This document shows, piece by piece, positions 1 through 64,000 of a stretch of DNA of 64,000 bases (its first letter is position 1; every line of letters starts with the position of its first letter). The DNA comes from Heptranchias perlo (taxonomy: Eukaryota), in NCBI RefSeq assembly GCF_035084215.1, contig NC_090338.1:8866001-8930000 (forward strand), read 5' to 3'. The notes beneath the pieces were generated by a model, which worked only from the letters and a program-made list of their open reading frames with translations, was not told the DNA's origin and ran no database searches. The translations under genes and the position numbers were made by a program.

Positions 1-732
1 TACAATTTTAAAGGGGGTGCAGGAACAGAGAGACCTGGTGCACATATACAAATCTTTGAAGGTGGCAGGACAAGTTGAGAAGGCTGCTAAAAAAGCATAT
101 GGGATAGTAGGCTTTATTAATAGAAACATACAGTACGAAGGCAAGGAAGTTATGCTAAACCCTTATAAAACACTGGTCAGGCATCAGATGGAGTATAGTG
201 TTCCACACATTAGGAAGGATGTCAAGGCTTAGGGAGGGTGCAGAAGAGATTTACTAGAATGGAACCATGGATGAGGGACGACAGTTATGTGGAGAGACTA
301 GAGAAGCTGGGCTGTTCTCCTCAGAACAAAGAAGGTTAAGGTGAGATTTGATCGAGGTGTTCAAGATCATGAACGGTTTTGATGGAGTAAATAAGGAGAA
401 GCTGTTTCTGATGGCTGAAGTGTCGGTAGCCAGAGGGCATGGATTTAAGGTGATCGGCAAAAGAGCCAACGGCGACATGAGGAAACATTTGTTGACGCAG
501 CGAGTTGTAGTGATCTAGAATGCACTGCCTGAAAGGGTGGTGGAAGCAAATTCAATAGTAACTTTCAAAAGGGAATTGGATAAATACTTGAAGGCAAAAA
601 TATATAGGGCTATGGGGAAAGAGCAGGGGAATGGAACTAATTGGATATCTCTTTCAAAGAGCCGGCACAGGCACGATTGTCCGAATGGCCTCCTCCTATG
701 CTGTATCGACTATGATAATGTGATACTATGAG
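1..732 (+). mobile_element. CR1-type LINE 3' fragment (decayed ORF2 C-terminus and 3' UTR)
   Basis: Translations resemble the CR1 ORF2 tail (YKTLVRHQMEY, RELDKYLK). Ends in CCGAATGGCCTCCTCCTATGCTGT plus CTATGA-type repeats shared with other copies here. Confidence 0.85.
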
Positions 733-1040
733 ACATTAAACAGAGACCTCATCTACCCTTTCATGTGGACATAACAGATCCTACCGCACCTTTTGAAGAA
801 GAGCAGGGGAGTCCTCTCCGTGTCCTTGCCAACATTTATCCCTCTAACAGCACCTAAAAAAACATTATCTGGTCATTTATTTAATTGCTGTTTGTCGGAG
901 CTTGCTGTGCGTAAATTCACTGCGCGTTTCCTACATTACAATGGTGACTATATTTCATTAGTACTTAATTGGTTGTAAAGCGCTATGGGGCGTCCTGCGC
1001 TCACGATAGGGGCTATATAAATACAAATCTTTGTTTTTCT
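728..1040 (+). mobile_element. DeuSINE (SacSINE1/AmnSINE1-like) fragment lacking the tRNA head
   Basis: Matches the copies at 31869 and 56022 (GAAGAAGAGCAGGGGAGT..., CTTGCTGTGCG..., GCTATATAAAT tail). Confidence 0.75.
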
Positions 1041-1320
1041 TTCCATTATTAATTATTCCATGTAAATTGAGATTTAGGTCCTAATAACAATAAATGTATT
1101 GATTATATAAGATTAATCATTTCATTGCTGGGAACATTTAATTATCGTTTTAAAAAATCGTTTTATTTCATTGCATCTATCCATTTTATTGTTGTTCCTT
1201 CTATTTCAAATTTCGATCAAAAATGGTGTATGCTTTATTAGTTTAAGAGGACAAACTCACAATTGTAGCAACACTTCTATGAACTTGACCTCAATGAAAA
1301 AGAAACATATGGAATCAACG

Positions 1321-1780
1321 TAGAATCATGGAATCACATAATGATACAACACAGAAGGAGGCCATTCGGTTCTTCGTACCTGTGCTGGCTCTTTGAAAGA
1401 ACTATCCAATTAGTGCCATTCCCTCGCTCTTTCCCCATTGCCCTGCAATTTTCCCCCTTCAAGTACTTATCCAATTCGCTTTGATAATTATTAATGAATT
1501 TGAATCCACCCTCTTTCAGGCAATCCATTCCAGATCGTAACAACTCATTGTGTAAACAATTTCTCCTCATCTTGCCTCTGGTACTTTTGCCAATGGCCTT
1601 AGAGCTGTGTCCTCTGGTTACTGGCCCTTCTGCCACTGGAAGAAACAGTATCTCCTTATTTACTCAATCAAAACCCTTCATGATTTTGAACACCTCAATT
1701 AAAACTCCCTTCTCTGCTCTAAGGTGAACACCCCCACTTGTCTCGTCTCTCTATGTAATGGAAGTCCTTCCTCTCTGGTA
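1321..1780 (-). mobile_element. CR1 LINE 3' fragment, interrupted at 1780 and resuming at about 3135
   Basis: Reverse complement of the CR1 3' end at 1-732. The sequence CTCTGGTA|...TCCTGGTAAACCTCC is contiguous in the copy at about 5741-5770. Confidence 0.8.
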
Positions 1781-3134
1781 TTTTTTTTATTCATTCATGA
1801 GATGTGAGCGTCGCTGGCGAGGCCAGCATTTATTGCCCATCCCTAATTGCCCTTGACAAGGTGTTGGTGAGCCGGTTTTTGAACCGCTGCAGTCCGTGTG
1901 GTGATGATTCTCCCACAGTGCTGTTAGGAAGGGAGTTCCAGGATTTTGACCGAGCGACGATGAAGGAACGGCGATATATTTCCAAGTCGGGATGGTTTGT
2001 GACTTGGAGGGGAACGTGCAGGTGGTGTTGTTCCCATGTGCCTGCTGCTCTTGTCCTTCTAGGTGATAGAGGTCGCGGGTTTGTGAGGTGCTTTTGAAGA
2101 CGCCTTGGCGAGTTGCTGCAGTGCATCCTGTGGATGGTACACACTGCAGCCACTGTGCGCCGGTGATGAAAGGAGTGAATGTTTAAGGTGATGGATGGGG
2201 TGCCAATCAAGCGGGCACTTTGACTTGGATGGTGTCAAGCTTCTTGAGTATTGTTGGAGCTGCACACATCCAGTGGAAAGTATTCCATCACACTCCTGAC
2301 TTGTGCCTTGTAGATGGTGGAAAGGTTTTGGGGTGTCAGGAGGTGAGTCACTCGCCGCAGAATACCCAGACTCTGACCTGCTGTTGTAGCCACAGTATTT
2401 ATATGGCTGGTCCAGTTAAGTTTCTGGTCAATGGTGACCCCCAGGATGTGATGGTGGGGGATTCGGCGATGGTAATGCAATTGAATGTCAAGGGGAGGTG
2501 GTTAGACTCTCTCTTGTCGGAGATGGTCATTGCCTGGTATTTGTCTGGCGCGAATGTTACTTGCCAATTATCAGCCCAAGCCTGGATGTTGCCCAGATCT
2601 TGCTGCATGCGGGCTCGGACTGCTTCATTGTTTGAAGGGTTGCGAATGGAACTGAACACTGTGCAATCATCAGCGAACATCCCCATTTCTGACCTTATGA
2701 TGGAGGGAAAGTCATTGATGAAGCAGCTGAAGATGGTTGGGCTTGGGAGACTGCCCTGAGGAACTCCTGCAGCAATATCCTGGGGCTGAGATGATTGGCC
2801 TCCAAGAACCACTACCATCTTCCTTTGTTCTAGGTATGATTCCAGCCACTGGAGAGTTTCCCCCCTGATTCCCATTGACGTGTTGGCAATGGTAGAGTGG
2901 GGAATATGCCAGTCCATGAGGTTATAGATTGTGCTGAAATACAATTCTGCTGCTGATGATGGCCCACAGCGCCTGATGGTTGCCCAGTTTTGAGCTGCAA
3001 GATCTGTTCTGAATCTATCCCATTTAGCACGGTGCTGGTGCCGCAAGGACTGCGCGGTGGTCACTCCTACCAATCTGTCATGGGCAGATGCATTTGCGAC
3101 AGATAGATTTGTGAGGACGAGCTCAAGTAAGTTT
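1781..3134 (-). mobile_element. Second Jockey-group LINE family (RT C-terminal half and 3' end), internally deleted, nested in CR1
   Basis: Minus-strand translation shows GVPQGS, FADD and IYKAQVRSVMEY. Poly-T (A-tail) at 1780-1788. Same family as 3551, 14085 and 31220. Confidence 0.85.
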
Positions 3135-3410
3135 ATCCTGGTAAACCTCCTCTGTACCCACTCCAAGGCCTTGACAAAGCGTTGTGCCCAGAATCGGAAA
3201 CAATATTCCAGCTGGGCCCTAACTAGTGATTCATAAAAATTTAGCATAATTTCCTTGCTTTTGTACTCTGTTTGTAAAGCAAAAGATAAGGTATGCTTTT
3301 GTAACAGCTTCCTCAATTTACCCTGTCACCTTCAAAGATTTGTGTATGCACACCGCCAGGTCTCTCAGTTCCAGCACCGCCTTTTAAATTGTAACATTTA
3401 GTTTATATTT
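3135..3410 (-). mobile_element. Continuation of the CR1 fragment split by the nested LINE
   Basis: Translates as YKSKEIMLNFYESLVRAQLEYC, i.e. CR1 ORF2 C-terminal region. Confidence 0.75.
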
Positions 3411-3550
3411 CCAACGTCAACAAGTGGAATCAACATCAGAAGTGGAATGGAAGAGTCCTTGTATAAAATATGCTGATCGAAGACAGATCATGTCGTTTCA
3501 AAAGTAGCGATCTTGCCTGGCCAACCTCGCATAGTTTTATTTTAAGAATT

Positions 3551-4617
3551 AGGCCTCCTAAAACAAACACTACAATCTTCCTTTGTGCTAGGTATGACTT
3601 CAGCCACTGGAGAGTTTTCCCCCTGATTCCCATTGACTTCAATTTTACTAGGGCTCCTTGGTGCCACACTCGGTCAAATGCTGCCTTGATGTCAAGGGCA
3701 GTCACTCTCACCTCACCTCTGGAATTGAGCTCTTTTGTCCATGTTTCGACCAAGGCTGTAATGAGGTCTGGAGCAGAGTAGTCCTGGTAGAACCCAAACT
3801 GAGCATCAGTGCGCAGGTTATTGCTGAGTAAGTGCCGCTTGATAGCATTGTCGACGACACCTTCCATCATTTTGCTGATGATTGAGAGTAGGCTGATGGG
3901 GCGGTAATTGGCTGGATTGGAATTATCCTGCTTTTTGTGGACACGACATACCTGGGCAATTTTACTCATTGTCGGGTAGATGCCAGTGTTGTAACTGCAC
4001 TGGAACAGTTCGGCTAGAGGCGCAGATAATTCTGGAGCACAAGTCTTCAGTACTACAGCCGGGATGTTTTCAGGGCCCATAGCCTTTGCTGTATCCATTG
4101 CACTCAGCTTCTTGATTTTACGTGAAGTGATTCGAATTCGCTGAAGACTGGCTTCTGTGCTGATGGGGATATTGGGAGGAGGCCGAGATGGATCATCCGC
4201 TCGGCACTTCTGGCTGAAGATGGTTGCCAATGCTTCAGCCTTGTGTTTTGAACTCATGTGCTGGACTCTGCTATCTTTGAGGATGGGGGATGTTTACAGA
4301 GCCTCCTCCTCCCGTTAGTTGTTTAATTGTCCACCACCATTCACGACTGGATGTGGCAGGACTGCAGAGCTTTGATCTGATCCGTTGGTTGTGGAATCGC
4401 TTAGCTCGTCTATAGCATGTTGCTTCCACTGTTTAGCACGCATGTCGTCTTGAGTTGTAGCTTCATCAGGTTGGCACCTCATTTTTAGGTATGCCTGTTG
4501 CTGCTGATGGCATGCTCTTCTTCACTCCTCATTGAACCAGGGTTGATCCCCTAGCTTGTTGGTAATGGTAGAGTGAGGAATATGCCGGGCCATGAGGTTA
4601 CAGATGATGCTGGAATT
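3551..4617 (-). mobile_element. Jockey-group LINE reverse-transcriptase fragment
   Basis: ORF 3436-4257(-) contains KAMGPENIP, NYRPISLLS, QFGF and LDIKAAFDRVWH (RT domains 0-3). Confidence 0.9.
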
Positions 4618-5291
4618 ACATGGCATGCGTCCTTGTTTAACTGGGTATTCGTCCTTCCATTAAGAAAGGTCCTCTTTTCATCTCTTATCACTGATACTGC
4701 ACTTCTATTTTCTCTTGATTCAAGATAAATATCTCTAACATATCAACTTTCACATTTTCTAATAGAATACCAAAACACTTGAAATCTAATTTCGCATGCC
4801 TATCTCACGTTCAACCTACATTTTTTCTAACTTCTATTTATCCTATCCATGCCATTGTAATTCGTGCTCCTTCAAATAATCTTCCCTTGTTTCTCCTACG
4901 GAAGCTCTCATACACCATCATGCATTTCCATTTTATGAAACCAAGTCCCATGATGCTGTATTCTGGACACGCTCATGTTTCTCTGGATATCTGCGCTGTG
5001 ATACACTTTACAATTTCCTCCTACAATCCACAGTTTTTTTGCAGCCAAACTAGGTAGTGCAAGTTCATTATTTCCTGCTCCAACACTTCAGCATGATGCT
5101 CCATTATGTTATTTGATCCATCATCTAGTTTTTTTCTTCATTTAAAAAAATACACGCATTGTTCTGTCCTTCTACTACAGTGCTCCTTTAGCTTGCCATG
5201 AAGATGCAGTGCGAGAAAAGATCAATCACTTAACAATGGACATCTTTGATGGATGTCTATTTATAAAACATCAATCAGCAGTGGACCTTCT

Positions 5292-7130
5292 AGAATCGTA
5301 GATTCCTAGAATCTTACAGCACAAAAGGAGGCCATTCGGCCTGTCGTGCCTGTGCCGGCTCTTTGAAAGAGCTGTCCAAGTTAATCCCACACCCCATCTT
5401 TCGCCCCAAAAGCCTGCAAATTACTCCTCTTCAAGTACATGTCCAATTAGCTTTGGAAATTTCCTGTGAAATCTGTTTCCACCATTCTTTCAGGTAGTGC
5501 TTTCCAGAGTTTAACATCCCTCTGTGTGAACAAAAATTATCCTAATTTCCTCTAGTTTATTTTAAATCTGTGACCTCTGGTTATCGACCCACTTGCCAGA
5601 GGAAACATTTTCTACCTACTTGTTCTATCAAAACGCCTCATAATTTTGAATTCCTCCATTAGGTCTCTCGTTAGCCTCCTCTGCTCCAAGGAGAACAATC
5701 CCAGCTTCTCCAGTCTCTCCGTATAATTGAAGCACCTCATCCCTGGTATCATCCTGGTAAACCTCCTCTGTACCCTTTCCAATGCCTTGACATCCTCCCT
5801 AAATTGTGGTGCCTAGAAATGTACACAATACTCCAGCTGAGGCCTAACCAGTGATTTGTAAAGGTTTAGCTTGACTTCTTTTTGTATTCAATGCCCCTAT
5901 TTACAAAGTCAAATATCCCATACCTTTCATTACCACCTGATCAACTTGCCCTGCAAAGATTTGTGAATATGCACATCCAGGTCACTTTGCTCTTGCACCC
6001 CCTCAAAATAATACCAGTTAGATTATACTGTCCCTCCATGTTGTTCCTCCCAAAGTGCATCACTTCACACTTGTCCACATTAAATTGTATCTACCATGTG
6101 TCTGCCCATTTCACAAACATGTCTATATCCTCCTAAAGCCTGCTACTGTTCAGTATTTACTACGTTGCCAAGTTTTGTATCATCCGCAAACTTCGAAATT
6201 GCACTCCCTATTCCCAAGTCCAGGTCATTTATATAAAACAAGAAAAGCAATGATCCTAATAGCGATCCCTGTGAGACCACACTGCATACTTCTCTCTAGT
6301 CAAGAAAACATCCGTTCACCACTACACCCTGCCTCCTATTCCATAGCCAATTACGATCCCAAGTTACCACCGTCCCTTTAATTCCGTGTGCTTCTATTTT
6401 CCGAATAACTCTGTTATGTGGTACTTCATCAGATACCTTTTGAAATTCCATATGTACAAGATATTACCTTCATCAACCCCCTATGTTACTTCGTCAAAGA
6501 ACTCAATCAGGTTAGTCAGACACGATTTGTCTTTAGCAAATTTGTGCTGGCTGTCCCTTATTAACCCGTGCTTCTCCAAGTGAGAATTCATTTTGTCCTT
6601 GACAATTGTCTCTAGTAATTTTCCCACCACTGAAGTTAGACTGACTGGTCTGTAGTTACAAAGTTTATCCCTCTCCCCTTTTTAAAACAGGCATGTAACA
6701 TTTGCAATCCGACAGTCCTCTGCCACCACTCCCATGTCCAAGGAAGATTGAAAGATTGTGGTCAGAGCTTCTGCTATCGCCACCCCAGTTTCCCTCAACA
6801 TCCTAGGATACCTGGACCTGGTACCTTGTTAACTTCGGGTGATGACAACTTATTAAGCACCTCCTTTCTATCTATTCATATCTTATCCAATATCTCTACT
6901 CCCCCTCCTCTACTGCAACATTAACTTCATCCTCTTCTTTGGTGAAGACAGATGCAAAGTAGTCATTCGGCATCTCAGTCATGCCTTTTGCCTCCACAAG
7001 AATAATTATTTTTTTGTCCCTAGTCATTCCCACCATCCTTTAAATACCCTTCTACTTTTTACATGTTTATAAAAGATTTTTGAGCTCCCTTTTATCTTAC
7101 CCGCTAACCTTCGTGTAGCTTATGGCTTTT
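5292..7130 (-). mobile_element. Decayed CR1 LINE (RT region to 3' UTR)
   Basis: Antisense CR1 3' tail at 5292-5400, then sequence homologous to the + strand CR1 at 44000-45470. Confidence 0.8.
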
Positions 7131-7719
7131 TCAGTTCCTCTTTTAGGGATTGGATATATTTTCTAAGACAATTTTCGAATTAAATATATCACATATTAGG
7201 TAATAAATGTATCACATATTAGCCAAATATGTGTAGAAATGGAAAATTGATAATCCACTAGCTTCTCCTGAAATTTTGCTGTATTGCGTACTGAATCGTT
7301 GTCTTTCCCAAAATGTATTTGATACTTATGAGCTATGTTATTCAGGATGTTTTAGAAGCTTTGTGTGAAGATATCTGAAATTCTTCTAATGAAAACAGTG
7401 TTCAGAATACCTAAACAGTTTCTTAATTTTGTTTTGGTAATCGGCTCAAGCCGCACATTTTGTTTTGAATTTCCATTCCTTTAAGAGCACAATGTACTCG
7501 ATAGCATTGCATTTACTTGCTTCACACTTTCGTTGGCATCGAGAACGAATACTAAAAGTTTATTTTTAAATTAATTTGCGGTTTATGGTCGTCAAAACTA
7601 TCGTACTGTAATCAATATTCTCCTAGTTGTTCTTAACGATATTAGAAGATTGTAATACTTGGTTAGCGTCCATTATCCTTAAGATTTTTGTTACTTGAAT
7701 TTATGAAAAATATGTATAA

Positions 7720-9853
7720 ACGCTTGGAAATTTAAGCAGACAATACATGAATACAAATTCATGATCTCAATGATAATTTGCCCAGTTTCCCAAGCGGGAA
7801 ATTGCGTTTGGAAATCGTGGAGTCTGCAGTACCGGGAGCACGCTTTCTTTTCAAAAACGCACACGACCCTGACATACATACCAAGTCTATCCGTACCTAG
7901 CAGCTCAGTCGAAATTAGTATTTTACAATGGATGTGCAGTCTCATGGAGAATGAAAATTAACAGAATTGGTGCTGGACAAGTCCTTATACTGAGAAAATC
8001 AGCCCAGTTACCAGCTATTGCTAATGGTGATTTTCGACGGCTCGTTGGAACGGTCAGGTACCGCACTCATAACTGTTACTGTTTTAGACACTAACGACAA
8101 CGCTCCAGTCTTTTACTAGTCGCTCTATACGGTCAGTCTGATGGAAAATGTCCCTTTGGGCACTTTGCTGATTAAATTTAACGCCACCAATTTAGATGAA
8201 GGACCCAACGGTGAGATTGTCCACTCGTTCAGTAATCACAGTGAAGAGAGGGTGTGTGAATTATTCAACGTTTATCACCAGACCGACGAAATTAGGTTAA
8301 AAGGGACCAGTGGATTTTGAAGAATCAAGTGTGTATGAGATTAATATAGAGGCAAAAGACAATGCTCCACATAATTTCCGGTCCATTTTATAACATTGGT
8401 GACTATCAAAGATGTAAATGATAACGCTCCCGATTTAACTCCAATTTCAGTGTTCAACACAGTGAGTGAGGACATACAGTCTGGAACTATGATAGCTTTG
8501 ATCAGTATAACTGACCCAGATTCCTAGGAAAATGGCCATACTGAATACAAGATTCCAGAAATTCTCCCGTTCAACTTCAAATCTTCCTTTACAAATTCAT
8601 ACAGATGGTGTATTAGACCGAGAATCTGTTTCTGAATAAAGAAATAACTATTATGTGCAAGGGCACAGGGTCTTCTCCTCTGTCCACCAAAAAAACCATT
8701 ATGTATATTTCAGACGTAAATGACAACCCGCCTCGCTTTTCATAATCTTCAGATACAACCTACGTGATGGAGAACAATGCGCCTGGGACATCGATATGCT
8801 CAGTGCCAGCTTTGGATCTTGACATGGACGAACATTCTCACATTTCTTACTCTGTCCAGGACAACCGAATCCACGGGATGCCAATGTCCTCATATATTTC
8901 CGTAAACTCAGATAATGTTACAATTTTTTCTCAAATGCCATTTGATTATGACACACATAAAACTTCCAGATTCATGCCCATGCTCAAGATGATGGATATT
9001 CGCCGCTGAGTAGCAACGTTACAGTGACTGTAATTATTCTTGATCAGAATGATAATGCTCCTGTAATAATATCTCCTGCGACAAGGAACAGCTCTCATAT
9101 GACGATTCCTCGATCTGCAGAACCAGTCTATTTGGTGGCCAAAATAGTCGCTATCGATACTAATTCTGGCCAGAATGCATGCCTTTCCCATCAGCTAATC
9201 GAACCTTCTGATCCAAGAGTTGTTAGCATGTCACGGAGCTCTGGTGAAATTAGAACTATTCGTCGATTTAAAGACAACGATGCCCTCAAACAAAAGCTAG
9301 TTATTGTGGTGAAAGACAATAGGCACCCCCTCTCTCAACCAAAGCCACCATTGCACTTTTAGCCGTACATAACGTTGCTGAAGTTATTACTGATTACAGC
9401 GACCCACCCGCAGAATAAGAACAATCTTCCAATTCACACTTTTATATTATCAAATCTTTGGGTGGAATATCATCCACATTCTGGTGACGGTAATAGTTTT
9501 TTATTGTTACCATGTGCTACGCAAAACGAAGCTCTGCTCGGGACATCGGTTCGGTTTCCACAGGCTGAACGACAGAAAATTAAAATAATGGGTTCCAAAA
9601 TTTTAATTTCAACCTGTAGTTAATGCCAATAGCAACGATCATCACAAATTTTGTTGAGGTTCCTGGTTCTGGTTCCGGATCTGAGACTTTGTATGTTAAA
9701 GTGCAATCAGCATCTGAATAACCATAAATGGATTTGCATGTTGTTAACACCATTCAGCCTAGGAACAACCCAAAGCATGAACAAAGGTATGGGAAGATAT
9801 TTGGGAGAATATATTGCAATGCAACGAATTGCAGGCCCGATATAAGTACTGAG
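7720..9853 (+). pseudogene. Clustered protocadherin variable-exon pseudogene (end of EC1 to cytoplasmic region)
   Basis: Cadherin motifs DLNDNLPSF, VLDTNDNAP, DVNDNAP, ILDQNDNAP and PRSAEP are collinear with the intact exons. In-frame stops at about 7952, 8117 and 8525 plus frameshifts. Retains GAG|GTGAGC at 9853. No signal peptide, EC1 start or CSE found. Confidence 0.9.
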
Positions 9854-11469
9854 GTGAGCAATATATCCATTCTACAAAAAATATCATGAATTAATATAAT
9901 ATTATAGCCTATTAATTCTTTACTGGTTTCATGCGTTTAACTTGCCAGTCTGCCACTGGCATTTAAACGGGCATCACTTAATACGGTAATGATCGAAAAA
10001 TCCACGTTCTTTTTCAAAAAAAAGAAGCATTTGTTAGCTGAAGATCCATTTGCTGTCTCGGGTATAGCCTGGTACCAAGCCAAACGACTTCGCACGGAAG
10101 CTAAACGTGGAAAATAAAGCGGGGTGACTCCTAAGCGGAATAAGACTCCTTTCTCCACGAAAGGCTTACTCCGTTCGGTCTGAGTGTGAAGTCGGGCCCT
10201 GATACCAGATTCAGGGCCCATTTAAACTATAACTGCAGCATCTGCCAAAGGAAATGGTTATTTTGCAAATGCACTGTTAACCATATATCTAACGTTGAAG
10301 AGATTAATTTGTGATATGTCTCGAAATAACTTTAGCGCGCAAAAAAAGTATTTTTGTTCAACTTGACAAGATTTCACAAGCAATAGCGGCACAGCAGATA
10401 AAATGTTCAATGAAATACTATTAGCAAAGGCATCTAAACAATCAAAAACAATAAAAAGCTACTGACAGTTTTACGATAGTTAATATTTAACTTATACATT
10501 GAAGTATATTTCCCTTTGAATATAAAGTTAAGGAAACATATCTTGCTAAACTAAAATTATAAACTGATGGCAGTTTAGCCTAAGTGTCGCATCCCCGCCT
10601 CTCCGCCCTAATATATCCCATTGTAATGCAATGGCTGAAAATACTTCATCTTGTGCAGAACGAATAGAGGCCCAAGTTAGTAGACCGCTTCATTTTTTTA
10701 TCGAAGTATACTCCATTTATATTCTCCTCCATTTGCTTTCCCGTTTTTCTCTGGAATGGTACTTTCGTACAGCAGTTTTTTTTTGCATGCTCCTTAAAGA
10801 GTCCAAATTGTAATGTCTCCAAATTACTGAGATCCGAATCACTTAATCTCGATTTTCTGGAGCCAGTAAACTGACAATCGTAATTAATACCAATGTATAG
10901 ATCAGTTACCCCAATTAGTTTTGGCGATCTGTAATGCACGAAAATTCTGAAAACTATTTTTGTTTCTTTTTGCATTTTGTTGAAGGAGTATTGCTGTAAG
11001 ATAAACAGTGTCAGTGATGAGGCACCGAACTTTTGTTTTCTTTTTGTATCCAGTGTCACGATCAAGATAACAGAGCCAGCTATATCATGGGTGGGAGGCG
11101 CAAAGTTTTTTCTGTAGCTAACTTCAAAGATGTGTTTACGACAAACCTCTGAATAATGCATTCACTTGAGATACCTGCACATATGTACTTCTCAAGCAAG
11201 CCATCCTTGTAAGACTGCCTTACAGACTATGGAGGAGTATTGTGGACTTAAATGCGAATCAAACACTTGAAATCCCCCAAAGTAATCCCGTCTTCGTCGC
11301 ACCTCCTGGAATTTGCTTCAAGATCATTACAGGCTCGAAATTGAGGGTTGGCGCATGGTCTGGGGGGAAATAAACGACCAAAAAATATATTCAGGAGTCT
11401 GTAACAATAAACAATTTTAGTGAAGGAGCTTATCATTTGCCTCACAAGGGAAGAATCACGTTAAAATCT

Positions 11470-12530
11470 TTATCATAGTAGGTGCAGCACAGGAGGAGGC
11501 CATTCGGCCCATCGTGCCAGTACCGACTCTTTGAAAGAGCTAATCAGTTCGTCCCATTCCCTTACTCTTTCCCCATAGCCCTCTAAATGTTTTGCATTCA
11601 AGTATTTATCTAATTCCCTTTTGAAGGTTAATATTGGATCTGCTTCCACCGCCCTTCCAGGCAATGCATTTCAGATTATTACCATTCACTACGTAAAAAA
11701 TGTTTCCTCAGGTCAACACTGGCTGTTTTGCCGATCACCTTAAATCTGTGACCTCTGATTACGGACATTTCTTCCACTGGAAATAGTTTCTCCTTATTTA
11801 CTCTATCAAAAGCGTTCTTGATCGTGAACACCTCTACCAAATTTCCGTTTAAACTTCTCTGTTCTAAGGAGAACAACCGCAGCTTCTCCACTCTCTCCAC
11901 ATAACTGATGTCCCTCATCCCTAGTGGCAGTCGAGTAATCTCTTCTGTATCTTTTCTAAGGCCATGACATCCTTTCTATAGCGTGGTGCCCAGAATTGAA
12001 CACTATATTCCAGCTGAGGCGTAACCAGTGCTTTATAAAGGTTTAGCATTACTTCCTTGCTTTATACTCTACCCAGGATCCCATATGCTTTTTGACAGTC
12101 TTCTCAACTTCTCCTGCAACCTTCAAAGGTTTGTGTATGTGCACCAAGTCTCTCTGTTCCTGCACCCCCTTTAAAATTGTACCATTTAGTTAATATTGCC
12201 TCCCTTCATTCTTCCTACCCAAATGCATCAACTCACACTTCTTTGCGTTAGATTTCATCTGCTATGTGTCTGCCTATTTCACCAGTCTATGTCCTCCTGA
12301 AGTCTGGTATTATCCTCCAAATTGTTTACTACACTTGCGCGTTTCATGTCATCTGCACACTTTGAAACTCAAAACTCTATAACGAAGTCCAGATCATTAA
12401 TAGATAACAAAAAGCGAACAACCCTCTCAGTTAATTCATCAAAGAACTCAATCAAGTTAGTCAAACACGATTTTACTTTGACAAATCCATGCTGACTTTC
12501 AATTATTAGCCCATAATTTTCCATATAAAA
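11470..12530 (-). mobile_element. Decayed CR1 LINE 3' part
   Basis: Minus-strand peptides QHGFVKVKSCLTNLIEFFDE, LFSLEQRSL and RELDKYL, followed by a CR1 tail. Confidence 0.85.
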
Positions 12531-12599
12531 GGGAACTGAGTGGAATAGCAACTTAGACCGAGTTCCAATCCTTTCTGTCATTACAGAAATATCAAGTTC

Positions 12600-12900
12600 C
12601 CTCCAATAATGTTTTTCTCTTGTGCTTCATGGACATTGCTGGTGTACGCCAGGGTTCCATCCGTCACTGCCTTCTCCATGTATTTTGTTCTCTCTCTTAC
12701 CTTTTGGCAACATTATCTGGAGGCATAGGCCGAGTTTCCACATGTATGCTGACCAGATACAGGTGCACCTCTCCACCTCGTCCATCGATTATAAAGTTGT
12801 TTGCAATCTCTCCGTTGCTTGTCTGATATTAATACCTCGTTGCGCAGCGAATATTTCTTCAGACAAATGTCATCAAACCTGAATTGCTGCTGCCCACGAC
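12600..12900 (+). mobile_element. L2-type LINE RT remnant
   Basis: Degenerate GVxQGS and FHMYADxxQ motifs. Confidence 0.55.
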
Positions 12901-13422
12901 CTTCATTTTTCTTCTTCCTACTTGGTCTCTATTTCTTCTCTAATAACTTTTCAAGCATTCTGAGAATTGTCCTGGTACATGACCATATATCAAATGGAAG
13001 CTATTGTCTTTGTTGAAGGGCCTGAGTCGCAATTTGAGTGAGTAGCAAAAAAAAACCCTCCTCCATTGATCCATTCTGTTATGCCACTATGATTCACATT
13101 ACTTTCCACGACAACAAAGACAGAATAATTTCAGAGGAAACTAAACTTTAGTACAAAGCTATATGTTGGTAACATGTTTAGCGTTGCACAGTTTCCTGAC
13201 GGCCCTTTCGATGATTGTTGGATCACTTACTCTTTTTTGCGCATCAAAAGAAATGTAATTCTTTATTTGTTGATTCATAACTGTTGTTCTATTTAATAGG
13301 TAGCTTTGTTTGCTGACTTAAGTTTTGGCCAGAAACATTTGGCGTTTTCACTTTTTTTTGGTGAAGTTCAGCTTCTCAATGGTTTGTCTTGTTTAACTCA
13401 CACTATCCCTTTCTCATCTTCC

Positions 13423-13520
13423 AGTTCTGACGAAAAGTCATCGACCTGAAACGTTAACTCTGTTTCTTTCTCCACAGATGCTGCCTGACTTGCTGAGGTT
13501 CTCCAGCATTTTCTGTCTAT
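13423..13520 (+). mobile_element. PLE terminal-repeat remnant with minimal type-I hammerhead ribozyme motif (13423-13459)
   Basis: AGTT-CTGACGA-A-AAGTC-ATC-GACCT-GAAAC-GTT-AACT, followed by a CAGATGCTGCCTGAC...CCAGCATTTTCTG tail also present at 24510. Confidence 0.7.
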
Positions 13521-14084
13521 ATTCCTTTCTCCCTTGTGCCAACTATTCCCTGATTACTTGGTCAGCTTTTGAGACTTGTATTCTATGTTTATAGGCTAGC
13601 ATGTTGTAAATCTACCTAATTTCCGTTATAATTCATCGTTACCAATGTGTGGTTTGAAAAACAGACAATTTGTCCACAACAATAGTACTATATCTAAACC
13701 GCCAATGCAGACCAGCTCTCTGCACTAACTAGAGCCAACTATTCAGGACGCTCAACAATAGATACCACTTACAACACATGAACCCCGCTATAGACCATTG
13801 CTAAAGTACGCTGTTCAAGTTAGGACAAATATTTCTGATCTTCATTTTTGGCGATTAATTTGTAATTAAAGATGATCCCACTAATCTTGAAACAACATGA
13901 AGCAGGGCAACTACGGTTATATTCTTGGTGCAATCTTTAGGGAAGCAACTTTAAAGTGAAATATATGTTCAAAAGATACATCTGAGTTCGCCAACAGCCC
14001 AAATGATACATCTTATTTCAGCCAAATGCATCAATTGTTTTTTTTTTCTCTCTTGCTCTCGAGATGTAAGTGATGCTGACAGCG

Positions 14085-15230
14085 TCACCTTATTGCGCAT
14101 CCCGAAGAAGTGATGGTCTTCTCCTTGAACCACTGCAGCCCTTGTGCGGGTGTTGCGAAACAATGTTAGTTAAGAAAGTCAGGATTTTGATGCAGCGAGA
14201 ATGACGGAATGGTGATTAAATATTCAAATCAAGAATTATGTTTAACATGGAAGTAAATATCGATGCGATTGTTTAAACATAATATTTCTGCTCTTGTCCC
14301 TCTCAGTAGTAGAAGTCGTGAGATGGCAGGAGCTGCAAAAGTAATCTGCATGAGCAGCTGCACAGGACCCACACTGCAGTGATGTTACGCTGGTCCTGTT
14401 ACAGTGGTGCTGATCAAGTGGGCTGCTCTGTGCTGGACATTACTTTTTGAGCAATGTTGCAGCTGCACTTATCCAGGCAAGGGATGAGTATTTCCTTACT
14501 TGAATCTTTTCAATGGTACAGAAATGTGATGGTGCAAGCGGTGAACCACTTGTCACAAAGTATCCATCCGCTGCCACTGTGTTGATACGACTGGTCCAGT
14601 TAACTTTCTGTTTAGTCTCGATTCCCATGATGTTTCTGTGGGGGATTTGGTAACGTTAAAGACCAGGGGCAAGTGAGTAGGTCACTTTCTGTTGGAGATG
14701 GTCATTGACTGACGCTCAGGTAGTATGAATGTTACCTACCAATTGTAGGCCCAAGCCTTGGTGTTGTCCAAGGACCTGCTTTGTTATCAGAGGAGACATG
14801 AATGGATCGAACAATGGAATCATCAGCAAACAGAGTTGCCCTCGACCTTATGAAGAAGTGATGGTTATGGATGAAACAACTGAAAAAGGTGACCCTGAGG
14901 ACGTTGTCCTAAGGAACTCCTACAATAATGTCCTGGGGCTGCAATTATTGACTTCTGAGAGCCAGGGCCGCCATCCTATGCGTCAGAAATGACGGCTGCT
15001 ACTGTAGGGTTTTCCCATTGACCTCAGTTTCACTGGGTCTTCTTGGTGTCATATTCGGTAAAATGCTGTCTTGATTTCGATATAGCTACTCTGTCAGAAT
15101 TTGGAATTCAGCTCTTGCTTTTCTATCTGGATGAAGACTGTGATGAGGTCTGAAGCCAAGAGGTTTTGCTGCAAGCTGAATTGAGCGTCCACGAGCAGGT
15201 GATTGATGAATAGATTTTGCTTCAGGGCAA
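14085..15230 (-). mobile_element. Highly decayed copy of the Jockey-group LINE seen at 1781/3551
   Basis: Collinear similarity by eye, e.g. CTGGTCCAGTTAA, GGAGATGGTCATTG, GTGATGAGGTCTG. Confidence 0.7.
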
Positions 15231-15376
15231 TGTATTTACTTCATATTGAGTAACACATTCTTTCCCATTATAAATAATACTCCTGATTTCATTAAATGTC
15301 GAGAAAATGACAAAATATTTCAATGGATATTTGCTCCATATTATTAGAATAATCTTCCAGATTTCAAATAAAATTG

Positions 15377-15432
15377 ATTATATATTTATATATACATATA
15401 TATTTATATATATATATATACTAATATATATA
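15377..15432. repeat. Imperfect (AT)n microsatellite
   Basis: TATATATTTATATATACATATATATTT... run. Confidence 0.8.
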
Positions 15433-15661
15433 ATGCTATTGAAAGCACTTTGGTGTGTAGTATGTACAAAATATTTTGTGCAAACCACACTCATATTTTG
15501 AACGGTACAAGTTTGGAACGTATATATTAATTGTAATTATGGTAAATTGTAACATTTGGATTCAGTTACGAGAAATTCCTATGCTGGCTGCATTTTCGTA
15601 GGTACTAATAATCTGGACGATTGTGGCAGATACTTTGCTTAAAGTTTTGTTTTAACATGAT

Positions 15662-15770
15662 CTCAGTGTAGTTATAGGCTGAGACTCTTTGTGTCGCTGT
15701 CTACCAATAAGGAGATGAAATACCACTGGAGATCCACCACCCATCCCCCAACACTAGGGGAAGGAAACAG
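15662..15770 (+). promoter_or_regulatory. cPcdh promoter 1: CSE (CTCF-type, CGCT core 15695), CCAAT and GATCCACCACCCATCCCCC box
   Basis: TCAGTGTAGTTATAGGCTGAGACTCTTTGTGTCGCTGTCTACCAAT, repeated before all five intact exons. CGCT is 239 bp upstream of the ATG. Confidence 0.9.
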
Positions 15771-15933
15771 AGGGATTGCTGGTCTTAATATTCATGTACG
15801 GATCTTACTCGTTAGGAGGTCTCCAAGCTTCTCAAGTCTGCTGCCAAATTATATTCTTTAATTTGGGTATAATGCAAGAAATTAGAGGATAAAAGGATTT
15901 ATGAGAGACGAGGGGTTCACCCCTGCAAAAGAA

Positions 15934-18408
15934 ATGGCACATTCAGCAAGGCTGTTGTTGCTGAGGAAGCAAGCGATACCGTCCATTTTTCTGCTTTGTG
16001 CCTGGAATCTGGTTTGCGGGCACATTCGTTACTCCATTCCCGAAGAACTGGAACACGGTGCTTTCGTAGGAAACATTGTGAATGATTTGGGATTAACGGT
16101 GGAGGAACTATCAAGTCGCAAATTCAGGATTGTTTCTGACTCATCAAAGCATTATTTGGACGCAAACGTCAAGAGCGGAATTTTATTTGCAAATGAAAGA
16201 ATAGACAGGGAGCAATTGTGTGCCCAGAGCATTACATGCGTCTTAGCTTTGGAAGTCGTAATTGAAAATCCGGTGGAACAGTACCGAGTTGATGTTGATA
16301 TTCTGGATATAAATGATAACTCTCCGAGTTTCCCGCACAGCGAAACCCGTTTGGAAATTGCCGAATCGACGATACCTGGAACGCGCTTTTTGTTAGAGAA
16401 CGCGCACGATCCTGACGTCGGAACCAATTCTATCCGTGAGTACCAGCTCATTCCAAATGAAAAGTTCTCTTTAGATGTGCAGAGTCGCGGGGAATGGCAA
16501 TTAGTCCATTTGATACTGGAGCAGTCTCTCGACCGAGAAAAACAATCGACACACCAGTTACTACTAAGAGCTATTGACGGTGGGTCACCGGAGCAGTCAG
16601 GTACTACACAAATAACCATCACTGTATTAGACAGTAATGACAATGCACCCATTTTCCAGCAGTCTCTTTACACTGCCATTCTAATGGAAGATGCCCCGCG
16701 AAACGCGATGGTCATTAAGCTTAATGCAACTGATTTGGATTATGGGTCAAACAGTGACATATTTTATTCCTTCAGTAGCTACAACAAGGAGAGGGTTCGT
16801 GACCTTTTTATCATTAATCCTAAATCCGGAGAAATCAGCGTAAAAGGGATATTGGATTTCGAAGAAGCTGATGTTTACGAGATTAATGTTGAAGCTAAGG
16901 ACAGCGGTTCGCCTCCATTAATTGCACACTGTACCGTTCGGGTGAATATTACGGATGTGAATGATAACGCACCCGCATTGTCTCTGAATTCAGTTTCGAA
17001 CAAAATATTTGAGGATGTTGAGATTGGGACGTTGATAGCGTTGATCAGTGTAACTGATCGGGATACCCATAAAAATGGACAAACAGGTTGTCAGATTTCG
17101 CCAAACCTCCCGTTTGATCTCAAATCTTCATTCAGGAATTCATATAGACTAGTCACAAAAGACCGTCTAGATCGGGAAAATACTCCTGATTATGAAATAT
17201 CCGTTATATGCAAGGATCGTGGGACTCCATCGTTGTCCACCAACAAAACCATCGTTGTGCATGTTACAGACATAAATGACAATGAGCCAAGCTTTCTGCA
17301 ATCTTCATATACCATCTATGTAATGGAAAATAATCCACCTGGCAGTTCTATTGGATCAGTGACAGCTTTGGATCCTGACGTGGACCAGAACTCGCACCTT
17401 TCTTATACTATTCTGCAGAGCCAGATTCATGGAGTGCCAGTGACCTCGTACGTCTCTATGAATTCGGAAGATGGTGTCATCTTTTCGCAAAGTTCATTTG
17501 ACTACGAACAACTTAAAAGTTTTAAGATTCAAATTCAAGCTCAAGATGCGGGATTTCCATCACTGTCCAATGACGTTACTGTAAATGTGATTATTCTCGA
17601 TCAGAATGACAACTCTCCTGTAATAATATCAACGGGGTTAGAGGACCATGCCCAGGTGCCTCGATCTGCAGATGCAGGCTACTTAGTTACCAAGATAACT
17701 GCATCGGATGCTGATTCTGGTCAGAACGCGCGGCTTTTCTATCAGCTTATGCAAGCCACTGATCCCAAACTTTTTACAGTTTCACATAGTTCTGGAGCAG
17801 TCCGAACCACTCGCCGACTTAAAGACAACGACGTAACCGCACAAAGGCTGGTTATCCAAGTAAAAGATAATGGGCATCCACCCCTTTCTGCCACGGCCAC
17901 TGTCACGGTCACAATAGGTGAAAAGAGCGCAGAACTGAACCACGATTCTGTGGAACCCCACAGGGATTTACTATATTCTTCAAATTTAGCCTTTTATATA
18001 ATAATTGCATTGGGCGCAATATCGTTCATACTCCTACTTGTTATAATTGCCCTTGTTATCGCCATTTGCCCAACTGACAGAAATCCTACTTATGCCAGAA
18101 GTTGTTTTCTAACTAGTTGTTGCTGCAAGAGCTCATTGAATGCTACCGATCGTTTACAAAATGTCAATCTTCAGAATGTGCCGGATTCTAAGTTAATTGC
18201 AAATGTCCTTGAAGTTCGAGGCAACGGATCCATTTCGGATACATACCGTTATAAAGTACGATCAGCAACGGAACCAAATAAAATGGAATTCATGTATCTC
18301 ACATCGTCCAGTCCAGCAGCGCCAGGATCCATTAGGAAATTAACTAGAACAAATGTGTCAGAACAGGGTGCAAATCCAACGAATATCTGGACTGGTTTAT
18401 CCAGTGAG
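15934..18408 (+). CDS. Clustered protocadherin variable exon 1 (alpha-C2-like)
   Basis: Signal peptide, EC1-6 with PEE, DRE, DxNDN and AxD motifs and the EC1 Cx5C, TM helix, and EVRGNGS cytoplasmic motif. Phase-0 donor GAG|GTGAGT at 18408. An alternative in-frame ATG is at 15901. Confidence 0.95.
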
Positions 18409-18436
18409 GTGAGTCAAAACAGACACCTGCATTAAG

Positions 18437-18560
18437 CAGAAAATGCTTAAAGTGGACGTCAGGAGGGCTTACCGCTGAAAAATATTAAGTTAACTTTCAG
18501 CTGCTGATCCAGTGCACATTCAGCATTTTCTGTTTTTGCTTCATATTTCCAACATTCTAA
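18437..18560. repeat. PLE-derived inverted repeat downstream of donor 1
   Basis: Arms 18437-18457 and 18512-18532 are complementary at 18 of 21 positions. Confidence 0.7.
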
Positions 18561-19100
18561 AACTCGTTCTTTAACCAAAGGTTCAATACGTCGTGCTGAC
18601 CATACAGCGTTTCTTAGTTTACAAATCATTAGCATTTTCACTTCTTGAAATCGAGCAACGTACATTATGCATTGCTCAATCTCATAATCGCTGATTGAAC
18701 TAAGTTAGAATGACAATATGAATGAATATGATAACTCAGATGGTATATTGCAAAATAGCTACAATGTTTAAAAGTCTCATTTCACTAATACTTTAAAGTT
18801 TATGGACAAGTAATTATAGCGCCTTTGCTATAATTTTCAATTGAATACACTCAACCAAAAGCTTCAAATACCAATAAGAACAGCAGTCTTATAGAAATTA
18901 ATAGCGATCCCATGAGGAAGTTTAATGTAAAGAATCGTTGTGAATCTTAGTTTTGGTTTAGCAATCTCATCCTCAGATAAAAAATATAACAGAAGGCTTG
19001 CGTTTGGACTGTAATTTCTCATTTGCTAAAATGGCCGTTCTTTTTGTCTTCAGTGATCACGGTAAACATGCTTTGCTGATTGGGTAGAGCCCAATGTAAC

Positions 19101-19146
19101 GTCTAACTAATGACTTTTAAAGGGTCTAACTAATGACTTTTAAAGG
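19101..19146. repeat. Perfect 23-bp tandem duplication
   Basis: GTCTAACTAATGACTTTTAAAGG occurs twice in tandem. Confidence 0.95.
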
Positions 19147-22100
19147 GTTTTGAATTGACAGTACCAAGTGCTTGATCCATCTGTAATTGAAGTGCAGATC
19201 ACTTCTGATGCGCTCATGTTGTATTCGTTTCTCCTGCTGCGCACAGGAGAATTAGAAACGAGGATGTCAGATTCCTAGGAGGCAGCGCGCGCCCGAAGGC
19301 AGAGGCCCGAGGATGGCTATAAATTAGACGTCCGATCTTTTCTAAATATTCGGGCGATCTGACAGCGCATATCGCACTTCCACCACAGCTCGCAGGAGGG
19401 GAGGCTTCAATTTCATGCCTCCTGCTTCACCAGCTTATGGAAGGGGCCTAGCAATTATTTGCTTTGGCCACACTCACGCCTAAAAAAAATGGCCCAACCC
19501 AATTTCCAGTCAGATATTCTTCAGGCAAACTTGGGGCGCAGAACGATGCAACGTGAAATAAGTCTTCCTTGCTCCCATTTCAAACCCATAAAACAGGTGT
19601 AACAAGTACCAATTTCTACCTCTAGAATAGTAAGGCAAGATTCTCGGCAGGTGAAAGCTGGTAAAAAGGTATGGACATCGCCTAAGCCGAACTGCTTCCA
19701 ATGTGCTTGCAGGGACGATCAAAAAGGATGAGTCGGCAGAAGGACTGAAGGAATCAGGCCAAAAAATGAATGAAATTAACGCCAGCATTACCAGTAAGAT
19801 CAAATAATCATAAACTTTAAAAAGATAAAGATTATCTATTAGAATGCATAACCACAAATGCTAGAACCACTGGGAAGAAGATAACTTAATTGATTTTGGA
19901 AATTGGAAATTATGGTGTCATGGATTCTCAAAATGCAGATTACACCTGGTGATTAAAATAATTACATTATCCAAGAATTTTGAGTAGTCAGGAAAGAGGT
20001 TCTAGACAGGAAAGGATGTAACAAAGACACATGAGACACTTTGGTTTTAGGAAGAATAACCGTTCATAAAGATAATCATCTCAACAAGCTATTCTGGCTG
20101 CAAGTGGGTTGGGTAAAGGGAGAAAAACAATCTTTTATTTTCTGTACACCATAAGGTCAATAACAAAATAAAAGAAACTGGGTATTCTCTGAAGAAATCA
20201 GGAAGGTGTATGGAACTTGAAAAATATTAATAATGACGAAATGTAACCAACCTACTATGAAACAGTATGAACTAGTGCATACGGTCAACAATCTGAGATA
20301 GTATATGTGATATTTGTGATCCATTGTGTTAGGAATGCCAACGGAAGTAACTTGTAGCTCGACTTGGTAATAGAAAGCTGTCCAGTTATCACGTTGGGAT
20401 TGGTGGCCACACTGAGCAATGGCGACTATATTATAATTACATTTGAAAATACCCAACCTAATATTTGGACATACTATTTGTAATGGATCAACTTCAAAAG
20501 AATGAGAGGAGATCATAAATATTTGGACTGTTGGAGTGTTTTCTAGGAATCTTTAGTTGCGAATACAGTGAATGTATTTAAGAAGTATGTAAATAAATGC
20601 AAACCAAGAAACAATAAGCATAAATTAGCCAAGGCCTGAAATGGGATTTGCAAGTTAATATAAAGTGAGAGAACTATGAAAACCACACTCTACAAGTCCC
20701 ATGGGGAAAAATAAGGAAACATATTAGTAATAACGCTTATGGGGCGGAAGGTATTTCGCTGGGAACAATACATAAACCCCCAAAAGTATTTTTAAAAGGC
20801 GAGCAGGGGGGCATCAAGAGAACTATAAATGAGGATAGTAATAGACGCTAAACACAACAGTAAGAAATTGTTTCAGCATTATAGCATTACAGCTATTAAA
20901 GAAGATTGGATTCTTAAAGATGCAAGCCAGAACGAAAGTGAAGCCGAACTAAAAGTAACTAACATAATATGATATAACAGAGGTAGGCCATTCAACCCCT
21001 TGAGTCTGGTCCACCATTCAATTAGATCATGAGACCGGGACCATGTCTCTATGATAGCAGATCTTACGACAACATTTAATATATTTCATAACATTTCCAT
21101 ATTTAAAACAAATTAAAATCATTAAATCCTCTGCAACCGATTATATACGCCCGAACGTAATACGTGACTTGACAAAAGGTGGTTGTCACTTTTCTGGATT
21201 TTTGATCATTTTTTCCAAAGAGAGTAGTGGTCTAAAGGATAACTTTTAATGCTGGGATTTTTAAAACACTTTGAATTCTCACGAGTTGAAAAACGGAAGC
21301 ACCCAGATGAAAGGTGGTAAAAATGCTGAACAGAAGTTGCTTCTCTTACAGTGTACAAAATAGGCAAGTCGATAGCGTGTTTGGATAGTCAGAAAGACAC
21401 TTCTCAGCATTGTATTGGAAAGCCCTTTGACCTTTGTTGATATGCAAGAAGGGAGGCAGGCTTTTAGAACAGTGAAAGAGGTTTTAAAAATCAGAACACA
21501 CTGAGCAAAAAGCCAAGCAGACAGCAAAGTGCTATTAAAGGACAAAAAGACAAGAAGCTTCAGAGAGAAAGGCTGTGCCATGGGAGTGTAGGACAGACTT
21601 AGAGGGGGTCATACTGTTTAATATAAATCAATGCGTAGTATAACATCACGTGCTCAGTAACAGTATTATAGAATCAGAGATTTATTGTAGTCATATCTTT
21701 AGGGGAAGAAAAGGTCTGTCGATTGCGCTAAGTTAACGCTGTCATAAATATTACTCTGTACCATCACTGTGCGATAAAGTAGCTTACAGACTCGAACAAA
21801 GCTTGACCTCATTTAGCATTACATGGATCTGTCCCTAGAGAGATTGAAGAAATTCGATGCAAGAGATACACCTATCCGGACATGGTCACAAGGGGCTTTT
21901 GTTTTTACTCTCAGGGGTTATGTTATCGCACAAGATGGGCAATGTGAGACAACTGCCATAAAAGTAGATGCTGAGATCACTTAAGGGGACGAATGATGCC
22001 ATGAACCTGAACAGGTATCTATGGCAGGACCGAATTTGTAACAGTGATTATAATGATAGGGAGTCAATGAGTACAGATAAGATCCAACTAAATTGGAAAC

Positions 22101-22479
22101 AAGTGAACCAGGTACTTACTATCACAAAAGGTGACAATTCAACAAAATATATAACAACAAACCCATTGATCTAATATGGATTATTGGCAAAATAGTAGAA
22201 TTGATCATTAACACCATTACATAAGAAAATGGTGGTCGAGGATCAAGCCTGCTCCATCCAGAATCGAGATGTCAATATTCTATCATAGTTTTCTTTCCAT
22301 ACCACCTGTTGCTGAGCCAACTTTCAGGAATACTAATTTCATTTTTGTCTTCATTTAAATATAAAAGTACAATGTTTTCAAATATCTCTATGATCCTCCA
22401 TCCGTCTCCCCAACAAGTATCAATTCACACACTTGATCTAGTAAATGGCTTTAATTGGAATGGGTGAGGATCCTGACTG

Positions 22480-23580
22480 ACCTAATACGTAGAGTTTCCC
22501 AGTAGATGTTGGAATGCTTTGGGATATAGTGTACCTGGACTTCTAAAAATCATTTGGGAAAAACCCACATGAAAGCTAAGTAGTTGATTTACAAGGTGCA
22601 ACGTGGAATGAATAAAGGATGGTAAGTAGCAGTGTGAGTGAGGAAGTAATGTCAGATTGGGGAATCTGCCCCAGGGACTGGTGTTGGGCTTCCCATTGGT
22701 ATTAATCTAGGTGAACGACTTGGCTTCAGAAAAACTACGAAAACAGATTTGGCGGGTGATAGTAAATAGGGGGGAACAGTCGAATCTCATTAGGGAGCAA
22801 AAGAATCACAAAATGACCTAGAGACAATGTGTAAGTGGGCATGAATGTGGGTCATGAAGTTCAATACAGATAAACACAAAGTACTACATTCAGGAAGAAT
22901 GTTTGGGAGAAACACTTACTCAATAAATCATGTCCATATATCCAGGAGGGAAGCTGAAAGAGATCTGAGGGCGATGGCAGACTCAATACCCACCATGATC
23001 AATCAGTGCAGAGTGTAGTAATTAACAAAGTGAAGAGAGTTTTGTGTTATTTTGCAAAATCAGTATAGCAATATTCAGAGGCACATGATGAAGCTATATA
23101 CTTCTCTGCTTTAGATACATCTTGAGTAATGCGTTCAGATCTGATCCTGCGTTGCACATACTATGCACAGGAATAAATGCGGTGAACGTTTCTACCGCTG
23201 ATCCTTCGTTTTACAGGACTGACAAGTGAGGAAAAGTTAGTAAAACTTGGACTCTTAACCCCATAAAGGTGTGAATGAGAACGCACCTTGGGTGTATATA
23301 AAATATCAACCCAGGGCAGAAAATGACAACCCAGAGCATTATGTTGTATTAAAGATGACTTTAATACAAGATACATTTATACAAACTAATAAAAAGCAAG
23401 TTCAGGGCTAATTTCAGGAAGCACTAATGTAAAACGTGATTAGTAGCAGGAGTGGTCTTCTGGCAGGGTACTGTCCACAAAACTCTGTAATTATTCATGA
23501 TGGAACTAGAAGCTGTGACCCTATGTTGCTATGGAAGGATGTTCTGAAGGATGGGCCGAATGGTAACCCTCCCCTTTGCT
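22480..23580 (+). mobile_element. Old, heavily decayed CR1 LINE
   Basis: Remnants of YLDF, PQG, KFN.DK and HLE motifs, and a GATGGGCCGAATGG 3' tail. Confidence 0.6.
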
Positions 23581-24509
23581 TATCTTTGTGATCATCACCG
23601 CTGGGCTTTTGGTGACCTGTACTTAACTTTATCATCTTCATCTCTGGCTAGGTGCTCATGGAAAAGTGCCTGTTGTAGAATTTCTATAGCACGTTGCAGT
23701 CTGTAAATAATACTGTTTGACATTACAAATCAGCCACTAGAACATTTTTCAGGAAATCCTTACTCTATCCCCTTTGAACAATTTTGTTTTATTTTTGTGA
23801 TCCAGTGAAATGACTGATAAAATTCTAATGTGCACGGAGGTTTCATGCCCAGACTATCCTGACCAGCCATGTACAAGCTCTTGCCCTGCATCTTGTTTCA
23901 ACACTCCTTGCCCTTATGCAGGTAAATCTGTCTATTGCACCTTGTATTTTAATCAGAGTGAAGCATCCCAAGCCAAACGTATTTCTGTCGGTATCTTCTG
24001 AAAGTCCACAATTAGAGCTGCTGAACGTAAATTAATTGAAACAAAGTATGAACTGGCGTCCTCAGACTCTCTAATAGTGGTTCCTTCTTGTGCCTCTCCA
24101 AAGCGGGCTCTCCAGACGCCTGTTAATATCACTTCCATTCTTTTCCTTCTGTTTTATTAACAGCATTATTCGTTTCCTACCCCTCTCTTGAATTTGTTGA
24201 TTCCTTATTGGGATATCGTTGTGCGAATTTCAGTCGCCATCCTTTGCCTCGCACAAAATGTTATTTTTACCTGAGAGAAACGATGCCTGCTACCCTTCCA
24301 ATTATTTCGCTTCTGTTTGCATCATTATAATTTTGAAAACTATGTTAAGTCTTAAATTGCCCAACACATTGAAAGCTTTGACCAAGTTCATGATCGCCAG
24401 TATAGCTGTTGGAACGGGGCTTCTTCTGCTCACTTTTGCATGACATCTCTGTAAATTATCACTTCAAACTTTGATGTTCATTTGCAATATGCTTGGACAT
24501 TTCTGATGA

Positions 24510-24612
24510 AGTTCTAATGAAAGGTCGTCGATCTGAAACGTTAACTCTTTTTCTTTTTCCAGAGATGCTGCCTGACCTGCTCAGTATTTCTAGCATTTTC
24601 TGATTTTATTCC
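24510..24612 (+). mobile_element. PLE terminal-repeat remnant with mutated hammerhead core
   Basis: AGTT-CTAATGA-AAGGTCGTCGATCT-GAAACGTTAACT, same family as 13423. CUGA is changed to CUAA. Confidence 0.7.
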
Positions 24613-25918
24613 AAAGCATAGTGGCCTGGTAAACAAGTTAGGAGCTCCTACTAAAGGTTAGGCTCCTCTCAAATTGCGTGCCTGTTTGTGCCACAAAGAC
24701 TCCGAATTGAACTGGGCCCTGTTCTTTCAACAAATCACATCTTTATTCACACCTATTACTGTTTCAACTTATTATAACACCCTATCTACCGATGATTACA
24801 GTCCACATTAGACATTTTACTTCAGACCACGCGCTTTAGTGCTCTTTATTCAACATTGGAACATTTAGGCTAAAATGATGTTCCAGCTGTCTCATAACAG
24901 TATCTGTATAACAGCAGGAGCAGTTGGGACAACCATTTTTGCTTGTTGCTGCACCTCCCATGATCAAAAACAAAGCACCGTTGCACATGAATGCTTGAAT
25001 GCTTGGACAGAGCTTCACTGCCCTACTTTGTAATAAATTGCGATATAAATGTCGGCATAACATCGCTAAAAAGTTAAATGTCAGTTGACGACGTTATCAG
25101 AATGTCCAGTGGTCATTGTTAAATTATTGATTCACACATTTGGTACAAAGCACCAGAGTTGAGATTATACCTTCTACGTGTAACTTACAGCTCTCTACTG
25201 TTTAGTCCACTCAATAGTCAGGCCTGGCGCGAACCTTATATTGTGCAACCACATTATTTGATATGTACCTGAAGCCATTAGAACACCTATTTACGATTTA
25301 ATCTACTCTATGGATTCCTAGGAAGGAAATGATAATCTTGTTTATTTCAGTTTGTCAAACACAGAATTTCTGTGTGTCTCCCATGTGTAACCTATTGCTA
25401 CCATCTCGTTCTTTTGAAGGCTCCTCCCTTAGTGCGCCATTTTGCGACGTTATTGGCCCTATACTTTCTTTGATCTAAGATAGAACTCGAACAGTTCTTC
25501 AATTAATGCTGAATATGAAACCAATGCATCATTTGATGTTGCGTTAGGCCCATATCCTGTACTTGAAAAGATTTTCTCACATTGATCAAAAGTGAATCAA
25601 AATTCAAAGTTAAATTCGTTTGACCTTTTGAATTACTAAGTACGTATTCAACAACACTGATTTAGACTAGAAACACCCGCTTGTATTTACGATGTCATAG
25701 TTGCGTAGAAATTATTAAACCATAGTGTCTACAGATCATTCTGTGCGGGCCATATATGATTTCTATTGTACAGACAAAAGCTGTTACAGATATAAATATG
25801 GAATAGGAGAAAGATTTGTTGTCACTTCGGAAAATACAAAGATGACGGGAATTCAGTTACATCAAAATTCATGTATTCGTTCTGACTGACATTTTCAGTA
25901 GTCTGGCTTTACTGTGAT

Positions 25919-26025
25919 CTCAGTGTAGTTATAGGCTGAGACTCTTTGCGTCGCTGTCTACCAATAAGGTGATGAAATCTAGCCAGAGATCCACCACCCA
26001 TCCCCCCACATCAGGGGGAGGAAAC
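25919..26025 (+). promoter_or_regulatory. cPcdh promoter 2 (CSE, CGCT at 25952)
   Basis: Near-identical to promoter 1. CGCT is 238 bp upstream of the ATG. Confidence 0.9.
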
Positions 26026-26189
26026 CGACGCATTGCTGGCGCTTACGTGAACCAAACGAAACATCTCGTCGGCCGCTCTCCCAGCTTTCCAAACCATGTC
26101 CTGAATTATATCGTTTACTTGAGATGTAATTCAGGACATTAATCAACAGGAAGATTTACGAGCTTCGAAAATTTCACCCTGCAAAAGAA

Positions 26190-28682
26190 ATGTCACAATC
26201 AGACAAACATCTTAGCTGGATGCTGAGAAAGCCAGCGATACCAACCATCTTTGTGCTTTGTGTCTGGAATCTGGTTTCCGGGCAGATTCGTTACTCCATT
26301 CCCGAAGAACAAGAGTACGGTGCTTTCGTCGGAAAAATCGCTGAGGATTTGGGATTGAGCGTGGAGGAACTATCACGCCGTAGATTCAGGATTGTTTCTG
26401 ATTCACCAACACAATATTTAGATGTAAATCTAAAGAATGGAATCTTATTTGTGAATAAAAGAATAGACAGGGAACAACTCTGTGGACAGAGCCTTACCTG
26501 TTTACTGCCTTTGGAAGTGGTAATTGAAAATCCCGTCGAACAGTATCGTGCGGAAGTCGAGATTCTGGATATAAATGACAATTCTCCCGCTTTCCCGGTT
26601 AATGAAATCCGTTTGGAAATTCCAGAATTAGCGACACCTGGAGCGCGCTTTTTGTTACAGGACGCGCACGATCCTGACGTGCAAGTCAATTCCATTCGCA
26701 CATACCAGCTAACTCCGAACGACCATTTCGTTTTAGATGTGCAGAGTCGCGGGGAAACAAAATTGCCCGAATTGGTGCTGGAGAAGACGCTCGACCGAGA
26801 AAAACAATCCAGGCACCGGCTATTGCTCACAGCTCTTGACGGCGGATCTCCAGAGAGGACAGGTACTGCTCATGTAATTATTACTGTCTTGGACACTAAT
26901 GATAATGCACCGGTCTTTCAGCAGTCGTTGTACACTGTCAGTCTAATGGAAGATGTGCCATCGGGCACTTTGGTGATTAAACTTAACGCGACTGATTTGG
27001 ATGACGGGTCCAATAGTGACATCGTTTATTCCTTCAGTAGCTACACCAAAGAGAGGGCTCGTGAACTATTTAGCATTAATCCCTTTTCGGGGGAAATCAG
27101 ATTAAAGGGAATATTGGACTTTGAAGAAGCAAGTATTTATGAAATTTATGTGGAAGCTAAGGATAGGGGTTCACACCCAATATCCACGCACTGTACTGTT
27201 CAGGTGACTGTCAAGGATGTGAACGATAACGCTCCTAATGTCACTCTAAATTCTGTTGTTAAAGAAGTACGTGAGGATGCGTCGACTGGAACGTTGATAG
27301 CTTTAATCAATGTGAGAGATAGGGATTCCCATGAAAACGGGTATGTTGATTGCCAGATCTCGCCAAACCTCCCGTTTGTTCTGAAATCGTCCTTTAAGAA
27401 TTCATACAGATTGGTCTCAAATGATCTATTGGACCGGGAAAGTGCTCCTGAATACAAAATAACGGTTACGTGCAAGGACCGCGGGTCTCCTCCACTGACC
27501 ACCAACAAAACCCTAGTTGTACACATTTCAGATATAAACGACAACGCACCTAGCTTCCCGCTGTCTTCATACGCCGTTTATGTAATGGAAAACAATGCGC
27601 CCGGTAGTTCCATTGGGACAGTGACAGCTTTGGACGCTGACATGGACCAAAACTCCCACCTTTCTTACAGTATTCTGGAGAGCCACATGCAGGAGGCGCC
27701 AATGACTTCATATGTCTCCATCAACTCTGAAAATGGTGTCATCTATTCGCAGCGGACATTTGATTACGAGCAACTTAAAAGTTTTCAGATCCACATGCAA
27801 GCTCAAGATGCTGGAGTTCCACTACTTTCCAACAACGTTACCGTGAACGTGATTATCCTCGATCAGAATGACAACCCTCCTGTAATAACATCACCCGGGT
27901 CAATGAACCACAGCAAGATAGCTGTGCCTCGATCTGCAGATCCGGGATACCTGGCGACCAAAATAATTGCTTCCGATGCTGATTCCGGTCAGAATGCACG
28001 GCTTTTCTATCAGATTGCGCGAGCCACTGATCCCAGTCTTTTTACAGTTTCACATAATTCAGGAGAAGTTCGAACTGCTCGTCATTTTAAGAACAGTGAT
28101 GACACCACACAATGGCTCGTTATAAAGGTGAGAGACAATGGACATCCACCCCTCTCTGCCACGGCTACTGTTACGCTTACAGTAGGTGAACAGAACGCAG
28201 AAATTCCGTCAGACTTTGGTGATCCGCCCAAGGATTTACAACAATCTTCTGATTTAGCATTTTATATAATAATTCCTTTGGGGATGATATCATTCACACT
28301 TCTCGTTGTTATACTTGCCCTTGTTTTCGCCATTTGGCCAATTAACAGACGTCCTGCTTATGCTGGGAGTTGCGCCCTTGCTAAATGTTGCTGCGTCAGA
28401 GAGCTGGATTCCAAGGATAGATTACAAAATTCAAACGTCAACCTTCAGATTGTGCCCGATCCTAAAATGGTTGCAAATGTCCTTGAGGTACGAGGGAATG
28501 GATCTCTTTCAGATACATACCACTATAAAGTTCGCTCGGTGCCACAACGAGCTTCAAATGAGCCCATGTTTTTCACACCGTTCAGCCCAGCAACAACAGG
28601 AACTTATGGGAGGAATACCAGAAGAACTGTGTCAGAACGTTGTGGAAAAGTAACCAATAACTGGCCTGATAAAGCCTATGAG
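26190..28682 (+). CDS. Clustered protocadherin variable exon 2 (alpha-C2-like)
   Basis: Uninterrupted frame encoding signal peptide, six EC repeats, TM and cytoplasmic region. Donor GAG|GTGAGT at 28682, phase 0. Confidence 0.95.
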
Positions 28683-30499
28683 GTGAGTAAAATATATATT
28701 GAAGCAAAACAAAAACCTGCATAAAATTACATATTGTGGGAATGCACGGCTGTCGACGAGGATCGGAAACATGAGTTAACGACCAGATGCTGATCTACCT
28801 GTTGTGTTCTTCTAGGGTTTTCTGTGTTAAATTAATAATTCTCGCGTTCGAGGTTTTAGCTTTTACCACAAACCTCAATAATCCATGCTTTATTCTTCCA
28901 ATATAATAGTTTTGATTTGTTTACCAACTTAACTCACTTACAGTTGAAGCAATTTATAGAAATATATTACATTTCGTCATCTCGCAGCAATTGATCATAC
29001 TGTGAATGGTTGGACAAATGAATGAGCTAAGAGAAGTAAGCCAAGAGATAGATTATTTTAATTGGCAGCACTGTGTACAAAACTCATTTCATTAATTCTT
29101 AAGGAAGTAGTGACAAGAAATGTGTAGTAATCTGCAATACTTTTGCAATATCTGGCAATTGTCTATTGCAAACCAAAAGTCTCAAATACTAAGACGAGCC
29201 AACAGCTTGTGTAGTATCCAGCAGATTTGCTTAGTACTAAGGACATCTAAACTGTGGTATTATAATTTTCTAGTAATCCCGTCTTTAAAATAAATATAAT
29301 TGAAAAAAACATCATATCAGCGCTAGCTTCCCCTCTGATGAACTCGTCGTTTCTGGTGTTCCTTATATTAACAGGTGTTCCATGCTGCTGATGAGACACA
29401 ATGATCTGAGGTCTTTTGTTCCTATGAGTTAACTTGAACACCTTATAAATCTTGCTACCCTTTTCATTGCGCCACCAGTTAAATCTATTAAAGTCTTCAA
29501 TCTCTCATTCAAAACTGATGCCAACTCCTACTCTGTTTTCTCAGCTTATGACCTTTGTAACCTCGGTGGTACCTATCTCTGACAGAATACACCGAAATCA
29601 ATCATTTTCTGAAAATAAAACCAGTCTTATTTGACACTATAAATCATCTGGCTGCGTTGGTCTTCAAGATTTATTTCCTCTATTTCCATGGTCCGCCTTT
29701 GTTTTTACTTTTCTACTTCCTGTCAGTGGATCTTAGGTCAATATTTCCTATTTATCGATCTTTTGAACATTCTATGTATCACGCCTACCGTCTTTGGTAA
29801 GCATTCTGTGTACGAAACCGGCAACTTAATCAGTATGAAGCATCTCAAGCCAACTTCATCCTGACTGGTAACTTCTGTAAGTTCACTATTGGAGTGCTCG
29901 GCCTTTATTCAAAGGAAATGCACAAGTGGCTTTCTTCCTGTCCCTCCAACATTCATTCCTTTCAACGAAAGCTGCGTCAAATTATACCATACCTGTTTTC
30001 CCCCAATTGAGATCAACACAGACCAGGGATCGAACCTGGCACCTTCTTGATCTGTACAGCTGACCTAAGCTCTATGTTAACCAAATCAGTTACCAAGGGA
30101 CCCGTTAATCTTTCATACGGACGTTTCATTTTCTAGGTTTCCTAAAATGAAAGTTGATCTTTCATTACTTTCCCTCCCCTTTTTCGAATGTTGGTAATGT
30201 AGGTAAAGACATTTCATCAATTGTTTCTTTCTATCGTAGCACTGTGATCCACATCACATTTTGCCCTGCCAAGCCTATTGGATCATCAACCCCCTGTTGT
30301 CCATAAGGCTTCTGGACCTGATGGCATCCTTTATGTTGTAGTAATGAAATGTGTATTTTAACTTGCCCAGTCCCATACCATTTCTTCCATCTTTCATTCT
30401 CAGTCCATATTCCTGTGTTGGTTCTTTTATACATTCTATGTATGACACCTACCGTCTAGCAAGCATGTTGTGCATGTGGAGGAGGCATAATCTTAACAT

Positions 30500-30760
30500 T
30501 TAGCCATTTAGGAAGAAAATCAGGAAGCACGCTTTCATACAAAGGATATTAGAAGTCTGAAATTCTCTCCCTCAAAAGGCTGTGGATGCTGGGACAAATT
30601 GAATTTTCAAGGCTGAAATCTATAGTTTTTTGGCATGGTATCAAGGGATATAGAACTAAGGTTGGTAACTGAAATTGAGGTACATATCAGCCGTAGTCTA
30701 CTTGAATCGCAGAGCAGGCTTGAGGGACTGATGGCCTGCTCCTGTTCCTATGCCCCTATG
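30500..30760 (+). mobile_element. CR1 LINE 3' end
   Basis: CTCCCTCAAAAGGCTGTGGATGCTG...GATGGCCTGCTCCTGTTCCTATG, similar to 39625 and 52160. Confidence 0.7.
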
Positions 30761-31141
30761 TGCTTTCTCGGTAGACACTTGCTTATGCCGTCCTTTTTGC
30801 TAAGCAGGGTAATCACACTTCCCCTTCCAACGAGTGCTTGCGTATATAATTTCAAGTTAAAATGCTTGTCTTATATCTCAAACTATGGACCAAATTAATG
30901 AACTGACCCAATTCGTAATTGCTAGTGTTTTGGCTGGGGTGTATCAATTAATGATGTTGCGCACTTCAGATTTCTTTCTTACTCCTTCCAATTCATATGG
31001 CATAACTTTGAATATCTCCAAAAGCTGTGAATATTTTTCGATCTGCCCAATAATTTTACTAGGTCCCTTTATCTCTTCCTAGCTGTTGCTTTTATAAATC
31101 AAGAAAAACTCCAGTCAGTCATTGATTCGCACCCTTGTTTC

Positions 31142-32255
31142 GTGTCAGCCTTGGCTCAGTTGTAGCATTCTAGCCTCGGAGTCAGAAGGTTGCAGCTTCA
31201 AGTCACAAAATAGAGACTTTTTGTATTCGTTCATGGGATGTGGACATCGCTGGCAAGGCCAGCATTTATTGCCCATCCCTAATTGCCCTTGAGAAGGTGG
31301 TGGTGAGCCGCCTTCTTGAACCGTTGCAGTCCGTGTGGTGAAAGTTCTCCCAAAGTGCTGTTAGGTAGGGCGTTCCAGGATTTTGACCCAGCGACAATGA
31401 AGGAACGGCGATATATTTCCAAGTCGGGATGGTGTGTGACTTGGAGAGGAACGTGCAGGTGATGTTGTTCCCATGTGCCTGCTGCCCTTGTCCTTCTAGG
31501 TGGTAGCGGTCGAGAGTTTGGGAGTTGCTGTCGAAGAAGCCTTGGCGAATTGTGGCAATGGATCTTGTGGATGATACACACTGCAGCCACGGTGCACCGG
31601 TGGTGAAGTGAGTGAATTTTTAGGGTGGTGGATGGGGCGCCAATCAAGCGGGCTGCTTTGTCCTGGATGGTGTCGAGCTTCTTGAGTATTGTTGGAGCTC
31701 CACTCATCCAGGTAAGTAGAGAGTATTCCATCACACTCCTGACATGTGCTTTGTAGGTGGTGGAAAGGCTTTAGGGAGTCAGGAGGTGAGTCACTCGCTA
31801 CAGAATGCCCAGCCTCTTACCTGCTCTTGTAGCCACAGTATTTATGTTCCTGGTCCAGTTAAGTTTCTGAGCACATAATCTAGGCCAACACGCCAGTGCA
31901 GTAGTGAGGAAGTGCACCATTTTCTGAGGTGTCATCCTTCGGATGAGACGGTAAATCCTGGCTCTGTCTGCCCATTCAGGTACTTATAAAAGATCCAACG
32001 GCACTATTCGACTTAGAGCATGGAGATTGGTCCCAGTGTCCTGAACAATATGTATTCCTCAGCCAACATAATTAAAACTGATTATCTGGTCATTTATCTC
32101 ATTGTTGTTTATGCGATCTTATTATGCTCAAATTGGGAGCCGCCTTTCTTACATTACAACAGCCACTACACTTCAAAAGTACTCCATTTGCTGTAACACG
32201 CTTCGAGACGTCCTGAGTTCGTGAGAAGCGCTTTATAAATGCAAGTCTTTCTTTC
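31142..32255 (+). mobile_element. Full DeuSINE (SacSINE1-like) split by a LINE: head 31142-31219, body 31869-32255
   Basis: Head and body join seamlessly when compared with the intact copy at 56022-56490. Confidence 0.8.
31220..31869 (-). mobile_element. 5'-truncated Jockey-group LINE 3' end nested in the SINE
   Basis: Highly similar to 1781-2425. ORF 31279-31734(-) reads MEYSLLTWM...RFKKAAHHHLLKG. Confidence 0.9.
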
Positions 32256-33084
32256 CTGTCCATTTATTGGGAACATAAGCAAGTATATGGCAAGAAAAGA
32301 ATTTAAACTCCACCTGCTGGTCCGAAGGCAAGAACATCACTTGCCGAACATCCATGCCAACACACGGCTGGAAATTATTCATTCATTTTAGTTTATAATT
32401 TGAGATTGAACAGCAGCTTATTTGGCCTCTGTTGATTATTTCACTCTATATTCATCAACTTTCTGCCTATCGCACAGGACATAGAAGGTTCTTCTCTTCT
32501 GTAGTATTTTTGAAACACAAATTTTGGTTTGCTGCTTAACCCGTGTATAGAATAGTAGAAATGATACCTAATTTAGTTCTGGAAAGATATAGTTTATCGA
32601 TAGCGCTCATGTCCAACAATTGTTACTGTCTCATAGCTTTGATAATATTTTTAGTTCTTGTTTCAGTCATATTCTTACCATTTGCTTTAACGTCATATAG
32701 AACTCACACATCAGCTCTATTGGTAAAGCTAACCCTAAGGATATATATTTCTCCTTGTTGCTGAACATTTATTTATCTTCACCAACGTTTACACTGTTTA
32801 AAGCCCAAATCCGTCCAAGACCTGAACACTGCGCTTGAATCCACCTCCAGTGCCTTTAATCCGACCTTGCTCTTCCTCAGTTTTTTTCTCTTTTTCTATT
32901 TTATAGATTCCAGCTGGTGACCCGTAGCATTGCACGTGGAGAGTCAAAATAGAGTGTAGTCTTCCTGTGAAGCCGAGCCAGAGAGACGCAGTCATAACTC
33001 GGTCAAAATCAAAGGTGCTATAGCGCATCATTCGTAGGGAGTGCAAACACAGCATCACATAGTTCACATAGGCAGCTTTTGTTA

Positions 33085-33290
33085 TAAATCATAGAATCAT
33101 CGAACCATACAGCATTCGGCTCATCATCTTTGAAAGAGCTGTCCAATTAGTCCCACTCCTTTGCTCGTTCCCCATAGCCCTGCGAATATTTCCTTTCCAA
33201 GTATATATCTAATTCCCTTTTGAAAGTTATTATTGAATCTGCTTCCATCATCCTTTCAGACAATGCATTTCAGATCATAACAATTCGCTC
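33085..33290 (-). mobile_element. CR1 3' end fragment
   Basis: Antisense tail ATCATAGAATC...TTTGAAAGAGCTGTCCAATTAG, as at 1321 and 5292. Confidence 0.75.
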
Positions 33291-35734
33291 CAGAAAACAA
33301 ATCCTCATTATTGCACATGTGAATTTATACTGGGAAAAAGTTGATACAAAAATTGTGAAAATGTGACAATAGGAATTAAGTTTTACAAATAATAAGTGTG
33401 TACAAATGGAATAGTGTTAATATATTATAGATTTGATTTTGCATTATTATTTATACTTAAATAGTAAAACTTACAACAATTTCGGAAGCATAGAAGTAGA
33501 ATTACTTCCAGCACAGGAGTGTCTCTGTATTTAGGCTGAGGAGTTGGAAGACAGAATACAAATGCTACAAAGTCATCACTGACAGGAAGGTTTAATTGCA
33601 GCATTGTAAATTACACAATTCTCCATCGTAAATGTCGACATAACAATTTAATAGGAAGAAGTTGACTCAAAAATGTTACATAAAACGTGACAACCAGAAG
33701 TAAGAATTTCTAGACAAGAAGTGCCCGCAAAAATAGATAATTCTAATCTATTTTAGAGATAGATTAATATCTGGTCTACAACAAACTAGTTAGCCATTTA
33801 GACAATTGCAAATAATGTGTCGCTGGCTTTTCTTATTGTGAGCTGTTATATCACATTGATAACCAACTATTAAATAAGAAATACATGGTGTCAAAGTAGA
33901 ACCAACTGAGTTTGTTCAGATTGAGTTCTAGTTAACAGAATTAGACAATCAATAACTGTCTACACAACAATTGAACAGTGCTCAATTGTGGAAATCCTAA
34001 GAACTGCTAACTATTTGCTACTCCATTTCTTCAGTAATTTGAAACAGACTTGGACTTTTAACATTCATGTACCTGACATACGTTTGTAAAACTGTGTGCC
34101 AAAACTCTTCTTGTACGTCAAAAGGAATTAAATGTACATTCAGGAGAAAGCTATTTGTCTCTCAAGCTGCCAGGTTGGTATGCTCACTGACAATTCAGTT
34201 AAGTAAAATCTGTGCTTTCTGAGCTTTCTCGATATGTTTTTTTATGCACTTAAAAGTCTGATCACCCAAGATTGATTGCATCTTCATCCTCTTTGTGTTT
34301 ATTTGGGCTAAATAATTATACAAAACTAGTTGATTTCCTGTGGCTTTGCTCATGGGGATTTCAGACCAAGTGTGTTTTTCTGTAAAATTGGGAGTGAGGC
34401 GAGGCAACAATTGCACCCAGATTTACAGATATATTTCAGTCCCGATTTTAAAGCCGTACAAACTGTTCTTATTTTAAAATAACGCATTGATTTTATTTTA
34501 TTATTTGTGTTTAGCATAGCAACGTTTAGGCAAATTTTGAAAGCAGGGAAATAGGAGTGTTTGGAGCATTGAGGTTTATCTACTGAACTGGCTCAGGAGC
34601 TGGGAGATGCAAAAGTGAACTACTGTAGCACCACCTCAGGAGGGAGAGTGTAATGATAACGTGACAAGTTTTCATAGGTAATTTTCATTGTAAAATGTGA
34701 ATGTAGGAAATTATAATGGAAAAATATGACACAGAAGTGTTCGCCATAAACGTTGCAGGAAGTAATATTTTCTTGACAAGAAATACATATGTCATAAGAT
34801 TTTAAAATATATTATAGATGTCACTATACTTTCGATTACTTTTTGAAAAAAATCATTTTGCTAAAATATTTAAGGCTTCTCTTTTTCTAAAGCTACTGTT
34901 ATATCCTTGAGCTTGTTGATAATACTATAAGGATCGATTAAGGCACATTTGTTCCACAACACTAATATGACGGCTTAACCATGAACGACCCCTTACTATT
35001 GAATAGAAACTAGATAAGTCAATTAACTAGAACTATTAATTTTGTATCCCAACTGGTGCAACAGAACAGGTAAAATAGAAGTGGAGCAGTTTTAACAACA
35101 ATTCACCCGCCTAGACAGATATGCCTGAACCACATTTATGCAAAATTGTTTATCTTTCAAAGCAACCCTATCACTGCTTGAACAGCGTGAAACATTACAG
35201 CGTCAATTCTCTAATGCCTCGTGCAACCTTCAGGAAGACAGGTTTACATTGTACTGTTGACCCACACGAAGATGTATCTAACCACAGCCAGAAGCAAAAG
35301 GTCAAATCTTATTTCAGCAGATTAATCATTTGAAAGACCCTCGAATATCAAATCAAGTTTAATGTTCACTTCGAGCAAGAGTGAAGAACTGTGACAAAGT
35401 TTAAATGGGCGATTTTGTCCGGTGATGAAATTTACTCTACATTTCAATTAATGTTATTTTAAATCAGGGACATAATGTTTTTGCTTAATTGGAATTTTTA
35501 CAACGAGGTAAGTTCTAAGATATTTTATATAAGTCTGATAAAAAAATTTGAATCCTGCTTCCAAATGGCACTGCAGACAAACAGTTGTTTGTTTCTTGTG
35601 GCGTCGATAAACGCGAACTTCTCCGGCATACCGATCAAAGAATTTCATTTGCTGATTGCATTCTGAACCTGTAGGGATAATGTCCAGAAACTTGTAATTT
35701 TGATATTTTCAGTGAAGTTCAGCTTTAATATTTT

Positions 35735-35840
35735 CTCAGTGCAGTTATAGGCTGAGACTCTTTGTGTCGCTGTCTACCAATAAGGAGATGTAATACAGCT
35801 GGAGATCCACCACCCATCCCCCAACACCGGGGAAAGGAAG
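35735..35840 (+). promoter_or_regulatory. cPcdh promoter 3 (CSE, CGCT at 35768)
   Basis: CTCAGTGCAGTTATAGGCTGAGACTCTTTGTGTCGCTGTCTACCAAT...GATCCACCACCCATCCCCC. Confidence 0.9.
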
Positions 35841-35996
35841 CAGAAAGAATGATGGCGTTTATACGAACGCCTTCTCCTCAGAAGATGCTTTCGTTTTTCA
35901 GGTCATTCCCCACATTGAATGATTTACTTGGGATGTGATGCAGAACGTGAAGCAAAAGAATTTTTGAGGTTTGAAACAATCTTCCATGCAAAAGAA

Positions 35997-38459
35997 ATGA
36001 CACAATCGAGCAGTCTCTGGGTGCTGAGAAAACCAGCGATATCATCCATCTTTCTGCTTTGTGCCTGGAATCTGGTTTCCGGACAGATTCGTTACTCCAT
36101 TCCCGAAGAACTAGAACACGGTGCTTTTGTCGGAAAAATCGCAAAAGATTTGGGTTTGGACGTGGAGGAACTATCACGCCGTAGATTCAGAATCGTATCT
36201 GCATCGTCAATACAATATTTGGATGCAAATCGCATGAATGGAATTTTATTTGTGAATAAGAGAATAGACAGGGAACAACTCTGTGGGCACAGTCTTACCT
36301 GTTTACTGGCTTTGGAAGTGATAGTTGAAAATCCCGTGGAGCAGTACCGTGTGGAAGTTGAGATTCTAGATGTAAACGATAACTCTCCGAGTTTTCCGAA
36401 TAGTGAAATTCATTTGGAAATTGCAGAATCAGCGATGCCTGGAGCGCGTTTCCTCTTAGAGCGCGCACACGATTCTGACCGAGGAAACAATTCTATCCGC
36501 ACATATCAGCTCACTGCAAATGAACATTTTACTTTAGATATACAGACTCGTGGAAAATGGAAATTACCCGAGTTAGTGCTGGAGAACTTCCTCGACCGGG
36601 AAAAACAATCAAGGCACCGTTTATCAATAACAGCGCTTGACGGTGGAACTCCAGAGAGGTCAGGTACTGCACACATAACTATTATTATCTTGGACACAAA
36701 TGATAATGCTCCTGTTTTCCAGCAATCGTTGTACACTGTCAGTTTAATGGAAGATGTGCCACCGGACACTTTGGTGATTAAACTTAACGCGACTGATTTG
36801 GATGAGGGGCCTAATGGTGAGATAGTTTATTCTTTTAGTAGTTACAATGAGGAAGGAATATCTGAAATGTTTAGGATTAATCCCATATCCGGCGAGATCC
36901 AAGTAAAGGGAGTATTGGATTTTGAGAAAGCGAATGTTTATGAGATTGATGTGGAAGCTAAGGACAGAAGTGCACAACCTTTATCTACACACTGTAACAT
37001 CCGAGTGGAGATCAAAGATGTCAATGACAATGCTCCTGATTTGATTGTAAACTCAATTTACGGTACAATCAGTGAGGACGTTCCGACTGGGACTGTGATA
37101 GCTTTGATCAGTGTATCAGACCGGGATTCTAATAGAAACGGATATACCGATTGCTCGATCTCTCCAAATGCTCCCTTTGATCTAAAATCTTCCTTTAGAA
37201 ATTCATACAGACTCGTCACCAATGCTGTACTGGACCGGGAAAGCGCTCCTCAATATAAAATAACTATCACATGTAAGGACCGTGGATCCCTTCCATTATC
37301 CACGAAAAAAACTGTCGTTGTGCATATTTCAGATATAAATGACAATGCGCCACGCTTTACACAAACTTCATACACAGCCTATGTGACGGAAAACAATGCG
37401 CCTGGCAGTTCTATTGGATCGGTGACAGCTTTAGATCCTGACATGGACCGAAATTCACAACTTTCTTACACTATTGTGGAGAACCAGGTTCAAGCAGTAC
37501 CGGTGTCTTCATATGTCTATATCAACCCGGATAATGGCACTATCTATTCGAAGCGGCAATTTGATTACGAGCATCTTAAAAGTTTTCAGTTCCACGTTCG
37601 AGCTCAAGATGCTGGATCACCATCACTTTCGAGCAATGTTGCTGTGAATGTGATTGTCCTCGATCAAAATGACAATCCTCCTGTTATAATATTACCTGGA
37701 TCAAAAAACCATACCAATTCAAATGTGCCTCGATCTGCAGATCCTGGATATTTGGCAACAAAGATCATTGCTTCGGATGTTGATACTGGTCAGAATGCAC
37801 GACTTTTCTATCAGGTTATACAATCCAGTGACCCAGGCCTTTTTACAGTTTCACATAATTCAGGAGAAGTAAGAAGTGTTCGGCGATTTAAAGATAGCGA
37901 CGCCACCATACAAAGGCTAATTATCCAGGTGAAAGACAACGGACATCCAGCCCTTTCTGCCACGACGACTGTTACGCTGACAATAGTCGAAGAGAACGCA
38001 GACATTCTACCGGACTTTAGTGAGCCGCACCAGGATTTACAAGACTCGCAGAGATTAACCTTTTACGTAATAATTTCTTTGGGCGCAACATCGTTTATTC
38101 TGCTAGTGGTTATAATTGTCCTTGTTGTCGCAATTTGCCCAACGGGCAGAGGCCCTGCTTCTGGGCAGGTTTGCTCTCTTGCTAATTGTTGCTGCACCAG
38201 AGAATCGGAATATCGGAATTCAAATGTCAATCTTCAAATTGTGCCGGATTCCCAGTTCATTCCAAATATTCTCGAGGTTCGTGGAAATGGATCCCTTTCA
38301 GAAACCTACCGTTATAAAATTCGATCGGCACCGGAGCCGGGTGAAATGTTTTTCACTCCATTCAGCCCGCAAATGTCGGCAACTATTGGAAAGAACATTA
38401 GCTATGTGTCGCAGCAGACTGGGAAGCCGAAAAGCAACTGGCCCGATGTACCCAATGAG
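35997..38459 (+). CDS. Clustered protocadherin variable exon 3 (alpha-C2-like)
   Basis: Same architecture as exons 1-2. Start context TGCAAAAGAAATG is shared with paralogs (upstream in-frame ATG at 35919). Donor GAG|GTGAGT at 38459. Confidence 0.95.
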
Positions 38460-38494
38460 GTGAGTAGTGTAGACACAAGAGATCACCTCAATGG

Positions 38495-38625
38495 TAAAAC
38501 AAAAAATGCTGGAAAAGCAAAGCTAACCCGCTGGCACAGACAGAAGCACACTGTAACTTTCACAAACCGATCTACCTTTGTGCACTTCCAGCATTTTCTG
38601 TATTTATTTCATATTTCCAGCATTT
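38495..38625. repeat. PLE-derived inverted repeat downstream of donor 3
   Basis: AAAATGCTGGAA (38503-38514) and TTCCAGCATTTT (38586-38597) form a perfect 12-bp stem that extends imperfectly. Confidence 0.75.
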
Positions 38626-39624
38626 GAGTTCTTTTTTAAGCAAATCTCTAGAAATATCATAATCGTATCTGCCAAAATGGATGATTTGCTTTTATTACAA
38701 AATATACTGATTTCACTTGATGTAATCTACCAATATGTAATACGTTAACATTACTCCATTTTGTAATAAGTGAAATTAAAGTGAAACTTTCGGAACCTGT
38801 ATGAGTAAAACGAAGTGGGCAAGGGAAAGTTGATGTTGCACCATTAACGGTTCCGTCTTTCTGATTTATTTTTATATGATACAATAGTTGTTCTTTTCTG
38901 GAACTGGAGCTATACCAGCGGAATATAACAAATATTGTGTAGCTTACACAACACGCAGCATTACTAAGGTTTTTATTTCGCACATGAGCCCAAAAATCAG
39001 AGAGCTGAAGGGGAGCACAGAATGTTTAGAACTCTTTCAGTCCTTCGTGTCATACACTAATGGAAACGCATCTAATACATGTAACGATTACCTGTATGAT
39101 TACACAGCAGGGGGTTCAACGCATTTAGTTACCCAGAGAGACGGTTGTTCAGTTATTTCATCTCTTGGCATTACAATTACTTGGGCAATCGACCATGAAC
39201 ACAAATCTGCCTGTGACGTATAAAATGACAACCCTCGACTCTTTAGGTTTCGCTTCTTTTCAAGCTGTCATTGGGAAATTTGATAGGACTGGACGTTTCT
39301 TTCATGCACTGAACTTTCCGAAATTTGCTATACACATTTTGACCCGGAGCAACACCTGCAGACATCCACGCAGCAAGGCTTCTTTGATTGTAAAATTTCC
39401 TACTGTTCAGGCCATCTTGCAGCTTACAGCGAAGGGTTGTCCCTCGTTAGAGCTGATGGCTGCCAAAAGTTGCTCAACAATGACAACATTCCTGTTATAA
39501 TTCAATGAACTCCTTGCTTTCTGGTTGTTTGCAAGAAGTTAGCCGTTCCGTTGTCTATGAGAATCAAAATGTGCCTAAATGTGTCATTCTTGAAAACAAC
39601 ATGCAGTGAGTCAGAGAGTTTCGC

Positions 39625-39805
39625 TAGTGTGTGTTAGGAACTCGCTCCCCCAAAAGGCCGTGGATGCTGAGATCGATCCATATTTGCTAGGTAATGGCAT
39701 CAAGGGATATTGAGCATAGACGCAGTTGGGGAGCAGATCAGCCATGGTCTATTTCAATGGCCGAACAGGCTCGAGGGCTTCCTCCTCTTCCTGTGTTCCT
39801 GTAAT
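39625..39805 (+). mobile_element. CR1 3' end fragment
   Basis: Similar to the copies at 30500 and 52160. Confidence 0.6.
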
Positions 39806-41386
39806 TCCTGTTGAAAAGGAATGTCAACCAGGCACTTATGCTACTTTGAATACTTTTAACGTGAAGCTTCTCCGTGTACTTGTCTCCTGTAGCAAGTAAT
39901 CATTCTTTCAGCTGTTGTAGTTCCACCAGTTCTTCTTCCTCCAAGTGTTTCCTGTCTTGAGTGTATAACCTTATTTGGTGCAACGTAAAGGCTGCTTGAA
40001 GAAGAAGGCGTGCTGCATCTGTGCCCGAATAGCCAAGAAGACCTGGCAGCATTCTTAAGATTGGTTGGGAATGTCGTTGCAATTCTTTGAAGAACCGATG
40101 CGTGCAAAGTTAGCAGTCACTTAGAACTATGATTATTACGGTTGCTTTATTGTTGTTAGCATCCGTGCCATCATCAGTTATAATATCACGCAGCGAACGG
40201 GTAGGCAGTATCTGAGTTGCATTGGCAGCTACGAATTGTTTAGTAATAGCAACAACTCCAGAAGCCGATAATTAGCCATTTGGTTCCTTCAAATGCTATC
40301 TTTCCTGAAGAGATAGCTCTGATTTCTGTCTGCTATTTTCACTTTTGCTCAAATCTTGAGGATTTTGGCAAACAACTTCGTTCGATACTGCTTTCTGTTC
40401 TACCACTTTGGATAACATCAAGTTTTTCTCCATCGTCCGTTTCCGATCTCCAGCTCGCTTGAATGTAGTAAAACATCTGGCGTCCCATCTATTGCTGTTG
40501 AACTTGCATATATAAATCTGAAATTTCCCCTTTCCGATACAATCGCTTCGATTCCCAGTGCAGCTTTCACCCTGATGGGAAATTTTGCCAGGTTCAAACA
40601 ATATACTTCCTACCCTTTCAAATGTTTTCCACATCTTAAACATCAGAATTTATGAAAGCTGCTGTCTAATATCAAATTATCCACTATCTTAAATAGGCTA
40701 GTCTAATTTGTGGACCCCAACTGAATTTAGGGCACTGATTATCTTCCTATCTAACCCACACACCTCTGTAGCTCTTCAATATTTTGGTGATCCATTTACT
40801 ATACCCTCTAACATCGTCAAGGCTTTCGTCTGGCTTTGTATATTCTTGCACATGTTCCCATTTTATGATATCTAACCAAAGATTCGTTTCCTCTTCAGAT
40901 ACTGTATCTGTGTTGCAGTTAATGCTGCTTTTTCTGAGCCGTTTCCATCAGCTCAAGAATTCCACTGGTATCCTTTACTTCACCCATTTCTTTTTACTCA
41001 GTAATAACTTCACTAGATCATCAAATGAAACTCTACAGTATTTTGATGATGATCTGACTACGTAAATTAATCTTCAATCATTTAAATTCCCTCAATGCAC
41101 AAATGTATTTCTCTAATAGGGCAATTTCCGAAATTTAACCTGAGTTAAATTGTCCTGTAATTGCTGTAATATTGACAATCTCGTTTAATTCCGTTTTGGA
41201 AGACGCAGTTCCTGATTTTCTAGCCAGACCACCCAACAGGTACGACTTTTTCCGGCTTTAATGTTAGTTGTTGATCTAATGGAATTTGTTACCGTTGACT
41301 TGGACATCAAATAAAACTCTTATATCTCTACCATCGGTAAAGTCGCCTTGAAAACCTCAATTTCCTCTTTTGTTTATAACATGTTA

Positions 41387-42105
41387 ACAAAGAGATCTAG
41401 GAGTACAGATTCATAGCTCCTTGAAAGTGGAGTCACAGGTGGATAGGGTGGTGAAGAAGGCATTCAGCATGCTTGGTTTCATTGGTCAGAACATTGAATG
41501 CAGGAGTTGGGATGTCTTGTTGAAGTTGTACAGGGCATTGGTGAGGCCACACTTGGAGTACTGTGTACAGTTCTGGTCACCCTATTATAGAAAGGATATT
41601 ATTAAACTAGAAAGAGTGCAGAAAAGATTTACTAGGATGCTACCGGGACTTGATGGTTTGACTTACAGGGAGAGGTTAGACAGACTGGGACTTTATTCCC
41701 TGGAGAGTAGGAGGTTAAGAGGTGATCTTATAGAAGTCTATAAAATAATGAGGGGCATAGATAAGGTCGATAGTCAAAATCTTTTCCCAAAGGTAGGGGA
41801 GTCTATAACGAGGGGGCACAGATTTAAGGTGCGAGGGGAGAGATACAAAAGGATCCAGAGGGGCAATTTTTTCACTCAAAGGGTGGTGAGTGTCTGGAAC
41901 GAGCTGCCAGAGGCAGTAGTAGAGGCGGGTACAATTTTGTCTTTTAAAAAGCATTTGGACAGTTACATGGGGAAGATGGGTATCGAGGGATATGGGCCAA
42001 GTGCAGGCAATTGGGACTAGCTTAGTGGTATAAACTGGGCGACATGGACATGTTGGGCCGAAGGGCCTGTTTCCATGTTGTAACTTCTATGATTCTATGA
42101 TTCTT
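41387..42105 (+). mobile_element. Young 5'-truncated CR1 (HER1-like) LINE
   Basis: Stop-free 199-codon ORF2 C-terminus (LYRALVRPHLEYCVQFWSP, LERVQKRFTRM, RLRGDLIEVYKIM) and a (TTCTATGA)n tail. Confidence 0.92.
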
Positions 42106-42959
42106 CTATGTATTTTATCTTCAAATTGTTTAACCTCCTTTAAAACACATCCTGTCCAGGTCTTGAATATTGTTCGTCTATCTAGGCCATCTCTTCTACA
42201 ACCTCTCTCACTCCTTGGCAGGTTATAAAAAATACGTAATTTCGACAATTTAACTCAGGTTAAATTAGATACCTGCTGCCTTCGGACATATCCAATTGTC
42301 ATGCATGGTGAAAAATCTTGCGCACGAGAGGCTTTGCTTGCCTTTTTGGTTATGGATCTGTGTGGGTGAAATATGAAGCTTTTGCTTTCCTTTTTATGCC
42401 TCCAGATCAGTTGTCTGTACCTATATTCAATTATTGTACCCAGCCTCACAATTTATACCTAGCGTTCATACTTCATAACGCTGGTTTCATATGCTTTAGA
42501 GGTACATTGTTATACGATATAGCTTGATAGATGTATGAGTCAATTTTACGTTAGTCATGGCTTTTTTTTGCAACCCCTCCAAATGATGATTCTGATTATG
42601 CAGGGGTGACTGGAAAACCTAGTCTACGACGTGGAAATTGGATGTTTAGAACATCATGGTAGCTTGCACATTGTGTTATGTGTTGCTTGCATCCTTAAAC
42701 AATGTTGACGACAAATGTTTCGGATATAACTATACATAAATCGTGGAACTGCAGCAGCTGAAAGCTATAACTAGCTGGTCGAGCATGCGAATACACACAT
42801 ATCTCCAGGGTTTAGGGCCTAACAGATACTGCTGAAACACAGCATTTCGATCTAGTTGAACTAAGAGTCGATGTTGTGTAGTGGCTATTCTATGATCAGG
42901 ACGAAGGCGTCAAAGACGTTCTGCTGGTGAAGAGCTTCTGATACATATTGCTCAAATAA

Positions 42960-45485
42960 CGATGGCTAAAACGCACGTTCATCAGTTTTCCAATGACTAT
43001 AATATAGTGGCAATAACAGAGACCTGGCTCAACGAAGGGGAAAATTGGGTACTTAATATTCCTGGCTGCAAAGTATTCATGAAATATAGTGAAGGAAAGA
43101 AAGGAGGGGCGGGGGCGTTGGCAGTATTGATCAAATAAACTATTATAGCACTGGAAATGGATGATGTAGTTGAGGAGTCAAAGACAGAATCTATTTGGTT
43201 AGAATTAAGGAAAAATAGAGGAGCTATTATGCTACTGGGTGTACACTATAGGCCAAAATTAGTGGGAAGGAGATAGAGGAGAAATTTACAGGCAAATTAC
43301 AGAAAGGTGCAAGAACTATAGAGTAGTGATAATGGGGGACTACAATTATCCCAATATAGACTGGTACACTAACAGTGCAAAGGGCAAAGAGGGGGAGGAA
43401 TGCCTGAAAAGTGTTCAAGAGAACTTTCTGGAACAGTATATTTCCAGTGAAACAGGAAGGAAGCAGTGCTGGATCTAGTTCTGGGGAATGAAATGGGGCA
43501 GGTGGACCATGTTTCAGTAGCAGAGATTTGGGGGACAGTGATCATAATATCATTAGGTTTAGAATAGTTATGGAAAAGAACAAGGAAAAATCAAATGTGA
43601 AAATGTTTAACTGGAGGAGGACACATTTCAGTGAGTTAAAAAGGGATCTTGCCCAGTTGGATTGGAATCAAAAATTGCTCAGCCAAACAATAATTGAACA
43701 ATGGGAGGACTTCAAGGAAGAGTTGGTTCAGGTACAGAGTAGACGCATCCCTATGAGGGGGGGGGGGAGGAATGGCATCCAAAACTAGAACTCCCTGGAT
43801 GACAAAAGATATAGAGATTAAAATGAAACAGAAAAATGAGGCTTATGACGAATGTAAGGTTCATAATAGAAAAGAGAACCAGGATGAATGCAGACAGTAC
43901 AGAGGAGATCTAAAAGGGGGATTAAGGGGGGCAAAGAGACTGGATAAGAATAGATTAGTGGCTAACATAAAAGGGAACATAAAAGTCTTTTATAAACATA
44001 TAAATATTAAAATGGTAATCAAAGGAAGGGTGGGATCGATTCAGGACAAAAAAAGGTGATCTTCTTGTGGAGGCAGAGATCTCGGCTGAGGTACTAAATT
44101 AATACTTCACAACCTTTATCACCAGAGAAGAGGATGCTGACATCATAGCAATAAAGGAGGAGATAGTAGCGATGTTGGATAGGACAAAAATAGATAAACA
44201 GGAGGTATTTAAATGATTGGCAGTACTCAAAGTAGAAAAGTCACCCGGTTCAAATGGGATGCATCCTAGGTTACTGAAGGAAGTAAGGGTGGAAATTGTA
44301 AAATTGCAGCAGCTCTGGCCACAATCTACCAATCCTCCTTAGATATGGGAATGGTACTGGAGGAATGGAGGATTGGAAATCTTTCACTGCTGTTTAAAAG
44401 GGGGAGAGGGATAAACCCGGCAATTACAAGCCAATCAGCTTAACATCGATGGTATGGAAACTTTTAGAGACAATAATCCAGGACAAAATTAATTGGTACT
44501 TGGAAAAGTAAGGGCTAATAGATGAAAGTCAGCACTTATTTGTTAAAGGAAAATCGTATTTGACTAACTTGATTGAGTTATTTGATGAAGTAATGGAGAG
44601 GGTTGATGAGGGTAATGTGGTTGATGTTTTGTATATGGACTTTGAAAAGGCATTTGATGAAGTACCACGTAATAGACTTGTTAGAACAATTAATGCCCAT
44701 GGGATTAAAGAGATTGTGGCAGCGTGGATACAAATTTGGCTAGGGGACAGAAAGCTGAGTGTAGTGGTGAACAGTTGTCTTTCAGACTGGAGAGAAGTAT
44801 ATAGCGGTGTTCTCCAGGGGTCAGTATTAGGACCACTGCTCTTTTTGATATATATTAATGACCTGGACTTGTATACAGAGGGTATAATTTCAAATGCAGA
44901 TGATATGAAACTTGGAAAAGTAGTAAACAATTTGGAGGATAGTAACAGACTTCAGGAGGACATGGACAGATGGTGAAATGGGCATACACATGGCAGGTGA
45001 AATTTAATGCAGAGAAGTGTGAATTGATACTTTTTGGTTGGAAGAATCAGGAGAGGCAATATAAACTAAATTTTACAATTTTAAACATGGTGCAGGAACA
45101 GGAAGACCCGGGGGTGCATATACACAAATCATTGAAGGTGGCAGGACAACTTGAGATAGCAGTTAAAAAAACATATGGGACCCTGCGTTTTATTAATAGT
45201 AGCAGATGGGTCGGTCACCAGAGGACACGGATTTAAGGTGAACGGCAAAAGAATCAGAGGCGATATGAGGAAACATGGGTTGCTGAAACAGATTCAATAA
45301 TAACTTTCAAAGGGGAATTAGATAAATACTTGAAGGAGAAAGAATTACAGGCCTATGGGGAAAGAACAGGAGAATGGGACTAATTGGATAGCTCTTTCAA
45401 AGAGCCGGCACAGGCAGGATGGCTGAATGGCCTCCTACTATGCTGTACCTACTATGATGAATATTAGTAATGTGATACTATGATA
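42960..45485 (+). mobile_element. Long decayed CR1 LINE ORF2 (APE endonuclease and RT) with 3' tail
   Basis: ITETWL, GVHYRP, MGDYN, LDLVL and SDHN (endonuclease). YMDFEKAFD, GVLQGSVLGPLLF and ADD (RT). Many frameshifts. Confidence 0.92.
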
Positions 45486-48151
45486 AGTGACTATCATTCT
45501 TGGGAAGTTTGTCTAGTCTTTTTGGCGTCAATGTGACTCCACGCTGGCAATTTTGTTGATCCAAGTAAACCTGCTTTAGCAGCCTTTGTAATCTAATATC
45601 TGATACACGCAAGTCCACAGATGTTCAGGGCACTCTTGACTATTAAGCAGCCAGCCTGGTTAACTAATGCATCCTGGATAGGTAATCTTGTTACTGCAGG
45701 CTCGGATTATTTCCACTCAGCTCCCTATAACCCTAAAAGCCATTGTTTCTGTGGGTAGGGTGGTCGTGGATGGACAAGTTGTGGGCAACAGATCAATAAT
45801 CTGTGTTAGTTTCCCACGCGACCTTACTTGATCAAGCTCAGTGCTGGTGCATTTAATTGGGAGCCGCAAATCCGTGGCTTTTGCCAACTAATGCCTAAGC
45901 TTTCTGGACACAAATAAATGAGAAGTGCCCCTACAGAAGAGACTGTATATTCCATATGGGAAAAACAGAGTATCCACCTGTCAGGATTTCTCAGTAGCTC
46001 AGATTTCACACTCTTAAATGTGGGTTCCGTATATGCACGTGGCAAATATCTACCTCACCAAAGAGAATGAAATGTTGTTCTCTCCACATCCACCAATTTC
46101 TCCTATTTATTAACTGGCGGCTTTCTTTGAAAGTTACCCGGATCTATAAATTCTAAACCCACAGACGCAGATACCGAGTTATCAGAAAAACTCAAGATGA
46201 GAATATAGTTTGGGATGAGGAAGCCTCGTCACCCGGTTTGATTTTGTCCGTTGAGAATTCCATTCATACCATTTCTCTATTGTAGCATTTATTTATTCCT
46301 TAAATGAGCAACGTGTCAAGCATTCTGCCTACCAACATCTTCAGCTGCTGATCACCCCCTGTGTAAATACACATTTCGTAATATCTACCCTAATATGCAT
46401 GCACAAACCCGAAGCTGTGCGTTCTTGTTCTGCTGCCGTGATGAATCTGAAAATATTGTTCCAATTTTAGAGGGGCATTATCAGCTAAACATCATAATCA
46501 TGTTCGAGATTGAAGAAAACCCATTACCAATGTGATTGGGAGATCTACTGCTCTCCCATGGCATTACACATCGTACGTCAGATGATATACTGCATAAAAT
46601 GCCCATATTATACTATGTCATCCTGATTGTATAATTGTGCTACTAGGATGAAGCTATGACCCTTAAGGATAAAGTGCTTAATTGTTGGTAAGTAAAAACT
46701 AGGTAAGATCAAGAGTTCAATTCCTCTTAAGGCTGCAGGACACGACTCTGACTTTCATTCTTTTGTAAAGTACTTTTGAGAATATCAAACAGAAATTATA
46801 GACACAATAGTTTCTATTTCCGAAGACCAGTTTTGCTTTTCAGTTTGACTGCAAAAGTCACTCAGAGGATACAAATAATCTGGTACCTGTGTCAAATTAC
46901 TCTTTTTGTTCATAGCGTTTCCTTGAAGAATACTACAGAGATTTGAGTGTAACCCATGAAATGTCTTAAACAACTGTCACTGACCAGAAACGAGAAGTGT
47001 AATGGACAGAAAATGAATGGGTGTTATATTTCAGGGACAGAAAAAGAAAGACAGAGATAGGGAGGTTTGCATTAAGGCATCTCCTTCAACAAGTTACAGG
47101 ATATTCTTTCCTTGTCGTCTTGTGTTGCTTTTTCTCACTCTCTCAATATTGTCCTTTTTTCTCTGTCCGCATTTTTTTCTACCTCGCGTTGTCTTCTTTT
47201 TTGATTATCCATTTATCTTCTTCGCTCTTTTTTTGGCTTCTATCTCTTTATTTTCTTTTGCCTTTTCCCTCTTCATTTGCCAGGGGAGGTGTGGGCATTT
47301 GAAGAACCAAACACCAGTCAGTGGGCAGTAATTGTGGAAGCAATCTGCCAGAGCTACAGACCAGAAGGTGGTTTTCAAGCAGCAAGTGGCAGTTGGGAAG
47401 TCGGAGGACTTATTAAACCCAGAGGCCTCAGTTTGGAGTGACGCGTGCGGGCACCATTCGAAAGGGGATACCTATGGCAAAGGAAACTGAACGACAATTA
47501 GGATAGAGGGGTATTGGGCCCACAGATTACATTTCGCAGTGCGGCTGTGGACTGCCGGTCGGGCTAGGAATGGGCCGAGGACAGCACCTCATCATACCAG
47601 AGGGAGCAATGCAACGTGAAGAGACTGATACTATGGGACATAGCAGCGCAGCGCTACCACACTTGGAGATGCAAATTTAGACAGGTAAGAAGACTGAAAG
47701 GCAAGTACAATGCAAGTACATGGAAATTAAAACTCACCAGATTAAACCTAATCGAAGGTATGACATCCAGGAGTGGTGGAAATGGTGTGATATGACATTC
47801 CTGTAAATACAGGAAGTGTCTGTTATACCTAAAAAACGTATATAATGTAGAATTGTTTCTGTTTTCCTCGAAAGTATTTAGACCAAGAGCAAAGTACAGC
47901 TTGAAAAACTGTACTAGCTGGCAAGAACAAGGCATTTTGGATGGGTGCAAAAATAATTTGCATGATATCAACAATAGATGCTGCAAATCTACTTTGAAGT
48001 TATTTACTTGCCGTCACTGAGGTAAGTATTAAAATAGTATCCACGCCGTTGCTAGATTTTTTTTAATGCTAGGTGCATTCTGAAATTCCTTTAATAATGT
48101 CCAGAAAGTTGAGACTTTCACAATGTATGTGAAGTCTAGCTTTAATATGAC

Positions 48152-48255
48152 CTCAGTGTAGTTATAGTCAAAGACTCTTTGTGTCGCTGTCTACCAATAA
48201 GGGAAAGAAATTTAGCGAGAGATCCACCACCCATCCCCCAACACCAAGGGGCGAA
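48152..48255 (+). promoter_or_regulatory. cPcdh promoter 4 (CSE, CGCT at 48185)
   Basis: CTCAGTGTAGTTATAG...AGACTCTTTGTGTCGCTGTCTACCAAT...GATCCACCACCCATCCCCC. Confidence 0.9.
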
Positions 48256-48423
48256 AGCAGGCAGATTATTGACGTTCAAATGAACGCACCGAGCTATCTC
48301 CTGAGAAGGTATCCTTGCTTTTCAACCTACCTCCTGCATTATATGACTTACTTGAGATGGAATGATTGATATTAACGGACAGAAGAAATAATGAGGGTCG
48401 AAAAACACATTCCTGCAAAGGAA

Positions 48424-50910
48424 ATGACACATGCAGACGGGCTCTTTTTGTTGAGAAAGAAAGCGGTACCGTCCATTTTGCTGCTGTGTGCCTGGAATCT
48501 GGTTTCCGGGCAGACTCGTTACTCCATTCCAGAAGAATTGGAACACGGTGCCTTGGTAGGGAAAATCGCAAAAGATTTGGAATTAAATTTAGAGGAACTA
48601 TCAGCTCGTAGATTCAGGATCGTTTCACAAGCACCAATGCAATATTTCGATATAAATCTCCAGAATGGATTCTTATTTGTGAATAAAAGAATAGACAGAG
48701 AAGCGCTCTGTGGACAGAGTCTTACCTGTTTACTGCCTTTGGAATTGGAAATTGAAAATCCTGTGGAACAGTATCGAGCAGAGGTCGAGATTTTGGATAT
48801 AAACGATAATTCTCCCAATTTCTCGAACAGAGAAATCCGTTTGGAAATTGCGGAGTCGGCGACACCTGGAACCCGATTTACTTTACAGGCCGCGCAGGAT
48901 CCTGACGTAGGAAACAATTCTATACGAATTTACCGGCTCACGTCAAATGAACACTTCGTTTTACATGTACAGACACTTGGAAAATGGAAAATACCCGAAT
49001 TGGTGGTGAAACAGTCTCTCGACCGAGAAAAACAATCGTCGCACCGTTTATTGCTCACTGCTGTTGACGGTGGGATACCCGAGAGGTCAGGTACTGCTCA
49101 GTTAACTATCATTGTCTCGGACACGAATGACAATGCACCGGTTTTCCAACAGTCCTTGTACACTGCTAGTTTAATGGAAGATGCCACACCTGGTACTTTG
49201 GTGATTAAACTTAACGCGACTGATTTGGATGATGGGTCCAATGGTGACATCGTTTATTCTTTAGGTAGCTACAATGAGGAAAGAATACCTGAAGTGTTTA
49301 GAATTAATCCGAAGTCCGGAGAGATCAGGGTAAAGGAAATATTGGATTTTGAAGAAAAAAGTGTTTATGAAATTCACGTGGAAGCGAAGGACAGGGGGGC
49401 ACAGTCATTATCCGCACACTGTATTGTTCGGGTAGATATCAAGGATGTTAATGACAATGCGCCAGAATTGATTCTAAAATCAGTATCCACTACAATCAGT
49501 GAGGACGCTCCTACTGGGACATTGGTAGCTTTGGTCAGTGTTACAGATCGGGACTCAAATGAAAACGAACGTACTGATTGTTATATCTCCCCACACGTCC
49601 CCTTCGATCTGAAACCCACCTTTAGGAATTCATATAGATTGATCATAAGTGGTCTACTTGATCGGGAAAGTGCCTCTGAATACGCGGTAACTGTAACATG
49701 TAAAGACCAGGGAAGCCCTCCACTATCCACCAACAAAACGATTGTTGTGCATATTTCAGATATAAATGACAACGCGCCACGCTTTACACAGTCTTCATAC
49801 ACAGTCTACGTGACCGAGAACAATTCACCTGGTAATTCCATTGGATCAGTGACAGCGTTTGATCCAGACACGGAACATAATTCCCAACTCTCTTACACAA
49901 TTCTGGAAAGCAATGTTCAGGGAGATCCAGTGTCCTCATATGTTTCTATCAATTCAGAAAATGGCATCATCTATTCGAAGCGGTCATTTGATTACGAGCA
50001 GCTTAAAAGTTTTAAGATCCGAGTTCAAGCTCAAGATGCGGGGTTCCCATTGCTTTCCGGGAACGTAACTGTAAATGTGATTATCCTCGATCAGAATGAC
50101 AACGCTCCTGTAATGATATCACCTAGATTAGCGGACTACAACAAGACAACTGTGCCTCGATCTGCAGATCCAGGATTTTTGGTAACGAAAATAATTGCTT
50201 CGGATGCTGATTCTGGTCAGAATGCACGGATTTCCTATCAACTCGTTCAAGCCACTGACCCGGGTCTTTTTACAGTTTCACGTAGTTCAGGCGAAATAAG
50301 AAGCTTTCGCCGATTTAAAGATGGTGACGCCACCACACAAAGAATAGTCATCCAGGTAAAGGACAATGGACACCCGCCTCTCTCTACCACTACCACGGTT
50401 ACGCTCACAATAATTGAACAGAGTGCAGAAATTCGGTCAGAGGTTGGCGATCTTCACTCAGATTTACAACACTCTTCCGATTTGGCATTTTATATAATAA
50501 TTTCTTTGGGAATAATATCGTTATTACTTCTTGTTATTATAATTGGCCTTGTCATTGCCATTTGCCCAACCGATCGACATTTTGGTCACACTGGGCGATG
50601 CTTTCTTGCCAATTCTTGCTGTGTCAGAGAGATGGACTCCAAACCTAGAATGCATAATTCGCATGTCAACCTTCAGATTGTGCCAGACTCCAATTTAATT
50701 ACGAACTTCCTTGAGGTTCGAGGGAACGGATCCCTTTCAGAAACATACCGTTATAAAGTACGTTCAGCACCAGAGGCAGCCAAAATGGAATTGATGTATT
50801 TCGCTCCAGTCAGTCCAACAACTTCTGGAACGTTTAGGAAGAATATCAGAACATGTGCGTCAGAACAGAATGCAGACATAAGGAGCAACTGGCCATATAT
50901 ATCCAGCGAA
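48424..50910 (+). CDS. Clustered protocadherin variable exon 4 (alpha-C2-like)
   Basis: Same architecture. Alternative in-frame ATG at 48391. Donor GAA|GTGAGT at 50910, phase 0. Confidence 0.95.
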
Positions 50911-50934
50911 GTGAGTATTATAATTTAATCAAAG

Positions 50935-51047
50935 AAAACAAAAAAAGTTGGAAACGCACAGCGTGTGGACCAACATCTGTAAGAGTCAGGTAGCTTATTT
51001 TGCAAGTGCTAATCCACCAGTTTTTCATTTCCAACATTTTCTGTTTT
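50935..51047. repeat. PLE-derived inverted repeat downstream of donor 4
   Basis: Arms 50935-50956 and 51026-51047 are complementary at 19 of 22 positions. Confidence 0.75.
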
Positions 51048-52154
51048 TGTTCCAGGTTCGCTTCTACATACCGGCGAGCGCCATTATACTCGCTGTTATT
51101 TTGGCAACAAAATATTGGTCATTATGTCTGCTCGTTAACCAGTTTTAGGTATTTTAATTTTTGGTGAAGTACCAAATCTAATACACTGACGTTGCTTCAT
51201 TTGCTAAGGGGTGATTGTAATGTAAAACAGAGCCCAGGGAAACATGAGGTAGCAGATTTTAAAATGGTGATAGCGTATAAACGGCCCATGACATTAATCC
51301 TTAGGAATTGTTTAGAGTTGCATTGTCATTGCGCACGTTCACTGTATCCGAAAAGTACTTTGTCAGATTTTAGATTGCTTAGTACTGACAAAGTCGAGAT
51401 ATTGTCAGTACTAAGCAATCTAAAAAGCAATCATGCTGAATTTTCATTAGTATCCATATCTACCTATAAAACTAAATCTGAAAACATGGATATGAATTCG
51501 CATTTCTCCACTATGATCGCGGTTGTTGGTGACCCGCAGTGTGCATCATTAACCGTAAGGACCAATTTTGCCTGATTGGTCTCTGATTCAGTGGAAACAA
51601 ATGTTAGAAAGCATAATCCACTACAGTCTTGCTACGCATTCAACAGATGCTCCCTCTGGACAATCACTGAAGTTGTCTCTGGAATCTTCGGTGAATCCTT
51701 TTTTTTCCAATTTGCTGTCTGCCCAAAAGAGAACGTTAACACTTTCGGCTCGCTATTTTCTTCTTTCTCTAATGTTGATGATGTTCCTTGCTGAATTGCT
51801 CCACGAGGTTCCATCCACATTAACTTTATCCACGACGTTTCTGTCAGACTCTTCACTCCCTGGAATCCACAACCCTTATTTCTTTTGTCACGATTTTTTT
51901 GTAAGGCTTTGGCGTAAACATTCACCATTGTAAATTCTTATTTCAACATTCAATATTTAATTTTGCTATGTCAACTGTCCTAATGTTCCATCGCTATCTT
52001 GTAAAAATATCATACATTCATCAACTAGCCATGGGCCAAGCAATGTGCAATTTACTAGTGTGCTCTAAAACCAAAGCATGTGGCACTTAATCAGGATTTC
52101 TTAATTAATCAAACCCTTCACTTATTTTTTTTTCAACTGCTGGAGGTATATTCA

Positions 52155-52640
52155 AGTTCACTAGATTAATTCCTAGGATTAGAGGGTTGAACTATGAGGA
52201 GAGGTTGAGTAGAATGGGCCTATACTCTCTGGAGTTTAGAAGAATGAGAGGTGATCTCATTGAAACATATAAAATTCTGGGGGGTGGGTGGGGAGGTGCT
52301 TGGCAGGGTAAAGGCTGAGAGGTTGTTTACCATGGCTGGAGAGTCTGGAACTAGAGGGCATATTCACAGAATAATGAGTCGGCCATTTAAAACTGAGATG
52401 ATGAGGCATTTCTTCACTCAGAGGGTTGTGAATCTTTGGAATTGTCTACCCCAGAGGGTCGTGGATGCTGATTCGTTGAGTATATTCAAGGCTGAGATAG
52501 ATACATTTTTGGATTCTAGGGGAATCAAGTGATATGGGGATGGGGCAGGAAAGTGGAGTTGAGGTAGAAGATCAGCCATGATCTGATTGAATGACAGAGC
52601 TGGCTCGAGGGCCTGCTCCTATTTCTTATGTTTTTATGTT
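52155..52640 (+). mobile_element. CR1 LINE 3' fragment
   Basis: FFTQRVVNLWNCLPQRVVDA...FKAEIDTFL, then a 3' tail. Confidence 0.85.
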
Positions 52641-53359
52641 CCCACACTTTAGACATTGACCCACCATCTGGGCTTCTCAGTAGAAGAAATAGGAATATTG
52701 TTGTAAAAACATAAGACCGAACTTTATTTCATACTATATTGTTTACTGTAGTTTTGATAATGTTATTACTTTATTTTTAGAAACTAACTCGTTTCTTCAG
52801 TTAATTATTCCTCAGGGTTGTATTATTCAGTATTGTTGATTAAGTACCTAAGACAGTTATAATTACGAATGATGCCTATGTATCTAGATATAAAGGGAAC
52901 TTGAACTTACCAACGAAGGATTGGAAGACCATAATAGGAGCACAGGAAAGAAAGCAAGTTTCGTTATGTGATAAGGTACTATTACTTGATCTGGGTGATC
53001 GAGGAATCTACAAAGGAGAGATAAATTAAACTTAATAAGATATATTAAGTAGGCGCTGTTGGAGAAAATTACAAGTGAGTCAGTACCTTGGAAGTGGTGA
53101 CCACAACATGGTAAAGCTTCGGATCATTTATGCTAGAGAAGGAGTGGAGTGCAATACAAACTCAATTTTCAGAACACGAATTTTAGAGGAAATCGGAGTA
53201 AAGGAGGGTGGACTAGATTTGAGATTAGAAGGAAGGATACAGAGTAACAGTTAAGCATTTGTGGATACACTGCTGTGAGTACAAATTAACTTATATTACA
53301 TTCAGAAAGAAATACAGTAGCAAAAGGGAGACTACATCTCTGGCAATGGAATTTACACA

Positions 53360-53980
53360 GATGTCTATTATTTTCATTGTCGTCTTCCACCATTTCCAAG
53401 ACCTGCAACACAAACATAACGTCAAGCATCTTTTGCTCTTCTCTCCCTTGTCGGCTTTTTCAGAGGCTGGTGACTGGTCCCACGTTATGCCTTTGTTCAT
53501 TCTTCCACCACCAATAGTTCCAGTTGTCTTTCCCCTTGCAGTTTTTCATGCAACTCCAGGAGAGAAAGCAACTGTTAATTTACTTCCTTCCACACCAGGA
53601 GCGTGTTCACAAACACTCCTTCCATTTGAGACAGTAAGTCACGTGTACTTCTTTCAATCTCGTACTCACCTGACGAAGGAGCAAAGCTCCGAAAGCTTGT
53701 GAGTTCAAATAAAGCTGTTGGACTATAACCTGGTGTTGTACGACTCCGTACATTTGTCCACCCCAGTCCATCACCGGCATCGCCACATCACTGTATTTTC
53801 TGACCAAAGTGCAGTCTCCTCTACATTGGGAAAACTAAATGCAAATTGGGCTACCACATTTCTGAAGATAGCTACTCTTTTCCCAACCTCTATCTTACCC
53901 GCCACTTAAACGTCTCTCTGACCTCTCTCACTTTGGCCTACTACATGACCGCAATGAAGCTTCAGAAACAATATCTCAGT
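53360..53980 (+). mobile_element. Decayed Penelope-like (Neptune-type) element, GIY-YIG endonuclease region
   Basis: Pieces translate as HFQDLQH...PLSAF, KHSF...TCTSFNLV, CI..KCSLLYIGKTK and GLLH..NEA. Interrupted at 53664-53790. Confidence 0.65.
53664..53704 (+). ncRNA. Minimal type-I hammerhead ribozyme motif within a PLE terminal-repeat insert (53664-53790)
   Basis: Stem I ACTCAC/GTGAGT, core CTGACGA, stem II GGAGC-AAA-GCTCC, GAAA, palindromic stem III AAGCTT, and a CUU cleavage triplet ending at 53698. Confidence 0.8.
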
Positions 53981-53999
53981 GTCAAAAGAGTAGAGAGTT

Positions 54000-54925
54000 T
54001 TTGGTATTTGTAAGGTTGAAAGAGGCTAGAAAGATAGGAAGTGGTGAAGTCATGAGAATGAGAATTTTAATAGTGAAGCATTAGTGACTAGGAGCCAGTA
54101 TAGGCCAGCAAAGGCAGAGTGATAGGTGATTAGGACTTTTTGCAAGATAGGATATGGGCAGCAGCGTTTTGGATCAGCTGAAGTTTACAGAAGGTGAAGG
54201 TTGCCAGGAAAGCATTGGCAAAGTTGAGTCTGGAGGTGACAAAAGCACAAATGAGAGCTTCAGTGGTCTGAGTTAGAGGGAGAGTTGAACAATGTTATGG
54301 AGGTGTAAATAGGCCAATCATTGGGATGGAAAGGATATGGGTTTGGAAGCTAAACTACAGGTCAGACGGGATGCCATAGATTGTAAACTGCCTGGTACAG
54401 CCTGACACAATGGCCGTGGACTGGCATGGAGCATGTGTCAAGGGTATATAATGTGTGGCAGGGGCCAGAAACGATGGCTTCAGTATCTCCAATGCTTAGT
54501 GGAAGAATTGCTACTCAACCAAGACTGGATGTTGGACAGGCAGTCTGAAGGCAAGGAGGCAGCAAATATGTCGAGAACAGCGGTGGAAAGGTAGAACTGG
54601 ATGTCATCATCATGCAAGTCGAAGTTGATCCCATGTCTGAGGATGATGTTGCCAAAGGCAGCATGTAACTGAAGAAAAGAGGGTCAAGGATAGATCATTC
54701 GAGTAATCCAGAGGTAATGGTGTGAGGGCATAAAGAGAAGCTATGGCGATCAATGCTCTGGCTAAGATTGCATAGGTAAAATTAGAAACCAGTGTTCTTA
54801 ACCCCATCGAGCTGAACAAATGAGGAGCAATATCGAAGAAGGATGGTGTGGTCGACTGTGTCAAAGATTGTAGAAAGAACAAGGATGATGGGGAAAGATA
54901 ACGCTTCATGGTCACATTCATATAG
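54000..54925 (-). mobile_element. Decayed L2 LINE fragment
   Basis: Antisense similarity to the L2 copies at 61152-62550. Confidence 0.6.
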
Positions 54926-54934
54926 AATGTTGAA

Positions 54935-55095
54935 GACCCTCTTTAAAACCTATCTCTTTGACCAAGCATTTGGTCACCTCTCCTATTATCTCTTTTTTTT
55001 CCGCTGAGTGTCATTTTTTACCTGATTACGTTTCTGTGGAGCGCGTTGGAACGTTTTCCTACGTAAAACAAACTATATAAATACAAGTTTTTGTT
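54935..55095 (+). mobile_element. L2 3' tail
   Basis: AAAACCTATCTCTTTGACCAAGCATTTGGTCACCT...CTATATAAATACAAG, as at 62385-62530. Confidence 0.7.
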
Positions 55096-55856
55096 CCTGA
55101 CTACCGTTAGGGCCTGTATTTTTTCTATCAAGTAGGTCAGAGCACCACGCACCCATTCCCTGCCCATTCCAGTAATCAACAAGGTGGAATTGGTTCTGGT
55201 GAATAATGGATGGGGTAAGTTTTGTTGTTTTGCCTTTATAGGTTCCAAGTTGACTGAAATCTCTCGAAAAATATATTTATATTTATTTATTGGGTTTCAT
55301 ATCCATTTTACCTAAAGCCTCATGCAAGCTTTTTGAAGAAATGATAAACATGAAGTAGGGTTACACAGTCTTATTAGTCTTATCAGGGATATATAGTCCA
55401 GCTCAGCGATCCGTGAAAAGGTAGAGCTCAGACGTATTTTTGCTTATCTCTCTAATAGGAGGACTGATGCAGTTAATCAATTGTCACTCGTTTTATTTAA
55501 TTCATCAGCAATTTGCTTGCTGCTGCTGTCAAGGATGGTCTTGAAGTATTTTTTCCTTGGCATCTTTCAAACAATTTTCTCCGTTCATTTCACAAGCAGT
55601 ATGTCCTTGGCAGAATTATCTGGGTATCTAGTTTATTCAACTCTCCATCTTGAACAGTGGGTTAACCAGTGAGATATAGCAGCTGCGCCCACGTGCTGCA
55701 TTATGACTCCATGTGGCTCAAGTCGTGATTCCAGAGTAACATTCAAGGTACAAGGAGCATCTGTTTCAATTTTTGCATCATGCCTGAGTACTCTGTGGAA
55801 TTGTGACTTTAGCTTGGACGCAGCCGCCAGTGCTATGCTGCGATGTTTTTGCTAAG

Positions 55857-55929
55857 AGCCGGATAGCTCAGTCGGCAGAACGTCGGACTTTTAAAATCCA
55901 CGTAAAGGTTTCAAGTCCCAGTTCCACTT
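55857..55929 (+). pseudogene. tRNA-Lys(UUU)-derived pseudogene
   Basis: CCGGATAGCTCAGTCGGCAGAACGTCGGACTTTTAA...GGTTTCAAGTCCCAGTTC aligns by eye with vertebrate tRNA-Lys3 (GCCCGGATAGCTCAGTCGGTAGAGCATCAGACTTTTAATCTGAGGGTCCAGGGTTCAAGTCCCTGTTCGGGCG). Anticodon and acceptor stems are broken. Confidence 0.75.
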
Positions 55930-56021
55930 TCAAACAGCCCTGTACAACATGAAGCGTTCACGTTGGTGTTTGGTGCTGTCTCAATAAAACTCGCTAATAA
56001 GTATCAAAGCATGATTTTTAA

Positions 56022-56490
56022 GTGTCAGCCGTGACTCAGTGGTAGTACCCAACCTCTAAGTCAGAAGATAATGGTTTCATGTCGCCCTCCAGAAACTAGA
56101 GCACATGATCTAGGCTGACATCTCAGTGCAGTACTGAGGAAGCGCTTCACTGTCGGAGGTACCATCTTTAAGATGGGTCGTTAAGCCGAGGTCTGCCTAC
56201 CCTCTTAGGTGGATATAAACGATCCCATGGCACTATTCGAAGGAGAATAGGGGAGTTTTCCCTGTGTACTGGTCAATATTTATCGCTCAACCAGCATCAC
56301 CAAGACGGATTATCTGGTTATTATCTCATTGTTGTTTGTGGAGCCTTGCTGTGCGCATATTGGCTCCTGGGTTTCCTACATTACAACAGCGACTATACTT
56401 CAAAAGTAGTTTATTGGCTGTGAAGCTTTTTGGGACATCCCGAGGCCACGAAAGGTGCTGTATAAATGTGAGATCTTCCATTCTTCCTTT
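56022..56490 (+). mobile_element. Full-length DeuSINE (SacSINE1/AmnSINE1-like)
   Basis: tRNA-like head (TGACTCAGTGGTAG), Deu-type core (GATCCCATGGCACTATTCGAAG...GATTATCTGGT) and an L2-like 3' tail. Confidence 0.8.
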
Positions 56491-57555
56491 CTTTCTAATT
56501 TCTGTTGATGACAGTAAAGTTCCAACTTAACGTTAGCCTGTGTCGTATATCATGTGTCTAGGCAATTATTCATGATTGAAAACTCTTAGTTGTGCTGCGA
56601 AATGGTTTCTTTTGTTTCGTCTGCGAAGTGCATCACCAAGTTGTGAGGCAGATTTGTGAGGAAAGATGTACATGGTTGCAGGAGGGGAAGGCTTCCAGCC
56701 TATTCTGACCTGTTCATTTTGCACTTTGGATGAGGGGCGGGTCTCATGTTTCGTTCCTAAAGCTCCTTACGTGAACATCTGGATTATACAGTTGGTGACA
56801 ATGAAAACAGCGTGTATCGTGCATCGAGGAAGAAACAATTATTGTATATGGAAGCTTCCAACTTAGCTTGCCCGCTGCGGAGCTTGTATGAAGGGGATAC
56901 CATATACATAATCTAAATGCTTTACCGCTAACTGATGAAGACCACTCTTACGTAACAGTACCAACCTTGCGTTTCCCTGTTTTAGTTGAAGATTGCTTTT
57001 ACAGTTGGAGTGTGATCTCCATACGAGAACATTCAGATGACCGGAAATAATTCTCCATTCTCAGTGTAACCGCATGATTAAGTGTCTGGGTGAATCGTGC
57101 TAGGTTTTTTTTCAGAATTTGTTCGTGTTCTAATTGGCAAGGACTGCTAGTGTCATTAATGGCCTAACACCATTAATTAACTTACTGGACTGACTTCCAA
57201 AAACCTAACGCTTAGTAATTCTATTTGGCAACAATGTTGGGTTTTCACTTGGGCAGCCAGATTACAGCAAGTATTAGTTATGCACGGAATATTCTGCTTA
57301 CCGGTAAAAGTTTATTTGATTTTTCTACGAGAAAACAATTTATACAAAAGAGTTTCTAAATTCTATTAGCAAGAACTTGTGATACGGGCATCATGCGAGG
57401 TTGTCACTGCATAACCAGAAATTTTCGGTAATAAGTTTTTAGGTTCTCTGAAACTTTTAACATTATTTCAGTCAATTATGATAGAAAGATCATTAAAGGT
57501 TTAATGTACTAGGCAGATTTACACTGAGATACACTATGTCTTTAAGAAGTGCTAT

Positions 57556-57645
57556 GTGTAGTTATTGGAGAAGACTCTTTGTGTCGCTGTCTACCAATGA
57601 GGAGTTCAAAAATGAAGAGAGATCCATCAGCCCTCCCCCAGCCCC
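57556..57645 (+). promoter_or_regulatory. cPcdh promoter 5 (CSE, CGCT at 57585), divergent flanks
   Basis: GTGTAGTTATT...AGACTCTTTGTGTCGCTGTCTACCAAT...GAGATCCATCAGCCCTCCCCCA. Confidence 0.88.
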
Positions 57646-57873
57646 GTACACACGGTGAAGAAGGAAGAGAAAGGAAAGCAGTCACCCAGATTGCGGTCGC
57701 ATCTCAGCCATCTTTGTTCTGCTTTCGGCCGAGTCATTCTACGTTAGTAGGACATGATTTTTATCAATCATTTTCCTTTGGACTTCGCACCAAGACAGGT
57801 GGCTCTGAACGATATCTACTTTTTATTAATATTTGCACAGCATTGCGAATGAAAAGACGTCTTCACACAAATA

Positions 57874-60303
57874 ATGCAAACGTTGTCTGTCATTACCCTG
57901 CTTTATGCCTGGAATTTTATTTCTGGCCAGATTCATTATTCGATTCCAGAAGAACTAGAAAGCGGCGCTTTTGTTGGGAATATTGCTAACGATGTTGGAT
58001 TAGGTATAAAGGAACTGTCCAGGCGCAGGTTCCGGATCATGTCCGCTGCAAAGAAGAGGTATTTTGAAGTAAATTTAGAGGATGGCGTTTTGTTTGTTAA
58101 TGACAATATTGACAGGGAGCAGCTCTGTGGTCAAAGTCTTATGTGTTTACAGAATCTCGAGATTGTTGTAGAAAATCCATTGAAACTGTACCGTGCTGAA
58201 GTTGAAATACAAGATATCAACGACAATTCCCCTAGTTTTTTGCAGGATGAGCTACGTTTGGAGATTCTTGAGTCAACTCCACCGGGAACTCGCTTTCCAC
58301 TCCAGAGCGCGCATGATTCCGACGTGGGTACAAATTCTGTTCACAATTACTTCCTCAGTCCGAATGACCATTTCACATTGGAAGTTCCGAACAGCAGTGA
58401 TGGAACTAAAAGTGTGTATTTGTTGCTGGAGAAATACTTGGATAGAGAAAAACAAGCAGTTCACAACTTACTTCTCACTGCCATAGATGGCGCGATTCCA
58501 GAAAGATCTGGCAGTGCTCAAATTATCATCACTGTGCTTGATGTCAATGACAATGTGCCTGTATTTGATCAGTCGGTTTATTGGGTGAAATTGGTTGAAA
58601 ATATAGCCGTCAATACATTAGTTATCAATCTCAATGCTACTGACTTGGATGAAGGAAATAATGCGGATATAATCTACTCTTTCAGCAGCTACACTCCAGA
58701 CAGAGTACGTGAACTGTTTAATTTAGAACCGTATACAGGAGAGATCAGGGTTAAAGGGGTGTTGGATTACGAAGAAGCCAACGTCTACGAGATTAATGTC
58801 GAAGCTCGGAACCGGGGTCCTAATTCTGTACCTGTATATTGCAACGTTGTAGTGCAGATTGTGGACATGAATGACGTTGAACCTGAGGTGACACTGATGT
58901 CATTACCCAGTCCAGTAAGTGAAAATGCTACGCTTGGGACTATGGTCGCTCTAATTAGTGTAACTGACCCCGAATCTGAAGCAAACGGTAATATTAGTTG
59001 TCATATTCCCAATAATCTCCCATTCCAAATGAAATCGTCTTTCAAGAATTCTTACATGTTGGTCACTAATGGTTTATTGGACAGGGAAACTGTTTCTCAA
59101 TACACAATTAATGTCAGTTGCTCGGACGCTGGATCTCCTCGTCTCTTTGCCAACAAAGTCATACCAGTAGAGATTTCAGACATTAATGACAATCCACCAC
59201 GCTTCACGAAGTCATCATACACTGCCTACGTAATGGAAAACAATCCACCTGGTGCATCCATCTGCTCTGTGACTGCTTTTGATTCTGATCTTGGTCAAAA
59301 CTCTCATATATCTTACTTCATTGGAGAGAGTCAGATTCAAGGTATGCCTGTCATGTCCTTTGTGTCTATTAATTCAGACAATGGTAAAATATTTTCTCAG
59401 CGCTCTTTTGACTATGAGCAATTAAAAAAATTTCAAATCCACGTTCAAGCTCGGGATGCTGGAATCCCTCGCCTCAGCAGTAATGTTATTGTGAATGTAG
59501 TAATCCTCGATCAAAATGACAATTCTCCTGTAATTGTATCTGCCCTGACAAAAAATGAAACGCGGGTAATGGTGCCACGATCTGTCCATCCAGGCTATCT
59601 GGTGACCAAGGTGACTGCAGTTGATGCTGATTCTGGACAGAACGCAAGGCTGTCCTACCAACTGATCCAAGCTACTGATCGGAGTATTTTCACTGTCGCA
59701 CGCAGTTCTGGAGAAGTCAGAACAATACGCCTCCTTGAAGACAGAGATTCCACTACACAAGTGCTTGTCATCTTAGTGAAAGACAATGGGCATCCCTCCT
59801 TATCTACTACTGTCACAGCCACGTTGTCATTGATGGATAGGACTGCAGAAATTATTTCCGACTTTAGCAATCTGCCCCAGAACATTGAGCATTCCTCGAA
59901 TTTGGCTATGTATATCATAATATCACTAGGGTCAATCTCATTCGTCCTTCTGTTGACAATAATTATCCTCGTTACATCCATGTGTCACAATAGCAATGAT
60001 CCCGACCACTATTGTTCTCCGATCAGTTGTTGCTTTAGACGTGAGATTACAAATAATGTATTGAAGCAGCCTAGTGCAAACCTGCGGATTGCGCCCAATG
60101 CTCAACTAATCGCAAATTTTATGGAAGTGCGTGGATCTGGATCCTCCTCTACAACATACTGCTATAAGATTCGTCCAACAACTGAACCAGAGAACATGAA
60201 CCGTAGTTCTGCAACGCGTAGAAGCCATACCAAGAATGCTGACATGTATTTATCAGAGTGCAATCAGAAGATAATGAAACAAAACCCTAATACTCCCAGT
60301 GAG
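57874..60303 (+). CDS. Clustered protocadherin variable exon 5 (divergent subgroup)
   Basis: Short signal peptide, six EC repeats, TM, and MEVRGSGSSSTTYCYK. Donor GAG|GTGAGT at 60303, phase 0. Confidence 0.93.
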
Positions 60304-60739
60304 GTGAGTAAAAACAAACATGTCACTGAACCAATAATGCACCCACGCACGTAAAATGATAAGCTGGTGGTTGTAAAATGCGAACATTTACTGATGGGAA
60401 TTGACAATTCAATCTAGTACAGGTATTGTCACTTTGCCATGGCTAAAGCAAAATGGTGGACGAAGAAATGTACCTTTCATATTTTTATTAGCTCTGTTAT
60501 ACGATGTGATTTTTCATCTTTAGAATTTTCAGTGTTCCTGTAACACAACCCATTTACCTATTTATCTGGTAGTCTTCAGCAATATTTCCTGGCATCACAA
60601 ACCAATAACGAAGCGAGGTCGGTGTGTCTTGTATAACTTAAGAATGAATTATTAGTTGCGTTATAAATTTTGCGGTGTGGTGGAACTAAGTGGTAAAATA
60701 TTCATAGAATGTTGAAGTATAACTTTTTACAATTTTCTT

Positions 60740-61050
60740 CCTTTGTCTCCTGGAAGAGCTGATTAATTCGGTGCAGCTTTCCATGGACGTTAACGCTATC
60801 CATTTCCCCACTCAGTCAACTATTCTTCATATTGGAATGTAGACAGGCTATCAGACCATAGAGGGCAACGTAGCTGAGCGTAATCCTGTCCTCACCTGGC
60901 GTATACCCACGGATATATTCCAAAAAGAACACTGGGAAAAAATTTGGCCTTTCCCATTCCTAGGTCTGAGCAATTATAGCGCCTGATTGCTGCCCTGCTG
61001 CGATCAGATAACGCAACACAGCCAATAAATGTAATCTGAGATCTTCTTGT
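60740..61050 (-). mobile_element. Probable old SINE of unidentified family
   Basis: The reverse strand GGTGAGGACAGGATT..GCTCAGCT..TGCCCTCTATGGTC resembles a repeat I recall from fish genomes. Not verified. Confidence 0.35.
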
Positions 61051-61151
61051 AAATGTAATTCTGAACAGTACATTTACCTATTATTGAAAAGACCTTTCCA
61101 GCGGAAAAAAAAGGATTAGTTTTATCGGAGACATAAGGTTAATAATAACAT

Positions 61152-61765
61152 TTATAGAATTCGTTAAACGTAGTAAAACGTCCCAAGACGCTTCACAGGA
61201 GAGTGCTCAGACAAAATTTGACAACGATCCAATTAAGGAAGCATTAGAACATGTGACCGAACGCTTGATCAAAGGGGTAGGTTTTAAGCCTAGTCCGAAA
61301 GGACGACAGCTGGATGGAGAGGCAAAGAGGTTTGGGCAGGAATTCCAGAATTTAGGGCCTAGACGGCTGAAGGCACGGACACCAATAGAGGGATGAAGAA
61401 AGTGGGGGATGCACAAGCGGCCAGAGTTGGACGAATGTAGAGATCTCCGAGGGTTGTAGCGCTGGAGGTGGTTACAGAGATAGGGAGGGACAAGACCGTG
61501 TAGCAATTTGAGCAGGAGGATGAGAATTTTAAAAGCAAGGCATTGGTGGACCGGGAGCCAATGTAGGTCAGCGAGCACTGCAGTGATGGAGGAACAGGAC
61601 TTGGTGTGAGTTAGGATATGGGCAGCAGAGTTCTGGATGAGCTCAAGTTTATGGAGGGTGGAAGATGGGAGGCTGGTCAGGAGGCTTTGAAATAGACAAG
61701 TCTCGAGGTAAATAAGCATGAATGAGGGTTTCAGCAGCAGATGAGCTGAGGCAGGGGTGGAAACG
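61152..61765 (-). mobile_element. L2 LINE 3' fragment
   Basis: ORF 61207-61818(-) contains KLELIQNSAAHILT, LADLHWLPV and FKILILL, typical of the L2 ORF2 C-terminus. Confidence 0.88.
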
Positions 61766-61767
61766 GG

Positions 61768-62550
61768 CTCCATCCCTCCCTCTGTCCAGTCTCTGAGGCT
61801 GAACCAGCATGTTCGCAACCTTGGTATTCAATTTGACCCTAAACTGACCTTCCTACACCATATGTTCGCCATCACCAAGACTGCCTACTTCCATCTCTGC
61901 AACATCGCCCGTCTCTGCTCCGCCGAAGCTCATCTGTTGCTTAAACCATCATCCCTGCCTTTATTACCACTAGACTCAACTATTTTAATGCTCTCCTGGC
62001 CAGCCTCCCACCTTGCACCCACTGTAAACTTGAGCTGATCCAAAATTCTGGTGCCCATATCCTAACTCGCACCAAGTCCCGTTAACCCAATACCCCTGTG
62101 CTCACTGAGCTACTTTGGCTCCCAGTCCGGCAACGTCTTCATTTTAAAAGTCTCATCCTTTTTTTCAAAAACTCCATTGCCTCCCCTCCCTATCTCTGTA
62201 AGGTCCTTCGGCCATACAACCGTCTAAAATTTCTGTGCTCCTCCAATTCTGGTCTCTTGCGCATCCCTGATTTTCTTAACTCCATTATTGGTGGCCGTGC
62301 CTTCAGCTGCCTAGCTCCTAAGCTCTAGAATTCCCTCACTAAACATCCACCTCTCTATGTCTCTCTCCTCCTTTAAGACACTCCCTAAATCCTACCTCTT
62401 TGTCCATGCTTTTGGTCACCTTTCCTAATATCTCCTTACGTGGCTCAGTGTCAAATTCTGTTTGATAGCGCTCCTGTAAAGTGCTTTGGGAAGTTTTACT
62501 ACGTTAAAGGCGCTATATCAATATAAGTTGTTGTTCTTCTTGTTGTTGTT
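61768..62550 (+). mobile_element. L2 LINE 3' fragment, inverted relative to its neighbour
   Basis: VRNLGIQFDPKLTF, AYFHLCNIARL, LLWLPVRQR and GRAFSCLAPKL, ending in a (TTG)n tail. Confidence 0.88.
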
Positions 62551-63720
62551 GATGATATTATTACAATGATAGAAGTAGACTGTATTTGTGATGGATTGGA
62601 TATGGGTCAGATGCTCAGCTCAGGGTCGAATGGAACGCCGAGGTTGTGAACAGTCTTGTTTAACATAAGACAGTGGCCAGTGAGGGCTGGAATCCGATTA
62701 TTTGTTTTCTTTTTCAATAAACGTACAATATATATCAGAAAATTGGCTGTAGATTATTGCAGGATGTTGCCCTTATTATCTTTATCTAAAATTTTAGAAT
62801 ATAAATGTTCTTCAACTAGATAAGAACAATTTACAATTCTTACATCAAGCGTTAATGAAAGTTAATGCCCGAGGAGAATTTTTAAAAGTTGACTTTTACT
62901 AATACAACCCAATGGCTCCCCTATTACAATAACTGCCCCATTGATCGTGCCATTTAATATCAGCTCCCCTTATTTCATCTAATTATTTATGGCATCATAA
63001 TCATGAATAGAATTAACACGTAATTTTGGTAATGAAATATAAATATGTCTATTCAGAATCTTGAAATGAAGATTAGTTTTGCTAGGGGTCCATTCATTGT
63101 CAGCAGTTCAACAGTATAATTTTAAATTAACTTTTTAATTAAATGATGTATCTTTAAAACTATTAATAGACGTTTTAGCAACAAAAATAACGTCTACATT
63201 TACCAGTTAAGCAAGCATCATGATAATAAAATCATGCTAAATATTTCATATTTCCAATTATAATTTAATAAAAATAAATAAATTGTAGATGCAAAAACAT
63301 GGAGGACATTGTGCAAATATTAACTGCATTTCATTGTCAGTCATGAGAAAGTTAGAATCTGATCAGACTGTACTATGTTCACGTGCCTTGTATCGTGTCC
63401 AACTCTGCCCTAGATCTAACGCCTTACTTAGCGACGCTGCCGTCACATATAGTATCAAGCCATCTGTCTCGTGAAAACCATCACTGGTCTCCATTAAATA
63501 TAACAGTATCAGCAATCTCAAACATCGAACACAATGTAGTTGTTTATTCAGTGATTATCTCTGAGGTTACCCTTGATCTGCACTTTGCAAAAAAAATTAT
63601 GGTTTAACTATTGATTTCAAACGTTCAGCAGATCATCTCTTGAAGTTTGAAGAAAAGACGATAATTTGGAGTTTATCTAAATTATCTTGTTTAGTGCTAT
63701 TTTATGTCGAAGGAAAAATC

Positions 63721-63975
63721 ATTCGGACGACACTTTAAATCCAGCTCCCATCTGCCTGTTTGGCTGGACATTAACGATCCCTTGACACTTTTCGAGGTGA
63801 AGCGAGGGTTTATCCTTATCTCCTAGCCAAAATGTATCCTTCAACTAATACCCTCAAAACTGATTAACTGCTCATGTATCTCGATGCTTTTTGTGGGATT
63901 TTGGTGCCAGTCAATTGTCTCTGCGCTGGTTTATATAAGTGACTGCAGTTCAAAAGTTAATTTGTGTGAACAGTT
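63721..63975 (+). mobile_element. Decayed DeuSINE core
   Basis: Degenerate match to 56170-56430. Confidence 0.55.
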
Positions 63976-64000
63976 TTAAAATGTTTCTCAAAGGTGTGAT

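Follow-up and report, generated by a model that had tools for sequence, protein, structure and literature searches.

For the clustered protocadherins, which serve cell adhesion in the brain, the mechanism described in the consulted portion of PMC7811963 is promoter activation and choice with cis-splicing. The cartilaginous-fish cluster is laid out in the order delta, epsilon, mu and nu (PMC2764143, citing Yu et al. 2008), and the excerpted account of the mu subcluster given there mentions no intronic repeat or structure. In Dscam1 and sDscam, the tandem 5' variable cassettes share intronic elements capable of pairing; these pairings are long-range or intermolecular and were tested by disruptive and compensatory mutations, according to the available part of PMC9258826; the same part notes no apparent intermolecular pairing between Pcdh transcripts. 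Among mobile elements, a minimal hammerhead motif is expected in the terminal repeats of Penelope-like elements (PLEs), as stated in an excerpt of PMC4209133, and typical features of PLE insertions, according to the part of PMC8557442 consulted, are inverted 5'-truncated copies together with a one-sided tail.

The DNA analyzed here, called the window, is a stretch of 64,000 nt from Heptranchias perlo (NC_090338.1, positions 8,866,001 to 8,930,000 of the forward strand), and coordinates below are those of the window unless the contig is named. Five long open frames on its + strand are protocadherin variable exons (Pfam was run on two of them), and a protein search of the H. perlo genome returned 83 matches, 82 of which lay on NC_090338.1 between 7.69 and 9.50 Mb. 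From the stretches fetched, 71 frames of at least 500 aa were recovered, and 42 of the 71 finish at a phase-0 GTRAG donor; this 42-donor test set omits the other 29 frames, mostly belonging to an upstream exon block having no such donor, as well as broken exons. The window falls in the third block of the cluster, which comprises 8 intact variable exons with its own three constant exons (NC_090338.1:8964509, 8967190 and 9095000). Elephant shark Protocadherin mu5 (P0012) groups inside the clade formed by exons 1-4, and the host block is, judged from sequence, the mu subcluster of the clustered protocadherins, an assignment in agreement with the delta-epsilon-mu-nu layout. The position as third block, the exon complement and the placement of mu5 are the features that the locus shares with the mu subcluster as excerpted in PMC2764143.

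All five variable exons are on the + strand. Exons 1 (15886..18408) and 2 (26130..28682) are open up to their donors, and exons 3 (35919..38459) and 4 (48376..50910) each encode Cadherin_2, five Cadherin stretches and Cadherin_C_2. The predicted donors all read GTGAGT, at 18409..18414 (phase 0, homologous to the junction in full-length relatives), 28683..28688, 38460..38465 and 50911..50916; they are supported by full-length relatives that join the same position to constant exon 1, as does the annotated full-length model P0008 at the exon 4 donor. Exon 5 (57853..60303, donor at 60304) falls outside the exon 1-4 clade and served as an internal control. Several other features of the cluster were observed. 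Upstream of exon 1, a broken variable exon at 7751-9718 has about 50% identity to exon 1, its matching parts being distributed over several frames and interrupted by in-frame stops. Constant exons 2 and 3 are separated by an intron of approximately 128 kb (NC_090338.1:8967279-9095000), compared to one of 2.6 kb separating constant exons 1 and 2. Two near-identical variable exons at NC_090338.1:9298937 and 9316089, with 17 kb from one to the other and branch lengths of 0.011 and 0.027, represent either a recent duplication or an assembly duplicate. A long inverted repeat at 61507-62169, with 177-nt arms (80%) plus inner 37-nt arms, overlaps the ORF at 61207-61827, which resembles a LINE remnant.

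Examination of the sequence behind the donors revealed inverted PLE-end remnants, none assigned to a strand, following exon 1 (18434..18560, with best-paired arms 18437-18457 and 18512-18532 and then an unpaired tail), exon 3 (38496..38626, with arms 38496-38519 and 38581-38604 and an unpaired tail at 38610-38626) and exon 4 (50934..51055, with arms 50935-50956 and 51026-51047). Arm complementarity was 18/21, 20/24 and 19/22, respectively, and the best inverted-repeat scores of 12, 13 and 14 exceeded shuffle maxima of 9-10. Folding z-scores were -4.5, -3.0 and -2.9, and the predicted arm pairing probability was 0.75-0.85 in these three exons. The remnant following exon 2 (28723..28850, likewise without strand, left arm ~28723-28747 and right arm ~28804-28830) is decayed and folds no better than shuffles, its hairpin being at chance level with an inverted-repeat score of 6, a folding z of +0.5 to +1.5 and 8-9 of 12 positions paired without gaps. 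The first arm begins 29, 24, 37 and 25 nt into the introns of exons 1 to 4, the exon 2 value being that of the start noted earlier. An inverted repeat 24-36 nt past each donor, as claimed in the earlier note, is thus present for exons 1, 3 and 4, and is at chance level for exon 2. That note also took the loops to have diverged, which is only partly so: the loop is more element sequence that includes inner arms, whose pairing is still 27-58% in the profile alignment and 52-59% in the direct one. Neither the inverted-repeat scan nor the repeat-end profile detected an element behind the exon 5 donor. One other donor among the 42 (NC_090338.1:9239333, in the nu block) is followed from +16 to +46 by an unrelated, short, perfect 14-bp hairpin of equal score, and two further donors fold at z near -2.8, so that exons 1-4 are not alone in having structure downstream of the donor.

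The sequence behind these donors had further properties. The exon 3 frame continues for 55 codons beyond the donor, through the whole hairpin, to a stop (38460-38627), and an unspliced transcript would therefore translate the transposon remnant; the frames of exons 1, 2 and 4 reach a stop within 5-13 codons past the donor. In one putative RNA run, an unspliced 174-nt contig covers 38447 to 38620 at a depth of 2.3. This contig could stem from DNA or from pre-mRNA and carries no weight in the readings below, and the matches listed for that run included neither a joint nor a loose end at the exon 3 donor. The exon 4 right arm (51026-51056) ends in a pyrimidine tract and CAG, like a 3' splice site approximately 145 nt behind the donor, and exons 1-3 have no AG at the matching position.

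The free copies reported earlier near 13500 and 24590 are present, the second at 24587, as free single PLE ends on the + strand (13427..13523 and 24503..24613). Both carry a hammerhead-like core, CTGACGA...GAAA in the former and CTGATGA...GAAA in the latter; in the window no Rfam family reached gathering score, the free copy gave only chance-level Rfam matches, and monomer folding was unremarkable. At least 1291 candidate relatives of the free copy at 13.4 kb were found in the genome. In two of these loci, L002 and L011, the repeat closes a 1.2 kb stretch common to both, and ~180 nt upstream of the repeat end, L011:776-1321 encodes a GIY-YIG domain (PF01541, 23.7 bits against a cut-off of 22.6). 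The other three of the four element ORFs scanned gave no domain match, and no reverse transcriptase match was found in these loci, which reach approximately 1.2 kb into the element. The Penelope-derived origin proposed in the earlier note is supported by the GIY-YIG ORF upstream in the fuller copy, and the repeat can be classed, on the basis of the element sequences compared, as the end of a Penelope-like retroelement. In that ORF, in the inverted arrangement and in the one-sided tail, the copies studied here are like the EN+ PLE ends covered in the excerpt of PMC8557442, and the free ends carry a putative counterpart of the PLE hammerhead motif. Unlike those PLE copies, the donor remnants are about 130 nt long, have neither ORF nor hammerhead core, and were probably multiplied by host exon duplication instead of by their own transposition.

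The inverted form is common. The genome contains 118 hairpins of approximately 85-115 nt with exact 15-nt arms, compared to 0 for a reversed-pattern control, and palindromic copies were present at loci L003 and L010, with a tandem copy at L009. The copies that best match the exon 3 right arm are members of an older subfamily, several of them occurring as hairpins at unrelated sites; in one of these, at L143, the outer arms are kept and the inner arms lost. Old copies were sampled as the first 90 listed of 908 carrying a 17-nt old-subfamily motif that lies outside the arms, and an inverted partner was found in 21 or 26 of those 90, depending on threshold. These counts and the consulted description in PMC8557442 indicate that the hairpin is a routine product of the element; as inverted ends are a native PLE product, the existence of the stem-loop does not require exaptation. 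When close relatives of the exon 4 hairpin were sought, in a search that skipped very common words, only 2 weak partial matches came up besides the hairpin itself. A discrete MITE-like family sharing the internal join was also considered and was not found in this weak search.

In a tree of 69 proteins, exons 1-4 form a clade with an SH-aLRT support of 100. The repeat-end profile matched 4 of the 42 donors, exactly those of exons 1-4 (4 of 8 in the subcluster), and the remaining 38 were without it. The four remnants share a common position and a common internal join of left-arm to right-arm sequence. The clade and the restriction of the element to its donors fit one insertion duplicated with the exon, and the earlier proposal of a single ancestral insertion is supported by the clade, the position and the join. 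Orthologues of exons 3 and 4 were found in both sharks and rays, which places the exon duplications before the shark-ray split and would place the insertion there too. Over 464 kb, the profile gave 15 matches in all, with 10 copies outside the four hairpins, a density at which an insertion near some donor of the cluster would not be very unlikely. A related species spans the exon 3 stretch in one contig with 216-222 differences in ~1800 nt (~12%), and a 1-nt insertion was called in its exon 3 left arm in one of two runs. At the level of protein, which provides a hint only, the read-through of the sawshark exon 1 orthologue P0010 resembles the left arm with differences, and none of three left-arm readings occurred in the 22 read-through codons of the manta exon 3 orthologue P0005.

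The compensatory changes claimed for exons 2 and 4 were then considered. Over 4 x 20 outer columns we counted a single both-side change, C-G to U-A in exon 4 (GTTGG/CCAAC), compared to chance expectations of 0.85 from control spectra and 1.5-4.1 from simulation. The change itself is real; G>A is the commonest change at that column in free copies (7/72 right arms and 3/26 left arms). The exon 2 pair AAAACC/GGTTTT is out of register, since 28706-17 aligns with the flank preceding the exon 1 arm and the homologous left arm lies at ~28723-47, so that flank sequence had been paired with the decayed right arm. G-U pairs made up 7/17 of the non-Watson-Crick cells, compared to 29/115 in controls. With both-side changes at chance level, compensatory evolution is not supported, at the low power afforded by only four paralogues.

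Between the paralogues, K2P at four-fold sites was 0.58-0.67. Total arm pairing was 104 of 184 pairs over 46 arm columns in the four hairpins and fits neutral decay, lying within the simulated 86-121 of 184 obtained over 18 parameter sets (P of at least the observed value, 0.02 to 1.0). Outer-arm pairing of 13, 12, 17 and 16 of 20 in exons 1 to 4 was likewise within the control range of 0.69 +/- 0.14 (P 0.28). The inner arms were better paired in the control hairpins (0.67-0.71) than in the exons (0.44-0.57), and the controls are therefore probably younger. Outer arms were better paired than inner ones: profile alignment put the outer-minus-inner contrast at 0.28 (P <=0.002 when indels were left out of the model, and likewise when the window was chosen post hoc), and direct alignment put it at 0.19 (P 0.005-0.013, indels included). 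An alignment artefact accounts for the inner-arm loss only in part, as the contrast dropped between the two without vanishing. Against 26-33 real hairpins, the contrast gave a Mann-Whitney P of ~0.02, and 2, 11, 2 and 4 of 26 controls reached the values of the four exons. The caveats on this contrast lean both ways: the four copies are related by descent, the outer/inner boundary was picked from these same sequences, the spread among real hairpins (sd 0.17-0.18) exceeds that among simulated ones (0.13), and the control hairpins, some truncated in one arm, were required to have a detectable left arm.

The conservation was unequal between the arms. Nine substitutions were counted in 78 cells of the right outer arm, compared to 15.7-18.7 expected (P 0.004-0.035), and 13 in 77 cells of the left outer arm (P 0.08-0.28). 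Among the paralogues, the right arm is the best-kept block of post-donor intron, at 0.75, with unpaired intron beyond it reaching no more than 0.65, and the right-side block from approximately +93 to +160 is kept at 0.61-0.75. In exons 1 and 3 the excess also takes in the tail that is unpaired, which it does not in the other two; from exon 1 to exon 4, identity to the old-copy motif is 13/17, 10/17, 16/17 and 7/17. The comparison of the arms with neutral copies, run on the four paralogues, thus bears out a modest conservation excess in the outer arms and no excess of covariation; the small size of the former leaves room for weak selection.

We consider it probable that the four stem-loops are a co-duplicated Penelope hairpin fossil decaying near-neutrally and having no role in splicing. 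A PLE end in inverted form would have inserted once into the intron that follows an ancestral mu-type exon, approximately 25 nt past its donor, with arms of ~46-50 bp that were presumably fully paired at insertion. Tandem duplication of that exon would have carried the remnant along to give four copies, which would then have decayed at a near-neutral rate and would play no part in splicing, and the ~20-bp stems of today would be the least-decayed portion of the longer original arms. This reading is favored by exon 2, in which the stem has decayed to chance while the open frame stays intact. Counting against it are the better pairing of outer than inner arms, the right-arm excess, and the unbroken exon 3 stretch of the related species.

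A rival reading is partial exaptation: the ~20-bp outer stem would form co-transcriptionally at 25-140 nt from the donor and would tune donor recognition or local RNA processing, with weak purifying selection maintaining it in exons 1, 3 and 4 after its loss in exon 2. The contrast exceeds neutral models, the arms of those three exons are predicted to pair with high probability, and the duplications are older than the shark-ray split, yet three stems persist. Such an exaptation nonetheless appears unlikely, since there is no excess of both-side or G-U-preserving changes, the excess lies mainly on one arm, the copies are non-independent with a boundary chosen from the same data, and the scatter of real hairpins goes beyond that simulated. 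Predicted donor accessibility also had no shared shift, being 0.34, 0.23, 0.21 and 0.57 for the four donors compared to 0.32 +/- 0.11 for all 42, and 38 of these donors do without the element. A selected stem should be symmetric and the excess is right-sided, so that patchy rates, a sequence element or conversion fit at least as well as structure. U-rich enhancers of donor sites are known. It is a further, rather improbable explanation that the right arm is kept as sequence, namely a pyrimidine-rich tract, or is renewed by conversion, either with the abundant family or with the opposite arm, and that the stem survives as a by-product. The right-sided excess that runs into unpaired sequence in exons 3 and 1, and the conserved right-side block, speak for it, but in exons 2 and 4 that tail is decayed. 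A further point in its favor is a young-looking, perfect 24-bp inverted repeat with a 10-nt loop at 51368-51425, ~460 nt behind the exon 4 donor, which demonstrates palindrome-making events in the same intron; arm-to-arm events should, however, yield several both-side changes, and 1 was seen.

Action at a distance, by docking to the constant region or Dscam-like cross-pairing, or an early transcript end by ribozyme or polyadenylation, makes up the last set of rival readings, and we regard these as very improbable. The repeat-end profile placed no element copy near constant exon 1, its closest matches outside the four hairpins being ~20 kb upstream and ~75 kb downstream. Five of six arms paired with the 2 kb before constant exon 1 within the shuffle range, and the sixth, the exon 1 right arm, just beat 30 shuffles of that sequence (-22.0 against a minimum of -21.0), which together do not bear out long-range docking. 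The suggestion that arms of different exons could cross-pair holds energetically for exons 1 and 3, whose cross duplexes of -23.3 and -19.8 kcal/mol are about as stable as the local ones of -23.6 and -22.1; this capacity follows from common descent, and it competes with a partner 60-70 nt away. Premature termination found no footing near the four donors, as neither strand of the 200 nt that follow each of them contained a CTGANGA hammerhead core, and no AATAAA or ATTAAA hexamer lay within 300 nt, whereas 15 of the 42 donors have such a hexamer within 200 nt. Like the Dscam elements covered in the excerpt of PMC9258826, the shark stems are intronic elements with the capacity to pair that recur among tandem 5' variable cassettes. 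They differ from the Dscam elements in that their pairing is local, confined to one clade (4 of 42 donors), accompanied by no covariation excess, and lacking a partner near the constant exon.

A literature search, which most subscription papers and supplements lay beyond, yielded no published description of this insertion, no work joining shark, Penelope, exaptation, hairpin and intron, and, among the matches listed, no paper whose title points to RNA structure at the protocadherin donors of sharks. The insertion itself is newly found; the kind of thing it is, a PLE hairpin, is already known. We view as doubtful the broader proposition that a Penelope hairpin was domesticated before the shark-ray split as a donor-proximal stem marking one mu clade and tuning splicing to constant exons 48-80 kb away; if true, it would add a transposon-born layer of RNA structure atop promoter choice in a vertebrate clustered protocadherin. 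Should the residual conservation reflect selection on the stem, RNA structure would be acting at clustered protocadherin donors, and a case of PLE exaptation would be added. As a probable fossil, the insertion is of use as a phylogenetic marker, in that one event would tag the four-exon mu clade and provide four natural replicates of a decaying hairpin.
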